IMG/VR virus record: IMGVR_UViG_3300045988_025591
Location: 1-37,955 of that record
Source of the DNA: a virus
Length of the DNA: 37,955 bases
Strand: one strand, 5' to 3'
In this document: positions 1 through 37,955 of the stretch, piece after piece
Layout: each line of letters starts with the position of its first letter
How positions within the stretch are numbered: the first letter of the stretch is position 1
Program-made: the position numbers and the translations under genes
The notes under the pieces: generated by a model
The model's database searches: none
What the model saw: the letters and a program-made list of their open reading frames with translations, nothing else
Told to the model about the DNA's origin: nothing

Positions 1-364
1 GTATGATTTTATCGCAGATAAGAATCCGACGGAATCATTAAAGAGTTATTCACCTCAGATTTCACAAGATTTAACAATGATTAAAGGTGAAGATGACTTT
101 GAATATATTTACGAACAGATGATGAAATCCGTACCAAACAATGAAGAAGTAAATACAAAAGCTTTACTTGTATTCATGTTTGATGGGGACAAGACTAAAG
201 GTTATAAAGCGTGGGAAGTGGACGCTAAATTGATTTTCGACACATTGAGCGGTGTCGATTCAAAAATCAACTTCAACATTAACTTTGCAAGCGATATTCG
301 TGTCGGAATTGCAAAGGTAGCAGATGGAACAGTTACATTCACAGAAGGCACATCAGAAGTATAA
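1..364 (+). CDS. major tail protein, 3' part (5' part is 37694..37955; the gene spans the circular junction)
   Basis: The frame of track ORF 77..364 stays open back to base 2. Bases 1-119 duplicate 37837-37955, which joins this ORF in frame to the SD-preceded ATA at 37694 (168 codons in total). It lies between the head-tail joining genes and the tail chaperones and tape measure. Confidence 0.7.
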   Translation, partial: YDFIADKNPTESLKSYSPQISQDLTMIKGEDDFEYIYEQMMKSVPNNEEVNTKALLVFMFDGDKTKGYKAWEVDAKLIFDTLSGVDSKINFNINFASDIRVGIAKVADGTVTFTEGTSEV

Positions 365-381
365 GAAAGAAGAGGTAAATC

Positions 382-744
382 ATGAATAGAATCACGTATG
401 AAGGGAAACAGTATGAAATCCCACCTAAGACAATTGATGTATTAAAAGCAGAGGACGCTTGTAACGCATTTCACGCTACACATGAAGAAGCATATCGAGC
501 TAAATTCGATTATCTGAAAACAGTATTAACAGATGAACAACTAGAAAGCATGTTAGGAAGTGCAGACTTTGAACAAGTGGATTTAATGGAAGTGTTATAT
601 ATTGCGAATTTAATTGATGAAGAATATTCAAGAAGAACAGATGAACAAGTAATGAAGAGAGCTAGAACATTAATGAACGATAAAACAATCAAAAGCTTAA
701 TTGATGCAAGCAATGCAGTTTCAAAGGTTACGGAAAATAAATGA
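382..744 (+). CDS. tail assembly chaperone (gpG-like, assigned by position)
   Basis: ATG follows GAGG with a 7-nt spacer. A small acidic protein sits directly between the major tail protein and the tape measure region. The stop overlaps the next start (ATGA). Confidence 0.55.
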   Translation: MNRITYEGKQYEIPPKTIDVLKAEDACNAFHATHEEAYRAKFDYLKTVLTDEQLESMLGSADFEQVDLMEVLYIANLIDEEYSRRTDEQVMKRARTLMNDKTIKSLIDASNAVSKVTENK

Positions 745-1304
745 TTGATTTACGGGCAAAGGGCTTGCCAAATAGCATACAATCGCTAGATGGCGAGCCT
801 ATTTTATTAAATACAGATTTTCGGTTGTGGATTCGCTTCTATGAAGAATTTGAAAGATTCAATAATCATGTTATTGATGAAATAGATTGTTCTTATTTAT
901 TCGTAGATGAACCACCTATCATAGATAAGCATATTTTAAAAGAGCTAAAACGTTTCTTATATAACCCTTCTAGTACGCCTAGAAGTGATTCTACAGGCGC
1001 TAAGACATTAGACTATGTACAAGATGGTGAATATATTTATTCGGCTTTTATGCAACTTTACGGAATTGATTTAACCGAATGTGATATGCATTGGCATAAG
1101 TTCTTAGCATTGGCGAATAATATCGTTGGTGATTCTACATTGTGGGGATATGCAAAAAGCGTTAGGGGATATGAAAAACCTTCAAAGAATGATACACAAG
1201 ATAAAGCATATCAAAGAGCAAAAGAAGCGTGGTCTTTACCAATCGAGTTAACAATAGAGGAACAAGAAATGAAAGATGAATTTGATTCATATTTTGATGT
1301 TTAG
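741..1304 (+). CDS. tail assembly protein, Phage_Gp15-like (assigned by position)
   Basis: The ATGA overlap with the upstream ORF suggests translational coupling. The 187-aa protein lies immediately upstream of the tape measure, as in A118/Sfi11-type siphoviruses. Confidence 0.5.
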   Translation: MIDLRAKGLPNSIQSLDGEPILLNTDFRLWIRFYEEFERFNNHVIDEIDCSYLFVDEPPIIDKHILKELKRFLYNPSSTPRSDSTGAKTLDYVQDGEYIYSAFMQLYGIDLTECDMHWHKFLALANNIVGDSTLWGYAKSVRGYEKPSKNDTQDKAYQRAKEAWSLPIELTIEEQEMKDEFDSYFDV

Positions 1305-1324
1305 AAAAGGAGGTGGCAAATTGA

Positions 1325-3904
1325 ATATCAGATGGAACATTAAAGTTTGATACCAAGATTGATACAAGTGGTCTAGAGAATGGAATGAAATCCGTTCATG
1401 TAGTCACAAGTGGAGCTACAAATGCTATTAAAGAAACTTCAAAAGCGATTGATAAGCTAGGCTCTGATGGTTCAAAAGCACCACCAAAAATTAAAGATAA
1501 ACTTAAAGATTTAAACGAAGAGCAAAAGAATACACAAACAGAAACACAAGAAACGGGTTCAAAGTTTGATGTATTTAAGCAGATTGGAAGCAGTGCCTTA
1601 GAATCAATTCAAGGTGGATTTGATGGACTATTAGGAAAGATTCAGAATATTAGTCCGGAAGCTACTGCAATCACAGAAACATTAACAGGATTAGGCGTTG
1701 GAGGTGTCGTTGGTGTTACCGCCTTAGCCGGAGCTATTGGTGGAATGGCATTAGCAATTAAAACAGGTGTTAATCAAGCTATGGAACTAGATGACGCTAT
1801 GGCTAAATTCCAAGCTCAAACAGGTGCTTCAAGCAGTGAAATGAATAAATTTAAAAACATTGCTCGTGATGTTTGGTCTAATAATTTCGGTTCAGATGTT
1901 TCAGATGTTGCCGATATGATGGGCAGAGTCAAGCAACAAATGCAAGGCATAAGTGATGTTGATTTAAAGAATGTTACAGAAGACTTGATTACATTAAGAG
2001 ACGTTTACGGCATGGACGAGAACGAGACTCTTAGAGGTGCGAAACAATTAATGGAACAGTTTGGAATCAGTTCCGAAAAAGCTTTCGACCTTATGGCTAA
2101 AGGTGCTCAGAATGGTTTGGATTATTCCGGTGAATTAGGAGACAATATCGCAGAATATGCCGGTAAATTTGCACAAGCAGGATATTCGGCAGAAGAATAT
2201 TTCCAAACTATGACAAATGGTGTAAAAGGTGGTTCTTATAACCTTGATAAAATGCAAGACGCAGTAAATGAAATTACTACACGAATGTCAGACGGAACTA
2301 TTGAAGGAGCATTAGATAGTTTCAATGATAAGACAAAAGAAGTTTTTCAAGCATATAAAGAAGGTGGAGCAACACAAAAAGATGTGCAAGACGCAATCGT
2401 CCAAGATATTAAAGAAACAACAAATCAACAAGAAGCGTTAAATAAAGCAAGTATTGCATTTGGCACAATGGGAGAAGATTTCAACCTTAAGTTTATTACA
2501 TCCTTATCATCTGTAGGTGATGAATATAACAATGTAGCTGGAACAATGGATAAAGTTAAAGAAATCGCAAATGGTGGCTTAAAGAACGCTTTAAGCGGTT
2601 TAGGACGTGCGTTTCTTGATTCATTCACCCCAATAGGTGAAGCAATTACTCCTATACTTGCAGGAATTGTAGGACTTATAACAGTAGCTATACAAGGTAT
2701 TCAACAAGGATTTGCAAAGATTGGTGATGTAATTTCAAGTGTATTAAGTAAGATTGATACAAGTGGAATTACAGAATTGACAAGTCAAGTTTCTAAAGTA
2801 TTAGCTCCTGCGTTTAAAGAAGTTAAAAAAGCTATTGATGAAATGAAATCGGCTCTTGAACCTATTGCAAAAGATATATTAAGCAAGATTATTGAAGTCA
2901 TTCAAAACATTGTGAATCAAGCACAAAAGATTATTACCGTAGTAGGACCACCGATATTTTCTGTTTTAAAGAAAATCATTTCAACAGTTTCGGAATTTAT
3001 GCCTTTAATCACATCTATATTGACTATTGTCGGAAGTGTTGTAAGTGGAGTCATTTCATTTATAAATATGGTAGTCACATATACCGGAACGGCAATTGCA
3101 ACGGCAATGGGATTTATCACGCCTATCGTTCAAATCATTTCTACGATTGTAGCAAATATTTGGTCGCTTATCTTAACAGTATTAACAAATATATGGAGTA
3201 AGATTAGTGAAGTTGTAACGGCAATCATTGGATTCGTAAGCAATTTATTTAAGACGGTTACGGATATCATAAACAATATTTGGAGTAAGATTCAAGATAC
3301 AATGAACAGAGTTGGAGATAAAGTAAAAGGTGTTATTGATAATATCAATAAATATTTCAATAATATCAAATCTACGGTTTCAGATGTATTTAATGGAATT
3401 TGGACCAAGATTCAAGGCGTAATGGATAAGGTAGGAAATAAGGTATCCGGAGTGTTAGAAGGAATTAAAAACTCATGGGATGGATTAAAAGCATTTACAA
3501 GTGGTGTATTTAGTGGAATTGAAAGTGCTTGTAACAGTTTAGTTTCTAGTGTCAAAGGTTTCGTAAATGGAGTTATAGGTGGAATTAATGGTGCAATCAG
3601 TATCATCAATAAGATTCCGGGAGTTCACATTGGCAAAATTCCAAGACTAGAACGTGGTGGTGTATTGAAACGTGGTCAGATTGGTTTATTGGAAGGTAAC
3701 GGAGCAGAAGCAGTCGTACCATTAGAAAAAAATAAAGCATGGATTCGTGCCGTGGCAAAAGATATGGCTCAAATCATGCCTAGCGTTACAACGAATAACA
3801 ATGGACAGACTATTAACTTCTACAATAAGGCTCAAAGTCCGGATGAAATCGCTAGAATGTTACGTATGCAAGCAAGATATGGATATGGAGGTGTAGTTCA
3901 ATAG
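1325..3904 (+). CDS. tail tape measure protein (ATA start proposed)
   Basis: Largest ORF in the window, with a Gly/Ala-rich membrane-like segment and long helical repeats. ATA at 1325 is the first codon after an in-frame TGA and lies 8 nt after GGAGGTGG (1309-1316). It adds ISDGTLKFDTKIDTSGLENG, a typical tape-measure N-terminus. The track ATG at 1385 has no good SD. Confidence 0.85.
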   Translation: MSDGTLKFDTKIDTSGLENGMKSVHVVTSGATNAIKETSKAIDKLGSDGSKAPPKIKDKLKDLNEEQKNTQTETQETGSKFDVFKQIGSSALESIQGGFDGLLGKIQNISPEATAITETLTGLGVGGVVGVTALAGAIGGMALAIKTGVNQAMELDDAMAKFQAQTGASSSEMNKFKNIARDVWSNNFGSDVSDVADMMGRVKQQMQGISDVDLKNVTEDLITLRDVYGMDENETLRGAKQLMEQFGISSEKAFDLMAKGAQNGLDYSGELGDNIAEYAGKFAQAGYSAEEYFQTMTNGVKGGSYNLDKMQDAVNEITTRMSDGTIEGALDSFNDKTKEVFQAYKEGGATQKDVQDAIVQDIKETTNQQEALNKASIAFGTMGEDFNLKFITSLSSVGDEYNNVAGTMDKVKEIANGGLKNALSGLGRAFLDSFTPIGEAITPILAGIVGLITVAIQGIQQGFAKIGDVISSVLSKIDTSGITELTSQVSKVLAPAFKEVKKAIDEMKSALEPIAKDILSKIIEVIQNIVNQAQKIITVVGPPIFSVLKKIISTVSEFMPLITSILTIVGSVVSGVISFINMVVTYTGTAIATAMGFITPIVQIISTIVANIWSLILTVLTNIWSKISEVVTAIIGFVSNLFKTVTDIINNIWSKIQDTMNRVGDKVKGVIDNINKYFNNIKSTVSDVFNGIWTKIQGVMDKVGNKVSGVLEGIKNSWDGLKAFTSGVFSGIESACNSLVSSVKGFVNGVIGGINGAISIINKIPGVHIGKIPRLERGGVLKRGQIGLLEGNGAEAVVPLEKNKAWIRAVAKDMAQIMPSVTTNNNGQTINFYNKAQSPDEIARMLRMQARYGYGGVVQ

Positions 3905-4770
3905 ATATCAATAAGGTAAGAGTTATCGTCCGTAGGGATGATGGCAAAGAATTTGAAATTGATAACAAAAGATGGAGAATACCGTCTAGTGATGGTTTAG
4001 ATGGGTTCGACTATGTAGCACCTTCATATACAACCCAAGACAATGCATTCGGAAATGGTGCTAGATTAATCGGTTCACGTATTCCAACGAAAGAAAGAAG
4101 CGTGAAAGCTACCTTTAAAGGCTCATTAGAAGAAAAAAGAGAAGAAAGGGAGAAGCTACGGCGCTTCTTCCAATATTCTCATATGTTTGATGTGATAGTT
4201 GAATATATGGGAGAAAAGAAATATTGCAGAGGTCGTTTATATGCGTATAGCTTGCCTACTGTTAACATCTACAAAGATTTAGAGCTTAACTTTACAATAT
4301 TATGCACACAACCTTTATTGCTTTCATTTGATGATTTTGCAAGGAATATTGCAGAAATTGGTGAAGGTTTAGCATTCAATTTTGAAATACCGGAAACAGG
4401 TGTGAACTTTGGAACATTTACATTCGCTAGAGAAATCTATATTGATAATCAAGGCGATACAGAAACATACTGTAAAGCCGTTATTGAAGCGTTTGGAGAG
4501 GTAACAAATCCGAAATTATTCAATAAAGATAAATATATTCGTGTATTAGATACATTGCACAATGGGGATGTATTAGAAATTGATTTAGTTTCTGAGCCTA
4601 TTTCGATAAAAAAGAATGGTGTGAATTGTATCGGTAAAGTTGACAGGACTTCATCATTCAATGATATGACGATTCAGTTAGGTGAGAATATCATAGGATA
4701 TACGGCAGACAGTGGAGACACTAACCTAGCTTGCACTGTTTACTATAATGAAAGGTATTTAGGTTTATAG
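3901..4770 (+). CDS. distal tail protein (Dit) (ATA start)
   Basis: The frame is open from 3901 and has no ATG/GTG/TTG before the track GTG at 4102. The 67 extra codons (IDINKVRVIVRRDDGKEFEIDNKRWRIPSSDGLDGF...) look like a Dit/phage-tail-family N-terminus. GGAGG lies at 3887-3891, 9 nt upstream. The ATA overlaps the tape measure TAG stop (ATAG). Confidence 0.8.
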   Translation: MDINKVRVIVRRDDGKEFEIDNKRWRIPSSDGLDGFDYVAPSYTTQDNAFGNGARLIGSRIPTKERSVKATFKGSLEEKREEREKLRRFFQYSHMFDVIVEYMGEKKYCRGRLYAYSLPTVNIYKDLELNFTILCTQPLLLSFDDFARNIAEIGEGLAFNFEIPETGVNFGTFTFAREIYIDNQGDTETYCKAVIEAFGEVTNPKLFNKDKYIRVLDTLHNGDVLEIDLVSEPISIKKNGVNCIGKVDRTSSFNDMTIQLGENIIGYTADSGDTNLACTVYYNERYLGL

Positions 4771-4771
4771 T

Positions 4772-5785
4772 ATGTCGTATTTTGGATTAGATAAGAATTT
4801 CAATATCGTGACACATCTAGCGCCTTATAACGTGCAGTGGAATCGGCGATATTATGAGACAGGAGATTTCGAGATTTATATTGATATAGGGCAGTATTCA
4901 AAAGATATCAAATACATTTATTCGACTGAGGATAAAGAGTTAGGAATCGTAGATATACCACACTATTCGGTTTCAAATAACACGAAACAAATGTTGCTAA
5001 AAGGCTCTTTCTTTGAAAAGATTCTAGCAGATGATTGTATTTATCCTACGTTCTCAAGCAGTGGAAAAATTGTTGATGTAGTCAAAAAGCTATTAGACAA
5101 GTATTGCTCATGGAAAATGGGGTATAGATATGATGAATCCATCACCGATAGAGTAGACTTTCAAGAAACAGGAGCAAACCTTGATACAAAGCTTTATGAG
5201 TTGTTATATCCGTTAGAATTGTCTTTCCGTATAGAATATGACTATGTATCAAGTACGTTCACATTCGTGTTGTATCGTGGACGTGATTTAACGCAGAACA
5301 ACGCAGACGGAAACAACTTTGTTACTTTCTCAACAGAGTTTGGAAACATTGAAGAACCGGACGTTATGATTGATTCTAGTAAATACAAGAACTATGCAAT
5401 AATTTGTGGTGAAGGACAGTCAGAAGAGCGTATTTATGTAGAATATGACGCTAGAATAGATAAGAATGAAAGAATCAAAAAGTTGTTCGTAGACGCACGT
5501 TCTGAGCGCATGGGGGATGATATTACACTTGATGAATATAAAAAGGTACTTGTTCAAAAAGGAATTGAAAAACTAGCAGATTGTCAAATTAAAGAGAATG
5601 TGAATTTCGGATTGAATACTGATTCATACGAATACAAGGTTGATTATGATTTAGGTGATAAGGTGGATGTGATTGTCTCAGAAATTGGTTTAGTAATGAC
5701 GGCAAGAATTAGAAATATATTCGAGGTTATTAAAAATGGATACCGAACCTTAGAATTAGAGGTTGATAATTTAAAAATCATGTAA
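4772..5785 (+). CDS. tail-associated/baseplate protein, siphovirus Gp37-like (Tal position)
   Basis: The N-terminus (YNVQWNRRYYETGDFEIYI) resembles the siphovirus Gp37-like family. It lies directly after Dit. Confidence 0.6.
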   Translation: MSYFGLDKNFNIVTHLAPYNVQWNRRYYETGDFEIYIDIGQYSKDIKYIYSTEDKELGIVDIPHYSVSNNTKQMLLKGSFFEKILADDCIYPTFSSSGKIVDVVKKLLDKYCSWKMGYRYDESITDRVDFQETGANLDTKLYELLYPLELSFRIEYDYVSSTFTFVLYRGRDLTQNNADGNNFVTFSTEFGNIEEPDVMIDSSKYKNYAIICGEGQSEERIYVEYDARIDKNERIKKLFVDARSERMGDDITLDEYKKVLVQKGIEKLADCQIKENVNFGLNTDSYEYKVDYDLGDKVDVIVSEIGLVMTARIRNIFEVIKNGYRTLELEVDNLKIM

Positions 5786-5797
5786 GGAGTGAATTTA

Positions 5798-6304
5798 ATA
5801 GAAAAGAACAATGGAGGATTTAAACAAATAACAAGAAGTATGTATTTTCTAGACAAGATGAATGCAATGGGCGGTGTAGCCGTTGCCGTATTAACATACG
5901 TATTAGGTGAGCATTGGTATTTATTTGCGTTCTTCTTATTTGTGAATGTAGTTGATTATATTACAGGGTGCATGAAGTCGGCGATTAATCACAAAATCAA
6001 TAGCAATAAAGGATGGATTGGAGTCCTAAAAAAGCTAGGCTATTGGATTATGATTGTCGTAGCGTTCACATTCAGTGCATTCTTGGTAGAGATTGGAAAA
6101 ATGCTAGGAATTGATTTCCATGTAACCACATTATTAGGATGGTTTGTGTTAGCTTCTTTGTGCATTAATGAAGTGCGTAGCATCATTGAGAACCTTGTAC
6201 AATGTGGATATAGCGTACCTAACGTATTAACTAAAGGACTAGAAGTGGCAGATAAACTCATTAACGAAGAACAAGACAATGACGAATCAAGTACCTTGGA
6301 ATAA
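5798..6304 (+). CDS. holin, phage_holin_4_1 / TcdE-like family (ATA start proposed)
   Basis: Several TM helices and the family motif (VDYITGCMKSAINHKINSNKGWIGVLKKLGYW). AAGGAG lies at 5784-5789 followed by an 8-nt spacer and ATAG. The track GTG at 5789 abuts the SD with zero spacing. Confidence 0.8.
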   Translation: MEKNNGGFKQITRSMYFLDKMNAMGGVAVAVLTYVLGEHWYLFAFFLFVNVVDYITGCMKSAINHKINSNKGWIGVLKKLGYWIMIVVAFTFSAFLVEIGKMLGIDFHVTTLLGWFVLASLCINEVRSIIENLVQCGYSVPNVLTKGLEVADKLINEEQDNDESSTLE

Positions 6305-6545
6305 GATTATTCTTGAAGAATTTATTAATCTTGCTTTATTAACTAAAGATGAAGAAATGATTTTAAGAACTAGAATATATGGATGGACAGTTAGAGAACA
6401 AGCCGATAAATTGAATATGAGTGTTTCAAGTGTGAATAGAATCATCAAAAAAATAAAGACCAAGTATGATGAAGTAGAGAAGTATAGCGCAGTTTTACCA
6501 CCAAGAAAAAGCAGTGAAAAAGAAACGTATCTAGATGAGAATTAA
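6279..6545 (+). CDS. small sigma-70 region-4-like HTH protein
   Basis: LTKDEEMILRTRIYGWTVREQADKLNMSVSSVNRIIKKIK matches the region-4/LuxR-type HTH pattern. It overlaps the holin 3' end and is followed by a strong terminator. Confidence 0.55.
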   Translation: MTNQVPWNKIILEEFINLALLTKDEEMILRTRIYGWTVREQADKLNMSVSSVNRIIKKIKTKYDEVEKYSAVLPPRKSSEKETYLDEN

Positions 6546-6569
6546 GAGGTTGAAAAGCCTCTTTTTTTT
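6544..6569 (+). terminator. rho-independent terminator
   Basis: AAGAGGTT-GAAA-AGCCTCTT forms an 8-bp stem (one G.U pair) with a GAAA tetraloop, followed by T8. Confidence 0.75.
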
Positions 6570-6647
6570 GATATTAATTTGACATTAATGTGGAAACAAA
6601 CTGAGATTGATAATGAATATAATTAGGAGTGTAAAGAGGTGAGCGAA

Positions 6648-7073
6648 ATGTATAATCCAATTAATGACAGAATTAACAATTTAATGAATCAAAAACAGAT
6701 GATTGAATCACAATTACAGACAATTCAACAAATGGCAAATATTCCACCTATTAATATTAACAACCAAATCACGCCTAACATGGCATTAAATGATTTTAAC
6801 GGAAAATGGGTCAATAATGAACAAGAAGCAAGGAATATGATGGTGAATGGTTTGCCTAGTATTATGCTAGATAGAAATGATTCAGTATTCTATATGAAGT
6901 CATTAGACGGCAGTTTCAAAAAATACAGATTCCAAGAAGAAACAAAACCGAAGAAAGATGGCATAGAACAACGCTTAGACAAGCTAGAAGCTATGATATT
7001 AGGTCTAACAAACGGAAGTAATATAAATACAAGGGCAGAGGAAGAAACGCCTAGAAAGGAGCTTAAAGCGTGA
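6648..7073 (+). CDS. hypothetical Q/N-rich protein (cargo island)
   Basis: ATG lies 6 nt after GAGGTG. The track GTG at 6639 is an alternative start. I recognise no family. Confidence 0.5.
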   Translation: MYNPINDRINNLMNQKQMIESQLQTIQQMANIPPININNQITPNMALNDFNGKWVNNEQEARNMMVNGLPSIMLDRNDSVFYMKSLDGSFKKYRFQEETKPKKDGIEQRLDKLEAMILGLTNGSNINTRAEEETPRKELKA

Positions 7074-7279
7074 ATCCTTTAATGAATATGATGAACCCTC
7101 AACAAATGTTGTTAGGGATGTTACAACAAAGAAATCCACAAGCATTTAATCAAGTTCAACAATTAATGCAATGTGGGCAGAATCCCCAAGTATTATTGAA
7201 TAATATGATGGGGCAACTATCGCCACAACAGAAACAACAATTTGAATCAGTGGCTAGTCAATATGGGCTAAAACGCTAA
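7070..7279 (+). CDS. hypothetical Q/M/N-rich small protein
   Basis: GTG lies 8 nt after AAGGAG and overlaps the upstream TGA (GTGA). The protein has low-complexity NPQ/QQ repeats. Confidence 0.5.
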   Translation: MNPLMNMMNPQQMLLGMLQQRNPQAFNQVQQLMQCGQNPQVLLNNMMGQLSPQQKQQFESVASQYGLKR

Positions 7280-7303
7280 TTGCGTTGAAAGGAGGAAATA
7301 TAA

Positions 7304-7915
7304 ATGGAAAGCATGAATGGTATTCAACCAATGTACGATTTAGCAGACAGAAACAACAATGAATTTGGTGGAGGATATTGGATTTGGATTATCCTTTTAT
7401 TCTTGCTATTTGGTGGAAATTGGGGTAACAATGGAAACCTACAGAATGATGAATTAATGAATCAAGAATTTATTAAGCGTGATTTATTCAACACAAATCA
7501 GAATGTATCTAGCCAAGGCTATCAAAATTCAAGAGATATTCTAGAAAGCCGATACACAACTCAATTAGGTTTGCAGAATCTAGGACAACAGAATCAAGAA
7601 TGTTGTTGTGCAACGCAAAGAGCGATTGATGGAGTAAACGCACAAAGTTTTAAAAACACGTGTGATATTACCACTGCAATCCGCTCAGAAGGTGAAGCGA
7701 CAAGAGCATTGATTAATGCTAACACAATGCAAGAATTGCGTGATAAATTAGCAGACAGAGACCGAGATTTATTGACTGCAAACTTCCAATTAAGCCAACA
7801 GGCACAATCTGCAAATATCATCAATACATTGCAACCAACGCCAAAACCTGCATATCTTACTTGCTCACCTTATTATGCATACAATATGACAGGATGTGGA
7901 TGTAACCAAATCTAG
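7304..7915 (+). CDS. hypothetical membrane-anchored Cys-rich protein
   Basis: AGGAGG precedes the ATG. The N-terminal GGGYWIWIILLFLLFGGNWG segment is reminiscent of YjcZ-type small sporulation proteins. It also has a CCC motif and a C-terminal GCGC motif. Confidence 0.5.
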   Translation: MESMNGIQPMYDLADRNNNEFGGGYWIWIILLFLLFGGNWGNNGNLQNDELMNQEFIKRDLFNTNQNVSSQGYQNSRDILESRYTTQLGLQNLGQQNQECCCATQRAIDGVNAQSFKNTCDITTAIRSEGEATRALINANTMQELRDKLADRDRDLLTANFQLSQQAQSANIINTLQPTPKPAYLTCSPYYAYNMTGCGCNQI

Positions 7916-7999
7916 CTCGAAAGAGATTAGGCAATAGCCTTTGGATTATAGGGTAGTCGAAAGGCTACCCATTTATTTTATATACAGGAGGAAAAGAAA

Positions 8000-8419
8000 A
8001 TGATTAATAGTATAGCAACGGCAGTACAGACAGTAACAAATGGACAAAATGTATTATTTCCAACGGATAGGGTAAGAACGAAATCATGTCAATGTGCTTG
8101 TAAAGGTTGGCTCGCTCATGATGTAGGAAGTGGATTGTTTACGTTAACAAAACAAGGAATCTATGAGGTAGAATATACGGCAGATATTACAAGCGCAACA
8201 GTAGGAGTAGCTTCTTTAGAGTTAGAACAGAATGGAGAAATTGTAGGCGGAACACAATCTTTATATAATGTAGCTACTGCAAGCACATACGGAAATGTAA
8301 GTGGAGCTACACTGATTCAAGTACCTTGTGGAGCTTCTTATACAATTACATTAGGCAATAACAGTGGCTTAGATTTATCTGTTCAGAATGCGAATATCAT
8401 CATTAAAAAGTTAGCGTAG
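8000..8419 (+). CDS. BclA C-terminal-domain-like (C1q/TNF-like jelly roll) protein without a collagen region
   Basis: AGGAGG precedes the ATG. GIYEVEYTADIT, LELEQNGEIVGGT and the C-terminal NANIIIKKLA parallel the BclA C-terminal segments (FYKITVIANTA, LTIQVNGVPVPGT, SASIIIEKVA) as I recall them. Confidence 0.55.
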   Translation: MINSIATAVQTVTNGQNVLFPTDRVRTKSCQCACKGWLAHDVGSGLFTLTKQGIYEVEYTADITSATVGVASLELEQNGEIVGGTQSLYNVATASTYGNVSGATLIQVPCGASYTITLGNNSGLDLSVQNANIIIKKLA

Positions 8420-8426
8420 GTGTATC

Positions 8427-8864
8427 ATGCAAGAGGTTAGAAAAAGGAATCTAGACCTCTTAACGGAAGCAATGAGAGGACTAGAAAAAGGATACAATGA
8501 TTTAGACTTTAGAGTTATGAGCCAAGTTTTAGACAATATCAAAGATATTGATACAATACTAGCTATGAGTGATGGAAGAACGGCTATAAACGCATTAAGA
8601 ACAAATGATACAGATATCGAAGGAACAGAAATTGATGATAATATCGCATTGATGAATAGCCATTTTAGAAAATACATAGAAGCAAAAAAAGAATATCGAA
8701 AAGATAACAATGAAATTGATAAGCGAAATTCTATTCGTGAATTGGAAGCTTTCTTAAGCGCTATGTATGGAATTTTAGAAGAAATGAAAACGTCTAGTGA
8801 TTTTCAAGAAGAAAGAGAAATGGTAAGAGATAAATTAAGAGAAATGTTCTCTGTATATCAGTAA
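8427..8864 (+). CDS. hypothetical helical protein
   Basis: A clean ORF, last gene of the island, followed by a strong hairpin. Confidence 0.5.
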   Translation: MQEVRKRNLDLLTEAMRGLEKGYNDLDFRVMSQVLDNIKDIDTILAMSDGRTAINALRTNDTDIEGTEIDDNIALMNSHFRKYIEAKKEYRKDNNEIDKRNSIRELEAFLSAMYGILEEMKTSSDFQEEREMVRDKLREMFSVYQ

Positions 8865-8870
8865 AAAAAA

Positions 8871-8914
8871 CCTCTTTTATGTGCTATAATTGGCATATAA
8901 AGGAGGATTTTTTT
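8871..8914 (+). terminator. terminator-like hairpin whose 3' arm contains the endolysin SD
   Basis: A 14-bp stem pairs 8871-8884 with 8893-8906 (two G.U pairs), closing an 8-nt loop. It is flanked by A8 upstream and T7 downstream (8908-8914). The 3' arm includes AGGAGG (8901-8906). Confidence 0.65.
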
Positions 8915-8915
8915 A

Positions 8916-9689
8916 ATAAATTATCAAAGTTTTAAAAATGCCGTATTAGGCAAAGTTTTCGACATTGATGGATATTATGGTGCTCAATGTTGGGATGGAT
9001 TCGCAAAGTATATGATTGATTTAGGGTACAAGGCAATCCACTGTACAACAAGTGGATACGTAAAAGACATTTGGAATAACAGAAAGACAAATGGAATCTT
9101 AAATTATTGCAATGAAGTTACAGTAATGCAAGCCGGAGATATCGCAGTATTCAGAGAAGTAGCAGGATGGACTCCATACTCACACATTGCAATTTTCGAT
9201 TCAGACATTGATGGTAAATTCGGATGGTTTCTAGGTCAAAATCAAGGTGGAAAGCTTGGGTCATTTACATTATGTAAATTACCATACAGTGCTACATTTG
9301 ATACGGCTTTTAGACCTAAATGTCTTGCAAATGCTAAACCAACACAGACGGTTAAACCTAAACCAGTAGTTACTCCAAAAGAAGCAATTGACCAAATCTT
9401 ACATGTTGGAAGTTACGTCACATCTGTTCAAATGAAGATTGGAAATCAAGGATTAAAAAAGATTAATAACGATACTTGTGCCTATTTATCTCAATTAGGT
9501 GGATGGTTTCCAATTTCAATGGTAACAAAGGTCAGATATTCTGATGGATTCAATGATGATGTATTGCACACTACAAATGCAGTGGTATACATTACTAGAA
9601 TTAGAGTTGATGAAGTCAACGTACAAAAGAACCTTGTCAAGATTGGTGGTATTTGGGTAAGTGCTACACCATTAATTGAAGTAGCATAA
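8916..9689 (+). CDS. endolysin, N-terminal CHAP domain plus C-terminal cell-wall-binding region (ATA start)
   Basis: The CHAP catalytic-Cys motif (YYGAQCWDGF) lies upstream of the track ATG at 9012. The frame opens at 8901 after a TAA and has no ATG/GTG/TTG before 9012. ATA at 8916 lies 9 nt after AGGAGG. The His region (YSHIAIFD) and GQNQGG lie downstream. Confidence 0.85.
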   Translation: MNYQSFKNAVLGKVFDIDGYYGAQCWDGFAKYMIDLGYKAIHCTTSGYVKDIWNNRKTNGILNYCNEVTVMQAGDIAVFREVAGWTPYSHIAIFDSDIDGKFGWFLGQNQGGKLGSFTLCKLPYSATFDTAFRPKCLANAKPTQTVKPKPVVTPKEAIDQILHVGSYVTSVQMKIGNQGLKKINNDTCAYLSQLGGWFPISMVTKVRYSDGFNDDVLHTTNAVVYITRIRVDEVNVQKNLVKIGGIWVSATPLIEVA

Positions 9690-9725
9690 TAAAAAAAGCG
9701 TTCAACTATTATTTATTGACTAATC

Positions 9726-9757
9726 GAGCCTACGTATAATGCGTAGGTTCTTTTTTT
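9726..9757 (+). terminator. rho-independent terminator after the lysis genes
   Basis: GAGCCTACG / CGTAGGTTC forms a 9-bp stem (one G.U pair) with a 7-nt loop, followed by T7. Confidence 0.75.
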
Positions 9758-9775
9758 ATTTTCCTAAAAAAGTTC

Positions 9776-9804
9776 TTTACAAGTACTTACTTATATGTTA
9801 TACT
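9776..9804 (+). promoter_or_regulatory. sigma-A-type promoter for the moron block
   Basis: TTTACA (9776-9781), a 17-nt spacer, then TATACT (9799-9804) preceded by TGT (extended -10). Confidence 0.6.
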
Positions 9805-9854
9805 ATATATGTGGTCAGTTAAAGACAAGGAATATTTGTTTTAGGAGGTAAAAT

Positions 9855-9977
9855 ATGAAAGCAAATAAAAAAAGCAATCACAAAGCAGAGCAAGCTAACA
9901 TCTACTTAGAGATTGCTAAGAATGTTATTGAGATTATAGTGCTAATAATAACATTCATAAAGAGCTTAGGGAATTAA
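9855..9977 (+). CDS. hypothetical 40-aa peptide with a basic N-terminus and hydrophobic C-terminus
   Basis: ATG follows AGGAGG. This ORF is not in the track because it is under 60 aa. Its 3' end lies in a perfect 20-bp palindrome (9966-9985). Confidence 0.45.
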   Translation: MKANKKSNHKAEQANIYLEIAKNVIEIIVLIITFIKSLGN

Positions 9978-10025
9978 TTCCCTAACTCTTTACTTCATTG
10001 TACCACATAAAAGGAGGAACAAGAA

Positions 10026-10115
10026 ATGAAAAAGCTAGAAATAATTAAGATGATTCTAAATGCAATTACAATTGTATTATTAATTGCAATATTGATTGTA
10101 TGGTTTGTTAAGTAA
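10026..10115 (+). CDS. hypothetical 29-aa single-TM peptide
   Basis: Preceded by AGGAGGAACAAGAAATG. The sequence MKKLEIIKMILNAITIVLLIAILIVWFVK is a charged head followed by one TM helix. Confidence 0.5.
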   Translation: MKKLEIIKMILNAITIVLLIAILIVWFVK

Positions 10116-10136
10116 TATATAAGGAGGACGCAAGAA

Positions 10137-10409
10137 ATGATAGATACTGCTAATGCAAAATGGGACTTCTCAAAAGAAGAAAAATATGTTATTAAATGGT
10201 TCAATGATAATGGATTTAACGGAAAGATAATAAAACAATATGTAAGCAAGACAATTTTTGAAATAGAAAAAGACAACATAGTTGATAAATTTGAATTACC
10301 GCAAGGAATTGTTTTTCACAATATACAATCCTACATGAAACAATTCCAAAAAAACTGGGATATGATATGTGAATTACACAAATTGAGACAATTAAAAAGA
10401 GTGCACTAG
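10137..10409 (+). CDS. hypothetical protein
   Basis: The conserved cassette AGGAGGACGCAAGAAATG precedes the start. Confidence 0.6.
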   Translation: MIDTANAKWDFSKEEKYVIKWFNDNGFNGKIIKQYVSKTIFEIEKDNIVDKFELPQGIVFHNIQSYMKQFQKNWDMICELHKLRQLKRVH

Positions 10410-10411
10410 AA

Positions 10412-10654
10412 ATGACATTTAAATATTATGCAGTAATGCAAGGAGAAGTTGTTGATAAAAGCAACTCGTTGACAAGTTTAAAAAATAGAATGGACGAATA
10501 TGTCCATTCTATGCCAAGCAATATGGATTACGTTCATATTGTTACAGGAAAAAAGAATCCATTAATCGTAAAATATTATGATATGTTTAACGATAAGTGG
10601 TATTCTAGTAGTAACAGATACAACGATATTTTTAAGAAAATTACAATTGAATAA
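10412..10654 (+). CDS. hypothetical protein
   Basis: Tightly packed after the previous ORF, with a weak SD. Confidence 0.55.
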   Translation: MTFKYYAVMQGEVVDKSNSLTSLKNRMDEYVHSMPSNMDYVHIVTGKKNPLIVKYYDMFNDKWYSSSNRYNDIFKKITIE

Positions 10655-10671
10655 TTTAGGAGGAACACAAG

Positions 10672-10875
10672 ATGACAAATTTAAAACAATTGCAAAACGT
10701 ATGTAAAGAAGTTAATGAAAAGATGGATACAGTTAATGAAGAAGAATTGAAAGAAATCGTAAATGGATATTATAAGGATGATGTAATATCATGCAGACAA
10801 TGGGATTTCTTAATTGGTTACATTGAAAGAAAAGAAAAGATTAATGATAGTTTCGCATTTATGTATAGCGAATAG
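10672..10875 (+). CDS. hypothetical protein
   Basis: Preceded by AGGAGGAACACAAGATG. Confidence 0.6.
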   Translation: MTNLKQLQNVCKEVNEKMDTVNEEELKEIVNGYYKDDVISCRQWDFLIGYIERKEKINDSFAFMYSE

Positions 10876-10888
10876 GAGGACGCAAGAA

Positions 10889-11179
10889 ATGAAAATTAAT
10901 AATGTAGAGGTAGTTGGAAATAAATTTGCATATGATGGATGCCATAAAATATACATCATTGAAGATGAACAAGATGAACAGAAAGCTATTGATTGTGGAT
11001 ATGAAATCTTGGATATTTCTAAATTAGTCAATACATATAAATATAGTTGTGAATTAAGATTTATTCACAATTGGAAATTGACGAAGACATATGTTGCTCA
11101 ATTTGAAAATGCAACATTTGAAGTGAATGGACAAACATATGAGTTCGTAAATGATGAAGATGATGATGAATGGTATTAG
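10889..11179 (+). CDS. hypothetical protein
   Basis: The start is moved from the track TTG at 10814 to the ATG at 10889, which is preceded by AGGAGGACGCAAGAAATG (identical to the cassette at 10122). Confidence 0.65.
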   Translation: MKINNVEVVGNKFAYDGCHKIYIIEDEQDEQKAIDCGYEILDISKLVNTYKYSCELRFIHNWKLTKTYVAQFENATFEVNGQTYEFVNDEDDDEWY

Positions 11180-11190
11180 GAGGAATGTTA

Positions 11191-11373
11191 ATGGCAACGG
11201 AAGCACAGATTCGAGCTAACAATAAATTTAATAAGGCTAACACGAAGATGGTTAGCCTTCGTTTGAACTACAATACAGACGCAGACATCATCCAAAAATT
11301 GAATGAAGTTGATTCTAAAATGGGGTACATTAAGGAATTGATACGAAAAGATATGCAGGCTAAAAAAAAATAG
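11191..11373 (+). CDS. small DNA-binding-like protein (possible ribbon-helix-helix); RDF candidate by position
   Basis: ATG at 11191 lies 7 nt after AGGAGG; the track ATG at 11170 lacks an SD. The pattern VSLRLNYNTDADIIQKL...GYIKELIRKD resembles Arc/CopG-type proteins. This is the last gene before the putative attP. Confidence 0.5.
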   Translation: MATEAQIRANNKFNKANTKMVSLRLNYNTDADIIQKLNEVDSKMGYIKELIRKDMQAKKK

Positions 11374-11385
11374 TCTGCATTTTTT
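11353..11385 (+). terminator. rho-independent terminator ending the moron block
   Basis: ATGCAGGC / GTCTGCAT forms the stem (one G.U pair) with an A-rich loop, followed by T5. Confidence 0.65.
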
Positions 11386-11386
11386 A

Positions 11387-11560
11387 TTGGCATATTTTTT
11401 GGCATATTTTATATTGAAAATCGCAGTATTATAGAGTACGTAAAAGTACTGTAGATTACTACAACAATATGGTGGAATATATCTGTCCGATTCTGATATA
11501 ATAAATAAAATCCTATATATAAAGCATATATAGGAACATTGGCATATTTTTGGCATATTC
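11387..11560. repeat. putative attP region: two pairs of tandem TTGGCATATT(T/C)T repeats flanking an AT-rich core
   Basis: TTGGCATATTTT occurs at 11387-11398 and 11399-11410, and again at 11539-11550 with TTGGCATATTC at 11550-11560. A perfect 10-bp inverted repeat TCCTATATAT/ATATATAGGA lies at 11511-11535. The 250-bp region is non-coding and sits directly upstream of the integrase. Confidence 0.45.
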
Positions 11561-11627
11561 TTACATGAATTATGCCTTTTTTTTATCCTTTTTCTTGTGT
11601 ATGATGATAAAAAAAGAGGTGCAAGAA

Positions 11628-12722
11628 ATGGCAGTCAAGAAAGATGAAACAACAGGCAAATGGATGTATTACGGTTCATATAAATTGAATGGAAAGGTCA
11701 AGCAATATAAGAAGCGTGGCTTTGAAAAAAAGAAGGACGCTATAAAAGCCGAGATTCTATTCAAAGAGAATTTAAAAGAACCAAACGCAACCATCACATT
11801 TAAAGAACTATCTTATCAATATCAAGTATACAGTGAAAAAAGAATTAAGGAAAGTACATACTTTACACAAAGAGCAATTCTGAAATATTGGGAAGATGAG
11901 CTAGGTGAATGTGAAATAAAAAAGCTTACATCAAATAATATTGAAAAAGCTATTAATAAATTAATGCAGTCAATGGCATTTGATTCAGTGCTTAACTATT
12001 ATACAAAATTTAGAGCAGTATTGAACTATGCAGTAAGACAAGGATATATTCAAGTGAATCCATGCAATAAGATTGATTTGAAGAAAAATCCAAACGAAAA
12101 AAAGAAAGACATGATGTATTGGACAGTTGAGCAATTCAACAAGTTTATAGCAAATGAAGATAAACCGGTATATCATTTATTATTTATGAATCAATTCTAT
12201 ATGGGTATGAGAATAGGCGAAACATTAGCTTTACAGTGGAAAGATATTGATTTAGTAAATAATACTATTAATATACAAAAGACATGGGCAGAAACATTGA
12301 GAAAAACAACGACGCCAAAAACAAATAATAGTTATAGATTAATTACTATGCCGAAGTTTCTATCTGATGAATACAAGATATTTAAAGAGAATATGCACGC
12401 AAATGAGAATGACTATATATTCGGCATGACAATACCTTTTTATCGAAGCTCAGTTAGAAAAGAAATGAATGAGACTATCAAGAAAACAAATATTAAGCTA
12501 CAACAGAATGAGCAAATACCTTATATAAGAATACACGATTTAAGGCACTCATGTGCAAGCTATATGATTAACAATATGGTTACAGATGGAACAGTGAATT
12601 TCTCTGTATATGACATTGCGAAAAGATTAGGTGATAACCTTGATACTGTTCTTTCAGTATACGCTCATTGGTTACCACAAGCAGACAAAGGCATTGTCAA
12701 ATTTATGGAGAAAAACAAATAG
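11628..12722 (+). CDS. int: tyrosine recombinase (phage integrase)
   Basis: The start is moved to the ATG at 11628 (AGAGGTGCAAGAAATG). It has an N-terminal arm-binding-type domain (KWMYYGSYKLNGKVKQYKKRGFEKKKDA), a catalytic region with RIGETLAL, HDLRHSCASY and a C-terminal LSVYAHW (Tyr). Confidence 0.9.
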   Translation: MAVKKDETTGKWMYYGSYKLNGKVKQYKKRGFEKKKDAIKAEILFKENLKEPNATITFKELSYQYQVYSEKRIKESTYFTQRAILKYWEDELGECEIKKLTSNNIEKAINKLMQSMAFDSVLNYYTKFRAVLNYAVRQGYIQVNPCNKIDLKKNPNEKKKDMMYWTVEQFNKFIANEDKPVYHLLFMNQFYMGMRIGETLALQWKDIDLVNNTINIQKTWAETLRKTTTPKTNNSYRLITMPKFLSDEYKIFKENMHANENDYIFGMTIPFYRSSVRKEMNETIKKTNIKLQQNEQIPYIRIHDLRHSCASYMINNMVTDGTVNFSVYDIAKRLGDNLDTVLSVYAHWLPQADKGIVKFMEKNK

Positions 12723-12804
12723 TGGCGCTAAAAATTACCCTTGAAAAATAGTTAGATAAGTAATAACGTTAGAGTTATTAATTCTAAGGAAAGGGGGAAG
12801 CCAC

Positions 12805-12933
12805 ATGACGAAGTATGAAATGTATGTATTAATTAATAGAATGTTAGAAGAATTAGAAGAAAAAGAAGTGGCAAGAGTTTATGAGTATACTCAACGGATT
12901 TGGATAAATTCCACAGATGAAAAGAGCGATTAA
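12805..12933 (+). CDS. hypothetical 42-aa protein
   Basis: ATG lies 4 nt after the purine-rich AAGGGGGAAG. The ORF ends inside a bidirectional terminator. Confidence 0.4.
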   Translation: MTKYEMYVLINRMLEELEEKEVARVYEYTQRIWINSTDEKSD

Positions 12934-12947
12934 TTTCGCTCTTTTTT
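12921..12947. terminator. bidirectional terminator between convergent genes
   Basis: AAAGAGCGA-ttaatt-TCGCTCTTT forms a 9-bp stem, A-rich on one side and followed by a T-run on the other. Confidence 0.7.
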
Positions 12948-13551
12948 ATTGCAATGTAACCGAATCTATTGTTATAGGGTGTGAGTGCATTCTATCCCAT
13001 CTAGCTCTCACTTCAAAGTTGTATGTAGTTCCGTTTGCTTCGGCTTGTCCTCTAATTGTAAAGATGTTCTCGGCTCTTCTATAATCCCATTCTTTATAAT
13101 CTTGGAATGTACATTGTGCTCCTACATTTTCATTTACTGCATTTTCTACAGATTCATGAATACCGATTTTATCTGAATTTGTGATATATGCATTAGTAAT
13201 CTTTTGATATACCTCACCTTTTTTATACAGAATAAAATCACCTTGATTAACAAGCTTTACCTTTCCTTTTTTAACAGTAGCGGTATAACTATTATCAAGA
13301 TAGTTTATAGTAAATACATCTTTTTTATAATCTGTAATGTCAATATATTTCTTAGGAATACCTAGCTTTTTCATTACCTTAACAAGAGCTTTCATGTCCT
13401 TCTTTTTAATTTTATATTCCTTAGTTGCTTCTGATGTAGTTAAATATTGAACTTCGTTATTAAAAGCATATACATTTACAGGCATAAATAATACTAAACA
13501 TAATACTAATGCAATGGCGATTGAATATCGCCTTTTTTTATAAATTCTCAT
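12946..13551 (-). CDS. membrane-anchored or secreted prophage protein co-transcribed with the repressor (superinfection-exclusion candidate)
   Basis: The N-terminus has a signal/anchor sequence (RRYSIAIALVLCLVLFMPVNVYA). It overlaps the repressor 3' end by 14 nt on the - strand. Confidence 0.6.
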   Translation of the reverse strand: MRIYKKRRYSIAIALVLCLVLFMPVNVYAFNNEVQYLTTSEATKEYKIKKKDMKALVKVMKKLGIPKKYIDITDYKKDVFTINYLDNSYTATVKKGKVKLVNQGDFILYKKGEVYQKITNAYITNSDKIGIHESVENAVNENVGAQCTFQDYKEWDYRRAENIFTIRGQAEANGTTYNFEVRARWDRMHSHPITIDSVTLQ

Positions 13552-13936
13552 TGTCTAATTCCTTAATAATTCCATAAATGAAATCTAATAACCTTTCTTT
13601 TGTTTCTTCACTTGATTTTAAGTAAGCCTTGATAAGTGGCTTTTGATTTGGGTTGATTTGGTATTCATCAATTAATTCATCAATCGCATTATCCGGCAAT
13701 TCTAGAAACATATTGCCTTTACCCTCAGTTAGCCAAAAGTAATCAACATTGTATTCTTTACAAATTAATTTGATAGTTTGGTCACTAGGATTGTTTACAC
13801 CTTTTTCAAGTGAATTGACACTACTTCGAGTTATACCAATCTTCTTTCCGAATTTCTCCATGCTTAGGTTCAAGTTAGACCTAATCGCATTAATTCTTTC
13901 ACCTATAGTCAAATGTTTTACCTCCTCTATATTCAT
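13538..13936 (-). CDS. cI-like repressor, XRE-family HTH
   Basis: The HTH pattern is IGERINAIRSNLNLSMEKFGKKIGITRSSVNSLEKG. It is divergent from the early operon and adjacent to the operator-like palindromes. Confidence 0.85.
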   Translation of the reverse strand: MNIEEVKHLTIGERINAIRSNLNLSMEKFGKKIGITRSSVNSLEKGVNNPSDQTIKLICKEYNVDYFWLTEGKGNMFLELPDNAIDELIDEYQINPNQKPLIKAYLKSSEETKERLLDFIYGIIKELDNENL

Positions 13937-13981
13937 AATATCACAAAGAATAAACTTGTAAATTAAAAGGACAAAAAATGC

Positions 13982-14010
13982 TTGATAATGTCATTCAAAA
14001 GTACTATAAT
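13982..14010 (+). promoter_or_regulatory. early rightward promoter
   Basis: TTGATA (13982-13987), a 17-nt spacer, then TATAAT (14005-14010). Confidence 0.6.
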
Positions 14011-14036
14011 GTACTCGTAAAGTACAAATGAGTACT
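14000..14036. promoter_or_regulatory. two operator-like palindromes AGTAC-N6-GTACT
   Basis: O1 at 14000-14015 encloses the -10 hexamer. O2 at 14021-14036 lies just downstream. Both have the same half-sites and the same spacing. Confidence 0.5.
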
Positions 14037-14054
14037 AAACGGAGGATACAAGAA

Positions 14055-14207
14055 ATGAAATCACAAGAAGAAATTAGAAAAAGACAACAAGAATATAAGG
14101 ACAAAATGTTCAATAAATTCAGTAATGAATTTACAAGAAAGATTATTCTTCAAAAGCAAAATCAAATGCTTAGAGAAGAAATAGAAAGATTAAAAGCTAA
14201 TCAATAA
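14055..14207 (+). CDS. hypothetical 50-aa coiled-coil protein (first early gene; no HTH seen)
   Basis: Preceded by GGAGGATACAAGAAATG. Not in the track because it is under 60 aa. Confidence 0.5.
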   Translation: MKSQEEIRKRQQEYKDKMFNKFSNEFTRKIILQKQNQMLREEIERLKANQ

Positions 14208-14221
14208 GGAGGAAGCAAGAA

Positions 14222-14503
14222 ATGACAAACGAACAAATTATCCAAAACACAAAAAAATCATTAGGAATGGGAGAATTTGAACCTCTCCACACTTTCCAAA
14301 AATGGAAAGAAATGGGATTCAAAGTTAAGAAAGGTGAGCATGCTACAGTTTGTACAAAGTTATGGAAACCTAAAGCCAAAAAGTACACCGACACAAATGG
14401 TGAAGAAAAAGTTGAAAACAATTTCTTTTTAGCAAAAGCTTACTTGTTTAAATTGAATCAAGTTGAGCGAATCAATCAAAATGCAGAACCATTAATGAAT
14501 TAG
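14222..14503 (+). CDS. ArdC N-terminal-domain-like ssDNA-binding protein (tentative)
   Basis: Preceded by AGGAGGAAGCAAGAAATG. The motif HTFQKWKEMGFKVKKGEHA resembles the ArdC/DUF1738 N-terminal motif. Confidence 0.5.
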   Translation: MTNEQIIQNTKKSLGMGEFEPLHTFQKWKEMGFKVKKGEHATVCTKLWKPKAKKYTDTNGEEKVENNFFLAKAYLFKLNQVERINQNAEPLMN

Positions 14504-14552
14504 TCGAAATAAGCCGAAAGGCTTATCTGCTAGAGATGACCTACTAGCACTG

Positions 14553-14705
14553 ATGATGACAGGTCATGGAGGTGAAACAATACTAGATAAGAGAATTTTC
14601 GAAGCTCTAGGCTTACTTGAAAAGAAAGGCTATGAGCTATCTGAATTCGATAAAGGGTATATCGCTTGTATCCTTAACGAATCCAAAAAAGAAGAAAAGA
14701 GGTGA
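14553..14705 (+). CDS. hypothetical 50-aa protein (weak call)
   Basis: An open frame with a tandem ATG ATG start but no SD. The stop overlaps the next gene region. Confidence 0.3.
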   Translation: MMTGHGGETILDKRIFEALGLLEKKGYELSEFDKGYIACILNESKKEEKR

Positions 14706-14710
14706 ATGAA

Positions 14711-14890
14711 ATGACTAGAACGTATCATGTAACCTTCGATGTGACTGCAAATGTCACATTCGAAGTTGAAGCACATGACAGTGCAGAAGCAAAAGAAATT
14801 GCGAATCAATTAAATGTTAGGGATTTACAAGAAGTAAATGAAATCAATACTTGCGAATCTAGAATGGAGGTGTATGCAAGTGATTATTGA
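14711..14890 (+). CDS. hypothetical protein
   Basis: ATG lies 6-8 nt after AGAGGTG. The track GTG at 14702 sits inside the SD. Confidence 0.5.
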   Translation: MTRTYHVTFDVTANVTFEVEAHDSAEAKEIANQLNVRDLQEVNEINTCESRMEVYASDY

Positions 14891-15131
14891 GTATAAAGCA
14901 CTTCTAAATAAAGACGATATAATCGCTCTTTATGACTTAGATAGATACAAGCCACAAACGAAAAAAAACTACTGCTACAGTATTATGAAGGCAGTAAAAG
15001 AAGCTTACAAAAAAGAAACAGGAACTGAATGGGAAGATTCGTTTACACAAAGAAATATTCATCAAAAGGTGATTCCTACAGAAACATTCTTGAAGTGTGC
15101 TCCTGAGTTCAAAAAAAGCTTTAGGAGATAA
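14874..15131 (+). CDS. hypothetical protein
   Basis: The start is moved from the track ATG at 14838 to the ATG at 14874 after GGAGG. GTG at 14880 is an alternative with better spacing. Confidence 0.5.
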   Translation: MQVIIEYKALLNKDDIIALYDLDRYKPQTKKNYCYSIMKAVKEAYKKETGTEWEDSFTQRNIHQKVIPTETFLKCAPEFKKSFRR

Positions 15132-15134
15132 AAA

Positions 15135-15365
15135 ATGGAAGATATAAGAATGAATGCAATACAAGAGGATGAAATGGAGTTAAGTATATATCCATTCAAT
15201 CCAAAAAGAAAATATCTATCGAAAGAAGAAAAAGAGATACGCAGAGAAAAAAGGTATCAAAAAAGAATCACAACTTGCGTAAATGTAATTCTAATTACAA
15301 CAATCGTGATTCTACTTATTTCAATAGCTTGTTTGGGTAAATCGTATGCAATGTTATTTCTATAA
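15135..15365 (+). CDS. hypothetical protein with a C-terminal TM helix
   Basis: AGGAG precedes the ATG. The TM segment is VNVILITTIVILLISIACL. Confidence 0.55.
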   Translation: MEDIRMNAIQEDEMELSIYPFNPKRKYLSKEEKEIRREKRYQKRITTCVNVILITTIVILLISIACLGKSYAMLFL

Positions 15366-15462
15366 AAAAGAGGTGCGCACTCGACAAAGCACGCACACAC
15401 AAGAAATGACGTTCTTAAATAAGAACACATACATTATAGCAGATTAAAAGGAGAAACGGAAG

Positions 15463-16122
15463 ATGGAAGAAAAGAAATCAGTATTTGAAACATTGAATAG
15501 TATTAATGTTCAAGACAAAGTGGAATCTAAAAATGGATTAAGTTATTTATCTTGGGCATTTGCATGGGGTGAGGTTAAAAAGAAATATCCAAACGCACAA
15601 TATAAGATTTATGAACGTGGAACAGATTACGGACCTATTAATTACTTTACAGATGGTCACACTGCTTGGGTTAAGACAAGTGTAACCATTGAGGGACTAG
15701 AACATATCGAAGAATTGCCAGTAATGGATTACAAAAACAAATCAATTACACTTGATAAGCTAACATCATTTGATGTGAATAAAGCAATTCAAAGAAGCTT
15801 AACAAAAGCAATCGCTCGTCATGGTTTAGGTTTATACATCTATGCGGGTGAAGATTTACCGGAAGAAGAAAAGATTGAACAACAGAAAAAGGAAAAAGAA
15901 CAAGCGGTAGAAAAGAAACTTGAAGAAATCAAAATGAGATGTTTTAAGGCACAAAATGCACTTCAAAAACTAGGTATCGATACACATTCAGAAGAATTTT
16001 GTGAGCATTTGAAAGCCGAATATAAAATCACATCACAAGATATTGCAAATCTAAATGGAAACAATCTAGTTGGATTACTCAAGGCATACGGTGATATTTA
16101 CAAGGAAAACGCAAAAGCGTAA
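15463..16122 (+). CDS. Rad52/Sak-type single-strand annealing protein (DUF1071-like)
   Basis: LSYLSWAFAWGEVKKKYPNAQYKIY and RHGLGLYIYAGEDLP match the Sak/DUF1071 pattern. It lies in the recombination module. Confidence 0.75.
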   Translation: MEEKKSVFETLNSINVQDKVESKNGLSYLSWAFAWGEVKKKYPNAQYKIYERGTDYGPINYFTDGHTAWVKTSVTIEGLEHIEELPVMDYKNKSITLDKLTSFDVNKAIQRSLTKAIARHGLGLYIYAGEDLPEEEKIEQQKKEKEQAVEKKLEEIKMRCFKAQNALQKLGIDTHSEEFCEHLKAEYKITSQDIANLNGNNLVGLLKAYGDIYKENAKA

Positions 16123-16135
16123 GGAGGAAAGAAAA

Positions 16136-16441
16136 ATGGAATTAGTAAACGTAACAAATGGACAAATTGAAATTCAAAAGGAAACACTGAACAAATTGAA
16201 ATCATTCAATGAGTACAAAAAAGAGATGGACAAATTGGAAAAGGAAGTTAAAAAGAACATCCTAACCGCTATGGAAGAAAACGGAATCAAACAATTTGAA
16301 AATGACGTGGTTAAAATCACATATACTGCACCTTCTACACGTACTGTAATTGATACAAAGCTAGTAGAAGAATTAGGGCTAACACATCAATTATCTAAGG
16401 AAACACCGGTCAAAGGAAGCGTAAGGGTGACTTGGAAATAA
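16136..16441 (+). CDS. hypothetical protein (recombination module)
   Basis: The start is moved from the track TTG at 16070 to the ATG at 16136, after AAGGAGGAAAG. Confidence 0.6.
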   Translation: MELVNVTNGQIEIQKETLNKLKSFNEYKKEMDKLEKEVKKNILTAMEENGIKQFENDVVKITYTAPSTRTVIDTKLVEELGLTHQLSKETPVKGSVRVTWK

Positions 16442-16728
16442 AACGAGATAAGTCAATACTTCAAAAAGATATGTCTAAATGTTATGTATGTGGTTCAACA
16501 TTGAATTTACACACACATGAAATATATTTCGGTACTGCTAATAGAAAAAAATCAATTGAGCATGGGTGTTATGTACGTTTATGCGCTAGACATCACAACA
16601 TGAGCAGTGAAGCAGTACATTTCAACCACAAATTAGACATGAAGCTTAAAAGGGAATGCCAAAAGGCATTTGAAGAAGTACACACAAGAAAGGAGTTTAT
16701 GGATATATTCCATAAAAATTATTTATGA
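16438..16728 (+). CDS. zinc-binding HNH/Ref-like nuclease (tentative); the start may be ATA
   Basis: CYVCGS...HTHEIYFG...NRKKS...LCARHH...VHFN is an HNH-like pattern. ATA at 16438 lies 8 nt after AAGGGTG and overlaps the upstream TAA (ATAA). Alternatives are the TTG at 16432 (track) or the ATG at 16471 (no SD). Confidence 0.5.
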   Translation: MKRDKSILQKDMSKCYVCGSTLNLHTHEIYFGTANRKKSIEHGCYVRLCARHHNMSSEAVHFNHKLDMKLKRECQKAFEEVHTRKEFMDIFHKNYL

Positions 16729-17102
16729 AAGATATATTTGAAGAAGTTGAAAAGATATATGCAGATTATGAACCGAAGAATACACCGGTTGCGTTTCCAA
16801 TTTGTTTTGATTGGTTAGAAATATTAGATTTACTTAAAGATGAGGAAGCAAACAATTTCATTAAATTAGTTATTAGGTATGCAAATCACATATACAACAA
16901 TGAATATTTCGATTACAAAGCAGAAGCAAAAAGTAATGAAGTATTAACTGCATTTATAGTCGTAAAGCCAACGATTGATAATAATTGTTTGAAGTACTTA
17001 AAGAAATGTAAATCAAATTATTTAAATGCAAAAAAGAGATATGAAAAAGCAAAAAAAGAAGAATATGAAAAAATGATAAAAGAAGAAGGAGAACAAAAAT
17101 GA
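16725..17102 (+). CDS. hypothetical protein
   Basis: ATGA overlap with the upstream gene. Confidence 0.6.
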   Translation: MKDIFEEVEKIYADYEPKNTPVAFPICFDWLEILDLLKDEEANNFIKLVIRYANHIYNNEYFDYKAEAKSNEVLTAFIVVKPTIDNNCLKYLKKCKSNYLNAKKRYEKAKKEEYEKMIKEEGEQK

Positions 17103-17344
17103 TTTATATAGCAGATTTAACTAAAGAACAAGGTATCGAGATTATCAAGAATACGGATAAAAAGATTGTTCTAAATCTACAAGAAGCAAAGCAGTTAACA
17201 AAAGAAGAAGCGATTAAATTAGTTAATGGTGAAGATGATTACACAATCACAGAAAGTGATTCATTAATTGAAATTGATATTGTAGAAACATATACAAACG
17301 ATTGCTATATTGGATTCTATGAAGAAGATGAAGAAGGTGAATAA
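17099..17344 (+). CDS. hypothetical acidic protein
   Basis: ATGA overlap with the upstream gene. Confidence 0.6.
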   Translation: MIYIADLTKEQGIEIIKNTDKKIVLNLQEAKQLTKEEAIKLVNGEDDYTITESDSLIEIDIVETYTNDCYIGFYEEDEEGE

Positions 17345-17345
17345 T

Positions 17346-17576
17346 ATGCATTCATACAATGTTATCACGAATCAAGAATCATATCCTAGAGAAGTCTATT
17401 ATTCTCAAGCTAAAAGAATTGAAGAATTAGAGAATTACATCATGGACGAGAATTTTAATCCGTACCAAGATTCTTGGACGGATGTCAAAAAAATGGAAGA
17501 ATTAGGAATCACAGAAGAGCAAAAAGAATTGTTTAGACTTCAAAAATTTGAAGAATTGGAGCGAATGAGATTTTGA
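17346..17576 (+). CDS. hypothetical protein
   Basis: The start is moved from the track TTG at 17310 to the ATG at 17346, 5 nt after GAAGGTGA. Confidence 0.55.
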   Translation: MHSYNVITNQESYPREVYYSQAKRIEELENYIMDENFNPYQDSWTDVKKMEELGITEEQKELFRLQKFEELERMRF

Positions 17577-18124
17577 AAACAAAGTTGATTGGCAATTACT
17601 TAAGAAAATCAAGAAATGAAGATGGAAACCTAGAAATAACATTTGAACTAACTGAACCAATGTACGAATCATACGCTCAGACCCTCGAAAAAGGGGAATA
17701 TAGCGTGGTTATAGATTCCGTTAAGCGAATACGTACAAATGAACAGAATCGGCTCATGTGGGCTTTAATCAAGGAAATATGCGAAGACGAAAACGCAAGT
17801 TATAACGATACTTGGGATATGTACTGCGAGTTCTTAAGAATGGCGAAAGCTTTATATACATATGTTTCAGTATTAAAAGATGGTGTTGATTCGTTGTCTC
17901 AAGCTCATGGAGTTAGGGCAGTTCAAGTATTGGGCACTGAGATAAGAGACAATGGAAATGAATTTGTGAATTGTAGATTGTTTCTAGGTAGCTCACAAAT
18001 GGACACAAAGCAAATGGGAGTATTAATTGATTGCATACTAGATTATGCAGAACAATTAGGAATCAATACTCAATACTATTTAGATAAAGGAATCAAGGTG
18101 GAAGAAAATAAAATTTGTAATTAA
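17573..18124 (+). CDS. NinB/Orf-like recombination mediator (tentative)
   Basis: RTNEQNRLMWALIKEI parallels the lambda NinB segment RSLDQNRKLWA. GSSQMDTKQMGVLIDCILDYAEQLGI parallels GQSTSRMRVGEFAELLELIQAFG. The TTG start overlaps the upstream TGA. Confidence 0.55.
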   Translation: MKTKLIGNYLRKSRNEDGNLEITFELTEPMYESYAQTLEKGEYSVVIDSVKRIRTNEQNRLMWALIKEICEDENASYNDTWDMYCEFLRMAKALYTYVSVLKDGVDSLSQAHGVRAVQVLGTEIRDNGNEFVNCRLFLGSSQMDTKQMGVLIDCILDYAEQLGINTQYYLDKGIKVEENKICN

Positions 18125-18485
18125 AGGAAAGCTAGATGGATTGAATGAATATATTAATGCTTGCAGAACAAATCGGTACAAAGGAGCAGAAATGAAGAAA
18201 AAGAATGAGCGATTAATTATGGCTTATATCTTACAGGCAGTAAACTTCGGTGAAATTTACGAAGTTAAGAACTACCCAATTAAATTAAATATTAATTGGT
18301 ATGAACCGAATTCAAGGCGTGATGTTGATAACGTAACATTTGCAACTAAATTCATTCAAGATTCATTAGTTAGAACGGGAATACTTGAAGATGATTCAAG
18401 GAAATACATTAATCAAGTGAATCATACAGTATTTACAGATAAAGAGAATCCAAGAATAGAAGTAGAGATTCTAGGAGGTGATTAG
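18108..18485 (+). CDS. rusA: RusA-family Holliday junction resolvase (ATA start)
   Basis: RusA-like pattern (LNEYINACRTNRYKGAEMKKK ... DVDNV ... DDSRKYI). The frame opens at 18084 and has no ATG/GTG/TTG before the track TTG at 18141. ATA at 18108 lies 6 nt after AAGGTGG and restores the usual KFVIKGKL N-terminal strand. Confidence 0.8.
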   Translation: MKFVIKGKLDGLNEYINACRTNRYKGAEMKKKNERLIMAYILQAVNFGEIYEVKNYPIKLNINWYEPNSRRDVDNVTFATKFIQDSLVRTGILEDDSRKYINQVNHTVFTDKENPRIEVEILGGD

Positions 18486-18486
18486 A

Positions 18487-19218
18487 ATAGCAGAACTAAA
18501 GAAAAGCCTACAAATAGGTTATACACACGTTAACAATGAGATATTTCACGATAGAGAATTATCCTATAAAGCAAAAGGCTTGTTTTGCCAAATGTTAAGC
18601 CTTCCGGATAATTGGGACTTTAAGGAAAACAGTATTAAAGCATTAGCTACAGATGGAATATCAAGTGTTCGTTCCGGTTTAAAAGAATTAATGAATAAAG
18701 GATATTTAATTCGTGAACCTATTAGAGATGGTAATTTAATTGTTGATTGGCAATATACATTAATAGATAATCCTCGGAATTTAGAAAATCTAAAAATAGA
18801 AAATCTAAAAATAGAAAATCTAAAATTAGAAAATCTAAACCCTATTAAATTAAATAATAATTCAACTAAAAATGAATTAAATAAAAATAATATTAATGTA
18901 TGTACGCACAAACACAAATACGGTGAATATCAACACGTTCTATTATCAGATAAAGAACACACACACCTATTAGATTTATATGGTAACTCATTGGATGAGC
19001 ATATAAAGATATTAGATGAGTACATTGAAACGAGTGGAAAAAAATACAAGAACCATTCACTAGTGATTCAAAAATGGGTACATGATGAATGGATGAAAAG
19101 AAATAAGAATAGTCCTACAAAGCTTGATTCTAAATTCTATGCGGAAGAAAGCAATCAATCGTATGCAGATGTACAGAAAGAAATGGAACGATTGAGAAGG
19201 GAAATATTAAGAGCATAA
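18487..19218 (+). CDS. replisome organizer / DnaD-like replication initiation protein (ATA start proposed)
   Basis: The N-terminal winged-helix pattern (YTHVNNEIFHDRELSYKAKGLFCQMLSLPDNWDF) is typical of phage replisome organizers, and the gene contains iterons. AGGAGG at 18473-18478 is followed by an 8-nt spacer and ATAGCA. The track GTG at 18478 lies inside the SD. Confidence 0.65.
   Translation: MAELKKSLQIGYTHVNNEIFHDRELSYKAKGLFCQMLSLPDNWDFKENSIKALATDGISSVRSGLKELMNKGYLIREPIRDGNLIVDWQYTLIDNPRNLENLKIENLKIENLKLENLNPIKLNNNSTKNELNKNNINVCTHKHKYGEYQHVLLSDKEHTHLLDLYGNSLDEHIKILDEYIETSGKKYKNHSLVIQKWVHDEWMKRNKNSPTKLDSKFYAEESNQSYADVQKEMERLRREILRA
18782..18841 (+). repeat. four tandem 15-bp iterons (putative origin) inside the organizer gene
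   Basis: TAGAAAATCTAAAAA occurs twice, followed by TAGAAAATCTAAAAT and TAGAAAATCTAAACC. An extremely AT-rich stretch follows, to about 18900. Confidence 0.7.
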
Positions 19219-19231
19219 GAGAGGTGATTAA

Positions 19232-19456
19232 ATGATTAATTGGGTATGTGGAGCTATATGTGGAAGTAGTGCAACATTTCTTCTATATAGCATATTGGTA
19301 GGAAAAAGGATTCAAGAAGAACAGGATAAAGCTTGTAAATGTATATTCAAGTATAACGAATACAGACGCAAGATTAGAACACTTGAATATCAGAAACATG
19401 AGTTAGAAAAGAAATTAAAATCAAATGATTATTCAGATTTCTATGAGGTGAAATAG
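19232..19456 (+). CDS. hypothetical protein with an N-terminal TM helix
   Basis: GAGGTG precedes the ATG. The TM segment is WVCGAICGSSATFLLYSILV. Confidence 0.55.
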   Translation: MINWVCGAICGSSATFLLYSILVGKRIQEEQDKACKCIFKYNEYRRKIRTLEYQKHELEKKLKSNDYSDFYEVK

Positions 19457-20074
19457 ATGGATTACATGATGTTAGAACCGTATACAAATGAATTTAAAGG
19501 GTTTGTAAGCGATAAACAGGTTAAAAAAGAATTAAACCTAACAGGTTTACAGTTTAAAAGATTCGTGCAATTCTCAAAACTTTATAAAGGGTGCTTACTA
19601 ATTGAGGATGAATCAGAGGAAAAATCAAACAGGATTCAAGAAATGAGTCAATTAGTATGCGAAGGAAGATACGGACGTAAATATTATGTGACTACATTCG
19701 GAAACGCTTATACAGTTAAAGGCGGAAAAAGAGCGCCTTTAAAATTAGTTAAGAAAAGCTTAAACACGTATCAAGTGAAGATAAATGGAAGCTATAAATC
19801 ATTATCAAGATTAATGTATCAAGCATTTATAGGCGAATTAAAAGATGATGAAATTACATATTTTGAAGGTGGAATAACGATTAAGAATATCAGAAAAATC
19901 ACTAAATCAGAGCGTTCAAAGAAATATGCAAATTTCAAAAAGGTACAAGTTGGAGATAAGATTTACAACAATGTACACGAATGCGCAAATGATATTGGAT
20001 ATAGCTATTGGACGATACAAGAAAAGCTATATGGAAGAATACAGAATGATATAGGCGTTAGTTATGTAGATTGA
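19457..20074 (+). CDS. homing-endonuclease-like DNA-binding protein (NUMOD-type motifs, tentative)
   Basis: The middle YYVTTFGNAYTVKGG...SRLMYQAFIG and the C-terminal VQVGDKIYNNVHECANDIGYSYWTIQEKL resemble NUMOD4/NUMOD1-type modules. I saw no clear catalytic motif. Confidence 0.4.
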   Translation: MDYMMLEPYTNEFKGFVSDKQVKKELNLTGLQFKRFVQFSKLYKGCLLIEDESEEKSNRIQEMSQLVCEGRYGRKYYVTTFGNAYTVKGGKRAPLKLVKKSLNTYQVKINGSYKSLSRLMYQAFIGELKDDEITYFEGGITIKNIRKITKSERSKKYANFKKVQVGDKIYNNVHECANDIGYSYWTIQEKLYGRIQNDIGVSYVD

Positions 20075-20086
20075 AAGGATTGAACA

Positions 20087-20437
20087 ATGAGTAAATGTAA
20101 TAAATGCAAACATGAATATTTGTCAAAAATTGAAGAACCTTGTAAGTATTGCAGAGAAAGATTTGGTGGATGTACTCCAAACTATTTAATGCATGAAGAT
20201 AAATTTGAGCCAAAAGAAGAACGAGTGAATGATAAAGTCGATATGGTGAATCATCCACCACATTATGTCGGTCATGGAATCGAACCTATCGAATTTATTG
20301 AATCGCATAACCTTAATTTTAATTTAGGTAGTGCGGTCAAATACATTGCAAGAGCACCTTATAAAGGCACTGAATTATTGGATTTGAAAAAAGCAAAGTG
20401 GTTTATAGAAAGAGAGATTAAAAAGCATGACAATTAA
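20087..20437 (+). CDS. DUF3310-family protein
   Basis: VNHPPHY...IEPIEFIE...GSAVKYIARAPYKG...DLKKAKWFIE matches the DUF3310 signature. Confidence 0.6.
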   Translation: MSKCNKCKHEYLSKIEEPCKYCRERFGGCTPNYLMHEDKFEPKEERVNDKVDMVNHPPHYVGHGIEPIEFIESHNLNFNLGSAVKYIARAPYKGTELLDLKKAKWFIEREIKKHDN

Positions 20438-20942
20438 AGATATTGAATTGATTAAAAAAATGTTACAAATGCAAGCAAAACTAGATAAAGCAATCATGAA
20501 AGAGTACGGATTAATATATATTGACGAAACAAAATTGAGTTTCGCAATTCTAGATGAAGTAGGAGAATTAACACATGAATTAAAAGGAAAATGGTGTTGG
20601 TGGAAGAAAACTCAACCACAAGTTAATGAAGAAAAGGTATTAGGTGAATTAGTTGATATTTGGCATTTTGTATTAAGTTGGCAAAACAATTTTAATATTG
20701 GTGAAGAAGGATTATTTACAGATGACCAATTAATGGAAAAGGTTGATGATAATCGGTGGTCAATTGAAGAATATAGAAACGGTATTGTTATAAAATTAGC
20801 AGATTTATCATATTTTCCGTTGTGGAAAGTAGAATCATTAATTGCAATCACGGAACACTTAGGTTTCACGATTGAACAGGTTTATGAAGCTTATTGCGAA
20901 AAGAATAAAATCAACTATCAAAGATTGAAAGAGGGTTATTAA
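20427..20942 (+). CDS. dimeric (all-alpha) dUTPase-like protein
   Basis: LQMQAKLDKAI...ILDEVGELTHEL..KWCWWKK...VLGELVDIWHFVLS fits the dUTPase_2 pattern. Confidence 0.65.
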   Translation: MTIKDIELIKKMLQMQAKLDKAIMKEYGLIYIDETKLSFAILDEVGELTHELKGKWCWWKKTQPQVNEEKVLGELVDIWHFVLSWQNNFNIGEEGLFTDDQLMEKVDDNRWSIEEYRNGIVIKLADLSYFPLWKVESLIAITEHLGFTIEQVYEAYCEKNKINYQRLKEGY

Positions 20943-20943
20943 G

Positions 20944-21327
20944 ATGTACAATCCAACCTATTTAAAAGCCGTTCTTATTTATGTAAAGGACAAAGAAACA
21001 GGATATATTCACATTGTTGGAACTGACCAACATGACAGATTGTATCTTGATGATGATGGAAATATCCAATATATGAATTTACAGAACGGTGGAACAACTG
21101 AAGGAGATTACGAATTTGTACTTGATGAGCAAGGACACAATCAAAGCAACCTTACATTTACTGAAGAAGAACAAGCAACATACGGATTAAGTAATATGGA
21201 TGATTATTTTCATTCGATTGATTTAGAAACATACATGGATTTGGAAAATAAAAAGAGAATCCAAGAATTAACAGAAATCAATATGCGATTAGTTACAGAA
21301 AAACAAAGGAGAAATAAAGATGATTAG
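20944..21327 (+). CDS. hypothetical protein
   Basis: A clean ORF, tightly packed with its neighbours. Confidence 0.55.
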   Translation: MYNPTYLKAVLIYVKDKETGYIHIVGTDQHDRLYLDDDGNIQYMNLQNGGTTEGDYEFVLDEQGHNQSNLTFTEEEQATYGLSNMDDYFHSIDLETYMDLENKKRIQELTEINMRLVTEKQRRNKDD

Positions 21328-21580
21328 ATTACAAAATAATTATGCAATCACTTCTAGCAGTGGTTCATTCACCCTTGTAACGTTCGTAAAGAGTAAAGAT
21401 AAAGAAGGAAATGAGATAGACGTACAAAAGCCTATCTCATACCATACAACGCTAGAATCGGCTTTACAGAGCTATTCTAACAATCGTATAGCATATTTAG
21501 TTAGTAACTTTGACATGAATTTAAAGGATGTTGAGAAAGCTATTGACGATTTAAAAAGGGAGATAAAATCGTATGAATAA
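21320..21580 (+). CDS. hypothetical protein
   Basis: Overlaps its neighbours by 8 nt on each side. Confidence 0.55.
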   Translation: MIRLQNNYAITSSSGSFTLVTFVKSKDKEGNEIDVQKPISYHTTLESALQSYSNNRIAYLVSNFDMNLKDVEKAIDDLKREIKSYE

Positions 21581-21938
21581 ATATAAAAAGGCTATTAAAG
21601 TAGTAGATACATTACTTCACTTAATGTGTGGAGAAGAAAGAGCAGATGGATATAAGCCGACTATGGAAGAAATGTCTAAATCTATGGATTTGTTAACAGA
21701 TTTAGCTAATAAAGCAGATTCATTTGAATGGATTCCATTTGAAATGGAGGATGGTTTTCTTTACTGTCAAATTCCGGATGATGGCGAAGATATTTTAGTA
21801 ACCGACGGTAAAGTTGTATGGCATGATACATGGATTGAATGTGATGAGGGTTATGTTCTTGATAGCGGTTATGAATTATACAAATGTTTAGCTTGGATGC
21901 CATTACCAAAGCCATATAAGGAGAATAAAGATGAATAG
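21573..21938 (+). CDS. DUF551-like protein
   Basis: The C-terminal region WIPFEMEDG...ILVTDGKVVW...CLAWMPLPKPY resembles DUF551. Confidence 0.5.
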   Translation: MNKYKKAIKVVDTLLHLMCGEERADGYKPTMEEMSKSMDLLTDLANKADSFEWIPFEMEDGFLYCQIPDDGEDILVTDGKVVWHDTWIECDEGYVLDSGYELYKCLAWMPLPKPYKENKDE

Positions 21939-22113
21939 CAAACACGCGGAAAGATGGGAAGAATTACGCCAAAAAAATCCACGTTTAGCAATGGAATATT
22001 TAAGAATTTACTCCACTATGGAGAAAGCTCAAAAGCATTTTAATAATTTTAAAAAAGATTGTAACGATTGGCTAGATAATATTTATAAGGATGGAGTGAA
22101 AAAAAATGATTAA
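21931..22113 (+). CDS. hypothetical protein
   Basis: A short ORF overlapping both neighbours. Confidence 0.45.
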   Translation: MNSKHAERWEELRQKNPRLAMEYLRIYSTMEKAQKHFNNFKKDCNDWLDNIYKDGVKKND

Positions 22114-22588
22114 TGTAGCAGTAATAGCAGGGCACTTAACTAAAGATGTTGAACTATCAAAAACACAAAATGGAAATAGCGTAGCAAAGTTTACGGTAGC
22201 AGTAAATGGATACAATGATACAACAGATTTTATTAATTGTGTAGCATGGAACAAGCTCGCAGATATTGTCAATATGTATTGCAAGAAAGGCGATTTGGTC
22301 ACAGTAGAAGGAAGAATCAGTGTTAGAAATTATGAGAATCAACAAGGACAGAAAATGTATATCACTGAAGTGGTAGCTAGTAACGTGCAATTACCGCCTA
22401 AAAACGCTTCTAATGGGCAAAATTACAATTCTAATGTAAATACATATCAACAATCGAATCAAGCAAATAACAACAATTACGGCGTGCAAAACACATACAC
22501 GCAACCTAGTTTGACACAACAAATTGCACAACAAGAATACAATGAAAGCAATTTAGATATTGCTTCAGATGATTTACCTTTTAAGTAA
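22106..22588 (+). CDS. ssb: single-stranded DNA-binding protein
   Basis: An OB-fold N-terminus (MINVAVIAGHLTKDVEL...FTVAVN...FINCVAWNKLADIV), a Q/N-rich linker and the acidic tail DDLPF. Confidence 0.9.
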   Translation: MINVAVIAGHLTKDVELSKTQNGNSVAKFTVAVNGYNDTTDFINCVAWNKLADIVNMYCKKGDLVTVEGRISVRNYENQQGQKMYITEVVASNVQLPPKNASNGQNYNSNVNTYQQSNQANNNNYGVQNTYTQPSLTQQIAQQEYNESNLDIASDDLPFK

Positions 22589-22614
22589 TTCTATAGCTTG
22601 ACGAACTATAGAAT
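22588..22614 (+). other. hairpin after ssb (weak terminator candidate)
   Basis: ATTCTATAG / CTATAGAAT forms a 9-bp stem with a 9-nt loop. No T-run follows. Confidence 0.35.
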
Positions 22615-22641
22615 AAAATTGTCAAAAAATGGAGGTAACTA

Positions 22642-23229
22642 ATAAGAGAACATTGGACAGAAGAAAAGATAAAATCACAAATCAAAGAAATGATTATTGA
22701 TACAGGATTAAACAGAATGCCTACAAGAAGAGAAGTTGAAGAATACTATGGAGATTCAAAATTAGGAAATGCAATTTCAAAAAGAAGTTTATGGTTTCCT
22801 TTAGCGAAAGAATTACATTTAGAATCAAAACCAAGTAGAACAAATTTCGGCAGAAAATATGAATTGAAATTTATGGATTATATAGAGAACAAAGGATATG
22901 AAGCTATTAAAATGTCTACAAAACATCCGTATGATATTTTAGTGAATGAATGTGTAAAAGTTGATGTGAAAGCGAGCACCTTATACAGAGGTAGGAATGG
23001 GAGCTTTTACACATTCAATTTAGAAAAAACATATCCAACTTGCGACATATATATCTTGTACATACTTAGTGATGATGAAAAAGTTTTAGATGTATTGGTA
23101 ATTCCTAGTAAAGATGTTATAGGTATAAGTCAAATAAGTGTAGGAGAGCATTCTAGCAAATATTACAAATATTCAAACAAATGGAGTTATATAAAACGAT
23201 ATTGTGATTTTATCAAATCATTAAATTAA
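22642..23229 (+). CDS. PD-(D/E)XK nuclease-fold protein (ATA start)
   Basis: The C-terminal YDIL...VKVDVKAS is a PD-(D/E)XK-like motif. The frame opens at 22639 after a TAA, and the only start-like codon before the track ATG at 22690 is ATA at 22642, 6 nt after GGAGG. This adds REHWTEEKIKSQIKE. Confidence 0.6.
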   Translation: MREHWTEEKIKSQIKEMIIDTGLNRMPTRREVEEYYGDSKLGNAISKRSLWFPLAKELHLESKPSRTNFGRKYELKFMDYIENKGYEAIKMSTKHPYDILVNECVKVDVKASTLYRGRNGSFYTFNLEKTYPTCDIYILYILSDDEKVLDVLVIPSKDVIGISQISVGEHSSKYYKYSNKWSYIKRYCDFIKSLN

Positions 23230-23245
23230 TACGGAGGTGAATTTA

Positions 23246-23440
23246 ATAGAAATGAATCATGAAGAAAGGATTAAAGAGTTAATTTCTAAAAACAATAAAC
23301 TAGGAAGGACAAATATTGAGCTTAATCAGATTATAAAAGAAAGAAATGCAACAATTCATAATCAAGCGCATGAAATAAAGAAATTAAAATATAAAGTTGG
23401 CGAATTAGAAGATAGATTGTATAAGGTATACAGTTCATGA
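23246..23440 (+). CDS. hypothetical coiled-coil protein (start uncertain: ATA 23246, GTG 23237 or ATG 23252)
   Basis: GGAGG lies at 23233-23237. ATA is 8 nt downstream, the GTG overlaps the SD, and the ATG is 14 nt away. Confidence 0.45.
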   Translation: MEMNHEERIKELISKNNKLGRTNIELNQIIKERNATIHNQAHEIKKLKYKVGELEDRLYKVYSS

Positions 23441-23763
23441 GCACATATGAGGATATTAAGAGACACTTCTTGTGTGAATGTCAATCATACACATACTACG
23501 AACAAAAGATAGCGGAGCTACAAAGGGATGAAGCTATTTATCCTTTAAAAGCCGAGCTATTCTTAGCTCATGCAGATTATGCAAGAAGAATGAACTACGT
23601 AAAAGATAAATTAAGCCAACTTGATGATACTACTCGAACAATGATTGAGTATAGATATATAAAGGGATTCAGTGCAGAAAAGACATCTAATATTGTAGGT
23701 TATGCAAGAGAAGAGATTCCAAGAAAAATAAATAAGAATTTAAAGAAAGTGCTCACAATGTGA
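23437..23763 (+). CDS. late-gene activator candidate, sigma-70 region-4-like (RinA/ArpU-type position)
   Basis: The C-terminal RTMIEYRYIKGFSAEKTSNIVGYAREEIPRKINKNLKKV is region-4-like. It is the last early gene before the packaging region, and its start overlaps the upstream stop (ATGA). Confidence 0.6.
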   Translation: MSTYEDIKRHFLCECQSYTYYEQKIAELQRDEAIYPLKAELFLAHADYARRMNYVKDKLSQLDDTTRTMIEYRYIKGFSAEKTSNIVGYAREEIPRKINKNLKKVLTM

Positions 23764-23772
23764 GCATTTTTT
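23748..23772 (+). terminator. rho-independent terminator
   Basis: GTGCTCAC-aat-GTGAGCAT forms a 7-9 bp stem followed by T6. The stem includes the stop codon of the upstream gene. Confidence 0.75.
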
Positions 23773-23774
23773 CA

Positions 23775-23783
23775 TGCGATAAT
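23775..23783 (+). promoter_or_regulatory. extended -10 element (TGCGATAAT) in front of the tRNA
   Basis: TG-N-GATAAT ends at 23783, and base 1 of the tRNA (A at 23790) is 7 nt downstream. I saw no good -35. Confidence 0.4.
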
Positions 23784-23789
23784 TGTTTT

Positions 23790-23865
23790 AGCAGGATAGA
23801 GCAGTAGTAGCTCACTAGTCTTATTAGCTAGAGGTCGAAGAGTGCAATTCCTTCTCCTGCAACCA
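23790..23865 (+). tRNA. initiator-like tRNA with anticodon UAU (reads AUA)
   Basis: A 76-nt cloverleaf. Acceptor stem AGCAGGA/UCCUGCA has 6 bp plus an unpaired A1 x A72, with U8 present. D stem GAGC/GCUC gives A11:U24. Anticodon stem CUAGU/GCUAG closes the loop CUUAUUA. Variable loop is AGGUC. T arm GAAG(A)G/CCUUC has the loop UGCAAUU. The discriminator is A and CCA is encoded. Confidence 0.8.
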
Positions 23866-23947
23866 TGATTACAAAGTCTATCAGTAAGTCCTTCTCAAAT
23901 CAGATATTAAATACCAACAATGGCATGCCGTTAGGCTTTGATATATT

Positions 23948-23972
23948 ACCGAGCGTTTGTCTCGGTTCTTTT
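23948..23972 (+). terminator. terminator downstream of the tRNA
   Basis: ACCGAG-cgtttgt-CTCGGT followed by TCTTTT. Confidence 0.6.
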
Positions 23973-23990
23973 AATAATAAGGAGGAGAAT

Positions 23991-24236
23991 ATGGATTCAA
24001 GAAAATTTCATGATTTAGCAATCAACGCAGTATTTCAAGTAAACCAAAATATTGAAGTAAGTGAAATGTTCGTTGTATGGATGTGTAAGACGCTACAGAA
24101 CAATAAAGCATTAATTGGTGTACATCATTCACCCAATTATTATGAAGTAACGTATAACGGCGATAAAAAGGAATTATACGTTGATGAATACATCAAGAAT
24201 ACAAATACTTGTCTAAATGCAAATGACGCTCTATGA
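23991..24236 (+). CDS. hypothetical protein
   Basis: ATG follows AAGGAGGAG. The track start at 23865 would overlap the tRNA and cross its terminator. The C-terminal pattern is YYEVTYNGDKKELYVDEY. Confidence 0.6.
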   Translation: MDSRKFHDLAINAVFQVNQNIEVSEMFVVWMCKTLQNNKALIGVHHSPNYYEVTYNGDKKELYVDEYIKNTNTCLNANDAL

Positions 24237-24256
24237 GCTTAAAAAAGGGGGATAAA

Positions 24257-24730
24257 ATGGAAATTATTAGATTAAAAATTAATGACATTACACCTTACGA
24301 AAAGAATGCAAAGATTCATACTGAAGCGCAAATTGAACAAATTAAGAAATCTATTCAAGAATTTGGTATGAATGACCCAATCGCAGTATGGGGAGAAAAA
24401 AATACAATCGTTGAAGGTCATGGAAGATTAGAAGCCTTAAAACAATTAGGCGATACAGAAGTTGACTGTATCAGATTAGACCATTTGACAGATGAAGAAA
24501 GAAAAGCCTATACACTTGCACATAATAAAATCAATATGAATACAGGGTTTGATATTGATTTGTTAGATGAAGAATTAGACAGTATTGAAGATATTGATAT
24601 GGAAGATTTTGGATTTGAAAACGTAGAAAATATTGATTTGAATAGTTTTTTTGAAGATTCAAATTCGACAAGTGAAAAAGAACCGAAAAAAATTCAGTGT
24701 CCTCATTGTGGTGAATGGTTTGAACAATGA
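24257..24730 (+). CDS. ParB-like nuclease-domain protein with a C-terminal zinc ribbon
   Basis: ATG follows AAGGGGGA. The sequence DITPYEKNAKIHTEAQIEQIKKSIQEFGMNDPIAVW...IVEGHGRLEA is a ParB/Sulfiredoxin-type N-terminal domain. CPHCGEW lies at the C-terminus. Confidence 0.75.
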   Translation: MEIIRLKINDITPYEKNAKIHTEAQIEQIKKSIQEFGMNDPIAVWGEKNTIVEGHGRLEALKQLGDTEVDCIRLDHLTDEERKAYTLAHNKINMNTGFDIDLLDEELDSIEDIDMEDFGFENVENIDLNSFFEDSNSTSEKEPKKIQCPHCGEWFEQ

Positions 24731-24953
24731 AACTGTTTTTAGCAGGATGTCTTTCGGGGGGGCACAAAACATAGTGCGTAAGAATTATGAAGTTGTATCT
24801 AGCAGGATGACAAGCGCAACTAAAGACGGCTATCCCTAAAGTAGGAGAAGATATGGAAATGTATTTAGCGTCTGTTTCAAGACTTGAAACAGATTTAAAA
24901 GCAGAGAGTGGAGGATTAATGAAAGCATATCTAGCAGAGAGTGGAGGATTAAT
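24727..24953 (+). repeat. four tandem, decaying copies of the dpdA 5' end (period about 60-66 nt)
   Basis: ATGAAACTGTTTTTAGCAGGATG starts at 24727 (MKLFLAGCLSGGHKT, stop). ATGAAGTTGTATCTAGCAGGATGA starts at 24787 (MKLYLAG, stop). ATGGAAATGTATTTAGCG starts at 24853. ATGAAAGCATATCTAGCAGAGAG starts at 24919. A 21-bp direct repeat AGCAGAGAGTGGAGGATTAAT occurs at 24900-24920 and 24933-24953. Confidence 0.6.
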
Positions 24954-25632
24954 CTTCAATGACGCTAACATATTGCAATCATTCTATTATGTAGATGACT
25001 TCACTCGAAATATAATCATCCCAAATTGTAAAGATTTCTTATTAGATAGTGGAGCATTTACATTTATACAGAATGCGAAACACGTTGATTGGGATGAATA
25101 CGTAGAAAAATATGCAAAATTTGTTAGAGAAAACAAGATTCAGAAATATTTCGAATTAGATATTGATTCAATCGTTGGATTAAAAGAAGTCGAACGATTA
25201 AGAGCAAAGTTAGAAAGACTAGTTGGTTGGCAGTGTATTCCTGTATGGCACAGAAGCAGAGGAATGGACTACTTTATAAAGCAATGTGAAGAATACCCTT
25301 ATATAGCTATTGGTGGAATCGCAATCAAAGAAATAAAACAAAATGAATATCCTATCTTCAAAGTGTTAATAAAAGAAGCACATAAGAGAAATACAAAGGT
25401 GCATGGATTAGGATTCACACAATTAAAGAAACTGAAAATGTATAACTTTGATTCGGTAGATAGTTCATCATGGGTTAGTGGAAATAGATTCGGTGCTATA
25501 TATTGGTTTAACGGAGAAACTTTAGAAAAGATAAATAAACCAAAAGGGAAACGAGTGAAGAGTTCACAAACTGCTATAAACAACTTTATACAGTGGAAGA
25601 AATTCGCTAATTATGTAGAAAGGACATATTAA
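24853..25632 (+). CDS. dpdA: DpdA-like 7-deazaguanine DNA transglycosylase (TGT family)
   Basis: LLDSGAFTF parallels the TGT catalytic DSGGFQ motif. VHGLGFT and FDSVDSSSW parallel the second catalytic region. The neighbouring genes are queuosine-precursor genes. An alternative start is the ATG at 24919 (MKAYLAESGGL). Confidence 0.75.
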   Translation: MEMYLASVSRLETDLKAESGGLMKAYLAESGGLIFNDANILQSFYYVDDFTRNIIIPNCKDFLLDSGAFTFIQNAKHVDWDEYVEKYAKFVRENKIQKYFELDIDSIVGLKEVERLRAKLERLVGWQCIPVWHRSRGMDYFIKQCEEYPYIAIGGIAIKEIKQNEYPIFKVLIKEAHKRNTKVHGLGFTQLKKLKMYNFDSVDSSSWVSGNRFGAIYWFNGETLEKINKPKGKRVKSSQTAINNFIQWKKFANYVERTY

Positions 25633-25935
25633 ATGATTGAAAACAAAGAAAAAGTAAGATATATCGAAATGTATCCAAAGGCAAGATGTTTCTGCCCTAT
25701 TGGTAAAGCATGGTACACAAATAGATTTAAAGTATCAGTATTTCCTAGAGATTGTTATTTCGATTATCTAGATGTAGAAAAGTTTATTAAAGAAGAAATT
25801 GAAGGAAAGAGCTTAACAATTGAGGGAGCTTGCAAGAAACTATATGACTATTTAAAAAAAGATGTTGAAGATATTCAAGTAGAATCACACGTAAATGACG
25901 CAACTCATTTTCCTGTTAAGGTATTAGTTGATTAA
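25633..25935 (+). CDS. QueF / QueF-like T-fold protein (tentative)
   Basis: The segment CFCPIGKAWYTNRFKVSVFP has the same Cys-Pro...Pro spacing as the QueF segment LCPKTGQPDFATIYISYIP. The full QueF motif is absent and the protein is only 100 aa, which is more like QueF-L. Confidence 0.5.
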   Translation: MIENKEKVRYIEMYPKARCFCPIGKAWYTNRFKVSVFPRDCYFDYLDVEKFIKEEIEGKSLTIEGACKKLYDYLKKDVEDIQVESHVNDATHFPVKVLVD

Positions 25936-25948
25936 GGAGGAAGTATTA

Positions 25949-26407
25949 ATAAAGAATCAAACAATTAAGACAATTTCAATGAATGCAATCGTATGTGCAA
26001 TGTATGTTGCGTTATGTGTAGCATTAAATCCAATTAGCTTTGGAGCATTACAATTTAGAGTAGCAACTCTATTGTTACCATTAGGATTTCAAGATAAGAG
26101 ATTTGCAAATGGACTTATTCTAGGAGTAATCTTAGCAAACTTAACAAGTTCACTAGGATTAATTGATGTATTAGTTGGATTTACAATTCAATTTACAATG
26201 TATTATTTATTCCCATATTTTATTAAGAATAAATGGATTCATGGAATTGCTTATGCAGTATTAAGTGGAACTCTAGTAGCATTAGAATTATTATCAGTAT
26301 TACACATTCCATTCTTATATTCATTTATTACAGTAGGATTAAGTGGATTGATTTTATATGAAGTAGGGAATGTATTATGTACAAGATTATTGAAATACAT
26401 TGATTAA
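25949..26407 (+). CDS. queT: QueT-family queuosine-precursor transporter (ATA start proposed)
   Basis: A multi-TM protein with the QueT-like N-terminus (AIVCAMYVALCVALNPISFGALQFRVATLLLPL). AAGGAGG at 25934-25940 is followed by an 8-nt spacer and ATA. The track TTG at 25928 precedes that SD, and the ATG at 25979 has no SD. Confidence 0.7.
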   Translation: MKNQTIKTISMNAIVCAMYVALCVALNPISFGALQFRVATLLLPLGFQDKRFANGLILGVILANLTSSLGLIDVLVGFTIQFTMYYLFPYFIKNKWIHGIAYAVLSGTLVALELLSVLHIPFLYSFITVGLSGLILYEVGNVLCTRLLKYID

Positions 26408-26422
26408 AGGAGTGATAGACAC

Positions 26423-26791
26423 ATGGCAAGCAAAAAATTTATTAATCAAAAACAGTTTGAGCAACTATGCCAAATTCAATGCACAAAGGATGAAATTTGC
26501 GCCGTGCTAGATGTATCAGACAAAACATTAGACAGATGGTGTAAAGAAACATATAAAACGTCATTCTCCGATATTTTCAGACAAAAAAGGCAAGGAGGGT
26601 GCGCAAGTCTTAGAGTGAAGCAGTGGAAACTAGCTTCAAAGAGTCCTGCTATGGCTATTTTCTTGGGTAAACAATTCTTAGGACAGACTGATAAGGTAGA
26701 AACACATTTTGACGCTTCAGAAGTAAATGCAATTAATAAAGCTATGATTACAGATGTAGCAAAAGAAAGAAGTATTGAAGATTTTGAATAA
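26423..26791 (+). CDS. terminase small subunit
   Basis: An HTH-like N-terminus (ICAVLDVSDKTLDRWCKE) and AMAIFLGKQFLGQTD, typical of small terminases. It lies directly upstream of TerL. Confidence 0.75.
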   Translation: MASKKFINQKQFEQLCQIQCTKDEICAVLDVSDKTLDRWCKETYKTSFSDIFRQKRQGGCASLRVKQWKLASKSPAMAIFLGKQFLGQTDKVETHFDASEVNAINKAMITDVAKERSIEDFE

Positions 26792-28109
26792 GCCTGCGCC
26801 TTTCAATCAAAAGCAATTAACTTATCTTAAAAGAACATTTGATTCATGGCTTAATGTGTTAGAAGGTGGGAAGCGTGGAGGAAAGAACGTACTCAACACA
26901 TACGCTTTCTGTATTGCATTAGAAACACATCCGGATAAGTTTCATCTAATAGCAGGAACAGATACATCATCTGCACGTGTAAATATTGGAGATTGTAATG
27001 GATATGGATTGCAAAACTACTTTGCGAATAGATTTAAAGTAGGGAAGTATGAAGGCAAAGACTGCTACTACGTCAATACAAAGGCGGGAGAAAAGGTTGT
27101 ATTCTTTGCCGGTGGTGCGAAGAAAGGCTCAGAAAATGCGATACATGGTTATTCATATGGAATGGCATATGTTACTGAAGCAAACCTTTGTTGCATTGAG
27201 TTTCTACAAGAAGTGATGGATAGAACGATAGCGTCAAGCAATCGAAAGATATTTCATGATTTAAACCCCAAAGGCAAGAATCATTGGTATTACACAGATT
27301 TCTTAAAGTATCACGAGGAGCAACAGAATAAAGATTCTACATATGGTTACAACTATGGGCATACCACCTTAGTTGACAATTATTCTTTAAGTGATGAGCA
27401 GATAAGAACGGTCTTGAAATCATACGATAAGAATTCCGTTTATTACAAAAGAGATATAAAAGGGCAAAGGGAAGAAGCCGAAGGACTTGTATTCCCTTAT
27501 TTTGCAAATGATTGCAAACCCTACCTATTTAAATATCAACATTTAAAAGAGAAGATGAAAGAACAAGGAAAAAGGTTTAGTCATTTAATTATTGGAGTAG
27601 ACTTCGGAGACAATGGCTCGAAATATTCATGGCACTTAACAGGATTTACAAATGATTGGGATTATATGTGGGCACTTGACGAGGGAGACATGGCAAAATC
27701 AAACTCAATAGACGCAACAAAGTTCTGTAAGGCGTTCGTAAGGTTCTATAAGCGTTGTATTGAATGTTATGGATATGTTGAGTGGATATTCTGCGACAGT
27801 GCTTCTAATACGTTGATAAACACGCTTAGAGCTTATTTTTACGCCGAAGGATTAGACGGAAGTATAATTGCACCGGTCAAAAAAAATGAACTTACAGACC
27901 GTCCTATAACGGTTGATAGCTTACTTGTTACAGGTAGATTGAAGATAGAAGAACATTGTAAGAATTTAATAAACGCATTGAGCGAATTAGTATGGGATGA
28001 AAAGAAAGACATTCCAAAAGATGAGAACGTAAACAATATCAATGATGATTGGGATTCGTTCTGCTATACATTTATCACACATAGTGGATATATAGATTTA
28101 AGGAGGTAA
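26775..28109 (+). CDS. terminase large subunit
   Basis: A Walker-A-like GGKRGGKN, a Walker-B-like YGMAYVTEA and a C-terminal nuclease region (VDFGDNGS ... FCDSAS ... DDWDS). Confidence 0.9.
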   Translation: MKILNKPAPFNQKQLTYLKRTFDSWLNVLEGGKRGGKNVLNTYAFCIALETHPDKFHLIAGTDTSSARVNIGDCNGYGLQNYFANRFKVGKYEGKDCYYVNTKAGEKVVFFAGGAKKGSENAIHGYSYGMAYVTEANLCCIEFLQEVMDRTIASSNRKIFHDLNPKGKNHWYYTDFLKYHEEQQNKDSTYGYNYGHTTLVDNYSLSDEQIRTVLKSYDKNSVYYKRDIKGQREEAEGLVFPYFANDCKPYLFKYQHLKEKMKEQGKRFSHLIIGVDFGDNGSKYSWHLTGFTNDWDYMWALDEGDMAKSNSIDATKFCKAFVRFYKRCIECYGYVEWIFCDSASNTLINTLRAYFYAEGLDGSIIAPVKKNELTDRPITVDSLLVTGRLKIEEHCKNLINALSELVWDEKKDIPKDENVNNINDDWDSFCYTFITHSGYIDLRR

Positions 28110-28112
28110 GAA

Positions 28113-29516
28113 ATAGAAACATCTAACACACGTAATCCGTGGTTTCAGAATTACCTAAACGATAGAGGGTATTATGTAGATACAAATGCAATTCAAATTA
28201 TTGAATTGTGCAATAAGTGGTATACAAATACCGAAACAGAATTTCATACGGCATACACCTTGAACAATGAGGAATACACATTGGATAAAACAGACTTTGC
28301 AAAACGTTTATGCGAGGATGACGCAAACCTAATTGAAATCCTAGATATAAACGCTACAGAGGACAGTACTACAAATGACATTATTTCAGACATTCTAACA
28401 AAGAATAGGTTTGATGTAATGTATAGGAAACAAGTTGAGCAAATGTCTGCAAACGGTACAGTAGGAGCTTATGTAACGGTATCAAATGCCGAAATCTATG
28501 AAGATGGTAGTTTCAGTGGGGGAGAAATCAGAATCAATTATTGTGATTCAATGAATATCCTTCCATTAACTGTTATTAATGATGAAATTGTTGAAGTTGC
28601 TTTCGTTGGAGTTAATTATGAGAAATTGAAAAAGGTATATGTCTTAGTCATGTTCTTAAAAGGACAAGATGAAAGATATATCGCAGAAACACATTACTTT
28701 AAAGATACAGGCGAAGAAATAAAAGACCGTGCTCAAATTGTTCAATTAGATGTGGTCAAGCCGTTTGCAATTATGAGAAACGCAAAAGTAAATAACTTGC
28801 AAATGCAAGGGTACGGCTTACCTAAGATTTGGAGTGCGATTGCTCCATTAAAAACAATTGATTTAACAATGACAATGTGGAATAGAGATTTATTGAAATC
28901 GGATAAAATCGTTCTTGTGAATGAAGCATTAATGCATAAGGACAAGAATGGAAATGTAAAGACCAACCCACAACTCAAGAATATATTTGTTCAGCTAGGC
29001 AGAGATAAGTTACCGGAAGAAAAAGCGTTATGGCAAGAATATAATCCTACAGTTAGAACGAATGAGGTTGTTCAGTCGTTAGAAACTGCGTTAAGTATTC
29101 TATCCATGATGTTTGGATTCGGTACAAAGAAATACACATTTGAAAGTGGAAGAATCGTAACGGCTACAGAATATATCGGTGAGAATCAAGACGCTATGAA
29201 AGAAGTAAACTCACAACGAAAAGAATCTACTGCATATATTCAAGATATCATTCAAGCAATAGCGTATTTCTATGAATTAACACAAGGCAGAAAGCTTAAT
29301 ATTAATTCATTAGATATTGCTATTGATTATGACGATACATATATCGAGGATAAACAAAGTACCACACAAGCGTTACGAAATGATGCACTTACATTCGATA
29401 TTCCAAGATTAAAAATCATGTACTTCATGAAGCAATACGGCTTTACTGAAGAAGAAGCCAAAGAATTATTAAATGAAGAAATTCAAGATGATGGAGAGGA
29501 GGATGAAGAAGAATAG
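28113..29516 (+). CDS. portal protein (SPP1 Gp6-like) (ATA start)
   Basis: Follows TerL. AGGAGG at 28101-28106 is followed by a 6-nt spacer and ATAGAA. There is no ATG/GTG/TTG in the 31 codons before the track TTG at 28206, which sits inside the conserved IIELCNKWYTN segment. Confidence 0.9.
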   Translation: METSNTRNPWFQNYLNDRGYYVDTNAIQIIELCNKWYTNTETEFHTAYTLNNEEYTLDKTDFAKRLCEDDANLIEILDINATEDSTTNDIISDILTKNRFDVMYRKQVEQMSANGTVGAYVTVSNAEIYEDGSFSGGEIRINYCDSMNILPLTVINDEIVEVAFVGVNYEKLKKVYVLVMFLKGQDERYIAETHYFKDTGEEIKDRAQIVQLDVVKPFAIMRNAKVNNLQMQGYGLPKIWSAIAPLKTIDLTMTMWNRDLLKSDKIVLVNEALMHKDKNGNVKTNPQLKNIFVQLGRDKLPEEKALWQEYNPTVRTNEVVQSLETALSILSMMFGFGTKKYTFESGRIVTATEYIGENQDAMKEVNSQRKESTAYIQDIIQAIAYFYELTQGRKLNINSLDIAIDYDDTYIEDKQSTTQALRNDALTFDIPRLKIMYFMKQYGFTEEEAKELLNEEIQDDGEEDEEE

Positions 29517-30322
29517 CAACTACATATTTTCCATTCGTCTCAAGAAATGGCGATAGATTAGTATTATATGACGCTTTCAGAAGATTGTTCTCAAGCTACT
29601 TCACAAATGGTGTGTTCGTAGATGATTCTAGTTCAGACCATTTGAGAGTTGAGAAAGCTCAAGGCTTAACATTAACAGTTAAAGCAGGACGAGCAAATAT
29701 TAACGGAGCGTTCTATTGGCAGAAAGATGACGAAACCATCACATTAGAAAAGAATAGTGCAACTAAAAGTTACAATATCATTCTTAGATTGAATGATAAT
29801 GACGCATACAGAAATATCACATTGATTGCTAGTGATATTAATAATGGAATTACAAGAAGTGATTCTATTTACGATTTAGTACTAGCTACAGTCACGGTTA
29901 CAGGTAATTCAAGTGAAGTCAAGGGTTCAGATATTACAGATACAAGATTAGATTCTACACGTTGTGGAGCAGTTACAAGCACTATTAAGAGCGTACAATC
30001 ATTAGATTTATTCACACAAGTAACGGAGTTATTTAAAGAAATCAAGGCTCAGAATGAATCTGAAATGAACGCAAATAGAACAGAATTTAATGATTGGTTT
30101 GAAACTGTAAAAGATACGTTAGACGCAAATACGGCAGGAAAGTTATCAAATAGAATTTCAAACATTGAAAAGATGATTATGGAGAATCATTTCACCACAA
30201 TCTTATTAACAGAAGATGGAACACTAGTGGATGAGAATGGTCATGAGATTCTAGCAGATTGGGCGTATGAAGTTGATAAAGGTGAAGTAGGCAAAGATTG
30301 GACTTACAAGGTGAAATCATGA
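29513..30322 (+). CDS. virion structural protein with an N-terminal YFPF...GDR motif (fibre module) (ATA start)
   Basis: ATAGCA overlaps the portal TAG stop and lies 10 nt after GGAGAGGAGG. It adds IATTYFPFVSRNGDRLVLYDAFRR, a conserved N-terminus in homologous prophage fibre-module proteins. There is no canonical start before the track TTG at 29585. Confidence 0.6.
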   Translation: MATTYFPFVSRNGDRLVLYDAFRRLFSSYFTNGVFVDDSSSDHLRVEKAQGLTLTVKAGRANINGAFYWQKDDETITLEKNSATKSYNIILRLNDNDAYRNITLIASDINNGITRSDSIYDLVLATVTVTGNSSEVKGSDITDTRLDSTRCGAVTSTIKSVQSLDLFTQVTELFKEIKAQNESEMNANRTEFNDWFETVKDTLDANTAGKLSNRISNIEKMIMENHFTTILLTEDGTLVDENGHEILADWAYEVDKGEVGKDWTYKVKS

Positions 30323-30618
30323 GACAAGGAACTACGCCAACAATTCAAATCACAATAAATGATATTGATTTAAACGAAATGCAGAACATTTATGTTGTAT
30401 TTGAACAGAACGGATATATCTTAAAAAAAGAATCAAGTGATTTAAACATTGAAGGAAATGTTATTTCAGTCTTATTAAGCCAAGAAGAAACGCTCAATTT
30501 CAAAGAAGGAACTTGTAACATTCAATTAAGGATGATTACAAGTGAAGGAGTTGCAATTGCTTCTCCAATCAAAACAACAAAAGTTTACAGGGTATTAAAT
30601 AAGGAAGTGATTACATGA
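30319..30618 (+). CDS. hypothetical structural protein
   Basis: The start is moved to the ATG at 30319 (ATGA overlap, AAGGTGA SD) from the track TTG at 30298. Confidence 0.5.
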   Translation: MRQGTTPTIQITINDIDLNEMQNIYVVFEQNGYILKKESSDLNIEGNVISVLLSQEETLNFKEGTCNIQLRMITSEGVAIASPIKTTKVYRVLNKEVIT

Positions 30619-30944
30619 TTCTTATGAATGATATTCAAATGAATATACAAGATGAATCAGACAAGCTTCAAATTGAAATCAATGAAGATAAAGAATTAAT
30701 TTCTTTAGGTTTAGATGAGAAGTTTATTGAAGGAACAAATGATTACAATAAGCTAAAGAATAAACCTAAGCTAAATGGCAATGAAATTATTGGTGAAGTT
30801 GAAGAAATTGACCCTACCGTACCTTTATGGGCGAAAGCAGAAACAAGACCGGTATATACTCCGGAAGATGTGGGGGCTATGGCGGAAGGTTCGGTTACAT
30901 CTGTATCTATTGAAGAATTAGATGAGCTTTGGAATAGTTTATAG
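30615..30944 (+). CDS. hypothetical structural protein
   Basis: ATGA overlap with the upstream gene. Confidence 0.5.
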   Translation: MILMNDIQMNIQDESDKLQIEINEDKELISLGLDEKFIEGTNDYNKLKNKPKLNGNEIIGEVEEIDPTVPLWAKAETRPVYTPEDVGAMAEGSVTSVSIEELDELWNSL

Positions 30945-30955
30945 GAGGAAAAAGA

Positions 30956-31564
30956 ATAGCTATTGAATATTTAGACAAGAGTGGATTGACTCTATTAATT
31001 GGTAAAATTAAATCTGCATTAAGTGGAAAAGTTGATGCGGTAAGTGGCAAAGGCTTATCGACAAATGACTACACAACCGCAGAAAAAAGCAAATTAAGTG
31101 GTATTGCAAGTGGCGCTCAAGCTAACGTAATTGAGTCTGTAAAAGTAAACGGAACGGCATTAGTGCCAAGTTCAAAAGCCGTTGACGTTTCAGTACCGAC
31201 AAAGGTATCGCAATTAACAAATGACAGTGGTTTCCAAAATGCTACACAAGTAAATACAACGATTGTCGGAAAAGGATATCAAACGCAATCTCAAGTACAA
31301 TCGTTGATTAATTCGGCAGTAGGAAACATTACATCCATTAGATATGAAAAGGTAAGTTCATTACCTGCTACAGGTTCAAACGGTGTAATTTATTTGGTTG
31401 CGCATACACATGGAACGCAAGATATTTATGATGAATACATTTGGATTTCAGACAGTAAGGCATTTGAAAAGATTGGTAGTACAGACATTGATTTATCGGC
31501 ATATGTTAAGAAATCAGAATTAACTGCGATTACAACAAACGAATTAAATACAATGTGGGGTTAG
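30956..31564 (+). CDS. tail fibre protein (KGLSTNDYT..EK.KL repeat type) (ATA start)
   Basis: AGGAGG at 30943-30948 is followed by a 7-nt spacer and ATAGCT. It adds IAIEYLDKSG to the track TTG start at 30986. The GKGLSTNDYTTAEKSKLSGIASGAQANV motif is typical of phage fibres. Confidence 0.6.
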   Translation: MAIEYLDKSGLTLLIGKIKSALSGKVDAVSGKGLSTNDYTTAEKSKLSGIASGAQANVIESVKVNGTALVPSSKAVDVSVPTKVSQLTNDSGFQNATQVNTTIVGKGYQTQSQVQSLINSAVGNITSIRYEKVSSLPATGSNGVIYLVAHTHGTQDIYDEYIWISDSKAFEKIGSTDIDLSAYVKKSELTAITTNELNTMWG

Positions 31565-31567
31565 TAT

Positions 31568-31813
31568 ATGTCTTTTGTATTCAAAGACAAAGCTTCTATT
31601 CAATGGCTTGTCGATAGGATAAAGTCTGTAACCACATCACATAACGCATTGAATCAAATGGTTATGAATAACCACTTTACCACAAATCTAAATGCTACAA
31701 GCTCTCAAGATTTAGTGGATGAAAAAGGAAACACAATCTTAGCCGATTGGTCTTACGAAGTAGCAAGTGGAGAGGTCGGCACGGATTGGAAATATAAAAT
31801 CAAGGAGGAATAA
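31568..31813 (+). CDS. hypothetical protein sharing a C-terminal module with 29513..30322
   Basis: NHFTTNL...LVDEKGNTILADWSYEVASGEVGTDWKYKIK parallels NHFTTIL...LVDENGHEILADWAYEVDKGEVGKDWTYKVK. Confidence 0.5.
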   Translation: MSFVFKDKASIQWLVDRIKSVTTSHNALNQMVMNNHFTTNLNATSSQDLVDEKGNTILADWSYEVASGEVGTDWKYKIKEE

Positions 31814-31814
31814 C

Positions 31815-32726
31815 ATGGCAGGAAAACAAGTTACAGAGCTAGATGCATTGCCTAGCTTTACAGACACAACCTTATTGCCTGCTCATAATGGAGCAGGATT
31901 AAAAAAAGGAACATTAACGCAATTAGTGAATTATTTAGGGGCGAAATTTAGCAACCCAAATTTACTAATCAACCCAAACTTTAAAATCAATATCAAAGGA
32001 AAAAGCTCTTATACAAGTGGGTATTCGGTTGATAGATGGAAAATTGCAAACGCAACTTTAAATGCTAGTACATTGGTACTTACAAATCCTAACAGTGTAG
32101 GTGGAACATTCTTACAATCTTTAGAACATAAACCTACAGGAACATTTACGGTGACATTAAATGTTGCAAGTGTCACAGGAGCAATTAAATTTGCATGGCA
32201 AGACGGAAGTACTTATAAGACTGGTGTAGCAATTTCAAAAGGAGTAAACACATATACATTTACGGCTTCAAGCTTAACGTGGGTTGGTATTGAAATTGCC
32301 AAAGGGGCTTCAGTTCAATTAAGCTATATGAAACTAGAAGAAGGCTCAGTGGCTACAGAATATGTAGAGCCGAATGGAAGTGAAGAGTATGTGAAATGCC
32401 TTTGGTATAACAGACCTATCACAGGATTAAGAAGTGGATATCTTCACGGAAACAAAATTTATTTAAGTGTTCCGGAGTGCGCTTCAATGAGAATAAGTAC
32501 TCCAACGCCTAAAGAATTCAATTTGGCAGGTTGGATTTACATCGGAAATAGCATGATTACCGTAAACAAATCCGATATCACGGCAGTAACATTGGATGAA
32601 TATAAAGAGTTGGTATTAACACCTACATCTGCATTAGCACAAACACTAACAAATAAAGGCTATAAGAATATTTCGTATGTAATCAATAATGGTGGTGTAG
32701 TTCAATTAGACGCAGAGATTTATTAG
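31815..32726 (+). CDS. receptor-binding/tail fibre tip candidate
   Basis: The start is moved to the ATG at 31815 after AAGGAGGAA (the track GTG at 31767 overlaps the upstream gene). The protein looks beta-rich, and the call rests on its position in the fibre module. Confidence 0.5.
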   Translation: MAGKQVTELDALPSFTDTTLLPAHNGAGLKKGTLTQLVNYLGAKFSNPNLLINPNFKINIKGKSSYTSGYSVDRWKIANATLNASTLVLTNPNSVGGTFLQSLEHKPTGTFTVTLNVASVTGAIKFAWQDGSTYKTGVAISKGVNTYTFTASSLTWVGIEIAKGASVQLSYMKLEEGSVATEYVEPNGSEEYVKCLWYNRPITGLRSGYLHGNKIYLSVPECASMRISTPTPKEFNLAGWIYIGNSMITVNKSDITAVTLDEYKELVLTPTSALAQTLTNKGYKNISYVINNGGVVQLDAEIY

Positions 32727-32734
32727 GAGGAACT

Positions 32735-33082
32735 ATGGGAAACGAATATAAAGTATATGTATCACTACAAGATGGGTATATCACATCTATTAATTCAGAA
32801 ATCTTTTTATCACAAGAAGAAATTCAATCAATGACAGAGATTGACCAAGGACAAGGCGACAAATACGCTCATGCTCAAGGTTTGTATCTAGAAAAAGAGT
32901 TAGTTGATAAATACGGTCGATATAACTACAAATATGTAAATGGTAAGGTGGTTGAGGTTGCAGAAGAAGATAAGCCGACAATTGAAGAACCAAAAGCAGT
33001 ACCGACTGAGCAAGATAAGATTAACGCACAATTAATGTTACAGATTGCACAATTAAAAGCTCAATTGAATGGGGTGAAATAA
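32735..33082 (+). CDS. hypothetical protein (XkdW-like position)
   Basis: AGGAGG precedes the ATG. It lies directly before an XkdX-like gene. Confidence 0.5.
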   Translation: MGNEYKVYVSLQDGYITSINSEIFLSQEEIQSMTEIDQGQGDKYAHAQGLYLEKELVDKYGRYNYKYVNGKVVEVAEEDKPTIEEPKAVPTEQDKINAQLMLQIAQLKAQLNGVK

Positions 33083-33083
33083 C

Positions 33084-33203
33084 ATGAGTTATGAATTAAT
33101 TAAATCGTATTATGAATTAGGCTTATTTACAAAGAGTGATTTAGAAATCTTTGCTTCTATTGGATGGATTACAGAGAATCAGAGAAAAGAATTAATTAAA
33201 TAG
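33084..33203 (+). CDS. XkdX-family small protein
   Basis: A 39-aa protein, MSYELIKSYYELGLFTKSDLEIFASIGWITENQRKELIK, which fits the XkdX pattern. Not in the track because it is under 60 aa. Confidence 0.6.
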   Translation: MSYELIKSYYELGLFTKSDLEIFASIGWITENQRKELIK

Positions 33204-33220
33204 GCATTAAAAGCGTTTTA

Positions 33221-33241
33221 AAGGGCATTTAAGCCCTTTTT
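33221..33241 (+). terminator. rho-independent terminator after the fibre module
   Basis: AAGGGC-atttaa-GCCCTT followed by a T-run. Confidence 0.7.
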
Positions 33242-33258
33242 CTATAGGGGGTATATAA

Positions 33259-34440
33259 ATGTTAAGTGAAGAAGAACAAAGGGAACAAGAGCGTGAAAAA
33301 AGACAAGAAGAAAGGAAGCAAGAACGCCTACAAAGGCAAATTGAGAAAAGAAGAAAACTTGAAGAAAGAGAAAGAAAAAGTGTAAAGCGTGCTAGTGTAT
33401 TTGAATTAGGAATGATGATATTCGTATCTAATAAAATTCGTGAAGTTTTGGAAAAAGGTACTGAAGAAAATGCAAATCTTAATACGATATTAGCGAAATC
33501 ACTAGTAGAATTGCGTAAATTTACGAAATCAGAATCAAAAAAGCTTAAAAAAGATGTGATTAAAGAATCTAAAAAGGATTTTGAAGAAAATAAGCAAGGA
33601 ACACTTGATTTAATCAAAGAAGCAAGTGGGAAACCTATCAAAAATAAGCTAAAGATAGATTTATATATCAGTCCACAAAATGACACTTCAAAGCGTTGGA
33701 AGAAATACATTAAATCAAGTGCGAACACGTATGCAATCGGTAAAGATAAACTACCGGTATTCTTTACAAAGGTAGTTCAAGAAGAGATTAAAAATGTAGT
33801 AGGCGGTAAATGCACAATTGATGATTCTTGCAGAAAAGCTATCTCGAAATTAGCATACAGTGGCGTAAAGATTGTTGAATATGATACAGGAGTTAAAAGA
33901 AATGTGGACGTATGGGTAAGACAACAAATGCAGTACGCAGAAAAGGAATCATCGCAAGAAATTAACAATAAATGTGCAAAAGATATGGGAGTTACTGTAT
34001 TTGAGTTTGACGCTCACGCAAATGCACGTCCAAGTCATAAGAAATGGCAAGGGAAACGATACGATACGCAAGGGAAACTATATCCTAGCTTGTATCAGTT
34101 AACGCATGGAGAAGAAAAAGACTATGGATGTAGACACTTTGCTCAACCGGTTTGGGATGTTGATATGCCGTATGCCTACACAAAAGAGCAGTTAAAGAAT
34201 ATTGATACAAAACCTTTCATGTTTCAAGGAAAAGAATATGAAGGATATGACGCTAGACAATACCAAAGAGAATTAGAAAGAAATATCAGAGCATTGAAAA
34301 GGGAAGTAATCTTATTGGACAATCAAGGATTAGGAAGTACAGAAGCAAAAATTAAGCTAAAACACGCAAATGCAACGTATAAAGCTTTTAGTTCTGAAAT
34401 GGGAGATAGAGTTCACAACGATAGGCTTAGAATTGGCTAA
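33259..34440 (+). CDS. head morphogenesis / minor capsid protein (SPP1 gp7 / minor capsid protein 2 type)
   Basis: The C-terminal FDAHANARPSHKKWQGKRYD motif is typical of this family. The N-terminus is highly charged and E/R/K-rich. Confidence 0.7.
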   Translation: MLSEEEQREQEREKRQEERKQERLQRQIEKRRKLEERERKSVKRASVFELGMMIFVSNKIREVLEKGTEENANLNTILAKSLVELRKFTKSESKKLKKDVIKESKKDFEENKQGTLDLIKEASGKPIKNKLKIDLYISPQNDTSKRWKKYIKSSANTYAIGKDKLPVFFTKVVQEEIKNVVGGKCTIDDSCRKAISKLAYSGVKIVEYDTGVKRNVDVWVRQQMQYAEKESSQEINNKCAKDMGVTVFEFDAHANARPSHKKWQGKRYDTQGKLYPSLYQLTHGEEKDYGCRHFAQPVWDVDMPYAYTKEQLKNIDTKPFMFQGKEYEGYDARQYQRELERNIRALKREVILLDNQGLGSTEAKIKLKHANATYKAFSSEMGDRVHNDRLRIG

Positions 34441-34535
34441 AACGCTCACATTGTGAGCTATTATTCAAGCTAAAATATAGTTAGCCAAAACCATACCGGA
34501 GAAGATTCGGTTTACAAATGACTTTAGGAGGGCAA

Positions 34536-35120
34536 ATGAAAAACATTATTGAAATTTTAAAAGAATCAAACATTGAATTAACCAAAGAACAAGAGGAATC
34601 AATTACAAAGCTAGTAAATGACAACTATAAGACGATTGCAGAGTTCGACAAGCAGAAAGAAAAGCTATCTTTAGCAGAGAACAACGCAAAGGAAATTCAA
34701 ACAAAGTTTGATGATTTCAAGAAAAGCTATGATGGAGTTGATGTAGAAGAATTGAGAAATAAAATCAATACATTGACGAATGATATTGACACTCAAAAGA
34801 CAAGCTACGAAACTCAGATTAGCAAAATGAATCTTGATTCCGTATTAAGCGCAAAGGCTAAAGAATACGGATGTAAGGATTTCGATTTAGCAAAATCACA
34901 ATTCAACTATGATGATTTACTGAAATCAAAAGACCAAACAAATGATATTGACAAAGCTTTCAAGACTTTGAAAGAAAACAAGCCAATCTTATTTGAAGAA
35001 AAACAAAATGAGCCTACTGCTAAAGGCAATATCGTTGGAAGCAGTGGACAAGGAGAGAACCCAAACGCCGAAGATTTATTGCTTCGTCAAGTAATGGGTT
35101 TAACTACAGAAAAGAAATAA
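34536..35120 (+). CDS. capsid scaffolding protein
   Basis: ATG follows AGGAGGG (the track ATG at 34518 has no SD). The protein is helical and charged, and lies directly upstream of the major capsid gene. Confidence 0.7.
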   Translation: MKNIIEILKESNIELTKEQEESITKLVNDNYKTIAEFDKQKEKLSLAENNAKEIQTKFDDFKKSYDGVDVEELRNKINTLTNDIDTQKTSYETQISKMNLDSVLSAKAKEYGCKDFDLAKSQFNYDDLLKSKDQTNDIDKAFKTLKENKPILFEEKQNEPTAKGNIVGSSGQGENPNAEDLLLRQVMGLTTEKK

Positions 35121-35134
35121 GGAGGATATAATTA

Positions 35135-36004
35135 ATAGCAAATGAAATTGCATTGGCTAAAACGTATGTCTCTAATCTAGATGAGGTATATAAGTTAGCT
35201 TCAGTAACAGGCGATTTAAATGCGGACGCTACAATGGTAAGAGCAGGAGCAAACGCAAAAGAAATCATCTATCCACAAATTTCAGTCAAAGGTTTAGGAA
35301 ACTACGATAGAAATAGCGGATATACATCAAATTCAGTTAAATTAGAATGGAAGACTGCTACATTTGATTACGATAGAGGAACAAAGATTGCAGTTGATAC
35401 ACAAGATAACGCAGAATCAATGAATATTGCATTCGGTATGGCAGGAGCGGAATTAATGCGTACAAAGGTAGCGCCGGAAGCAGACGCTTACACATTTGCT
35501 AAGATTGCCGGTACAACAGGAATTACAAAGGTTTCAGAAGATTATGAAGGAGCACAAGCATTCTTAGACGCATTATTAACGGCCGTTAATAAAATGGATG
35601 AAGATGAAGTTCCTAGCGAACAACGTATCTTGTATTCAACACCTACATTGTTAAATAGCGTTAAGGCATTAGATACGTATAAATCACGTGAAGCTTTACA
35701 AGGATTCGCAAAGGTAGTTCCTGTACCTTCAACACGTTTCTATACAAAGATTAAATTGTTGAGCGGAGCAGATACAGAAACAGATGGTGGATTTGAAAAA
35801 GCGGAAGATGGACACGCAATCAATTTCTTAATTGTTCACAAACCTGCCGTTATGAAGTGGGATAAACACACTGTTTCAAATGTAATTCCTGCAAGCAATA
35901 ACATTGAATCAGATTCAGATGTATTGAAATATCGTAAGTATGGAATCGTTGATGTATATGCAAATAAGGTAGCAGGTATCTACTTATCTGCTAGTGCGAA
36001 GTAA
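35135..36004 (+). CDS. major capsid protein (ATA start)
   Basis: AAGGAGG at 35119-35125 is followed by a 9-nt spacer and ATAGCA. The frame opens at 35132 after a TAA. The track TTG at 35153 is 27 nt from the SD. The N-terminus IANEIALAKTYVSNLDEVYK is coat-protein-like, and the gene follows the scaffold gene. Confidence 0.85.
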   Translation: MANEIALAKTYVSNLDEVYKLASVTGDLNADATMVRAGANAKEIIYPQISVKGLGNYDRNSGYTSNSVKLEWKTATFDYDRGTKIAVDTQDNAESMNIAFGMAGAELMRTKVAPEADAYTFAKIAGTTGITKVSEDYEGAQAFLDALLTAVNKMDEDEVPSEQRILYSTPTLLNSVKALDTYKSREALQGFAKVVPVPSTRFYTKIKLLSGADTETDGGFEKAEDGHAINFLIVHKPAVMKWDKHTVSNVIPASNNIESDSDVLKYRKYGIVDVYANKVAGIYLSASAK

Positions 36005-36135
36005 TGGCAGTGGCAATCGGTTGGGGTTACCCTTCTATCACTAAAGAGGTTGAAGAACCTACAGTTAATGAAGAAGTAAAAGAAGAACCCACAGAAGAAA
36101 AAGAGGAAGCTAAACCTCAAAAAAAGAAAAAGTAG
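36004..36135 (+). CDS. hypothetical 43-aa acidic/Lys-tailed protein
   Basis: TAATG overlap with the capsid stop. Not in the track. Confidence 0.4.
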   Translation: MAVAIGWGYPSITKEVEEPTVNEEVKEEPTEEKEEAKPQKKKK

Positions 36136-36155
36136 CATAAAAAGGGGGTTGTAAA

Positions 36156-36503
36156 ATGAACAACATTTTAGATTGGGAATATTACAATTCCCATTTTCCT
36201 AAATTCGATGAAAATCAATTCAATCAGTATTCTTACAAAGCGGAAGCAATGGTATTGAAGTATGTGAATGTTGATTCTATTAACGAACAGAACGAAGATA
36301 CTTTAAAAGATTGTATTTGCGATGTCTTAAACAATGTAATCTTTCAAGATTCAATTGATGGTGTATCAAGTATCTCAAATGGTGGATATTCCAAAAGCTT
36401 TATAAACGCTTCACACACGGATAAAAGGAACACGCTTGAGGATATCATATCCTTTTGGTTAGGTGATACAGATTTAATGAAAGAAAGATGGATTGCATTA
36501 TGA
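36156..36503 (+). CDS. head-tail connector protein (assigned by position)
   Basis: AAGGGGG precedes the ATG. This is the first gene after the capsid gene. Confidence 0.55.
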   Translation: MNNILDWEYYNSHFPKFDENQFNQYSYKAEAMVLKYVNVDSINEQNEDTLKDCICDVLNNVIFQDSIDGVSSISNGGYSKSFINASHTDKRNTLEDIISFWLGDTDLMKERWIAL

Positions 36504-36919
36504 TAGGATTCTTTGAAGATTCAATCACACTTGTGAACCACTACTATGATACATTGACAAGAGAAGATAGGTTTCAAGCTTCTATTCTTGATAAATGTAT
36601 GTGGAGACAATCAACGGTTAGAACTGCAAACGGTAATATTCTGAGCATAGCCACATCCACAAATATTACCATTCTATATCGTGAGGGATATGTTGAACCT
36701 TACGCATATGCAAAACTTTCAAACGATGAGAAACAAAAACACTTCACATTAAATACAGATAAAACCGATTTCGTATTCTTTGGAGAAGTAGAAGAAGATT
36801 TATCTAGTATTAAAGCAATAAATGAAGCTAAAAAGAAATACAAATGGACAACGATTCAAAGTGTTACAGATTGTACGAATGTCGATATGTTGAAACATTG
36901 GGAGGTTGTCGGTCAATAG
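36500..36919 (+). CDS. head closure / head-tail adaptor (assigned by position)
   Basis: The ATG at 36500 forms an ATGA overlap with the upstream stop. The track ATG at 36488 is an alternative. Confidence 0.5.
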   Translation: MIGFFEDSITLVNHYYDTLTREDRFQASILDKCMWRQSTVRTANGNILSIATSTNITILYREGYVEPYAYAKLSNDEKQKHFTLNTDKTDFVFFGEVEEDLSSIKAINEAKKKYKWTTIQSVTDCTNVDMLKHWEVVGQ

Positions 36920-37278
36920 GAATAAAAGTCAAACTTGATGTTGAATCAATTCCCCAAATTAAGCAATCAAGAGGACTTGAAGAACGTGGACGAGTGCAAC
37001 AAATGATTGACTCTGAAGTCATTAGGCTTATGACCCCCTATACGCCTAGAGATACCGGAGCATTGATTAACTCGGCTACAAGAAACACTCAAATCGGTAG
37101 CGGATTAGTAAAGCAAGGTGGACCAAGTGCTCCATATGCAAGACGTTGGTATTACAACAAAGAGGGTGCTCATTTCGTTTGTGGTAAAACAGACCACTGG
37201 TTTGAAAAAGCTATGCGAAATGGTGGAGCAGAAACAATCTTGAAGAAAGCACAACAAATGATAGGAGACGGAGAATGA
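36916..37278 (+). CDS. HK97 gp10-like / minor-capsid-family head-tail joining protein (ATA start)
   Basis: GGAGG at 36901-36905 is followed by a 10-nt spacer and ATAGGA, which overlaps the upstream TAG. The track ATG at 36844 would overlap the upstream gene by 76 nt. The motif is PYTPRDTGALINSAT. Confidence 0.65.
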   Translation: MGIKVKLDVESIPQIKQSRGLEERGRVQQMIDSEVIRLMTPYTPRDTGALINSATRNTQIGSGLVKQGGPSAPYARRWYYNKEGAHFVCGKTDHWFEKAMRNGGAETILKKAQQMIGDGE

Positions 37279-37694
37279 CAGTATCAAAAGCATTGATTCA
37301 ATGGCTATATGGATATGGAAATATACAGATAGATGAACGTATCGAAACGGATGTATTAGCGCAACAAGCTATTTCTTATGCATTGTATAAAGAACCCAAT
37401 GCAATTGTAGATACATACATTGACGGCTCTCAAATGCGTACTGAATACTACACGTTTCTAGCACGTAGGAATACACAAATTGAATCAGAAAGACAAGACA
37501 ACAATGTTTTTCTAGAAGAATTAGAAAATTGGATTGATGAAAAGAATTTAAACGGAGAATTGCCACAACTAGACGGAAACAGATATTGCGAGGATGTTTC
37601 CGTTTCAAGTGGTTTATATCTATACACAAATGAGGATAGTCAAGCGGTATATGCGTTAACTATTCAAATCAAATACAGAAAGGAGCTTAATTAA
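37275..37694 (+). CDS. tail completion / tail terminator candidate (assigned by position)
   Basis: ATGA overlap after GGAGACGGAG. This is the last gene before the major tail protein. Confidence 0.5.
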   Translation: MTVSKALIQWLYGYGNIQIDERIETDVLAQQAISYALYKEPNAIVDTYIDGSQMRTEYYTFLARRNTQIESERQDNNVFLEELENWIDEKNLNGELPQLDGNRYCEDVSVSSGLYLYTNEDSQAVYALTIQIKYRKELN

Positions 37695-37955
37695 TAGCAA
37701 CTACAGGAACTGAAGTTAATACAGGACAGACGGTCAAAAAGTATATGATTGGATTGTTCTTGGAAATGGGAACAGGTTATAAGCGAATTAAGAAATCTAC
37801 AACTTTAGATATTTCATTTAACAGTGAAACTGAAACGTATGATTTTATCGCAGATAAGAATCCGACGGAATCATTAAAGAGTTATTCACCTCAGATTTCA
37901 CAAGATTTAACAATGATTAAAGGTGAAGATGACTTTGAATATATTTACGAACAGA
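37694..37955 (+). CDS. major tail protein, 5' part (continues at 1..364) (ATA start)
   Basis: AAGGAG at 37680-37685 is followed by an 8-nt spacer and ATAGCA, with a TAATA overlap on the upstream stop. The frame opens at 37691 after a TAA, and the first canonical start is 17 codons downstream (ATG at 37745) with no SD. Confidence 0.75.
   Translation, partial: MATTGTEVNTGQTVKKYMIGLFLEMGTGYKRIKKSTTLDISFNSETETYDFIADKNPTESLKSYSPQISQDLTMIKGEDDFEYIYEQ
37837..37955. repeat. 119-bp terminal duplicate of bases 1-119 (circular closure of the contig)
   Basis: The two segments are identical when read directly in the sequence. Confidence 0.95.

Follow-up and report, generated by a model that had tools for sequence, protein, structure and literature searches.

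A mismatch at positions 1 and 72 bars a tRNA from use by EF-Tu and marks it for formylation. As a start codon, AUA initiates in E. coli at only 1–2% of the level of AUG in vivo, and AGG at no more than 1% (bioRxiv 10.1101/063800). In vitro, AUA equalled AUG when placed in an optimised initiation region and read by the normal E. coli initiator (PMC5499595), so a dedicated tRNA is not strictly required for its use. The first-pass annotation of the DNA studied here described AUA as a very poor start, which agrees with the in vivo value but not with the optimised in vitro system. No earlier description of a phage-encoded, non-AUG initiation system such as that proposed below was found in the literature.

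The window (the whole stretch of 37,955 nt analysed) holds the complete genome, circularly permuted and about 38 kb long, of a temperate siphovirus. The phage is common in the human gut and its host is probably a low-GC gut member of the Bacillota. Around 16 of its genes, with roles in replication, virion formation and lysis together with QueT, have changed their start codon from AUG to AUA, and the genome carries an initiator-like tRNA with the anticodon UAU. A natural orthogonal initiation system is, with high probability, the best explanation for these two features as they appear in the sequence. A TGT/DpdA-like gene is also present (24853–25632).

Start sites in the window

ATA is present at all 16 positions listed in the first-pass annotation, each time 5–10 nt downstream of an AGGAGG-like Shine–Dalgarno (SD) sequence (Table 1). 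Its counts of ten sites reading ATAG, and five reading ATAGCA or ATAGCT, are also correct. Duplex energies range from −6.9 to −16.7 kcal/mol, and ATA is the best or joint-best SD-scoring start candidate in 13 of the 16 ORFs (the exceptions being 5798, 18108 and a tie at 23246). Nine ORFs with a length of 80 codons or more combine a strong SD at the 5′ edge with the lack of a canonical start there, and all nine possess an in-frame ATA at SD distance. Strong SD sequences precede 9.6% of in-ORF ATA codons, compared with 3–6% of other A/T-rich codons and 14.6% of ATG. Canonical starts in the window number roughly 50–55, fewer than the 65 or so ordinary ATG genes first estimated, and the product of the gene at 29513, initially taken for a fibre protein, matches a PHROG 'head protein'.

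Two general statements about these sites needed to be narrowed. The upstream frame, said to close within a few codons, stays open for 15 codons at 3901 and for 28 at 36916, where an in-frame ATG (36844) lacks a comparable SD. Similarly, ATG, GTG and TTG are absent ahead of conserved sequence at most sites but not at the holin (5798), QueT (25949), 16438 and 23246, where a canonical codon lies 2–14 codons from ATA, and the assignment of these four therefore rests on SD spacing and on relatives. At 16438, a TTG two codons upstream sits too near the SD, while the Pfam holin domain begins only at residue 31, and is compatible also with downstream ATGs. A candidate additional ORF of 41 aa (Table 1) gave no family match.

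Table 1. Genes with ATA starts, and elements around the tRNA gene, in the window (SD energies in kcal/mol).
Feature	Coordinates	Strand	Details
Tape measure protein	1325..3904	+	ATA start; SD energy −16.7; in-frame stop (TGA) directly upstream; first ATG 20 codons in
Distal tail protein (Dit)	3901..4770	+	ATA start; SD energy −13.1; first canonical start 67 codons in
Holin	5798..6304	+	ATA start; SD energy −8.3 (5798); possible second ATA at 5828, SD energy −9.3
CHAP endolysin	8916..9689	+	ATA start; SD energy −12.0; CHAP domain from residue 18; first ATG is codon 32
Small ORF, 41 aa, candidate extra ATA start	14580..14705	+	GGAGGTG, 5 nt, then ATA; energy −13.6; A at −1
phrog_7566 protein, probable ATA start	16438..16728	+	Residue 4 at profile position 4 of a 96-position family
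RusA resolvase	18108..18485	+	ATA start; Pfam RusA, residues 23–121 on profile 20–123
Replication initiation/DnaD-like protein	18487..19218	+	ATA start; SD energy −14.5; first downstream canonical start is codon 31
phrog_28936 protein	22642..23229	+	ATA start; SD energy −10.7; stop one codon upstream; PHROG match from residue 4
Small coiled-coil protein, probable ATA start	23246..23440	+	SD 7 nt from ATA, 13 nt from an ATG two codons later
Hairpin and T6 run, directly 5′ of tRNA	23750..23772	+	Sequence reading; stem seen in terminator scan, on a palindromic site
Extended −10-like TGcGATAAT	23775..23783	+	Sequence reading; ends 6 nt short of tRNA position 1; putative promoter of the tRNA gene
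Initiator-like tRNA, anticodon UAU	23790..23865	+	Rfam tRNA model; loop CUUAUUA; U37; encoded CCA end
Terminator-like hairpin 3′ of tRNA	23948..23966	+	Terminator scan
QueT transporter	25949..26407	+	ATA start; SD energy −11.1; ATG at codon 10 without SD
Portal protein	28113..29516	+	ATA start; SD energy −12.5; first canonical start is codon 31
Head protein (phrog_1220)	29513..30322	+	ATA start; SD energy −15.0; PHROG match from residue 3; ATA in 44/44 relatives
Virion protein	30956..31564	+	ATA start; SD energy −10.2; same codon ATG in 6 close relatives, ATA in 18
Major capsid protein	35135..36004	+	ATA start; ATA in 35/35 close relatives, ATG at homologous codon in 16/16 distant ones
Minor head/Minor_capsid_2-like protein	36916..37278	+	ATA start overlaps upstream stop; SD energy −11.4; Pfam profile position 1 at residue 3
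Major tail protein (runs off window end)	37694..37955	+	ATA start; SD energy −10.9

The phage tRNA and its covariation with the start codon

The UAU initiator-like tRNA reported previously was recovered with the Rfam tRNA model (43.2 bits, E = 4e-6), and was not called in an ARAGORN scan of the window. Its hallmarks are an A1×A72 mismatch, G2:C71, C3:G70, A73, A11:U24 and G30:C40, the last of these an essential pair. Those in the acceptor and D stems are formyltransferase and initiator determinants listed in PMC5389676, and G30:C40 alone can suffice (PMC5389676). The anticodon stem retains just one of its three conserved G:C pairs (A29:U41, G30:C40, U31-G39), position 37 is a pyrimidine, and the elbow is odd in the clade of the window (no G18G19, G55, a bulged T stem). 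Among 16 family members, the cloverleaf is 94.9% paired and 15 of its 21 pairs covary; position 1:72 is unpaired in 14 and U:A in the other two, C3:G70 and A73 occur in all 16, A11:U24 in 15 and G2:C71 in 13. Judged by these features, the gene is derived from an initiator tRNA. The hairpin preceding it likely ends the replication-module transcript, and with its own promoter-like motif (TGtAATAAT, identically placed, in relatives) and terminator-like site the tRNA gene would appear to be a self-contained unit.

Start codon and anticodon covary across lineages. ATA starts co-occur with tRNA(UAU) in 35 IMG/VR contigs, and three other diverged lineages show the same combination. Among the four diverged UAU lineages that use ATA is a prophage carried by Amedibacillus sp. 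YH-ame6, an isolate. Under strict criteria, 37 loci with the UAU tRNA (728 kb) contained 138 SD-ATA starts and no AGG, 37 loci of related phages with the CAU version (713 kb) were essentially canonical, with 1 ATA and 3 AGG, and 8 loci with a CCU tRNA (150 kb) showed 18 AGG and 2 ATA, the locus counts including related contigs and not representing independent events. The AGG starts of the CCU phages belong to the homologous portal, tape measure, capsid, small terminase and major tail genes. The tRNA was not found in the examined part of L016, a 43-kb contig of the ATA clade.

The base before the start codon is also informative. It is A at all 16 ATA starts of the window as against 25 of 50 canonical starts (p = 2e-4), 'TA' precedes 7 of the 16 as against 1 of the 50 (p = 1e-4), and all 18 AGG starts have A at −1. 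Exceptions to the −1 A among relatives are the portal gene of L209 and the Dit gene of L171. U37 occurs in all UAU and CCU tRNAs, which together with the A at −1 suggests a start signal of 4–5 bp.

The initial proposal that the ATA codons are real starts served by the phage tRNA is thus supported by initiator hallmarks, by co-occurrence and by the CCU/AGG sister phages. It could be argued instead that the starts are real but read by the host initiator tRNA(CAU) with the aid of a very strong SD, and that tRNA(UAU) is an elongator tRNA-Ile for decoding AUA in an AT-rich phage. ARAGORN labels better-behaved relatives 'tRNA-Ile (tat)', the canonical three G:C pairs are absent from the anticodon stem, and AUA mRNA performed like AUG mRNA in the optimised in vitro system (PMC5499595). 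We nevertheless regard this as unlikely, given the initiator features found across the family (a mismatch or weak pair at 1:72 in all members, with A73, G2:C71, C3:G70 and mostly A11:U24), a U37 where elongators have a purine, and its complementarity to the −1 A, which fits P-site pairing. Moreover, the host initiator cannot account for the CCU/AGG system, as AGG mismatches CAU at two positions, and sister phages with the CAU tRNA have a single ATA start in 713 kb. A further argument is that the major capsid and major tail proteins must be highly expressed, more so than initiation at 1–2% would allow.

Homology and conservation of the ATA-started extensions

Several ATA codons adjoin or overlap stops (37694 and 36916 overlap the upstream stop, and 1325 follows an in-frame TGA), and ribosomes might simply resume at the SD by re-initiation or translational coupling, with no cognate initiator and ATA merely tolerated. 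This is very improbable: a distance of 15–100 nt separates most ATA starts from where the upstream gene ends, and coupling does not predict the same codon at 16 of 16 sites, its conservation, the switch to AGG with a CCU tRNA, or the presence of the tRNA.

The stretches following ATA are coding, as is shown alike by alignments of homologues, by Pfam/PHROG registers and by variation at the third codon position. Alignment, proposed at the outset as a check on the extensions, showed distant homologues reaching into them, and variable sites within them fall 41/26/133 by codon position (p = 1e-22). Registers fit the ATA starts of the endolysin, the phrog_7566 protein (Table 1) and the capsid, where position 2 of the PHROG major head profile aligns to residue 2. 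Distant homologues align from residue 5 of Dit (variable sites 19/10/53), residues 12–13 of the portal and residue 2 of RusA, which is ATA-started in L209 as well, and PHROG replication-initiator families align from residues 4–5 of the 18487 protein. The tape measure N-terminus, xSDGTLKFDTKIDT, matches AGG- or ATA-started tape measures of L140, L147, L242, L171, L209 and L212, the L114 homologue of the 36916 protein has Met at residue 3, and the major tail homologues of L171 and L209 likewise begin ATA GCx ACA/GAA.

The codon is kept at these sites in dozens of independent contigs, including 33/33 relatives for the tape measure, 29/29 for Dit, 45/45 for the portal, 35/35 for 36916 and 30 for 23246. 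More distant relatives and a few close ones have ATG at exactly the same codon, as in the capsid gene, whose ATA-bearing close relatives come from at least six metagenomes. At four sites, some close relatives carry ATG instead of ATA; the QueT start is ATG in two, codon 5798 of the holin is ATA in 24 relatives, ATG in 1 and AAA in 3, and the major tail start is ATA in 30, ATG in 1 and TTA in 2. On these comparisons, the ATA codons are the true starts of the genes.

Public gene calls, both for this contig and for relatives, begin at downstream ATG, GTG or TTG codons (portal 411–436 aa, Dit 222 aa, capsid 283 aa) and would make ATA incidental. Little conserved sequence would be lost in this way from the holin, QueT, 16438 and 23246, but elsewhere the portal would lose 31 codons, Dit 67 conserved ones and the endolysin the beginning of its CHAP domain, and with SD sites preceding ATA rather than the downstream codons, the third-position bias, and ATG at the ATA position in relatives, we give these calls hardly any credence. 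Systematic G-to-A miscalls or assembly errors, perhaps through 7-deazaguanine DNA modification in a genome with a TGT/DpdA-like gene and QueT, have a close to negligible probability, since dozens of contigs assembled in different projects carry the same codons, as does an isolate genome assembly, start codons alone are affected while 1033 ATG trinucleotides remain, the AGG variant would require a T-to-G error, and a matching tRNA cannot be an artefact.

Proposed mechanism and comparison with an elongator tRNA

In the orthogonal system proposed here, the SD would guide 30S binding, after which the phage tRNA(UAU) would pair with AUA in the P site. U37 and A38 probably add to the helix, which would then reach the A at −1 and in many cases a U at −2, giving a signal of 4–5 nt, (U)A-AUA. 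The host initiator (CAU) would read AUA poorly, but U34-G wobble could let the phage tRNA read AUG as well; orthogonality would therefore be one-way. We infer P-site use, formylation, charging, extended pairing and the N-terminal residue from sequence; the most likely guess for the loaded amino acid is Ile, through anticodon-driven charging. Both changes behind the system are single steps, the tRNA going from C34 to U and every affected start codon from G to A; the sister phages took a parallel route by A35 to C (anticodon CCU) and ATG to AGG.

The ATA genes are all located in lytic-cycle modules, with none among the integrase, repressor and moron genes. It may be speculated that lytic genes are gated by expression of the tRNA, as in the translational lock on leaky prophage transcripts suggested in the first-pass annotation; another option is a way around host attack on tRNAfMet or its shut-off. 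Either way, this is apparently a natural, virus-owned route to start protein synthesis. Its tRNA differs from the true elongator tRNA-Ile(UAU) of L114, which has the same anticodon and a normal A37 loop, whereas the initiator-like tRNA of the phage carries U37.

Initiation at ATA triplets

Comparative evidence identifies ATA as the initiation triplet of about 16 window genes. ATA is present at 16 of the 16 positions for which the first-pass annotation had claimed it, and the counts given there for ATAG (10 of the 16 sites) and for ATAGCA or ATAGCT (five) are also correct. An AGGAGG-type Shine-Dalgarno (SD) site lies 5–10 nt 5' of each, and scoring of start candidates by duplex energy with the 3' end of 16S rRNA ranks the ATA first or joint first in 13 of 16 frames (e.g., −16.7 kcal/mol at 1325, −15.0 at 29513, −14.5 at 18487 and −13.1 at 3901), the exceptions being 5798, 18108 and a tie at 23246. 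Triplets close to SD sites were counted with scans that took ORF edges into account, replacing a crude count after any SD, which was uninformative; all nine ORFs of at least 80 codons that have a strong SD at the 5' edge but no canonical start there have an in-frame ATA at SD distance. Some of the earlier descriptions need to be narrowed. Upstream frames said to be closed within a few codons are indeed so except at 3901 (15 open codons) and 36916 (28 open codons, with an in-frame ATG upstream at 36844), and the lack of a canonical start until well inside conserved sequence does not extend to the holin, QueT, 16438 and 23246 genes, where such a codon occurs within 2–14 codons. The protein at 29513, previously called a fibre protein, matches a PHROG designated 'head protein'.

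If the ATA codons are starts, homologues should align to the N-terminal extensions they create, and this was found for Dit, portal, RusA, capsid and the 36916 protein. Distant homologues (24–64% identity) reach into the extensions from residue 5 of Dit, 12–13 of portal and 2 of RusA, and align from residue 3 of the 36916 protein and residue 1 of the capsid protein, in both cases opposite Met. Family profiles behave similarly: in the 36916 protein residue 3 is matched by position 1 of Minor_capsid_2, in the capsid protein residue 2 by position 2 of the major-head PHROG, and in the 16438 protein residue 4 by position 4 of phrog_7566 (96 positions). Counted from the ATA, the CHAP domain of the endolysin starts at residue 18 and the first ATG is codon 32. 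Variable sites between the ATA and the first canonical codon, among relatives, number 41, 26 and 133 at codon positions 1, 2 and 3 (chi-square p = 1e-22), which implies that the extensions are constrained as coding sequence in the ATA frame. ATA is conserved across relatives at all 16 sites, and at four of them (5798, 25949, 30956 and 37694) a few close relatives have ATG instead. The capsid gene starts with ATA in 35/35 close relatives (91–97% identical in amino acids and drawn from six or more different metagenomes), and the homologous codon is ATG in 16/16 distant relatives from IMG/VR. Only a start codon would be expected to show such interchange of ATA and ATG.

Public gene calls truncate the ATA-started genes. 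The portal cluster, for example, is 436 aa long compared with 467 aa from the ATA, and its 1406 member sequences, all annotated in N-terminally truncated form, indicate that the window phage is common. Annotation pipelines thus get the capsid, portal, tail and lysis genes wrong in a group of common human-gut phages.

Three further observations concern individual starts. The holin frame has SD-preceded ATA codons at both 5798 and 5828, 10 codons apart, and the first is AAA in three relatives; the pair may specify a holin/antiholin dual start, or the second may be the true start. A 41-codon ORF at 14580–14705, absent from the earlier list and with no family match, is an additional candidate (GGAGGTG, 5 nt, then ATA, with A at −1). 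The large terminase gene overlaps the small terminase gene and is without a convincing SD or start in the interval 26760–26791 (TTG at 26775 or 26784); its homologue in the related locus L212 has an ATA start.

Coordinates and order of features in the window and of AGG-start examples in related prophages
Feature	Position	Remark
Tail, lysis and small accessory genes		First module
Tape measure, ATA	1325	
Dit, ATA	3901	
Holin, ATA	5798	
Endolysin, ATA	8916	
Integrase	11628–12722	Followed by divergent repressor
Sak, NinB, RusA, DnaD-like protein, dUTPase, SSB		Recombination/replication module, after integrase and repressor
phrog_7566 protein, ATA	16438	
RusA, ATA	18108	
DnaD-like protein, ATA	18487	
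ATA	22642	
ATA	23246	
Hairpin and T6	23750–23772	Upstream of tRNA
Extended −10-like TGcGATAAT	Ends 6 nt 5' of tRNA position 1	Putative promoter
tRNA, anticodon UAU	23790–23865 (+)	Lone; after recombination/replication module
Terminator-like hairpin	23948–23966	Downstream of tRNA
ParB_N nuclease-like, TGT/DpdA-like, small unknown and QueT genes	24257–26407	Directly 3' of tRNA
QueT, ATA	25949	
Terminase, portal, head, beginning of major tail gene		Last module
Portal, ATA	28113	
Head, ATA	29513	
ATA	30956	
Capsid, ATA	35135	
ATA	36916	
Major tail, ATA	37694	
AGG starts, L088	5419, 6836, 9995, 12651	Clostridia prophage
AGG starts, L140	2050, 12140	Clostridia prophage

The phage tRNA and its genome

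The Rfam tRNA model matches 23790–23862 at 43.2 bits, directly followed by CCA. Purine 11 : pyrimidine 24 is a hallmark of initiator tRNAs, and the D stem has A11:U24. The variable loop, AGGUC, is that of E. coli tRNAfMet. At the acceptor end, an A1×A72 mismatch is followed by G2:C71 and C3:G70, with A73, in agreement with the 1:72 state of initiators and with the formyltransferase determinants, which comprise a 1×72 mismatch with paired 2:71 and 3:70 and are listed as including the discriminator A73 (PMC5389676). Two initiator features are altered. The anticodon is UAU (loop CUUAUUA, with U37) instead of the CAU of bacterial initiators, and the anticodon stem (A29:U41, G30:C40, U31-G39) retains only the middle one of the usual three G:C pairs; E. 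coli can manage with G30:C40 as the sole such pair, and natural au/GC/gu stems occur in initiators of mycoplasmas and alpha-proteobacteria (PMC5389676). Elongator tRNA-Ile(UAU) has a Watson–Crick 1:72 pair, a purine (t6A) at 37 and pyrimidine 11 : purine 24, all of which differ in the window tRNA, and a genuine example in the related locus L114 has the loop CUUAUAC (A37) and a D arm of GCUCAG...AGAGU. By these features the window tRNA is not an elongator tRNA-Ile, and the labels 'tRNA-Ile' and 'tRNA-Arg' applied by tools mask the role of such tRNAs.

An alignment of 16 members, E. coli tRNAfMet among them, is 94.9% paired, and 15/21 pairs covary. Every member has C3:G70 and A73, G2:C71 occurs in 13/16 and A11:U24 in 15/16; at 1:72, 14 members are unpaired and two have U:A. 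The single-sequence fold of the window tRNA is no better than those of shuffles (z = −0.95), so that the claim of tRNA structure rests on the covariation. The elbow is odd in the window clade only, having a D loop (AGUAGUA) that lacks G18G19, a T loop (UGCAAUU) in which position 55 is G, and a single bulge in the T stem, filled by G, U or C depending on the relative. These features are the likely reason that ARAGORN called no tRNA in the window, the tRNA being found with Rfam at the E-value threshold. The combined pattern of D arm and anticodon loop recurs in 35 contigs of IMG/VR, every one belonging to the window clade; variation in the tRNA sequence is limited to the T arm, with its pairing kept. 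With its flanking hairpins and putative promoter (see table), the tRNA looks like a transcription unit of its own.

The genome is 37,955 nt, with about 33% G+C and nearly all genes on the + strand. A 38,189-nt ENA gut-metagenome scaffold (ERZ28573264, BRIT16-1_SAMN02334079) is identical to it and a second matching contig has 37,940 nt, from which it follows that the window is a circularly permuted, essentially complete temperate siphovirus genome. No nucleotide match was found among INPHARED phages (megablast, blastn), a GTDB scan with large-terminase peptides found nothing, and a capsid-profile scan of GTDB genomes returned only relatives of 64% identity or less. Look-ups of exactly matching proteins gave contigs of phage size only (37.9 and 38.2 kb). 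An Erysipelotrichaceae host is therefore a guess, made solely from a related prophage of Amedibacillus.

The genes directly 3' of the tRNA, among them the TGT/DpdA-like gene (phrog_887, E = 2e-59), look like a 7-deazaguanine DNA-modification module. GATC is absent from the whole window compared with about 115 sites expected, CAGC, GCTG, CGCG and GGCC occur once each, and CCAG/CTGG is strongly depleted, a tetranucleotide pattern indicative of marked restriction-site avoidance.

Codon and anticodon across related phages

Profile scans for capsid (GTDB genomes) and portal (IMG/VR) brought up numerous related prophages in Clostridia and other Bacillota, and a tRNA of the same build is encoded by most of them. 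On this scaffold sister phages carry CAU, CCU or CGC. Under one strict set of criteria, and with related contigs included so that the counts are not independent events, loci with UAU (37 loci, 728 kb) have 138 SD-ATA and no SD-AGG starts, those with CAU (37 loci, 713 kb) have one and three, and those with CCU (8 loci, 150 kb) have two and 18. Codon and anticodon, as counted in these loci, covary between lineages. UAU and ATA occur together in four diverged lineages: the window clade, L208-210/213 and L211/212/214 (portals of both 55–58% identical to that of the window), and a prophage (L171) of Amedibacillus sp. YH-ame6. The last, from a cultured isolate (JBSPEZ010000008.1, GCA_053848845.1), has the full UAU/ATA system, with its tRNA at 7861–7936 and ATA starts on the small terminase, portal, capsid, tape measure, Dit and major tail genes; this cultured lysogen makes the system directly testable. 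It also encodes a tRNA ligase, RtcB (1235–2419), a possible link to tRNA damage and repair.

AGG starts are found on homologous genes, including portal (xENCVKEYL...), capsid, small terminase, major tail and tape measure (xADGTLLFDTKLD..., compared with xSDGTLKFDTKID... in the window), in at least six tRNA lineages (L088, L102, L140/147/149, L100/132/151, L240 and L242). The Clostridia prophages L088, L102, L132, L140, L147, L149, L151 and L242 have a CCU initiator-like tRNA, with the 1×72 mismatch and U37, encoded some 650 nt 5' of capsid. Two positions of AGG fail to match the normal initiator, and in E. coli this codon initiates at 1% or less of AUG (bioRxiv 10.1101/063800), so the CCU tRNA must be the initiator there, and by homology the same holds for the UAU tRNA. 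CAU to UAU or CCU, and ATG to ATA or AGG, are each single substitutions, giving a simple evolutionary route from a phage-borne tRNAfMet.

The start signal may extend 5' of the triplet. In the window genome, A precedes 16/16 ATA starts compared with 25/50 canonical starts (p = 2e-4), and TA precedes 7/16 compared with 1/50 (p = 1e-4). Curated AGG starts have A at −1 in 18/18 and T at −2 in 12/18, and in the other UAU lineages A is at −1 of 19/21 ATA starts, the exceptions being the L209 portal and L171 Dit. All UAU and CCU tRNAs have U37, mostly then A38, complementary to A(−1) and U(−2), whereas CAU tRNAs have A, G or U at position 37. A codon–anticodon helix of 4–5 bp, (U)A-AUA or (U)A-AGG, could form, and this might offset the weakened anticodon stem and sharpen specificity.

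Several single cases stand apart. An initiator-like tRNA at L241:8449–8523 has a CGC anticodon (loop UUCGCUG, U37), would read GCG, and is nearly identical to the CAU tRNA of L215/L222; the contig ends about 700 nt later and its portal starts with ATG. An odd tRNA in L161 (loop UUAUUAC) has no corresponding start-codon pattern in that locus, and AGG hits in the high-GC locus L087 were rejected as false positives. In L140 the Rfam 'gut-2 RNA' motif lies just 5' of the AGG-started small terminase (1959–2006) and just 5' of tRNA(CCU) (7279–7326), a pair that could be a shared regulatory element; the motif was not detected in the window.

Mechanism, role and relation to known systems

The core reading of the first-pass annotation, that ATA starts are served by a UAU initiator-like tRNA of the phage, is supported by the tRNA features and by the codon–anticodon covariation. 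Non-CAU initiator-type tRNAs accompany cognate triplets that start genes at SD distance (UAU with ATA, and CCU with AGG in sister phages), the combination to be expected of orthogonal initiation. AUA in an optimised initiation region equals AUG in vitro (PMC5499595), and AUA alone is therefore no proof of a special tRNA; the case rests on the tRNA features and the AGG parallel. Co-occurrence lends support to a putative dependence of the ATA genes on the phage tRNA and not on the host initiator. In the proposed mechanism the phage tRNA would receive an amino acid, be formylated by the formyltransferase of the host and be brought into the P site by IF2, and the 1×72 mismatch would keep it out of elongation. 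E. coli tRNAfMet anticodon mutants are charged according to the new anticodon, by which rule the UAU tRNA would carry Ile and the CCU tRNA Arg. U34 could wobble-read AUG, making separation from the host system one-way. A-to-I RNA editing could mimic a change of AUA to AUG but cannot yield the AGG case, and was rejected, as was a DNA-modification or sequencing artefact.

We consider it likely that gut Bacillota (Erysipelotrichaceae, Lachnospiraceae and relatives) host a widespread siphovirus family, temperate in lifestyle, that has repeatedly re-pointed its own initiator tRNA from CAU to UAU, CCU and possibly CGC, has turned the starts of essential genes into AUA or AGG, and so forms a natural one-way orthogonal channel with a start signal of 4–5 nt (U37/A38 against −1/−2). 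If so, present-day gene callers systematically shorten the key genes of these abundant phages. What such a channel might be for is more speculative. The first-pass annotation suggested a translational lock on leaky prophage transcripts, an idea with which the stand-alone tRNA unit fits, as does the lack of ATA starts among the integrase, repressor and accessory genes; however, replication genes that lie 5' of the tRNA are among those with ATA starts. Another role may be protection from a host attack on, or shut-off of, tRNAfMet, as hinted at by the plain CAU initiator of many sister phages and by RtcB in the Amedibacillus prophage. If orthogonal initiation is correct, temperate phages would have a new type of switch for gene expression, or a new anti-defence device.

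To our knowledge, recoding by phage tRNAs has until now involved stop codons only. Start-codon identity would thus become a further part of the genetic code rewritten by viruses, and these phages would be the first case in nature of sense codons being reassigned to initiation through a dedicated tRNA. AUA is also a regular initiation codon in animal mitochondria, where a single tRNAMet with f5C34, a modified CAU tRNA, reads AUG and AUA in both initiation and elongation, AUA being Met throughout; the window phage instead adds a UAU tRNA of its own, and AUA inside genes presumably still specifies Ile. Canonical tRNAfMet shares the 1×72 mismatch, the 2:71 and 3:70 pairs, A73, A11:U24 and G30:C40, and that of E. 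coli aligns throughout with the family, but the phage tRNA differs in UAU, U37, its viral gene and a third pair, U31-G39, that breaks the purine:pyrimidine rule. Esposito et al. (EMBO J 2003) reportedly proposed that U at −1 pairs with A37 of tRNAfMet at initiation in bacteria and chloroplasts. There too the base 5' of the start is complementary to initiator position 37, but the predicted window pair is inverted (A at −1, U37), nearly invariant, and often reaches U(−2):A38.

Gut phages (crAss-like, Lak and others) recode stop codons with phage suppressor tRNAs, for which a role in lytic timing has been proposed (bioRxiv 10.1101/2021.08.26.457843). As there, a phage tRNA alters codon meaning, the affected genes are concentrated among lytic or late functions, and standard gene callers fail. 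Stop-codon recoding acts in elongation at in-frame stops, whereas all window genes are open in table 11, the sole tRNA reads AUA, and it is the start triplet, served by an initiator-type tRNA, that has changed. The closest parallels are the engineered orthogonal initiators of E. coli, namely amber tRNA(CUA), i-tRNA(AAC) and a phiX174 biocontainment design with TAG capsid-gene starts, in which the phage depends on an altered initiator tRNA (bioRxiv 10.1101/2024.07.29.605542; 10.1101/2021.05.25.445580). A search of openly accessible full-text literature found engineered systems only and no natural example of such initiation. In the engineered and the phage systems alike, an initiator body has a changed anticodon, and essential phage genes have a cognate non-AUG start behind a normal SD. 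The engineered systems are man-made, with the tRNA supplied by the host strain, whereas the window system is natural and its tRNA phage-borne; the family also uses sense codons (AUA, AGG), has evolved repeatedly, and adds U37 and a remodelled anticodon stem. If this reading is correct, these phages would be the natural counterpart of engineered orthogonal initiators and would offer a ready answer to their weak points, in the form of an altered anticodon stem, U37 and extended pairing.

Follow-up and report, generated by a model that had tools for sequence, protein, structure and literature searches.

Putative composite leader and ATA start codon of a CHAP endolysin gene from a temperate gut phage of Erysipelotrichaceae

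RESULTS

The endolysin gene and its genomic neighborhood

The analyzed sequence is a viral genome fragment of 37,955 nucleotides (IMG/VR record IMGVR_UViG_3300045988_025591, positions 1 to 37,955), here denoted the window. The features of the endolysin (lysin) locus and its surroundings are listed in Table 1. By sequence comparison, the lysin belongs to the CHAP-domain phage endolysins and is predicted to possess peptidoglycan hydrolase activity. The Pfam CHAP profile (PF05257) matches residues 18–97 with 26.8 bits against a cut-off of 26, and the protein matches nine PHROG families, eight annotated as endolysins and one as a tail-associated cell-wall hydrolase. Solved structures of CHAP domains (LysK, LytN, and lysin L2) align over lysin residues 7–111, with the catalytic Cys25 (codon TGT at 8988–8990) in register and His90 located downstream. 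Q24-C25-W26-D27, H90, and N109 show no variation in an alignment of 45 homologous sequences. The C-terminal wall-binding domain is without a family assignment.

The open reading frame (ORF) immediately upstream of the lysin gene has a single family match, to PHROG 28802 (unknown function); relatives conserve the 3′ end of this ORF, and one contig, L016, retains a remnant of it. The reading of the window from sequence only had placed a cargo island upstream of the lysin, and this view holds up: in two related contigs, L014 and L016, most of the 6.3–8.8 kb segment is missing, but the hairpin described below is retained directly between the holin and lysin genes, indicating that the hairpin is part of the lysin leader and not of the island. 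Terminators at 6544, 7951, and 8871 separate the holin and the late operon from the lysin, which suggests a need for a separate lysin promoter. Altogether, nine terminators were found in the 6000–12000 region compared with the 2.1 expected, and a scan of the late region (22000–37955 and 1–6500) detected no comparable terminator on the plus strand. Elsewhere in the window, DpdA-like, ParB-like, and QueT genes at 24257–26407 make up a putative 7-deazaguanine module.

Among cultured phages, a megablast search of GenBank with the 8000–9800 region produced no match. A tblastn search with the portal protein identified only relatives with at most 43% identity, the nearest of which (MT837573) uses ATG starts throughout. 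The major head protein retrieved no match in a sequence search of the PDB.

Table 1. Features of the endolysin locus and other ATA-start genes in the window
Feature	Coordinates	Strand	Remarks
Holin gene, ATA start	5798..6304	+	PHROG 199; a variable island of 2.6 kb lies between it and the lysin
First strong terminator past the late operon (holin and 88-aa HTH genes)	6544..6563	+	Terminator scan
Second terminator, within the island	7951..7970	+	Terminator scan
Upstream ORF, 145 aa	8427..8864	+	Stop TAA at 8862–8864, 6 nt before the stem
A-run (A8)	8863..8870	+	Overlaps the stop codon; pairs with the downstream U-run in the fold, lengthening the helix
16-bp hairpin	8871..8906	+	5′ arm 8871–8886, loop 8887–8890 (UAAU), 3′ arm 8891–8906
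Promoter-like extended −10, TGTGCTATAAT (TRTGnTATAAT)	8880..8890	+	In hairpin 5′ arm and loop; no −35
Predicted transcription start	8897..8897	+	7 nt past the −10; inferred
Shine-Dalgarno (SD) sequence, AAAGGAGG	8899..8906	+	Doubles as the base of the hairpin 3′ arm
T7 run	8908..8914	+	Putative U-tract of the terminator on RNAs entering from upstream; spacer between SD and start on lysin mRNA
Endolysin initiation codon, ATA	8916..8918	+	Comparative evidence; best SD of the reading frame
CHAP-domain endolysin, 257 aa	8916..9689	+	Pfam, PHROG, homologue alignment
Intrinsic terminator closing the lysin unit	9726..9757	+	11-bp stem with 5 G-C pairs, then T7
ATA-start genes	35135, 28113, 29513, 1325, 3901		Major head protein, portal, head protein, tape measure, Dit, respectively
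ATA-start genes, continued	5798, 25949, 18487		Holin, QueT-like, replication initiator, respectively; and others

A conserved hairpin includes the SD sequence

The SD core AGGAGG (8901–8906) was confirmed to lie in the 3′ arm of a hairpin that is stable, conserved, and terminator-like and is followed by T7. The hairpin had been described from sequence as a 14-bp stem; its location stands, but RNAfold extends the stem to 16 bp, with five G-C, eight A-U, and three G-U pairs. The predicted energy of the hairpin is −21.3 kcal/mol (z = −7.6; none of 200 shuffled sequences folded as well), reaching −27.1 kcal/mol with the extension formed by the flanking A8 and U7. All six nucleotides of AGGAGG are predicted to be paired in both the minimum-free-energy and the centroid folds, in 81-nt as well as 141-nt contexts. 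The terminator scan also detects the hairpin, and the 8871–8914 segment displays the features of an intrinsic terminator, that is, a 16-bp stem followed by A and U7, 6 nt past the stop codon of the upstream ORF.

About 26 independent related contigs carry the complete composite element. Loose DNA pattern searches, in which most of the matches listed were chance matches, added two members to this family (L290 and L304). Across 20 distinct sequences, 96.6% of the alignment cells in the stem are paired; substitutions in the 3′ arm preserve pairing through wobble, and L304 carries matched 1-nt deletions in both arms. No change in the SD sequence AAAGGAGG occurs among the 19 aligned sequences on which the column statistics are based. 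The A-run varies between A5 and A8, and the U-run is U5–U8 in most relatives; in L013 and L290, the U-run is broken (AUUCUUG and AUUCUUA), so that termination is perhaps not maintained in every relative. A relative without the hairpin (L037) has the arrangement SD-T6-ATG, that is, a T6 spacer in the absence of the stem. From these sequence features, the hairpin probably terminates RNAs arriving from upstream and masks the SD.

An extended −10 element is embedded in the hairpin

As noted in the sequence-only reading, the 5′ arm and loop of the hairpin contain an extended −10, TGCTATAAT (8882–8890); its longer form is an exact match to TRTGnTATAAT. By reading of the sequence, no −35 box better than 3/6 accompanies this element. 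The motif TGNTATAAT occurs three times in the AT-rich window against 4.8 expected and, accordingly, is not over-represented, so the significance of the −10 rests on its position and conservation. Only one of the 12 columns in the −10 region varies compared with five of eight in the pairing partner (Fisher p = 0.018), and the only variable column, G/A at the R position, keeps TRTG while breaking the pair. Thus, judging from the alignment, the −10 is conserved beyond the requirement for pairing, as far as the few independent substitutions available among these closely related sequences (~80–90% identity) indicate; part of the asymmetry needs no promoter given that the 5′ arm is G/U-rich and the 3′ arm drifts by transitions.

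The sequence layout agrees with the earlier suggestion that an RNA begun near 8897 would lack the 5′ arm of the hairpin. Such an RNA is predicted to form no significant structure, and its centroid fold leaves the SD free. The variable block at 8891–8896 corresponds to the discriminator region. Unrelated phages with good −35 boxes share the −10-N7-AAAGGAGG geometry, and L397, a contig from a closely related bacterium, has promoters with an equally short distance between the −10 and the SD. The lysin promoter-like element resembles a host sigma-A extended −10, and no phage-specific late motif was recognized there, so that temporal specificity is not evident. A consensus −10 of this type should fire in lysogens as well, which sits oddly with a role in timing; this objection is tempered by the harmlessness of a lysin that is confined to the cytoplasm without a holin. 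A small gene encoding a sigma-region-4-like protein (6279–6545) is located nearby.

The lysin reading frame starts at ATA

The SD core is followed by A at 8907, the T7 run, and, after a spacer of 9 nt, ATA; the duplex of the 8-nt SD with the anti-SD has a predicted energy of −12.0 kcal/mol. The lysin frame is closed upstream by TAA at 8898–8900, and its earliest ATG, at 9012, is codon 33, past Cys25. This agrees with the reported position of the CHAP motif YYGAQCWDGF (8973–9002) upstream of the first in-frame ATG, the coordinates of which check out.

Several observations substantiate the proposal that ATA 8916 is the lysin start. Homologues of 252–257 aa begin with MNYEQF or MTYQEF exactly at the ATA position, and ATG-type homologues have their start at this residue as well. 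Among relatives, the T-run that precedes ATA is T5, T7, or T8; these length differences are not multiples of 3, and hence the frame upstream of ATA is not conserved. Codons 2–32, including the one for Cys25, evolve under purifying selection (pN/pS of 0.22 at pS of 0.39), with neither stops nor frameshifts in 22 distinct sequences. Finally, ATA is kept in all 24 related hairpin-linked CHAP lysins. Together, these comparisons provide strong evidence that endolysin translation starts at ATA 8916.

Other candidate starts were rejected. ATT 8907 shares the lysin frame only in T7 variants, and the TTG in the loop only in T5 variants, where it has no SD. ATG 8879 opens a separate frame of 17 codons that fuses with the lysin frame only given a longer T-run, as in protein P0006. 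Slippage or frameshifting on the T-run was ruled out because the length of the run varies freely. The truncation of another protein, P0053, proved not to be a sign of a non-canonical start: it results from a scaffold gap, and the locus has ATG. P0039 comes from a true ATA locus.

ATA starts are common among the late genes of the phage

ATA, preceded by unusually strong SDs, is the start codon of at least 12 genes in the window, and all nine strong-SD sites that lack a canonical start carry ATA. ATA starts account for about a fifth (~20%) of the phage genes, with 11 of the 33 late genes (approximately a third) versus 2 of the 37 early, lysogeny, or cargo genes. The earlier suggestion that ATA adds a third control on lysin synthesis is not sustained: with at least 12 genes of this kind, including those for the major head protein, the portal, and the holin, ATA is not a lysin-specific brake. 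Rather, from the comparison of genes and contigs, the lysin ATA appears to be one case of clade-wide ATA starts paired with extra-strong SDs. The holin start is ATG in L016, L086, L088, and L089, and lysins in all other upstream contexts start with ATG or GTG.

The interpretation of ATA usage as a trait of the bacterial chromosome was rejected: on L397, from a bacterium without the prophage, 20 of 20 genes start with ATG, as do all seven chromosomal genes that flank a related prophage in L396. A role of ATA as a brake confined to low-copy proteins was likewise discarded, given the ATA start of the major head protein. No tRNA genes, including any that would read AUA, were found in the window, and no TilS-like or IF3-like gene was recognized among the early and middle genes scanned. 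By analogy, the output from the lysin ATA is probably about 10–30% of that from AUG, the range measured for AUA starts with extended SDs in Staphylococcus aureus (PMC13009471).

DISCUSSION

Interpretation of the lysin leader

We propose, with confidence that we put at about even, that the 8863–8918 segment is a composite leader of the CHAP endolysin gene that works like the leader of phage T4 gene e. Under this scheme, RNA coming from upstream would mostly end at the U-run, and read-through RNA would be translated poorly, with the SD locked in a helix of −21 kcal/mol. RNA polymerase bound to the embedded −35-less extended −10 would start near 8897, and the resulting RNA, devoid of the 5′ arm, with the SD free, and closed by the terminator at 9726–9757, would be a monocistronic lysin mRNA.

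An alternative that we consider rather unlikely invokes a terminator and translational coupling, without an internal promoter. The hairpin would merely end or attenuate upstream transcription, the TATAAT in the loop would be incidental, and ribosomes finishing the upstream ORF would melt the base of the stem, freeing the SD on read-through or antiterminated RNA. The geometry fits: the stop-to-stem distance is 6–7 nt in most relatives, and, given the size of the ribosome footprint, a terminating ribosome would reach 8871–8874, which pair with GAGG of the SD. However, only about 4 bp would be opened in this way, and a 12-bp helix would remain. In L014, the truncated upstream ORF runs into the 5′ arm and ends at the TAA in the loop, as coupling would have it; in L016, by contrast, the module is preserved although only a remnant of the ORF is left. 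In relatives of the ATG type, a terminator precedes an unmasked SD and no obvious promoter is present, so that read-through or antitermination evidently can serve lysin expression in this phage group, and the chance frequency of TGNTATAAT is also compatible with coupling. Conversely, the invariance of the loop and the 5′ arm exceeds the need for pairing, the lone 5′-arm change spares TRTG at the expense of a pair, and RNA polymerase would need to read through three terminators before reaching the lysin.

It is improbable that ATA was selected at the lysin gene specifically, as a weak start that limits lysin and tunes the timing of lysis. The fixation of ATA in the 24 hairpin-linked lysins, even though a single transition would yield ATG, the ATG and GTG starts in other upstream contexts, and the reduced output of AUA in S. 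aureus cited above are in line with such a brake. Against it stand the occurrence of ATA in many other genes of the phage and at every strong-SD site without a canonical start, as well as the fact that lysis timing is set by holins and not by the endolysin level.

Processing of the leader appears highly improbable. In this scenario, RNase III or another nuclease would cut within the 16-bp helix and its A8/U7 extension, freeing the SD on long late transcripts. With about 24 bp and a single bulge, the helix falls within the range of RNase III substrates, and phage mRNAs are activated by RNase III in T7 and lambda; however, the lengths of the A-run and U-run differ among relatives, and the invariance of TRTGnTATAAT would be left unexplained. 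The notion that the gene is broken by ATA, with either no lysin or only the 225-aa product from ATG 9012, can be set aside with near certainty, notwithstanding that gene callers give only 9012–9689 and that a weak SD-like sequence (−6.0 kcal/mol) precedes 9012, because this product would lack the catalytic Cys25, Met33 is not conserved (Leu in L012 and Tyr in L109), codons 2–32 are under purifying selection and intact in all 22 distinct sequences, and ATA is common to about 26 contigs and to protein clusters with hundreds of member sequences.

Implications of the ATA starts

The genome-wide ATA habit is more surprising than the lysin leader, which is a variant of a known leader type, that of T4 gene e. 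Quite speculatively, the ATA starts could constitute a phage-wide translational program in which efficient initiation would require that start-codon fidelity be relaxed, either by the phage or in a state-dependent manner, for example, through changes to the initiator tRNA or weaker discrimination by IF3. Leaky prophage transcripts would then leave the structural and lysis proteins untranslated, and these would be made only in lytic growth; the last gene of the program, that for the lysin, would be additionally safeguarded by its leader, which combines a terminator, an internal promoter, and a masked SD. The dense ATA starts are limited to the phage, being absent from the 20 genes sampled on L397. 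They challenge the usual notion that AUA is an infrequent regulatory exception and make the fidelity of start-codon choice in these bacteria directly testable.

There are also practical consequences for annotation. Automatic gene callers misannotate the lysin, yielding a Cys-less protein of 225 aa from ATG 9012 or, for homologues, either a truncation to about 183 aa that begins with 'MQAGD' or an extension through the SD ('KGGF(F)LINYQ'). Endolysin mining of gut metagenomes would, under such annotation, yield dead enzymes. Across the phage clade, start misannotation affects roughly one gene in five, including those for the major head protein and the portal.

Comparison with known systems

If the proposed leader mechanism is correct, the design of T4 gene e evolved separately in this temperate phage, whose hosts are gut Erysipelotrichaceae, and a masked ribosome-binding site (RBS), an internal promoter, and a terminator are fused within 36 nt into a very compact lysis-gene insulator. 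In T4 gene e, the RBS is masked by a hairpin with a 5′ strand that contains promoters (McPheeters et al. 1986, reviewed in PMC3014915); leaders of the same kind precede soc, gene 49, and I-TevI (PMC3014915). It has been shown experimentally that long transcripts from upstream sequester the SD, with about 100-fold less lysozyme made, whereas transcripts from a promoter within or past the 5′ strand are free of the inhibitory arm and undergo translation (PMC3014915). The resemblance consists in a phage lysis enzyme controlled by an SD-masking helix and an internal promoter, the latter two predicted in the present case. Unlike its T4 counterpart, the lysin helix doubles as a predicted intrinsic terminator followed by a U-run, and the T4 promoter is a phage late promoter, whereas the lysin element is a host sigma-A-type extended −10. 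Furthermore, the host here is a Gram-positive member of Erysipelotrichaceae, the phage is temperate, the start is ATA, and the system is known from sequence alone.

In S. aureus, infC, ccpN, citZ, and cvfC1 initiate at AUA or AUU via extended SD motifs (PMC13009471). The common features are a conserved non-canonical AUA, correctly spaced from an unusually long and strong SD, and an expected output that is reduced yet substantial (10–30% of AUG). The difference lies in scale: a handful of genes per genome in a regulatory role in S. aureus, as opposed to about 20% of the genes, including that for the most abundant structural protein, in this phage.

The leader of the lysis cassette of mycobacteriophage Ms6, as reportedly described by Garcia et al. 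in 2002, consists of a promoter followed by an intrinsic terminator before the lysis genes. A terminator immediately 5′ of the lysis genes, implying transcriptional control of the lysin supply, is shared with the locus analyzed here. In Ms6, however, the terminator is located past the promoter, an antitermination design, whereas in the lysin leader the −10 is inside the stem and the SD is part of it. The ordinary overlap of terminators and RBSs in compact operons likewise involves a stem-loop and U-run that follow a stop codon and overlap the next initiation region; the lysin leader differs in its conserved TRTGnTATAAT and in the strict linkage of the composite element to ATA.

Start codon of the lysin

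The frame read from ATA 8916 encodes a CHAP endolysin of 257 aa: residues 18-97 match Pfam CHAP with a score at the gathering cut-off, nine PHROG families match (eight endolysin and one tail-associated cell-wall hydrolase), and residues 7-111 align to the solved CHAP domains of LysK, LytN, and lysin L2. Q24-C25-W26-D27, H90, and N109 are invariant among 45 homologues, and the Cys25 codon (8988-8990) lies upstream of the first in-frame ATG. A product starting at that ATG was rejected as the lysin because it lacks the catalytic Cys and its first Met is not conserved. The database search returned 828 lysin homologues. The full-length ones begin with MNYEQF or MTYQEF, with the Met exactly at the position of the ATA. 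Several clusters, one with 852 members, read "M..KGGF(F)LINYQSF," a form in which the gene caller has read through the SD and the T-run from an accidental upstream start; other homologues are shortened to an "MQAGD" start.

Relatives were drawn from IMG/VR, metagenome, and Logan contigs, and about 26 independent loci carry the same upstream hairpin module. ATA is the start in all 24 module loci that retain the CHAP domain. The T-run has 5, 7, or 8 Ts, with interruptions in L013 and L290; because its length varies, the upstream frame is not conserved and translation must start at or after the ATA. Codons 2-32 show pN/pS of 0.22 at pS of 0.39, with no stops or frameshifts in 22 distinct sequences. 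The homologue Met in register, the ATA kept in relatives, and the constraint on codons 2-32 bear out the sequence-only reading in placing the predicted start at this ATA. In L013, the TTA preceding the ATA is changed to TTG, a canonical start (L013/L123, about 2977-3003); the T-run sequences of L013 and L290 are ATTCTTG and ATTCTTA, and the stems of both have an A-G mismatch.

ATA starts across the phage

The lysin is one of at least 12 genes, about 20% of the total, that start with ATA 6-11 nt past extra-strong SDs. We scanned all GGAGG sites of the window, adding weaker SD forms for the full list. Nine of nine GGAGG sites that border a long open frame on its 5' side and lack a canonical start at 5-11 nt have ATA at 6-10 nt. 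Only 1.2% of internal codons are ATA, and no such site in the window uses ATT, ATC, or CTG. PHROG alignments are in register with the ATA starts: residues 2-288 of the major head protein, for instance, align to positions 2-294 of a 297-position profile. Relatives keep these starts as ATA. The holin starts with ATG in L016, L086, L088, and L089; position 7304 is an ATG start in the window and an ATA start in L396. The SDs of ATA genes are stronger (median -11.7 versus -9.4 kcal/mol; p = 1.5e-4), and these genes are enriched in the late region (11/33 versus 2/37; p = 0.004).

ATG is used by the other sampled phage groups and by a 43%-identity relative, by all 20 genes of L397 (a bacterial contig without prophage), and by all seven chromosomal genes flanking the related prophage in L396. 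No tRNA gene was found in the window. In Staphylococcus aureus, output from AUA starts that have extended SDs is 10-30% of that from AUG (PMC13009471). Under AT mutation pressure, this phage may just tolerate ATA as a start or use it to lower output mildly. The ATA start is a genome-wide property, and the proposal that it is a control layer of the lysin is not supported. Such a density of ATA starts in one phage clade, the most abundant virion protein included, is unexpected, and we found no report of it in the literature searched. All ATA-start genes are truncated or extended by standard gene callers, and the habit is a more novel lead than the leader.

Features of the lysin leader and ATA starts
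Feature	Position	Description
First late terminator	6544-6563	Directly after holin (5798-6304) and 88-aa HTH gene
ORF upstream of lysin	8427-8864	Stop TAA at 8862-8864
A-run	up to 8870	3' of upstream ORF stop
Hairpin arms	8871-8886, 8891-8906	CCTCTTTTATGTGCTA pairs with TGGCATATAAAGGAGG; loop TAAT
Extended -10	8880-8890	TGTGCTATAAT; exact TRTGnTATAAT match
In-frame stop	8898-8900	TAA
Spacer and start	8908-8914 (T7), 8916 (ATA)	A, T7, A, ATA
Earliest in-frame ATG	9012	
ATA start	1325	Tape measure
ATA start	3901	Dit
ATA start	5798	Holin
ATA start	8916	Lysin
ATA start	18487	Replication initiator
ATA start	22642	Function unassigned
ATA start	25949	QueT-like
ATA start	28113	Portal
ATA start	29513	Head protein
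ATA start	30956	Function unassigned
ATA start	35135	Major head protein
ATA start	36916	Minor head protein

Host

The predicted host belongs to Erysipelotrichaceae. The nearest named relatives of the L397 bacterium are Holdemanella, Floccifex, and Catenisphaera, with about 60% identity in an ABC-F protein. When L396 11900-12000 is set against L397 5419-5507, the related prophage of L396 adjoins a csoR-copA copper operon, and L397, whose bacterium is a close relative by its 97% ABC-F identity, has the empty site. The best SD of the L397 aminotransferase gene (16870-16900, - strand; -13.7 kcal/mol) precedes an in-frame ATT seven codons 5' of the called ATG; this ATT may be a non-canonical start.

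Late operon and island

The window spans the complete genome of a siphovirus-like temperate phage, with genes for terminase, portal, head proteins, tape measure, Dit, holin, integrase, and a repressor region. Scanning 22000-37955 and 1-6500, we found no convincing + strand terminator in the late region ahead of the one that follows the holin. Nine terminator-like sites occur in 6000-12000 versus 2.1 expected; the leader hairpin is the top-scoring one in the consensus scan, and three (6544, 7951, and 8871) fall in the holin-lysin interval. This 2.6-kb interval is an indel-variable island (6300-8860). In L014 (2690-2950) and L016 (2826-2950), the island is absent or mostly deleted and the hairpin module still lies directly between holin and lysin.

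The island encodes, among others, a BclA_C-like protein (8000-8419) and Q/N-rich proteins. The 88-aa protein at the end of the late operon (6279-6545) has weak similarity to sigma-70 region 4, ECF sigma, and "positive control sigma-like factor" (E = 1e-4 to 7e-6) and may be a small transcription regulator of the lysis region. Just 5' of the terminase, a ParB-like gene (24257-24730) adjoins a queuine tRNA-ribosyltransferase/DpdA-like gene (24853-25632; PHROG 887, E = 2e-59; weak NCBIfam DpdA match) and a QueT transporter gene (25949-26407; Pfam E = 2e-26), a trio suggestive of a module for 7-deazaguanine DNA modification or for import of queuosine precursors. Near-identical RBS cassettes, GGAGGA-[CT][GA]CAAGAA-ATG, stand 5' of several small cargo and early genes (10123-10139, 10875-10891, 14041-14057, and 14208-14224).

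Hairpin and embedded -10

All leader elements listed in the sequence-only reading were present when 8500-9800 was read. Its hairpin, predicted to mask the SD, was confirmed by RNAfold at 16 bp rather than the claimed 14 (-21.3 kcal/mol, z = -7.6; -27.1 kcal/mol including the A/U extension), and the same helix dominates the predicted fold of a 141-nt context. RNA from 8897 has no significant structure, with the SD unpaired in the centroid fold. TGNTATAAT occurs three times in the window versus 4.8 by chance and is thus not enriched, so the -10 motif is meaningful solely through position and conservation. The geometry has parallels: unrelated phages carry TGCTATAATT-N7-AAAGGAGG followed by ATG, some with perfect TTGACA -35 boxes, and several promoter regions of L397 place a -10 just 7-9 nt 5' of the SD. 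The loop of the lysin terminator (9726-9750) also contains TATAAT (CCTACGTATAATGCGTAGG), without the TG extension, and a promoter-like TTTACA-17-TATACT lies 3' of it (9776-9804).

In an alignment of 20 distinct module sequences, 96.6% of pair cells hold standard pairs versus 45-66% in slid registers. Changes in the 3' arm are transitions opposite G or U only, preserving pairing, and L304 lacks 1 nt from each arm with the register kept. The upper 5' arm and loop, ATGTGCTATAAT, vary in 1 of 12 columns versus 5 of 8 in the pairing partner (Fisher p = 0.018). The sole change in the 5' arm, a G-to-A transition in L016 and L290, leaves the TRTG consensus intact and creates an A-C mismatch; no pairing-improving transitions were found in the upper 5' arm among the aligned relatives. 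The variable block (8891-8896) coincides exactly with the discriminator, which separates the -10 from the predicted start at about 8897, and AAAGGAGG is invariant. A G/U-rich arm alone explains part of this asymmetry, so the support it lends to a constraint on the sequence itself, for example a promoter, is moderate.

Lysin homologues in every other upstream context start with ATG or GTG (L001, L004, L017, L019-21, L025-30, L037, and L391-395). Distant ATG-type relatives have a terminator hairpin directly 5' of the lysin with the SD free past the U-run; a terminator before the lysin thus recurs across the group, and the predicted folding of SD and -10 into it is found only in the hairpin-module clade. 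The ATG-type hairpin and U-run lie within 70 nt upstream of the ATG in L025-L029, L391, and L393-L395, and in L025-L029 the loop contains the holin stop codon. In L086 (10180-11582) and L088, the CHAP domain is swapped for a different, putatively amidase-type N-terminal region with the C-terminal wall-binding domain kept; both loci retain the hairpin/SD/ATAAATTAT module, now ahead of a small ORF, and the L086 replacement lysin frame is open from ATA 10485, upstream of the first ATG (10539).

Proposed control of lysin synthesis

The sequence-only interpretation is partly supported. Of its three stacked controls, the ATA layer lacks support; the start, masking hairpin, and embedded -10 make up a composite that is real and conserved. 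The main rival, which we consider unlikely, dispenses with the promoter: the lysin would be made from read-through RNA, the base of the stem being melted by ribosomes terminating 6 nt upstream. The upstream ORF of L016 is just a remnant, and the conservation of the 5' arm and loop relative to their partner also speaks against this reading. In L014 (2900-2990), a deletion shortens the upstream ORF, which runs through the 5' arm and ends at a TAA within the TATAAT loop, so ribosomes would have to melt the hairpin.

The most likely and best-supported model, to which we give an even chance, is a logic like that of T4 gene e. RNA from the island or late operon would mostly end at the U-run, read-through RNA would be translationally silent, and a monocistronic lysin mRNA would extend from about 8897 to the terminator at 9726-9757. 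In T4 gene e, where this logic has experimental backing, the RBS is sequestered on long early transcripts, lowering lysozyme about 100-fold, and RNAs from promoters within the 5' strand, which lack the inhibitory arm, are translated (PMC3014915). Compared with T4 gene e, the lysin leader has an extra feature, the U-run after the helix.

Follow-up and report, generated by a model that had tools for sequence, protein, structure and literature searches.

The window, that is the whole stretch of 37,955 nucleotides of IMG/VR virus record IMGVR_UViG_3300045988_025591, derives from a temperate phage that appears to run a private start-codon system. Its tRNA gene at positions 23790 to 23865 probably specifies a phage-borne initiator tRNA in which the anticodon CAU was changed to UAU and which would serve AUA start codons. 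In the textbook description of bacterial initiation, one initiator tRNA with the anticodon CAU is used, and non-AUG start codons are read by the same tRNA through mispairing. To our knowledge, second initiators with a different anticodon and a start codon of their own have been laboratory constructs only, and a literature search (with subscription journals mostly outside its coverage) revealed no report of a non-CAU initiator tRNA occurring naturally in phages. A dedicated AUA-reading initiator had been proposed in the first-pass annotation of this DNA, and the similarity to tRNA-fMet, the conserved determinants, the ATA start codons and the co-occurrence of tRNA and ATA starts in related phages all argue, at the level of sequence comparison, for this proposal.

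The tRNA gene and its initiator-type body

The tRNA gene is supported by an Rfam match, the minimum-free-energy fold, covariation and a match in E. coli, and comprises the following elements:

23790..23865, plus strand: tRNA gene with initiator-type body and anticodon UAU
23790-23796 with 23855-23861, plus strand: acceptor stem, A1xA72 unpaired
23799-23813, plus strand: D arm
23815-23831, plus strand: anticodon arm, with the loop CTTATTA at 23820-23826
23822-23824, plus strand: anticodon, followed by U37 at 23825
23837-23854, plus strand: T arm with one bulged base
23862, plus strand: A73, followed by the encoded CCA at 23863-23865

The 76-nt cloverleaf with encoded CCA was found in the sequence as the first-pass annotation had described it, and the general tRNA covariance model that the annotation had recommended (Rfam RF00005) matched positions 23790-23862 on the plus strand with 43.2 bits compared with a gathering score of 29 (E 4.4e-6). 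RF00005 was the sole Rfam family matched across the whole window, in agreement with the view that this is the only tRNA of the window. The cloverleaf is the minimum-free-energy fold, with a folding-energy z-score of -0.95; such z-scores are usually uninformative for tRNAs. ARAGORN called no tRNA over the window, which is explained by G55 and the bulge in the T stem.

The initiator hallmarks named previously can be read directly from the gene. It shares with bacterial tRNA-fMet (E. coli metZWV/metY) the unpaired position 1x72 (A1xA72 in the window), the pairs G2:C71 and C3:G70, A73 in front of CCA within the 3' end GCAACCA, the variable loop AGGUC, a D arm of the type GAGCAG..GCUC, whose stem GAGC/GCUC yields A11:U24, and the pair G30:C40. 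It differs from tRNA-fMet in being phage-encoded and in its anticodon loop C32-U33-U34-A35-U36-U37-A38 (CUUAUUA), which confirms the anticodon UAU in place of CAU and U37 in place of A37. While bacterial initiators have the anticodon CAU and a run of three G:C pairs (29:41, 30:40, 31:39), UAU is found in every family member and the anticodon stem of the window tRNA consists of A29:U41, G30:C40 and U31.G39, so that only one G:C pair of this run is present in the window and two are present in relatives. The earlier statement that this G:C triplet is absent therefore holds for the full triplet but not for its middle pair, which is also retained in all 13 variants of the family. The further deviations listed at that time are likewise evident, namely the T loop UGCAAUU with G55, the D loop AGUAGUA without GG and the one-base bulge of the T stem; these three features might impair the window copy of the tRNA. 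An ochre suppressor with the shifted anticodon UUA was ruled out as well, since the 31:39 pair (C:G in relative L038) fixes the register of the 7-nt loop.

Conservation and ancestry of the tRNA family

Thirteen distinct relative sequences representing five or six lineages of the tRNA body were compared. Compensatory, two-sided changes were observed in 13 of 21 stem pairs with 94.5% of the cells being paired, and none of 500 shuffles matched the observed pairing and covariation. Position 1:72 is unpaired in all 13 variants (AxA, CxA or GxA), with pairs 2-7 always standard, and position 1 is occupied by A, C or G and never by U, the base that could pair with A72. All 13 sequences share G2:C71, C3:G70, A73, A11:U24, G30:C40 and the loop CUUAUUA; several members had been retrieved by DNA patterns that force parts of the sequence, one of them A72/A73, and the relatives L092 and L095, found via portal homology like the portal-anchored set described below and not by such patterns, carry both bases anyway. 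Within the anticodon stem, G29:C41 occurs in many relatives, and 31:39 is U.G, or C:G in L038. The tRNA of L092 reached 56.5 bits with RF00005, and the diverged tRNA of L095 was called by ARAGORN and scored below the Rfam threshold.

Judged from its sequence, the body of the window tRNA is closest to tRNA-fMet and not to elongators. In 5,426 E. coli genomes, the best match of a canonical family member was annotated as tRNA-Met in every genome; it shares 77.6% over 74 nt (E 2e-6) with the metZWV initiator locus, an assignment taken from one fetched match among these genomes. The best matches of the tRNA in the phage database were likewise annotated as tRNA-Met. Farther portal relatives encode a CAU tRNA with G1xA72 or G1xG72 and the full G29-31:C39-41 set, and higher-GC relatives retain CAU with positions 37 and 38 altered. 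A blastn search with the 900-nt neighbourhood of the tRNA against GenBank phages yielded just one unrelated weak match. Since no family member was detected among 185,579 species-representative genomes (three matches were tRNA fragments or chance), the predicted relation of the host to Amedibacillus is drawn from a related prophage found by portal homology, namely L095 in Amedibacillus sp. YH-ame6.

These features bear on the alternative that the gene encodes an elongator tRNA-Ile(UAU), used for decoding AUA in an AT-rich phage or replacing a host tRNA-Ile2 in short supply or under attack, with ATA starts being read weakly by the host initiator. An elongator of this kind would explain that ARAGORN designates the canonical-armed relatives tRNA-Ile(tat), and elongators with the loop CUUAUUA and G1:C72 do exist in aquatic metagenomes, as does a UAU tRNA with A37 and paired 1:72 in the low-GC phage L032. 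Nevertheless, all 13 variants preserve the 1x72 mismatch with position 1 varying between A, C and G, the D stem contains A11:U24 instead of Y11:R24, and the closest relative of the body is tRNA-fMet. The IleRS identity pairs of E. coli tRNA-Ile, C4:G69, U12:A23 and C29:G41, are missing as well, the window tRNA having A4:U69, G12:C23 and A29:U41. Moreover, U37 replaces t6A37, which is a strong determinant of bacterial IleRS (PMC9976931). Elongators with UAU are known from some bacteria, including Mycoplasma mobile and lactic acid bacteria, according to references 44 and 45 in PMC9976931; they resemble the phage tRNA in an anticodon cognate to AUA and combine it with a paired 1:72, A37 (t6A), an elongator D stem and the IleRS pairs, none of which the phage tRNA possesses. 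The elongator-type molecule with paired 1:72 that the first-pass annotation had named as counterevidence was not seen in the family. Together with the start-codon data given below, an elongator function is considered very unlikely.

It is scarcely credible that the gene represents a decaying pseudogene, an integration-site remnant or an RNA-processing signal with an inherited, functionless likeness to initiators. The rejection of the window copy by ARAGORN, the bulged T stem, G55, the D loop without GG and a z-score of only -0.95 could be taken as signs of decay, yet each of the four stems has undergone compensatory changes between lineages and the arms are fully canonical in the relatives L041, L050 and L092. 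About 36 contigs retain the bulged T arm itself; its bulge occurs in three sequence versions, and five pairs still form in each of them. An attP or integration remnant was ruled out, since the integrase gene is located 11 kb away from the tRNA and the gene forms a full covarying cloverleaf with CCA, unlike attP fragments.

ATA start codons in the window

The first-pass annotation had further referred to many ATA-initiated phage genes, and the inspection of the window bore this out: an SD sequence and ATA, without a usable canonical start codon, were detected in 13 firm and 2 probable genes, with strong SD sequences at normal spacing. The genes concerned are:

1325..3904, plus strand: tape measure gene, start AATA with ATA at 1325, SD AAGGAGGT, the upstream TGA abutting the ATA
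3901..4770, plus strand: distal tail protein (Dit), AATA at 3901
5798..6304, plus strand: holin-like gene, AATA at 5798, SD AAGGAG, 8 nt spacing
8916..9689, plus strand: endolysin, AATA at 8916, first ATG 32 codons downstream
14580..14705, plus strand: small early ORF, GGAGGT and AATA, possible ATA start only
18487..19218, plus strand: replication initiator or DnaD-like protein, AATA at 18487, SD AGGAGGT, 7 nt spacing
22642..23229, plus strand: conserved phage gene phrog_28936, AATA at 22642
23246..23440, plus strand: small gene, AATA at 23246
25949..26407, plus strand: QueT-type transporter, AATA at 25949, ATG at the exact site in L002
28113..29516, plus strand: portal, AATA at 28113
29513..30322, plus strand: minor head protein, AATA at 29513
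30956..31564, plus strand: gene in scaffold position, AATA at 30956, ATG at the exact site in L039 and L023
35135..36004, plus strand: major head protein, AATA at 35135
36916..37278, plus strand: minor head protein, probable AATA start at 36916
37694..37955, plus strand: ORF running off the window end, AATA at 37694, SD AAGGAG

The SD-anchored start codons comprise ATG (23-27), ATA (14-15), ATT (3-5) and GTG (3), and about a quarter of the phage genes start with ATA. Genes with ATG include those for the integrase, the repressor and the terminase small subunit, and the large terminase appears to start with TTG.

In several genes, homology extends up to the ATA codon and thus beyond the first canonical start. 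The tape measure gene has its first ATG 20 codons 3' of the ATA, and its deduced N-terminus aligns with the tape-measure proteins of L095 (starting with ATA) and L181 (starting with AGG). The first canonical start of the Dit gene lies 67 codons downstream within the region matched by the Dit profile, which aligns from residue 20 and hence well before that codon. For the portal protein, whose N-terminus is conserved 5' of the first canonical start, use of the TTG at 28206 would cost 31 conserved residues. The profile alignments begin at residue 2 of the ATA-started endolysin and at residue 3 of a minor head protein, and residues 2-288 of the major head protein align to profile positions 2-294 of 297. 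The probable start at 36916 is accompanied by an in-frame ATG 24 codons upstream, which is located inside the preceding gene and lacks an SD sequence. Among relatives of the 23246 gene, about 14 variants of the spacer between SD and start were found with AATAGAA unchanged. The SD spacing, the exchange of ATA and ATG between phages, the fixed AATA and the homology reaching the ATA codon argue that the ATA starts are real.

Within the coding regions, ATA is the rarest isoleucine codon (108 of 658 isoleucine codons, 12.7 per 1000 codons). Codon supply is therefore a weak motive for a UAU tRNA, which speaks against the elongator reading, as does the consideration that a near-cognate AUA start would hardly suffice for structural proteins made in large amounts, such as the major head protein.

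The base at position -1 and U37

An A precedes the start codon in 15 of 15 ATA starts of the window and in 19 of 36 ATG starts (p = 0.0008). Over 89 unique ATA contexts from all lineages, the base at -1 is A in 81 cases, G in 7 and T in one. U37, noted earlier as a deviation from initiators, more plausibly belongs to the mechanism, since it can pair with the invariant A at -1; a four-base pairing UAUU:AAUA may result. Pairing between position 37 of tRNA-fMet and position -1 of the mRNA was demonstrated experimentally in E. coli, where complementarity raises initiation and the A37U variant favours A at -1 (PMC10018350). This effect represents a modest tuning of A37 with U in E. coli, whereas the combination of U37 with A is essentially invariant in the phages (15/15; 81/89). 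Initiator-like tRNAs with G37 showed a weak trend towards C at -1 (25% vs 13%). Because elongator-type tRNAs with the loop CUUAUUA exist, the combination of U37 and UAU also occurs outside initiator bodies and may serve a different purpose.

Start codons follow the anticodon in related phages

The search for co-occurrence of the tRNA with ATA starts, recommended in the first-pass annotation, revealed that both are present together and absent together across diverged phages. L092, with a portal protein 61% identical to that of the window and a tRNA with C1xA72, has six AATA starts. The Amedibacillus prophage L095, with a portal protein 55% identical and a tRNA with A1xA72 that differs from the window tRNA in its D, variable and T arms, has four, including those of the portal and tape measure genes. 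In the low-GC relatives L109 and L110, both without the tRNA, the portal gene starts with ATG and no credible ATA start was found. Altogether, 205 AATA vs 371 ATG starts were counted in 38 portal-anchored loci with the tRNA and about 16 vs about 400 in portal-anchored loci without it (chosen by portal homology alone, after removal of six loci not reaching the tRNA site), the tRNA-bearing phages being mutually related and their counts thus non-independent events. The disappearance of AATA starts in relatives without the tRNA is not expected for an elongator, nor is the finding that L032, with its truly elongator-type UAU tRNA, has no ATA start.

Moreover, other anticodons are accompanied by other start codons. 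L181 encodes an initiator-like tRNA with CCU, and the only possible start of its tape measure gene is an AGG, which corresponds in position to the ATA of the homologous window gene. Among the matches listed, phages with initiator-like tRNAs carrying GAC or AAC have SD sequences followed by A-GTC or A-GTT starts. As far as can be judged from these genomes, the start codon is shown to co-vary with the anticodon of the initiator-like tRNA.

A defensive role, in which the loop variant evades host nucleases or toxins or permits a shut-off of host initiation and the ATA starts are secondary, is unlikely to be the main explanation. Changes in the anticodon loop are common among phage tRNAs and are regarded as a means of escaping tRNases; tRNA-fMet is a target of cleavage by VapC-type toxins (PMC10264068). 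A defensive initiator might also serve AUG starts through U34.G wobble, and it would fit the at least 41 distinct phage initiator-like tRNAs that keep CAU together with U37 as well as the higher-GC relatives with CAU and altered positions 37 and 38. It does not account, however, for the replacement of ATG by ATA in 13-15 genes, with A invariably at -1, nor for the agreement between start codon and anticodon (AGG with CCU; GTC/GTT with GAC or AAC), and no nuclease or toxin candidate was identified in this analysis. A defensive function is compatible with an AUA-reading initiator and does not exclude it.

Genetic surroundings of the tRNA gene

The following elements were recognized next to the tRNA gene:

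23437-23763, plus strand: upstream regulator gene, weak match to a transcriptional regulator
23750..23772, plus strand: hairpin and T run ending the regulator gene and separating it from the tRNA
23775..23783, plus strand: possible extended -10 promoter, TG-C-GATAAT, read from the sequence and not listed by the consensus scan
23948..23973, plus strand: terminator-like hairpin and T run, 82 nt 3' of the tRNA, before the SD of the DUF6275 gene
23991: ATG of the DUF6275 gene, preceded by an SD sequence

The -10-like element ends 6 nt 5' of tRNA position 1 and reads TG-T-AATAAT in most relatives; the Amedibacillus prophage has GATAAT 5 nt 5' of its tRNA. From the putative promoter, the tRNA gene may thus be transcribed as a separate unit, with a start at A1 or close to it. 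In relatives, the site of the regulator gene is occupied by a Sigma70_r4_2-like gene. A link of the tRNA to the neighbouring TGT-like and QueT genes was ruled out, as the tRNA contains no G34; this gene module looks like DpdA-type DNA modification.

Proposed mechanism and comparison with known systems

According to the proposed mechanism, the UAU initiator would enter the ribosomal P site at initiation and pair with AUA start codons located behind ordinary SD sequences, with U37 adding a fourth pair with the A at -1, so that UAUU would read AAUA. The unpaired 1x72, G2:C71, C3:G70, A73 and A11:U24 would make the tRNA a substrate of the host formyltransferase and a poor substrate of EF-Tu; purine 11:pyrimidine 24 pairs of the A11:U24 type are a recognition element of Fmt (PMC9976931). 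G30:C40, together with G29:C41 in many relatives, would provide the core of the P-site signature. Of the three guanines in the G:C triplet, G30 reportedly matters most, and natural initiators of the au/GC/gu type exist, to which the 31:39 pair of the window tRNA (U.G) shows the opposite purine/pyrimidine orientation (PMC5389676). Formylation and P-site use together with IF2 are inferred, and the match between start codons and anticodon lends them indirect support. IF3 should spare the AUA starts because codon and anticodon are fully cognate. The genes depending on the tRNA would comprise those for the major and minor head proteins, portal, scaffold, tape measure, Dit, holin, endolysin and replication initiator; with lytic and structural genes on ATA starts, virion production and lysis would therefore be tied to the tRNA.

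Regarding the amino acid, charging with isoleucine by IleRS seems somewhat more likely than charging with methionine, because MetRS depends on C34. As a counterpoint, U37 removes the t6A37 determinant for IleRS, and, based on the known identity elements (PMC9976931), neither the IleRS nor the MetRS set is complete on a UAU initiator-like tRNA. The purpose could be a translational lock on the lytic genes, or independence from the host initiator or resistance to an attack on it. The ATA start of the replication initiator, an early gene, complicates a simple late-gene lock.

Engineered initiators with mutated anticodons (amber; GAC/GAA/GAU/AAC; orthogonal initiation systems) start translation at the matching non-AUG codon with an amino acid that follows the new anticodon, and a phage dependent on such an initiator is a published biocontainment design (10.1101/2021.05.25.445580; 10.1101/2024.07.29.605542; PMC11744186). 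The phage tRNA resembles these constructs in combining an initiator body and a changed anticodon with matching non-AUG starts, whereas it is natural, phage-carried, coupled to many essential genes and equipped with a U37 matched to the A at -1. In animal mitochondria, AUA is a regular start codon that is read by tRNA-Met with f5C34 and carries methionine (PMC5048346). There, too, AUA is decoded by the initiating tRNA; mitochondria, however, use one CAU tRNA with a modified wobble base, whereas the phage relies on the anticodon UAU itself in a tRNA separate from the host initiator, with AUG starts coexisting. Phage stop-codon recoding with suppressor tRNAs has reportedly been described by Ivanova in 2014 and Borges in 2022. 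In both cases a phage tRNA changes the reading of a codon class and mostly late, structural and lysis genes are concerned, which suggests a translational gate; recoding concerns termination and elongation (TAG or TGA as sense codons), whereas the UAU tRNA would act at initiation.

Implications for phage biology

The new elements are the nearly invariant A at -1 opposite U37 and the pairing of AGG starts with CCU and of GTC/GTT starts with GAC or AAC. It is likely that these phages run a natural orthogonal initiation based on reprogrammed anticodons (UAU in the window; CCU, GAC, AAC and further ones in other phages), recognition of A(-1) plus codon via U37, and essential lytic, structural and lysis genes placed on a private start, so that their translation would depend on the phage tRNA; the respective proteins may begin with a residue other than methionine, e.g. 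formyl-isoleucine. Human-gut metagenomes contain such phages in abundance, and the closest portal cluster comprises 1,406 member sequences. Because gene finders disallow ATA, public gene calls for the portal protein of the family lack between 31 and about 100 residues, and gaps remain in front of capsid and tail genes.

If confirmed, the UAU initiator would mean that viruses control their genes at initiation as well, a new layer beside stop-codon recoding, and would provide a natural case of quadruplet start recognition in which position 37 reads position -1. Proteins of these phages may then begin with isoleucine, valine or arginine instead of methionine, and the phages would offer ready-made orthogonal pairs of initiator and start codon for synthetic biology and phage biocontainment.

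Structure and genomic setting of the UAU tRNA

The sequence of the tRNA at window positions 23790-23865 was re-read and is identical to that written in the first-pass annotation. It represents the sole RNA-family match in the window, matching the Rfam tRNA model over positions 23790-23862 with 43.2 bits (threshold 29), and its minimum-free-energy fold is a cloverleaf with base 1 unpaired. ARAGORN called no tRNA in the window, due to the T arm GAAGAG-UGCAAUU-CCUUC, which comprises five pairs, one bulged base and G55 and faces the D loop AGUAGUA. The observation of an initiator-like body was confirmed, as A1xA72, G2:C71, C3:G70, A11:U24, AGGUC, A73 and CCA are all present in the sequence. The G:C pairs of the anticodon stem had been described as absent; this applies to the full triplet but not to the middle pair, G30:C40, which is kept. 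A comparison of the D loop (window 23803-23809) and the T loop (23843-23849) among relatives yielded a joint change, with AGUGGUG accompanying UUCAAAU in the canonical relatives (loci L041 and L050) and AGUAGUA accompanying UGCAAAU in the window type, which could be a compensating switch of the elbow contact from G18:U55 to A18:G55.

The window represents a temperate siphovirus-like genome of roughly 38 kb with a G+C content of about 33%.

Features of the window
1-9.7 kb: tail and lysis genes
11.5-13.9 kb: integrase and divergent repressor
up to 23.4 kb: early and replication genes
23437-23763: small regulator gene, followed by packaging and head genes
23790-23865 (+): tRNA with anticodon UAU
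24257-24730: ParB-like nuclease-domain protein
24853-25632: queuine tRNA-ribosyltransferase-like protein, probably DpdA (phrog_887)
within 24257-26407: 100-aa unknown protein
25949-26407: QueT-type transporter, itself ATA-started

The tRNA is located between the regulator gene and the late region, where two terminator-like hairpins flank it as a short unit of its own, and a possible extended -10 element, TGCGATAAT, ends 6 nt before base 1. In the mechanical ORF list, ORF 23865-24236 begins at an ATG overlapping the CCA end of the tRNA; the true start of the DUF6275 gene is the ATG at 23991, behind AAGGAGGAG and a terminator-like hairpin. The module at 24257-26407, which is absent from the relatives L092 and L095, resembles a cassette for 7-deazaguanine modification of DNA that has been inserted between the tRNA and terS. 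The close relatives L001 and L005 diverge completely about 25 nt past the tRNA CCA, after CAAAGTCTATTGGTTA, which places a recombination boundary directly downstream of the tRNA.

Covariation and classification of the tRNA family

Relatives of the tRNA were gathered with exact and degenerate DNA patterns in IMG/VR, by a metagenome scan and by portal-protein homology. They make up five or six lineages by tRNA body. The window type occurs in about 36 contigs, with the T-stem bulge sequences GAAYGG or GAAGAG and five pairs in each, and its sister type (L041, L050) has D and T arms that are fully canonical. A C1xA72 type is represented by L043, L053 and L092, and an A1xA72 type that has diverged strongly by L095, a prophage of Amedibacillus sp. 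YH-ame6. Two further types have G1xA72 (the L098 group and the L099/L106 group). When the 13 distinct sequences are aligned, 94.5% of the cells are paired and both-side changes occur in 13 of the 21 pairs, a degree of pairing that no shuffled or register-slid alignment approaches. The anticodon stem, for instance, occurs as CUAGU/GCUAG, UCGGU/GCCGA, UUGGU/GCCAA, CCAGU/GCUGG and UCAGU/GCUGA. This covariation, along with the relatives that have canonical arms, contradicts the view that the locus is a pseudogene or an att remnant. Position 1:72 is never a standard pair, base 1 being A, C or G, and G2:C71, C3:G70, A11:U24, G30:C40 and the loop CUUAUUA are constant, with some of these invariants partly forced by the search patterns. 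The same tRNA features are present in L092, L095 and the portal-anchored loci, for which no tRNA pattern was used in the search.

The nearest annotated phage genes specify tRNA-Met, and that of mycobacteriophage Phabba likewise has a 1x72 mismatch, with the arm CUAGC-CUCAUAA-GCUAG. The best match of a canonical family member was an annotated tRNA-Met in all 5,426 E. coli genomes, and one such match, at 77.6% over 74 nt (E 2e-6), falls within metZWV, the triple initiator locus. This fMet-like body contradicts the reading as an elongator tRNA-Ile(UAU), as do the conserved 1x72 mismatch, A11:U24 and U37 and the low internal use of ATA, which at 12.7 per 1000 is the rarest Ile codon.

Elongator-bodied tRNAs (G1:C72, GCUC-type D arm) with the loop CUUAUUA, including UAU and U37, were also detected in aquatic and other metagenomes (L052, L054, L056, L059, L061, L062, L064, L065, L069, L071, L073, L075, L076, L079, L082, L083, L089), on contigs that contain no Shine-Dalgarno-led genes; the combination of U37 and UAU may therefore serve a further role.

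ATA start codons in the window

For the survey of starts, every stop-to-stop ORF was searched for a Shine-Dalgarno (SD) match followed by any codon 4-10 nt later. ATA was the second commonest codon thus anchored (14-15 cases), after ATG (23-27) and ahead of ATT (3-5, all one codon past an ATG) and GTG (3). The survey yielded 13 firm and 2 probable ATA-started genes, each with a GGAGG-type SD at the usual distance from the ATA and an in-frame stop 0-15 codons before it; none has a usable canonical start, and nearby GTG or TTG codons lie inside or before the SD. These genes encode the tape measure, Dit, a holin-like protein, the endolysin, a DnaD-like replication initiator, the portal, two minor head proteins, the scaffold-position protein, the major head protein, the QueT-type transporter and three small or unknown proteins. 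ATG is used by the integrase, the repressor and terS, and the large terminase appears to start with TTG.

At window position 25949 an ATG is found in the relative L002, and at 30956 in L039 and L023; at site 23246 the SD-start spacer occurs in about 14 versions, with AATAGAA constant. The portal (28113-29516) comprises 467 aa from its ATA. The 31 residues that precede its first canonical codon match the conserved N-terminal part of full-length portals in alignment. Due to the ATA starts, annotation of the portal family is systematically in error: the nearest public gene calls are short (436 aa from TTG, 365 aa, and 408 aa in Amedibacillus; proteins P0001, P0003 and P0034). The gene tables of relatives have gaps ahead of capsid and tail genes. 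For the major head protein, residues 2-288 were aligned to profile positions 2-294. The SD survey, the ATG codons of relatives and the profile alignments thus bear out the claim that many genes of this phage are ATA-initiated.

The base preceding the start codon

An A is present at -1 of all 15 ATA starts, compared with 19 of the 36 ATG starts (Fisher p = 0.0008). Among the 89 unique contexts of ATA starts collected from every lineage, 81 have A at -1, 7 have G and 1 has T; several of those without A are actually ATG or GTG starts one codon upstream. In an analysis of 45,258 mRNA variants with tRNA-fMet A37, A37G and A37U, Höllerer and Jeschek found that complementarity between position 37 and mRNA -1 increases initiation, with a smaller effect of G.U (PMC10018350). 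The conserved U37 is accordingly explained by its pairing with A at -1, and the start signal becomes AAUA, read by UAUU, a pairing that would make sense only for a P-site initiator.

At -2, an A occurs at 1 of 15 ATA starts in the window against 27 of 36 ATG starts, and the 89 family contexts contain G 33, T 32, A 16 and C 8; the low proportion of A results in part from an upstream TGA stop that often abuts the ATA.

Co-occurrence of the tRNA and ATA starts

The relative L092 (portal 61% identical) carries its tRNA between a sigma-like regulator and terS and has 6 AATA starts, i.e. ATA preceded by A. The prophage L095 (portal 55% identical) contains its own tRNA version in the same place, and the genes that start with AATA there include portal and tape measure. 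Each locus of the two G1xA72 lineages contains 3-4 ATA starts. In L109 and L110, low-GC relatives without the tRNA, the portal starts with ATG and the sole ATA matches are spurious. Among portal-anchored loci, which are not phylogenetically independent, the 38 with the tRNA contain 205 AATA and 371 ATG starts, whereas the 48 without it contain 48 and 432, respectively; six close relatives in which the locus stops short of the tRNA site account for 32 of these 48 AATA starts, and in four of the six the tRNA is elsewhere on the same permuted contig. Removal of these six leaves about 16 AATA versus 400 ATG starts. The low-GC locus L032, with an elongator-type UAU tRNA (U1:A72, A37), has no ATA starts. 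The tRNA and ATA starts were thus found together in L092, L095, the G1xA72 lineages and the portal-anchored set, and this association likewise speaks against an elongator.

Start codons matching other anticodons

A tRNA body of this kind, but with other anticodons, is present in three portal relatives. In L181 (IMG/VR 3300021399_000523), the tRNA at 6392-6465 has the anticodon CCU, the loop UUCCUUG and C1xU72. The tape-measure ORF of L181 (11476-13611) has no canonical start before codon 22, and its N-terminus RQR-SDGSLLFDTKLDTSGL aligns with I-SDGTLKFDTKIDTSGL of the window and I-ADGTLLFETKLDSKGL of L095; an AGG, preceded by A and 9 nt past GGAGG, occupies the exact site of the ATA in both.

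A broader IMG/VR scan for an initiator-type D arm with U33 and U37 detected at least 74 distinct cloverleaves, at least 69 of them with a 1x72 mismatch and many with an acceptor arm of the tRNA-fMet type (loci L193-L306, e.g. L193:2001(-), L208:5513(-), L215:2768(+), L238:3868(-), L291:5128(-)). The anticodons of the mismatched tRNAs were CAU (at least 41), GAC (at least 14), CCU (at least 5) and AAC (at least 3), along with CAG, UAC, GCU, ACU and CGU (at least one each). Phages with GAC and AAC have SD-led A-GTC or A-GTT starts directly past upstream stops. In classic experiments, anticodon-mutant tRNA-fMet initiates at the matching codon, and this is mirrored by the phage start codons that follow the tRNA anticodon. 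Modern versions of such experiments are available (10.1101/2021.05.25.445580, PMC11744186).

Portal relatives of 47-49% identity (G+C 0.41-0.56) contain a CAU tRNA at another genomic site, with G1xA72 or G1xG72, G2:C71, C3:G70, the same D stem and the full G29-31:C39-41. Phage-borne initiator-type tRNAs are therefore a trait of the wider phage group, and the UAU version is the one found in its low-GC branch. In these higher-GC relatives (L154-L191, e.g. L156:13700, L111:7652-7725), the CAU tRNA is located between minor-capsid and scaffold genes. It has the unusual loop UUCAUGC (G37, C38), its CCA is not encoded, and it resembles an initiator tRNA carried by a phage. Their ATG starts have a slightly raised share of C at -1 (25% versus 13%).

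Proposed mechanism and role

The proposal of a dedicated AUA-reading initiator for the ATA-started genes is supported and extended by these sequence comparisons. The tRNA would be transcribed as its own short unit between the two hairpins and charged, its acceptor end carrying every known formyltransferase determinant; the 1x72 mismatch would disfavour EF-Tu, and G30:C40 would support P-site function. This pair is reportedly the most crucial one in that respect, and initiators of the au/GC/gu kind occur naturally (PMC5389676). Being fully cognate, AUA:UAU should pass IF3 proofreading. MetRS depends on C34. IleRS reads A35, U36, A38 and A73, and bacterial IleRS also uses t6A37 (PMC9976931), a determinant that U37 removes; we lean slightly towards Ile as the amino acid on the tRNA.

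In the full-text literature searched, mostly outside subscription journals, no description of a natural phage initiator with a non-CAU anticodon was found, which does not prove novelty; the related work found there covers engineered initiators for non-AUG codons, initiation at AUA in mitochondria and ideas on evasion by phage tRNAs. A purely defensive role of the tRNA would leave the shift in start codons unexplained, but defence may coexist with initiation at AUA.

Since a replication gene is ATA-started, the tRNA must also be available early. An AUA-reading initiator might provide a translational lock that ties the virion and lysis proteins to a phage-made tRNA, or alternatively it might free the phage from reliance on the host initiator where this is limiting or attacked (PMC10264068).
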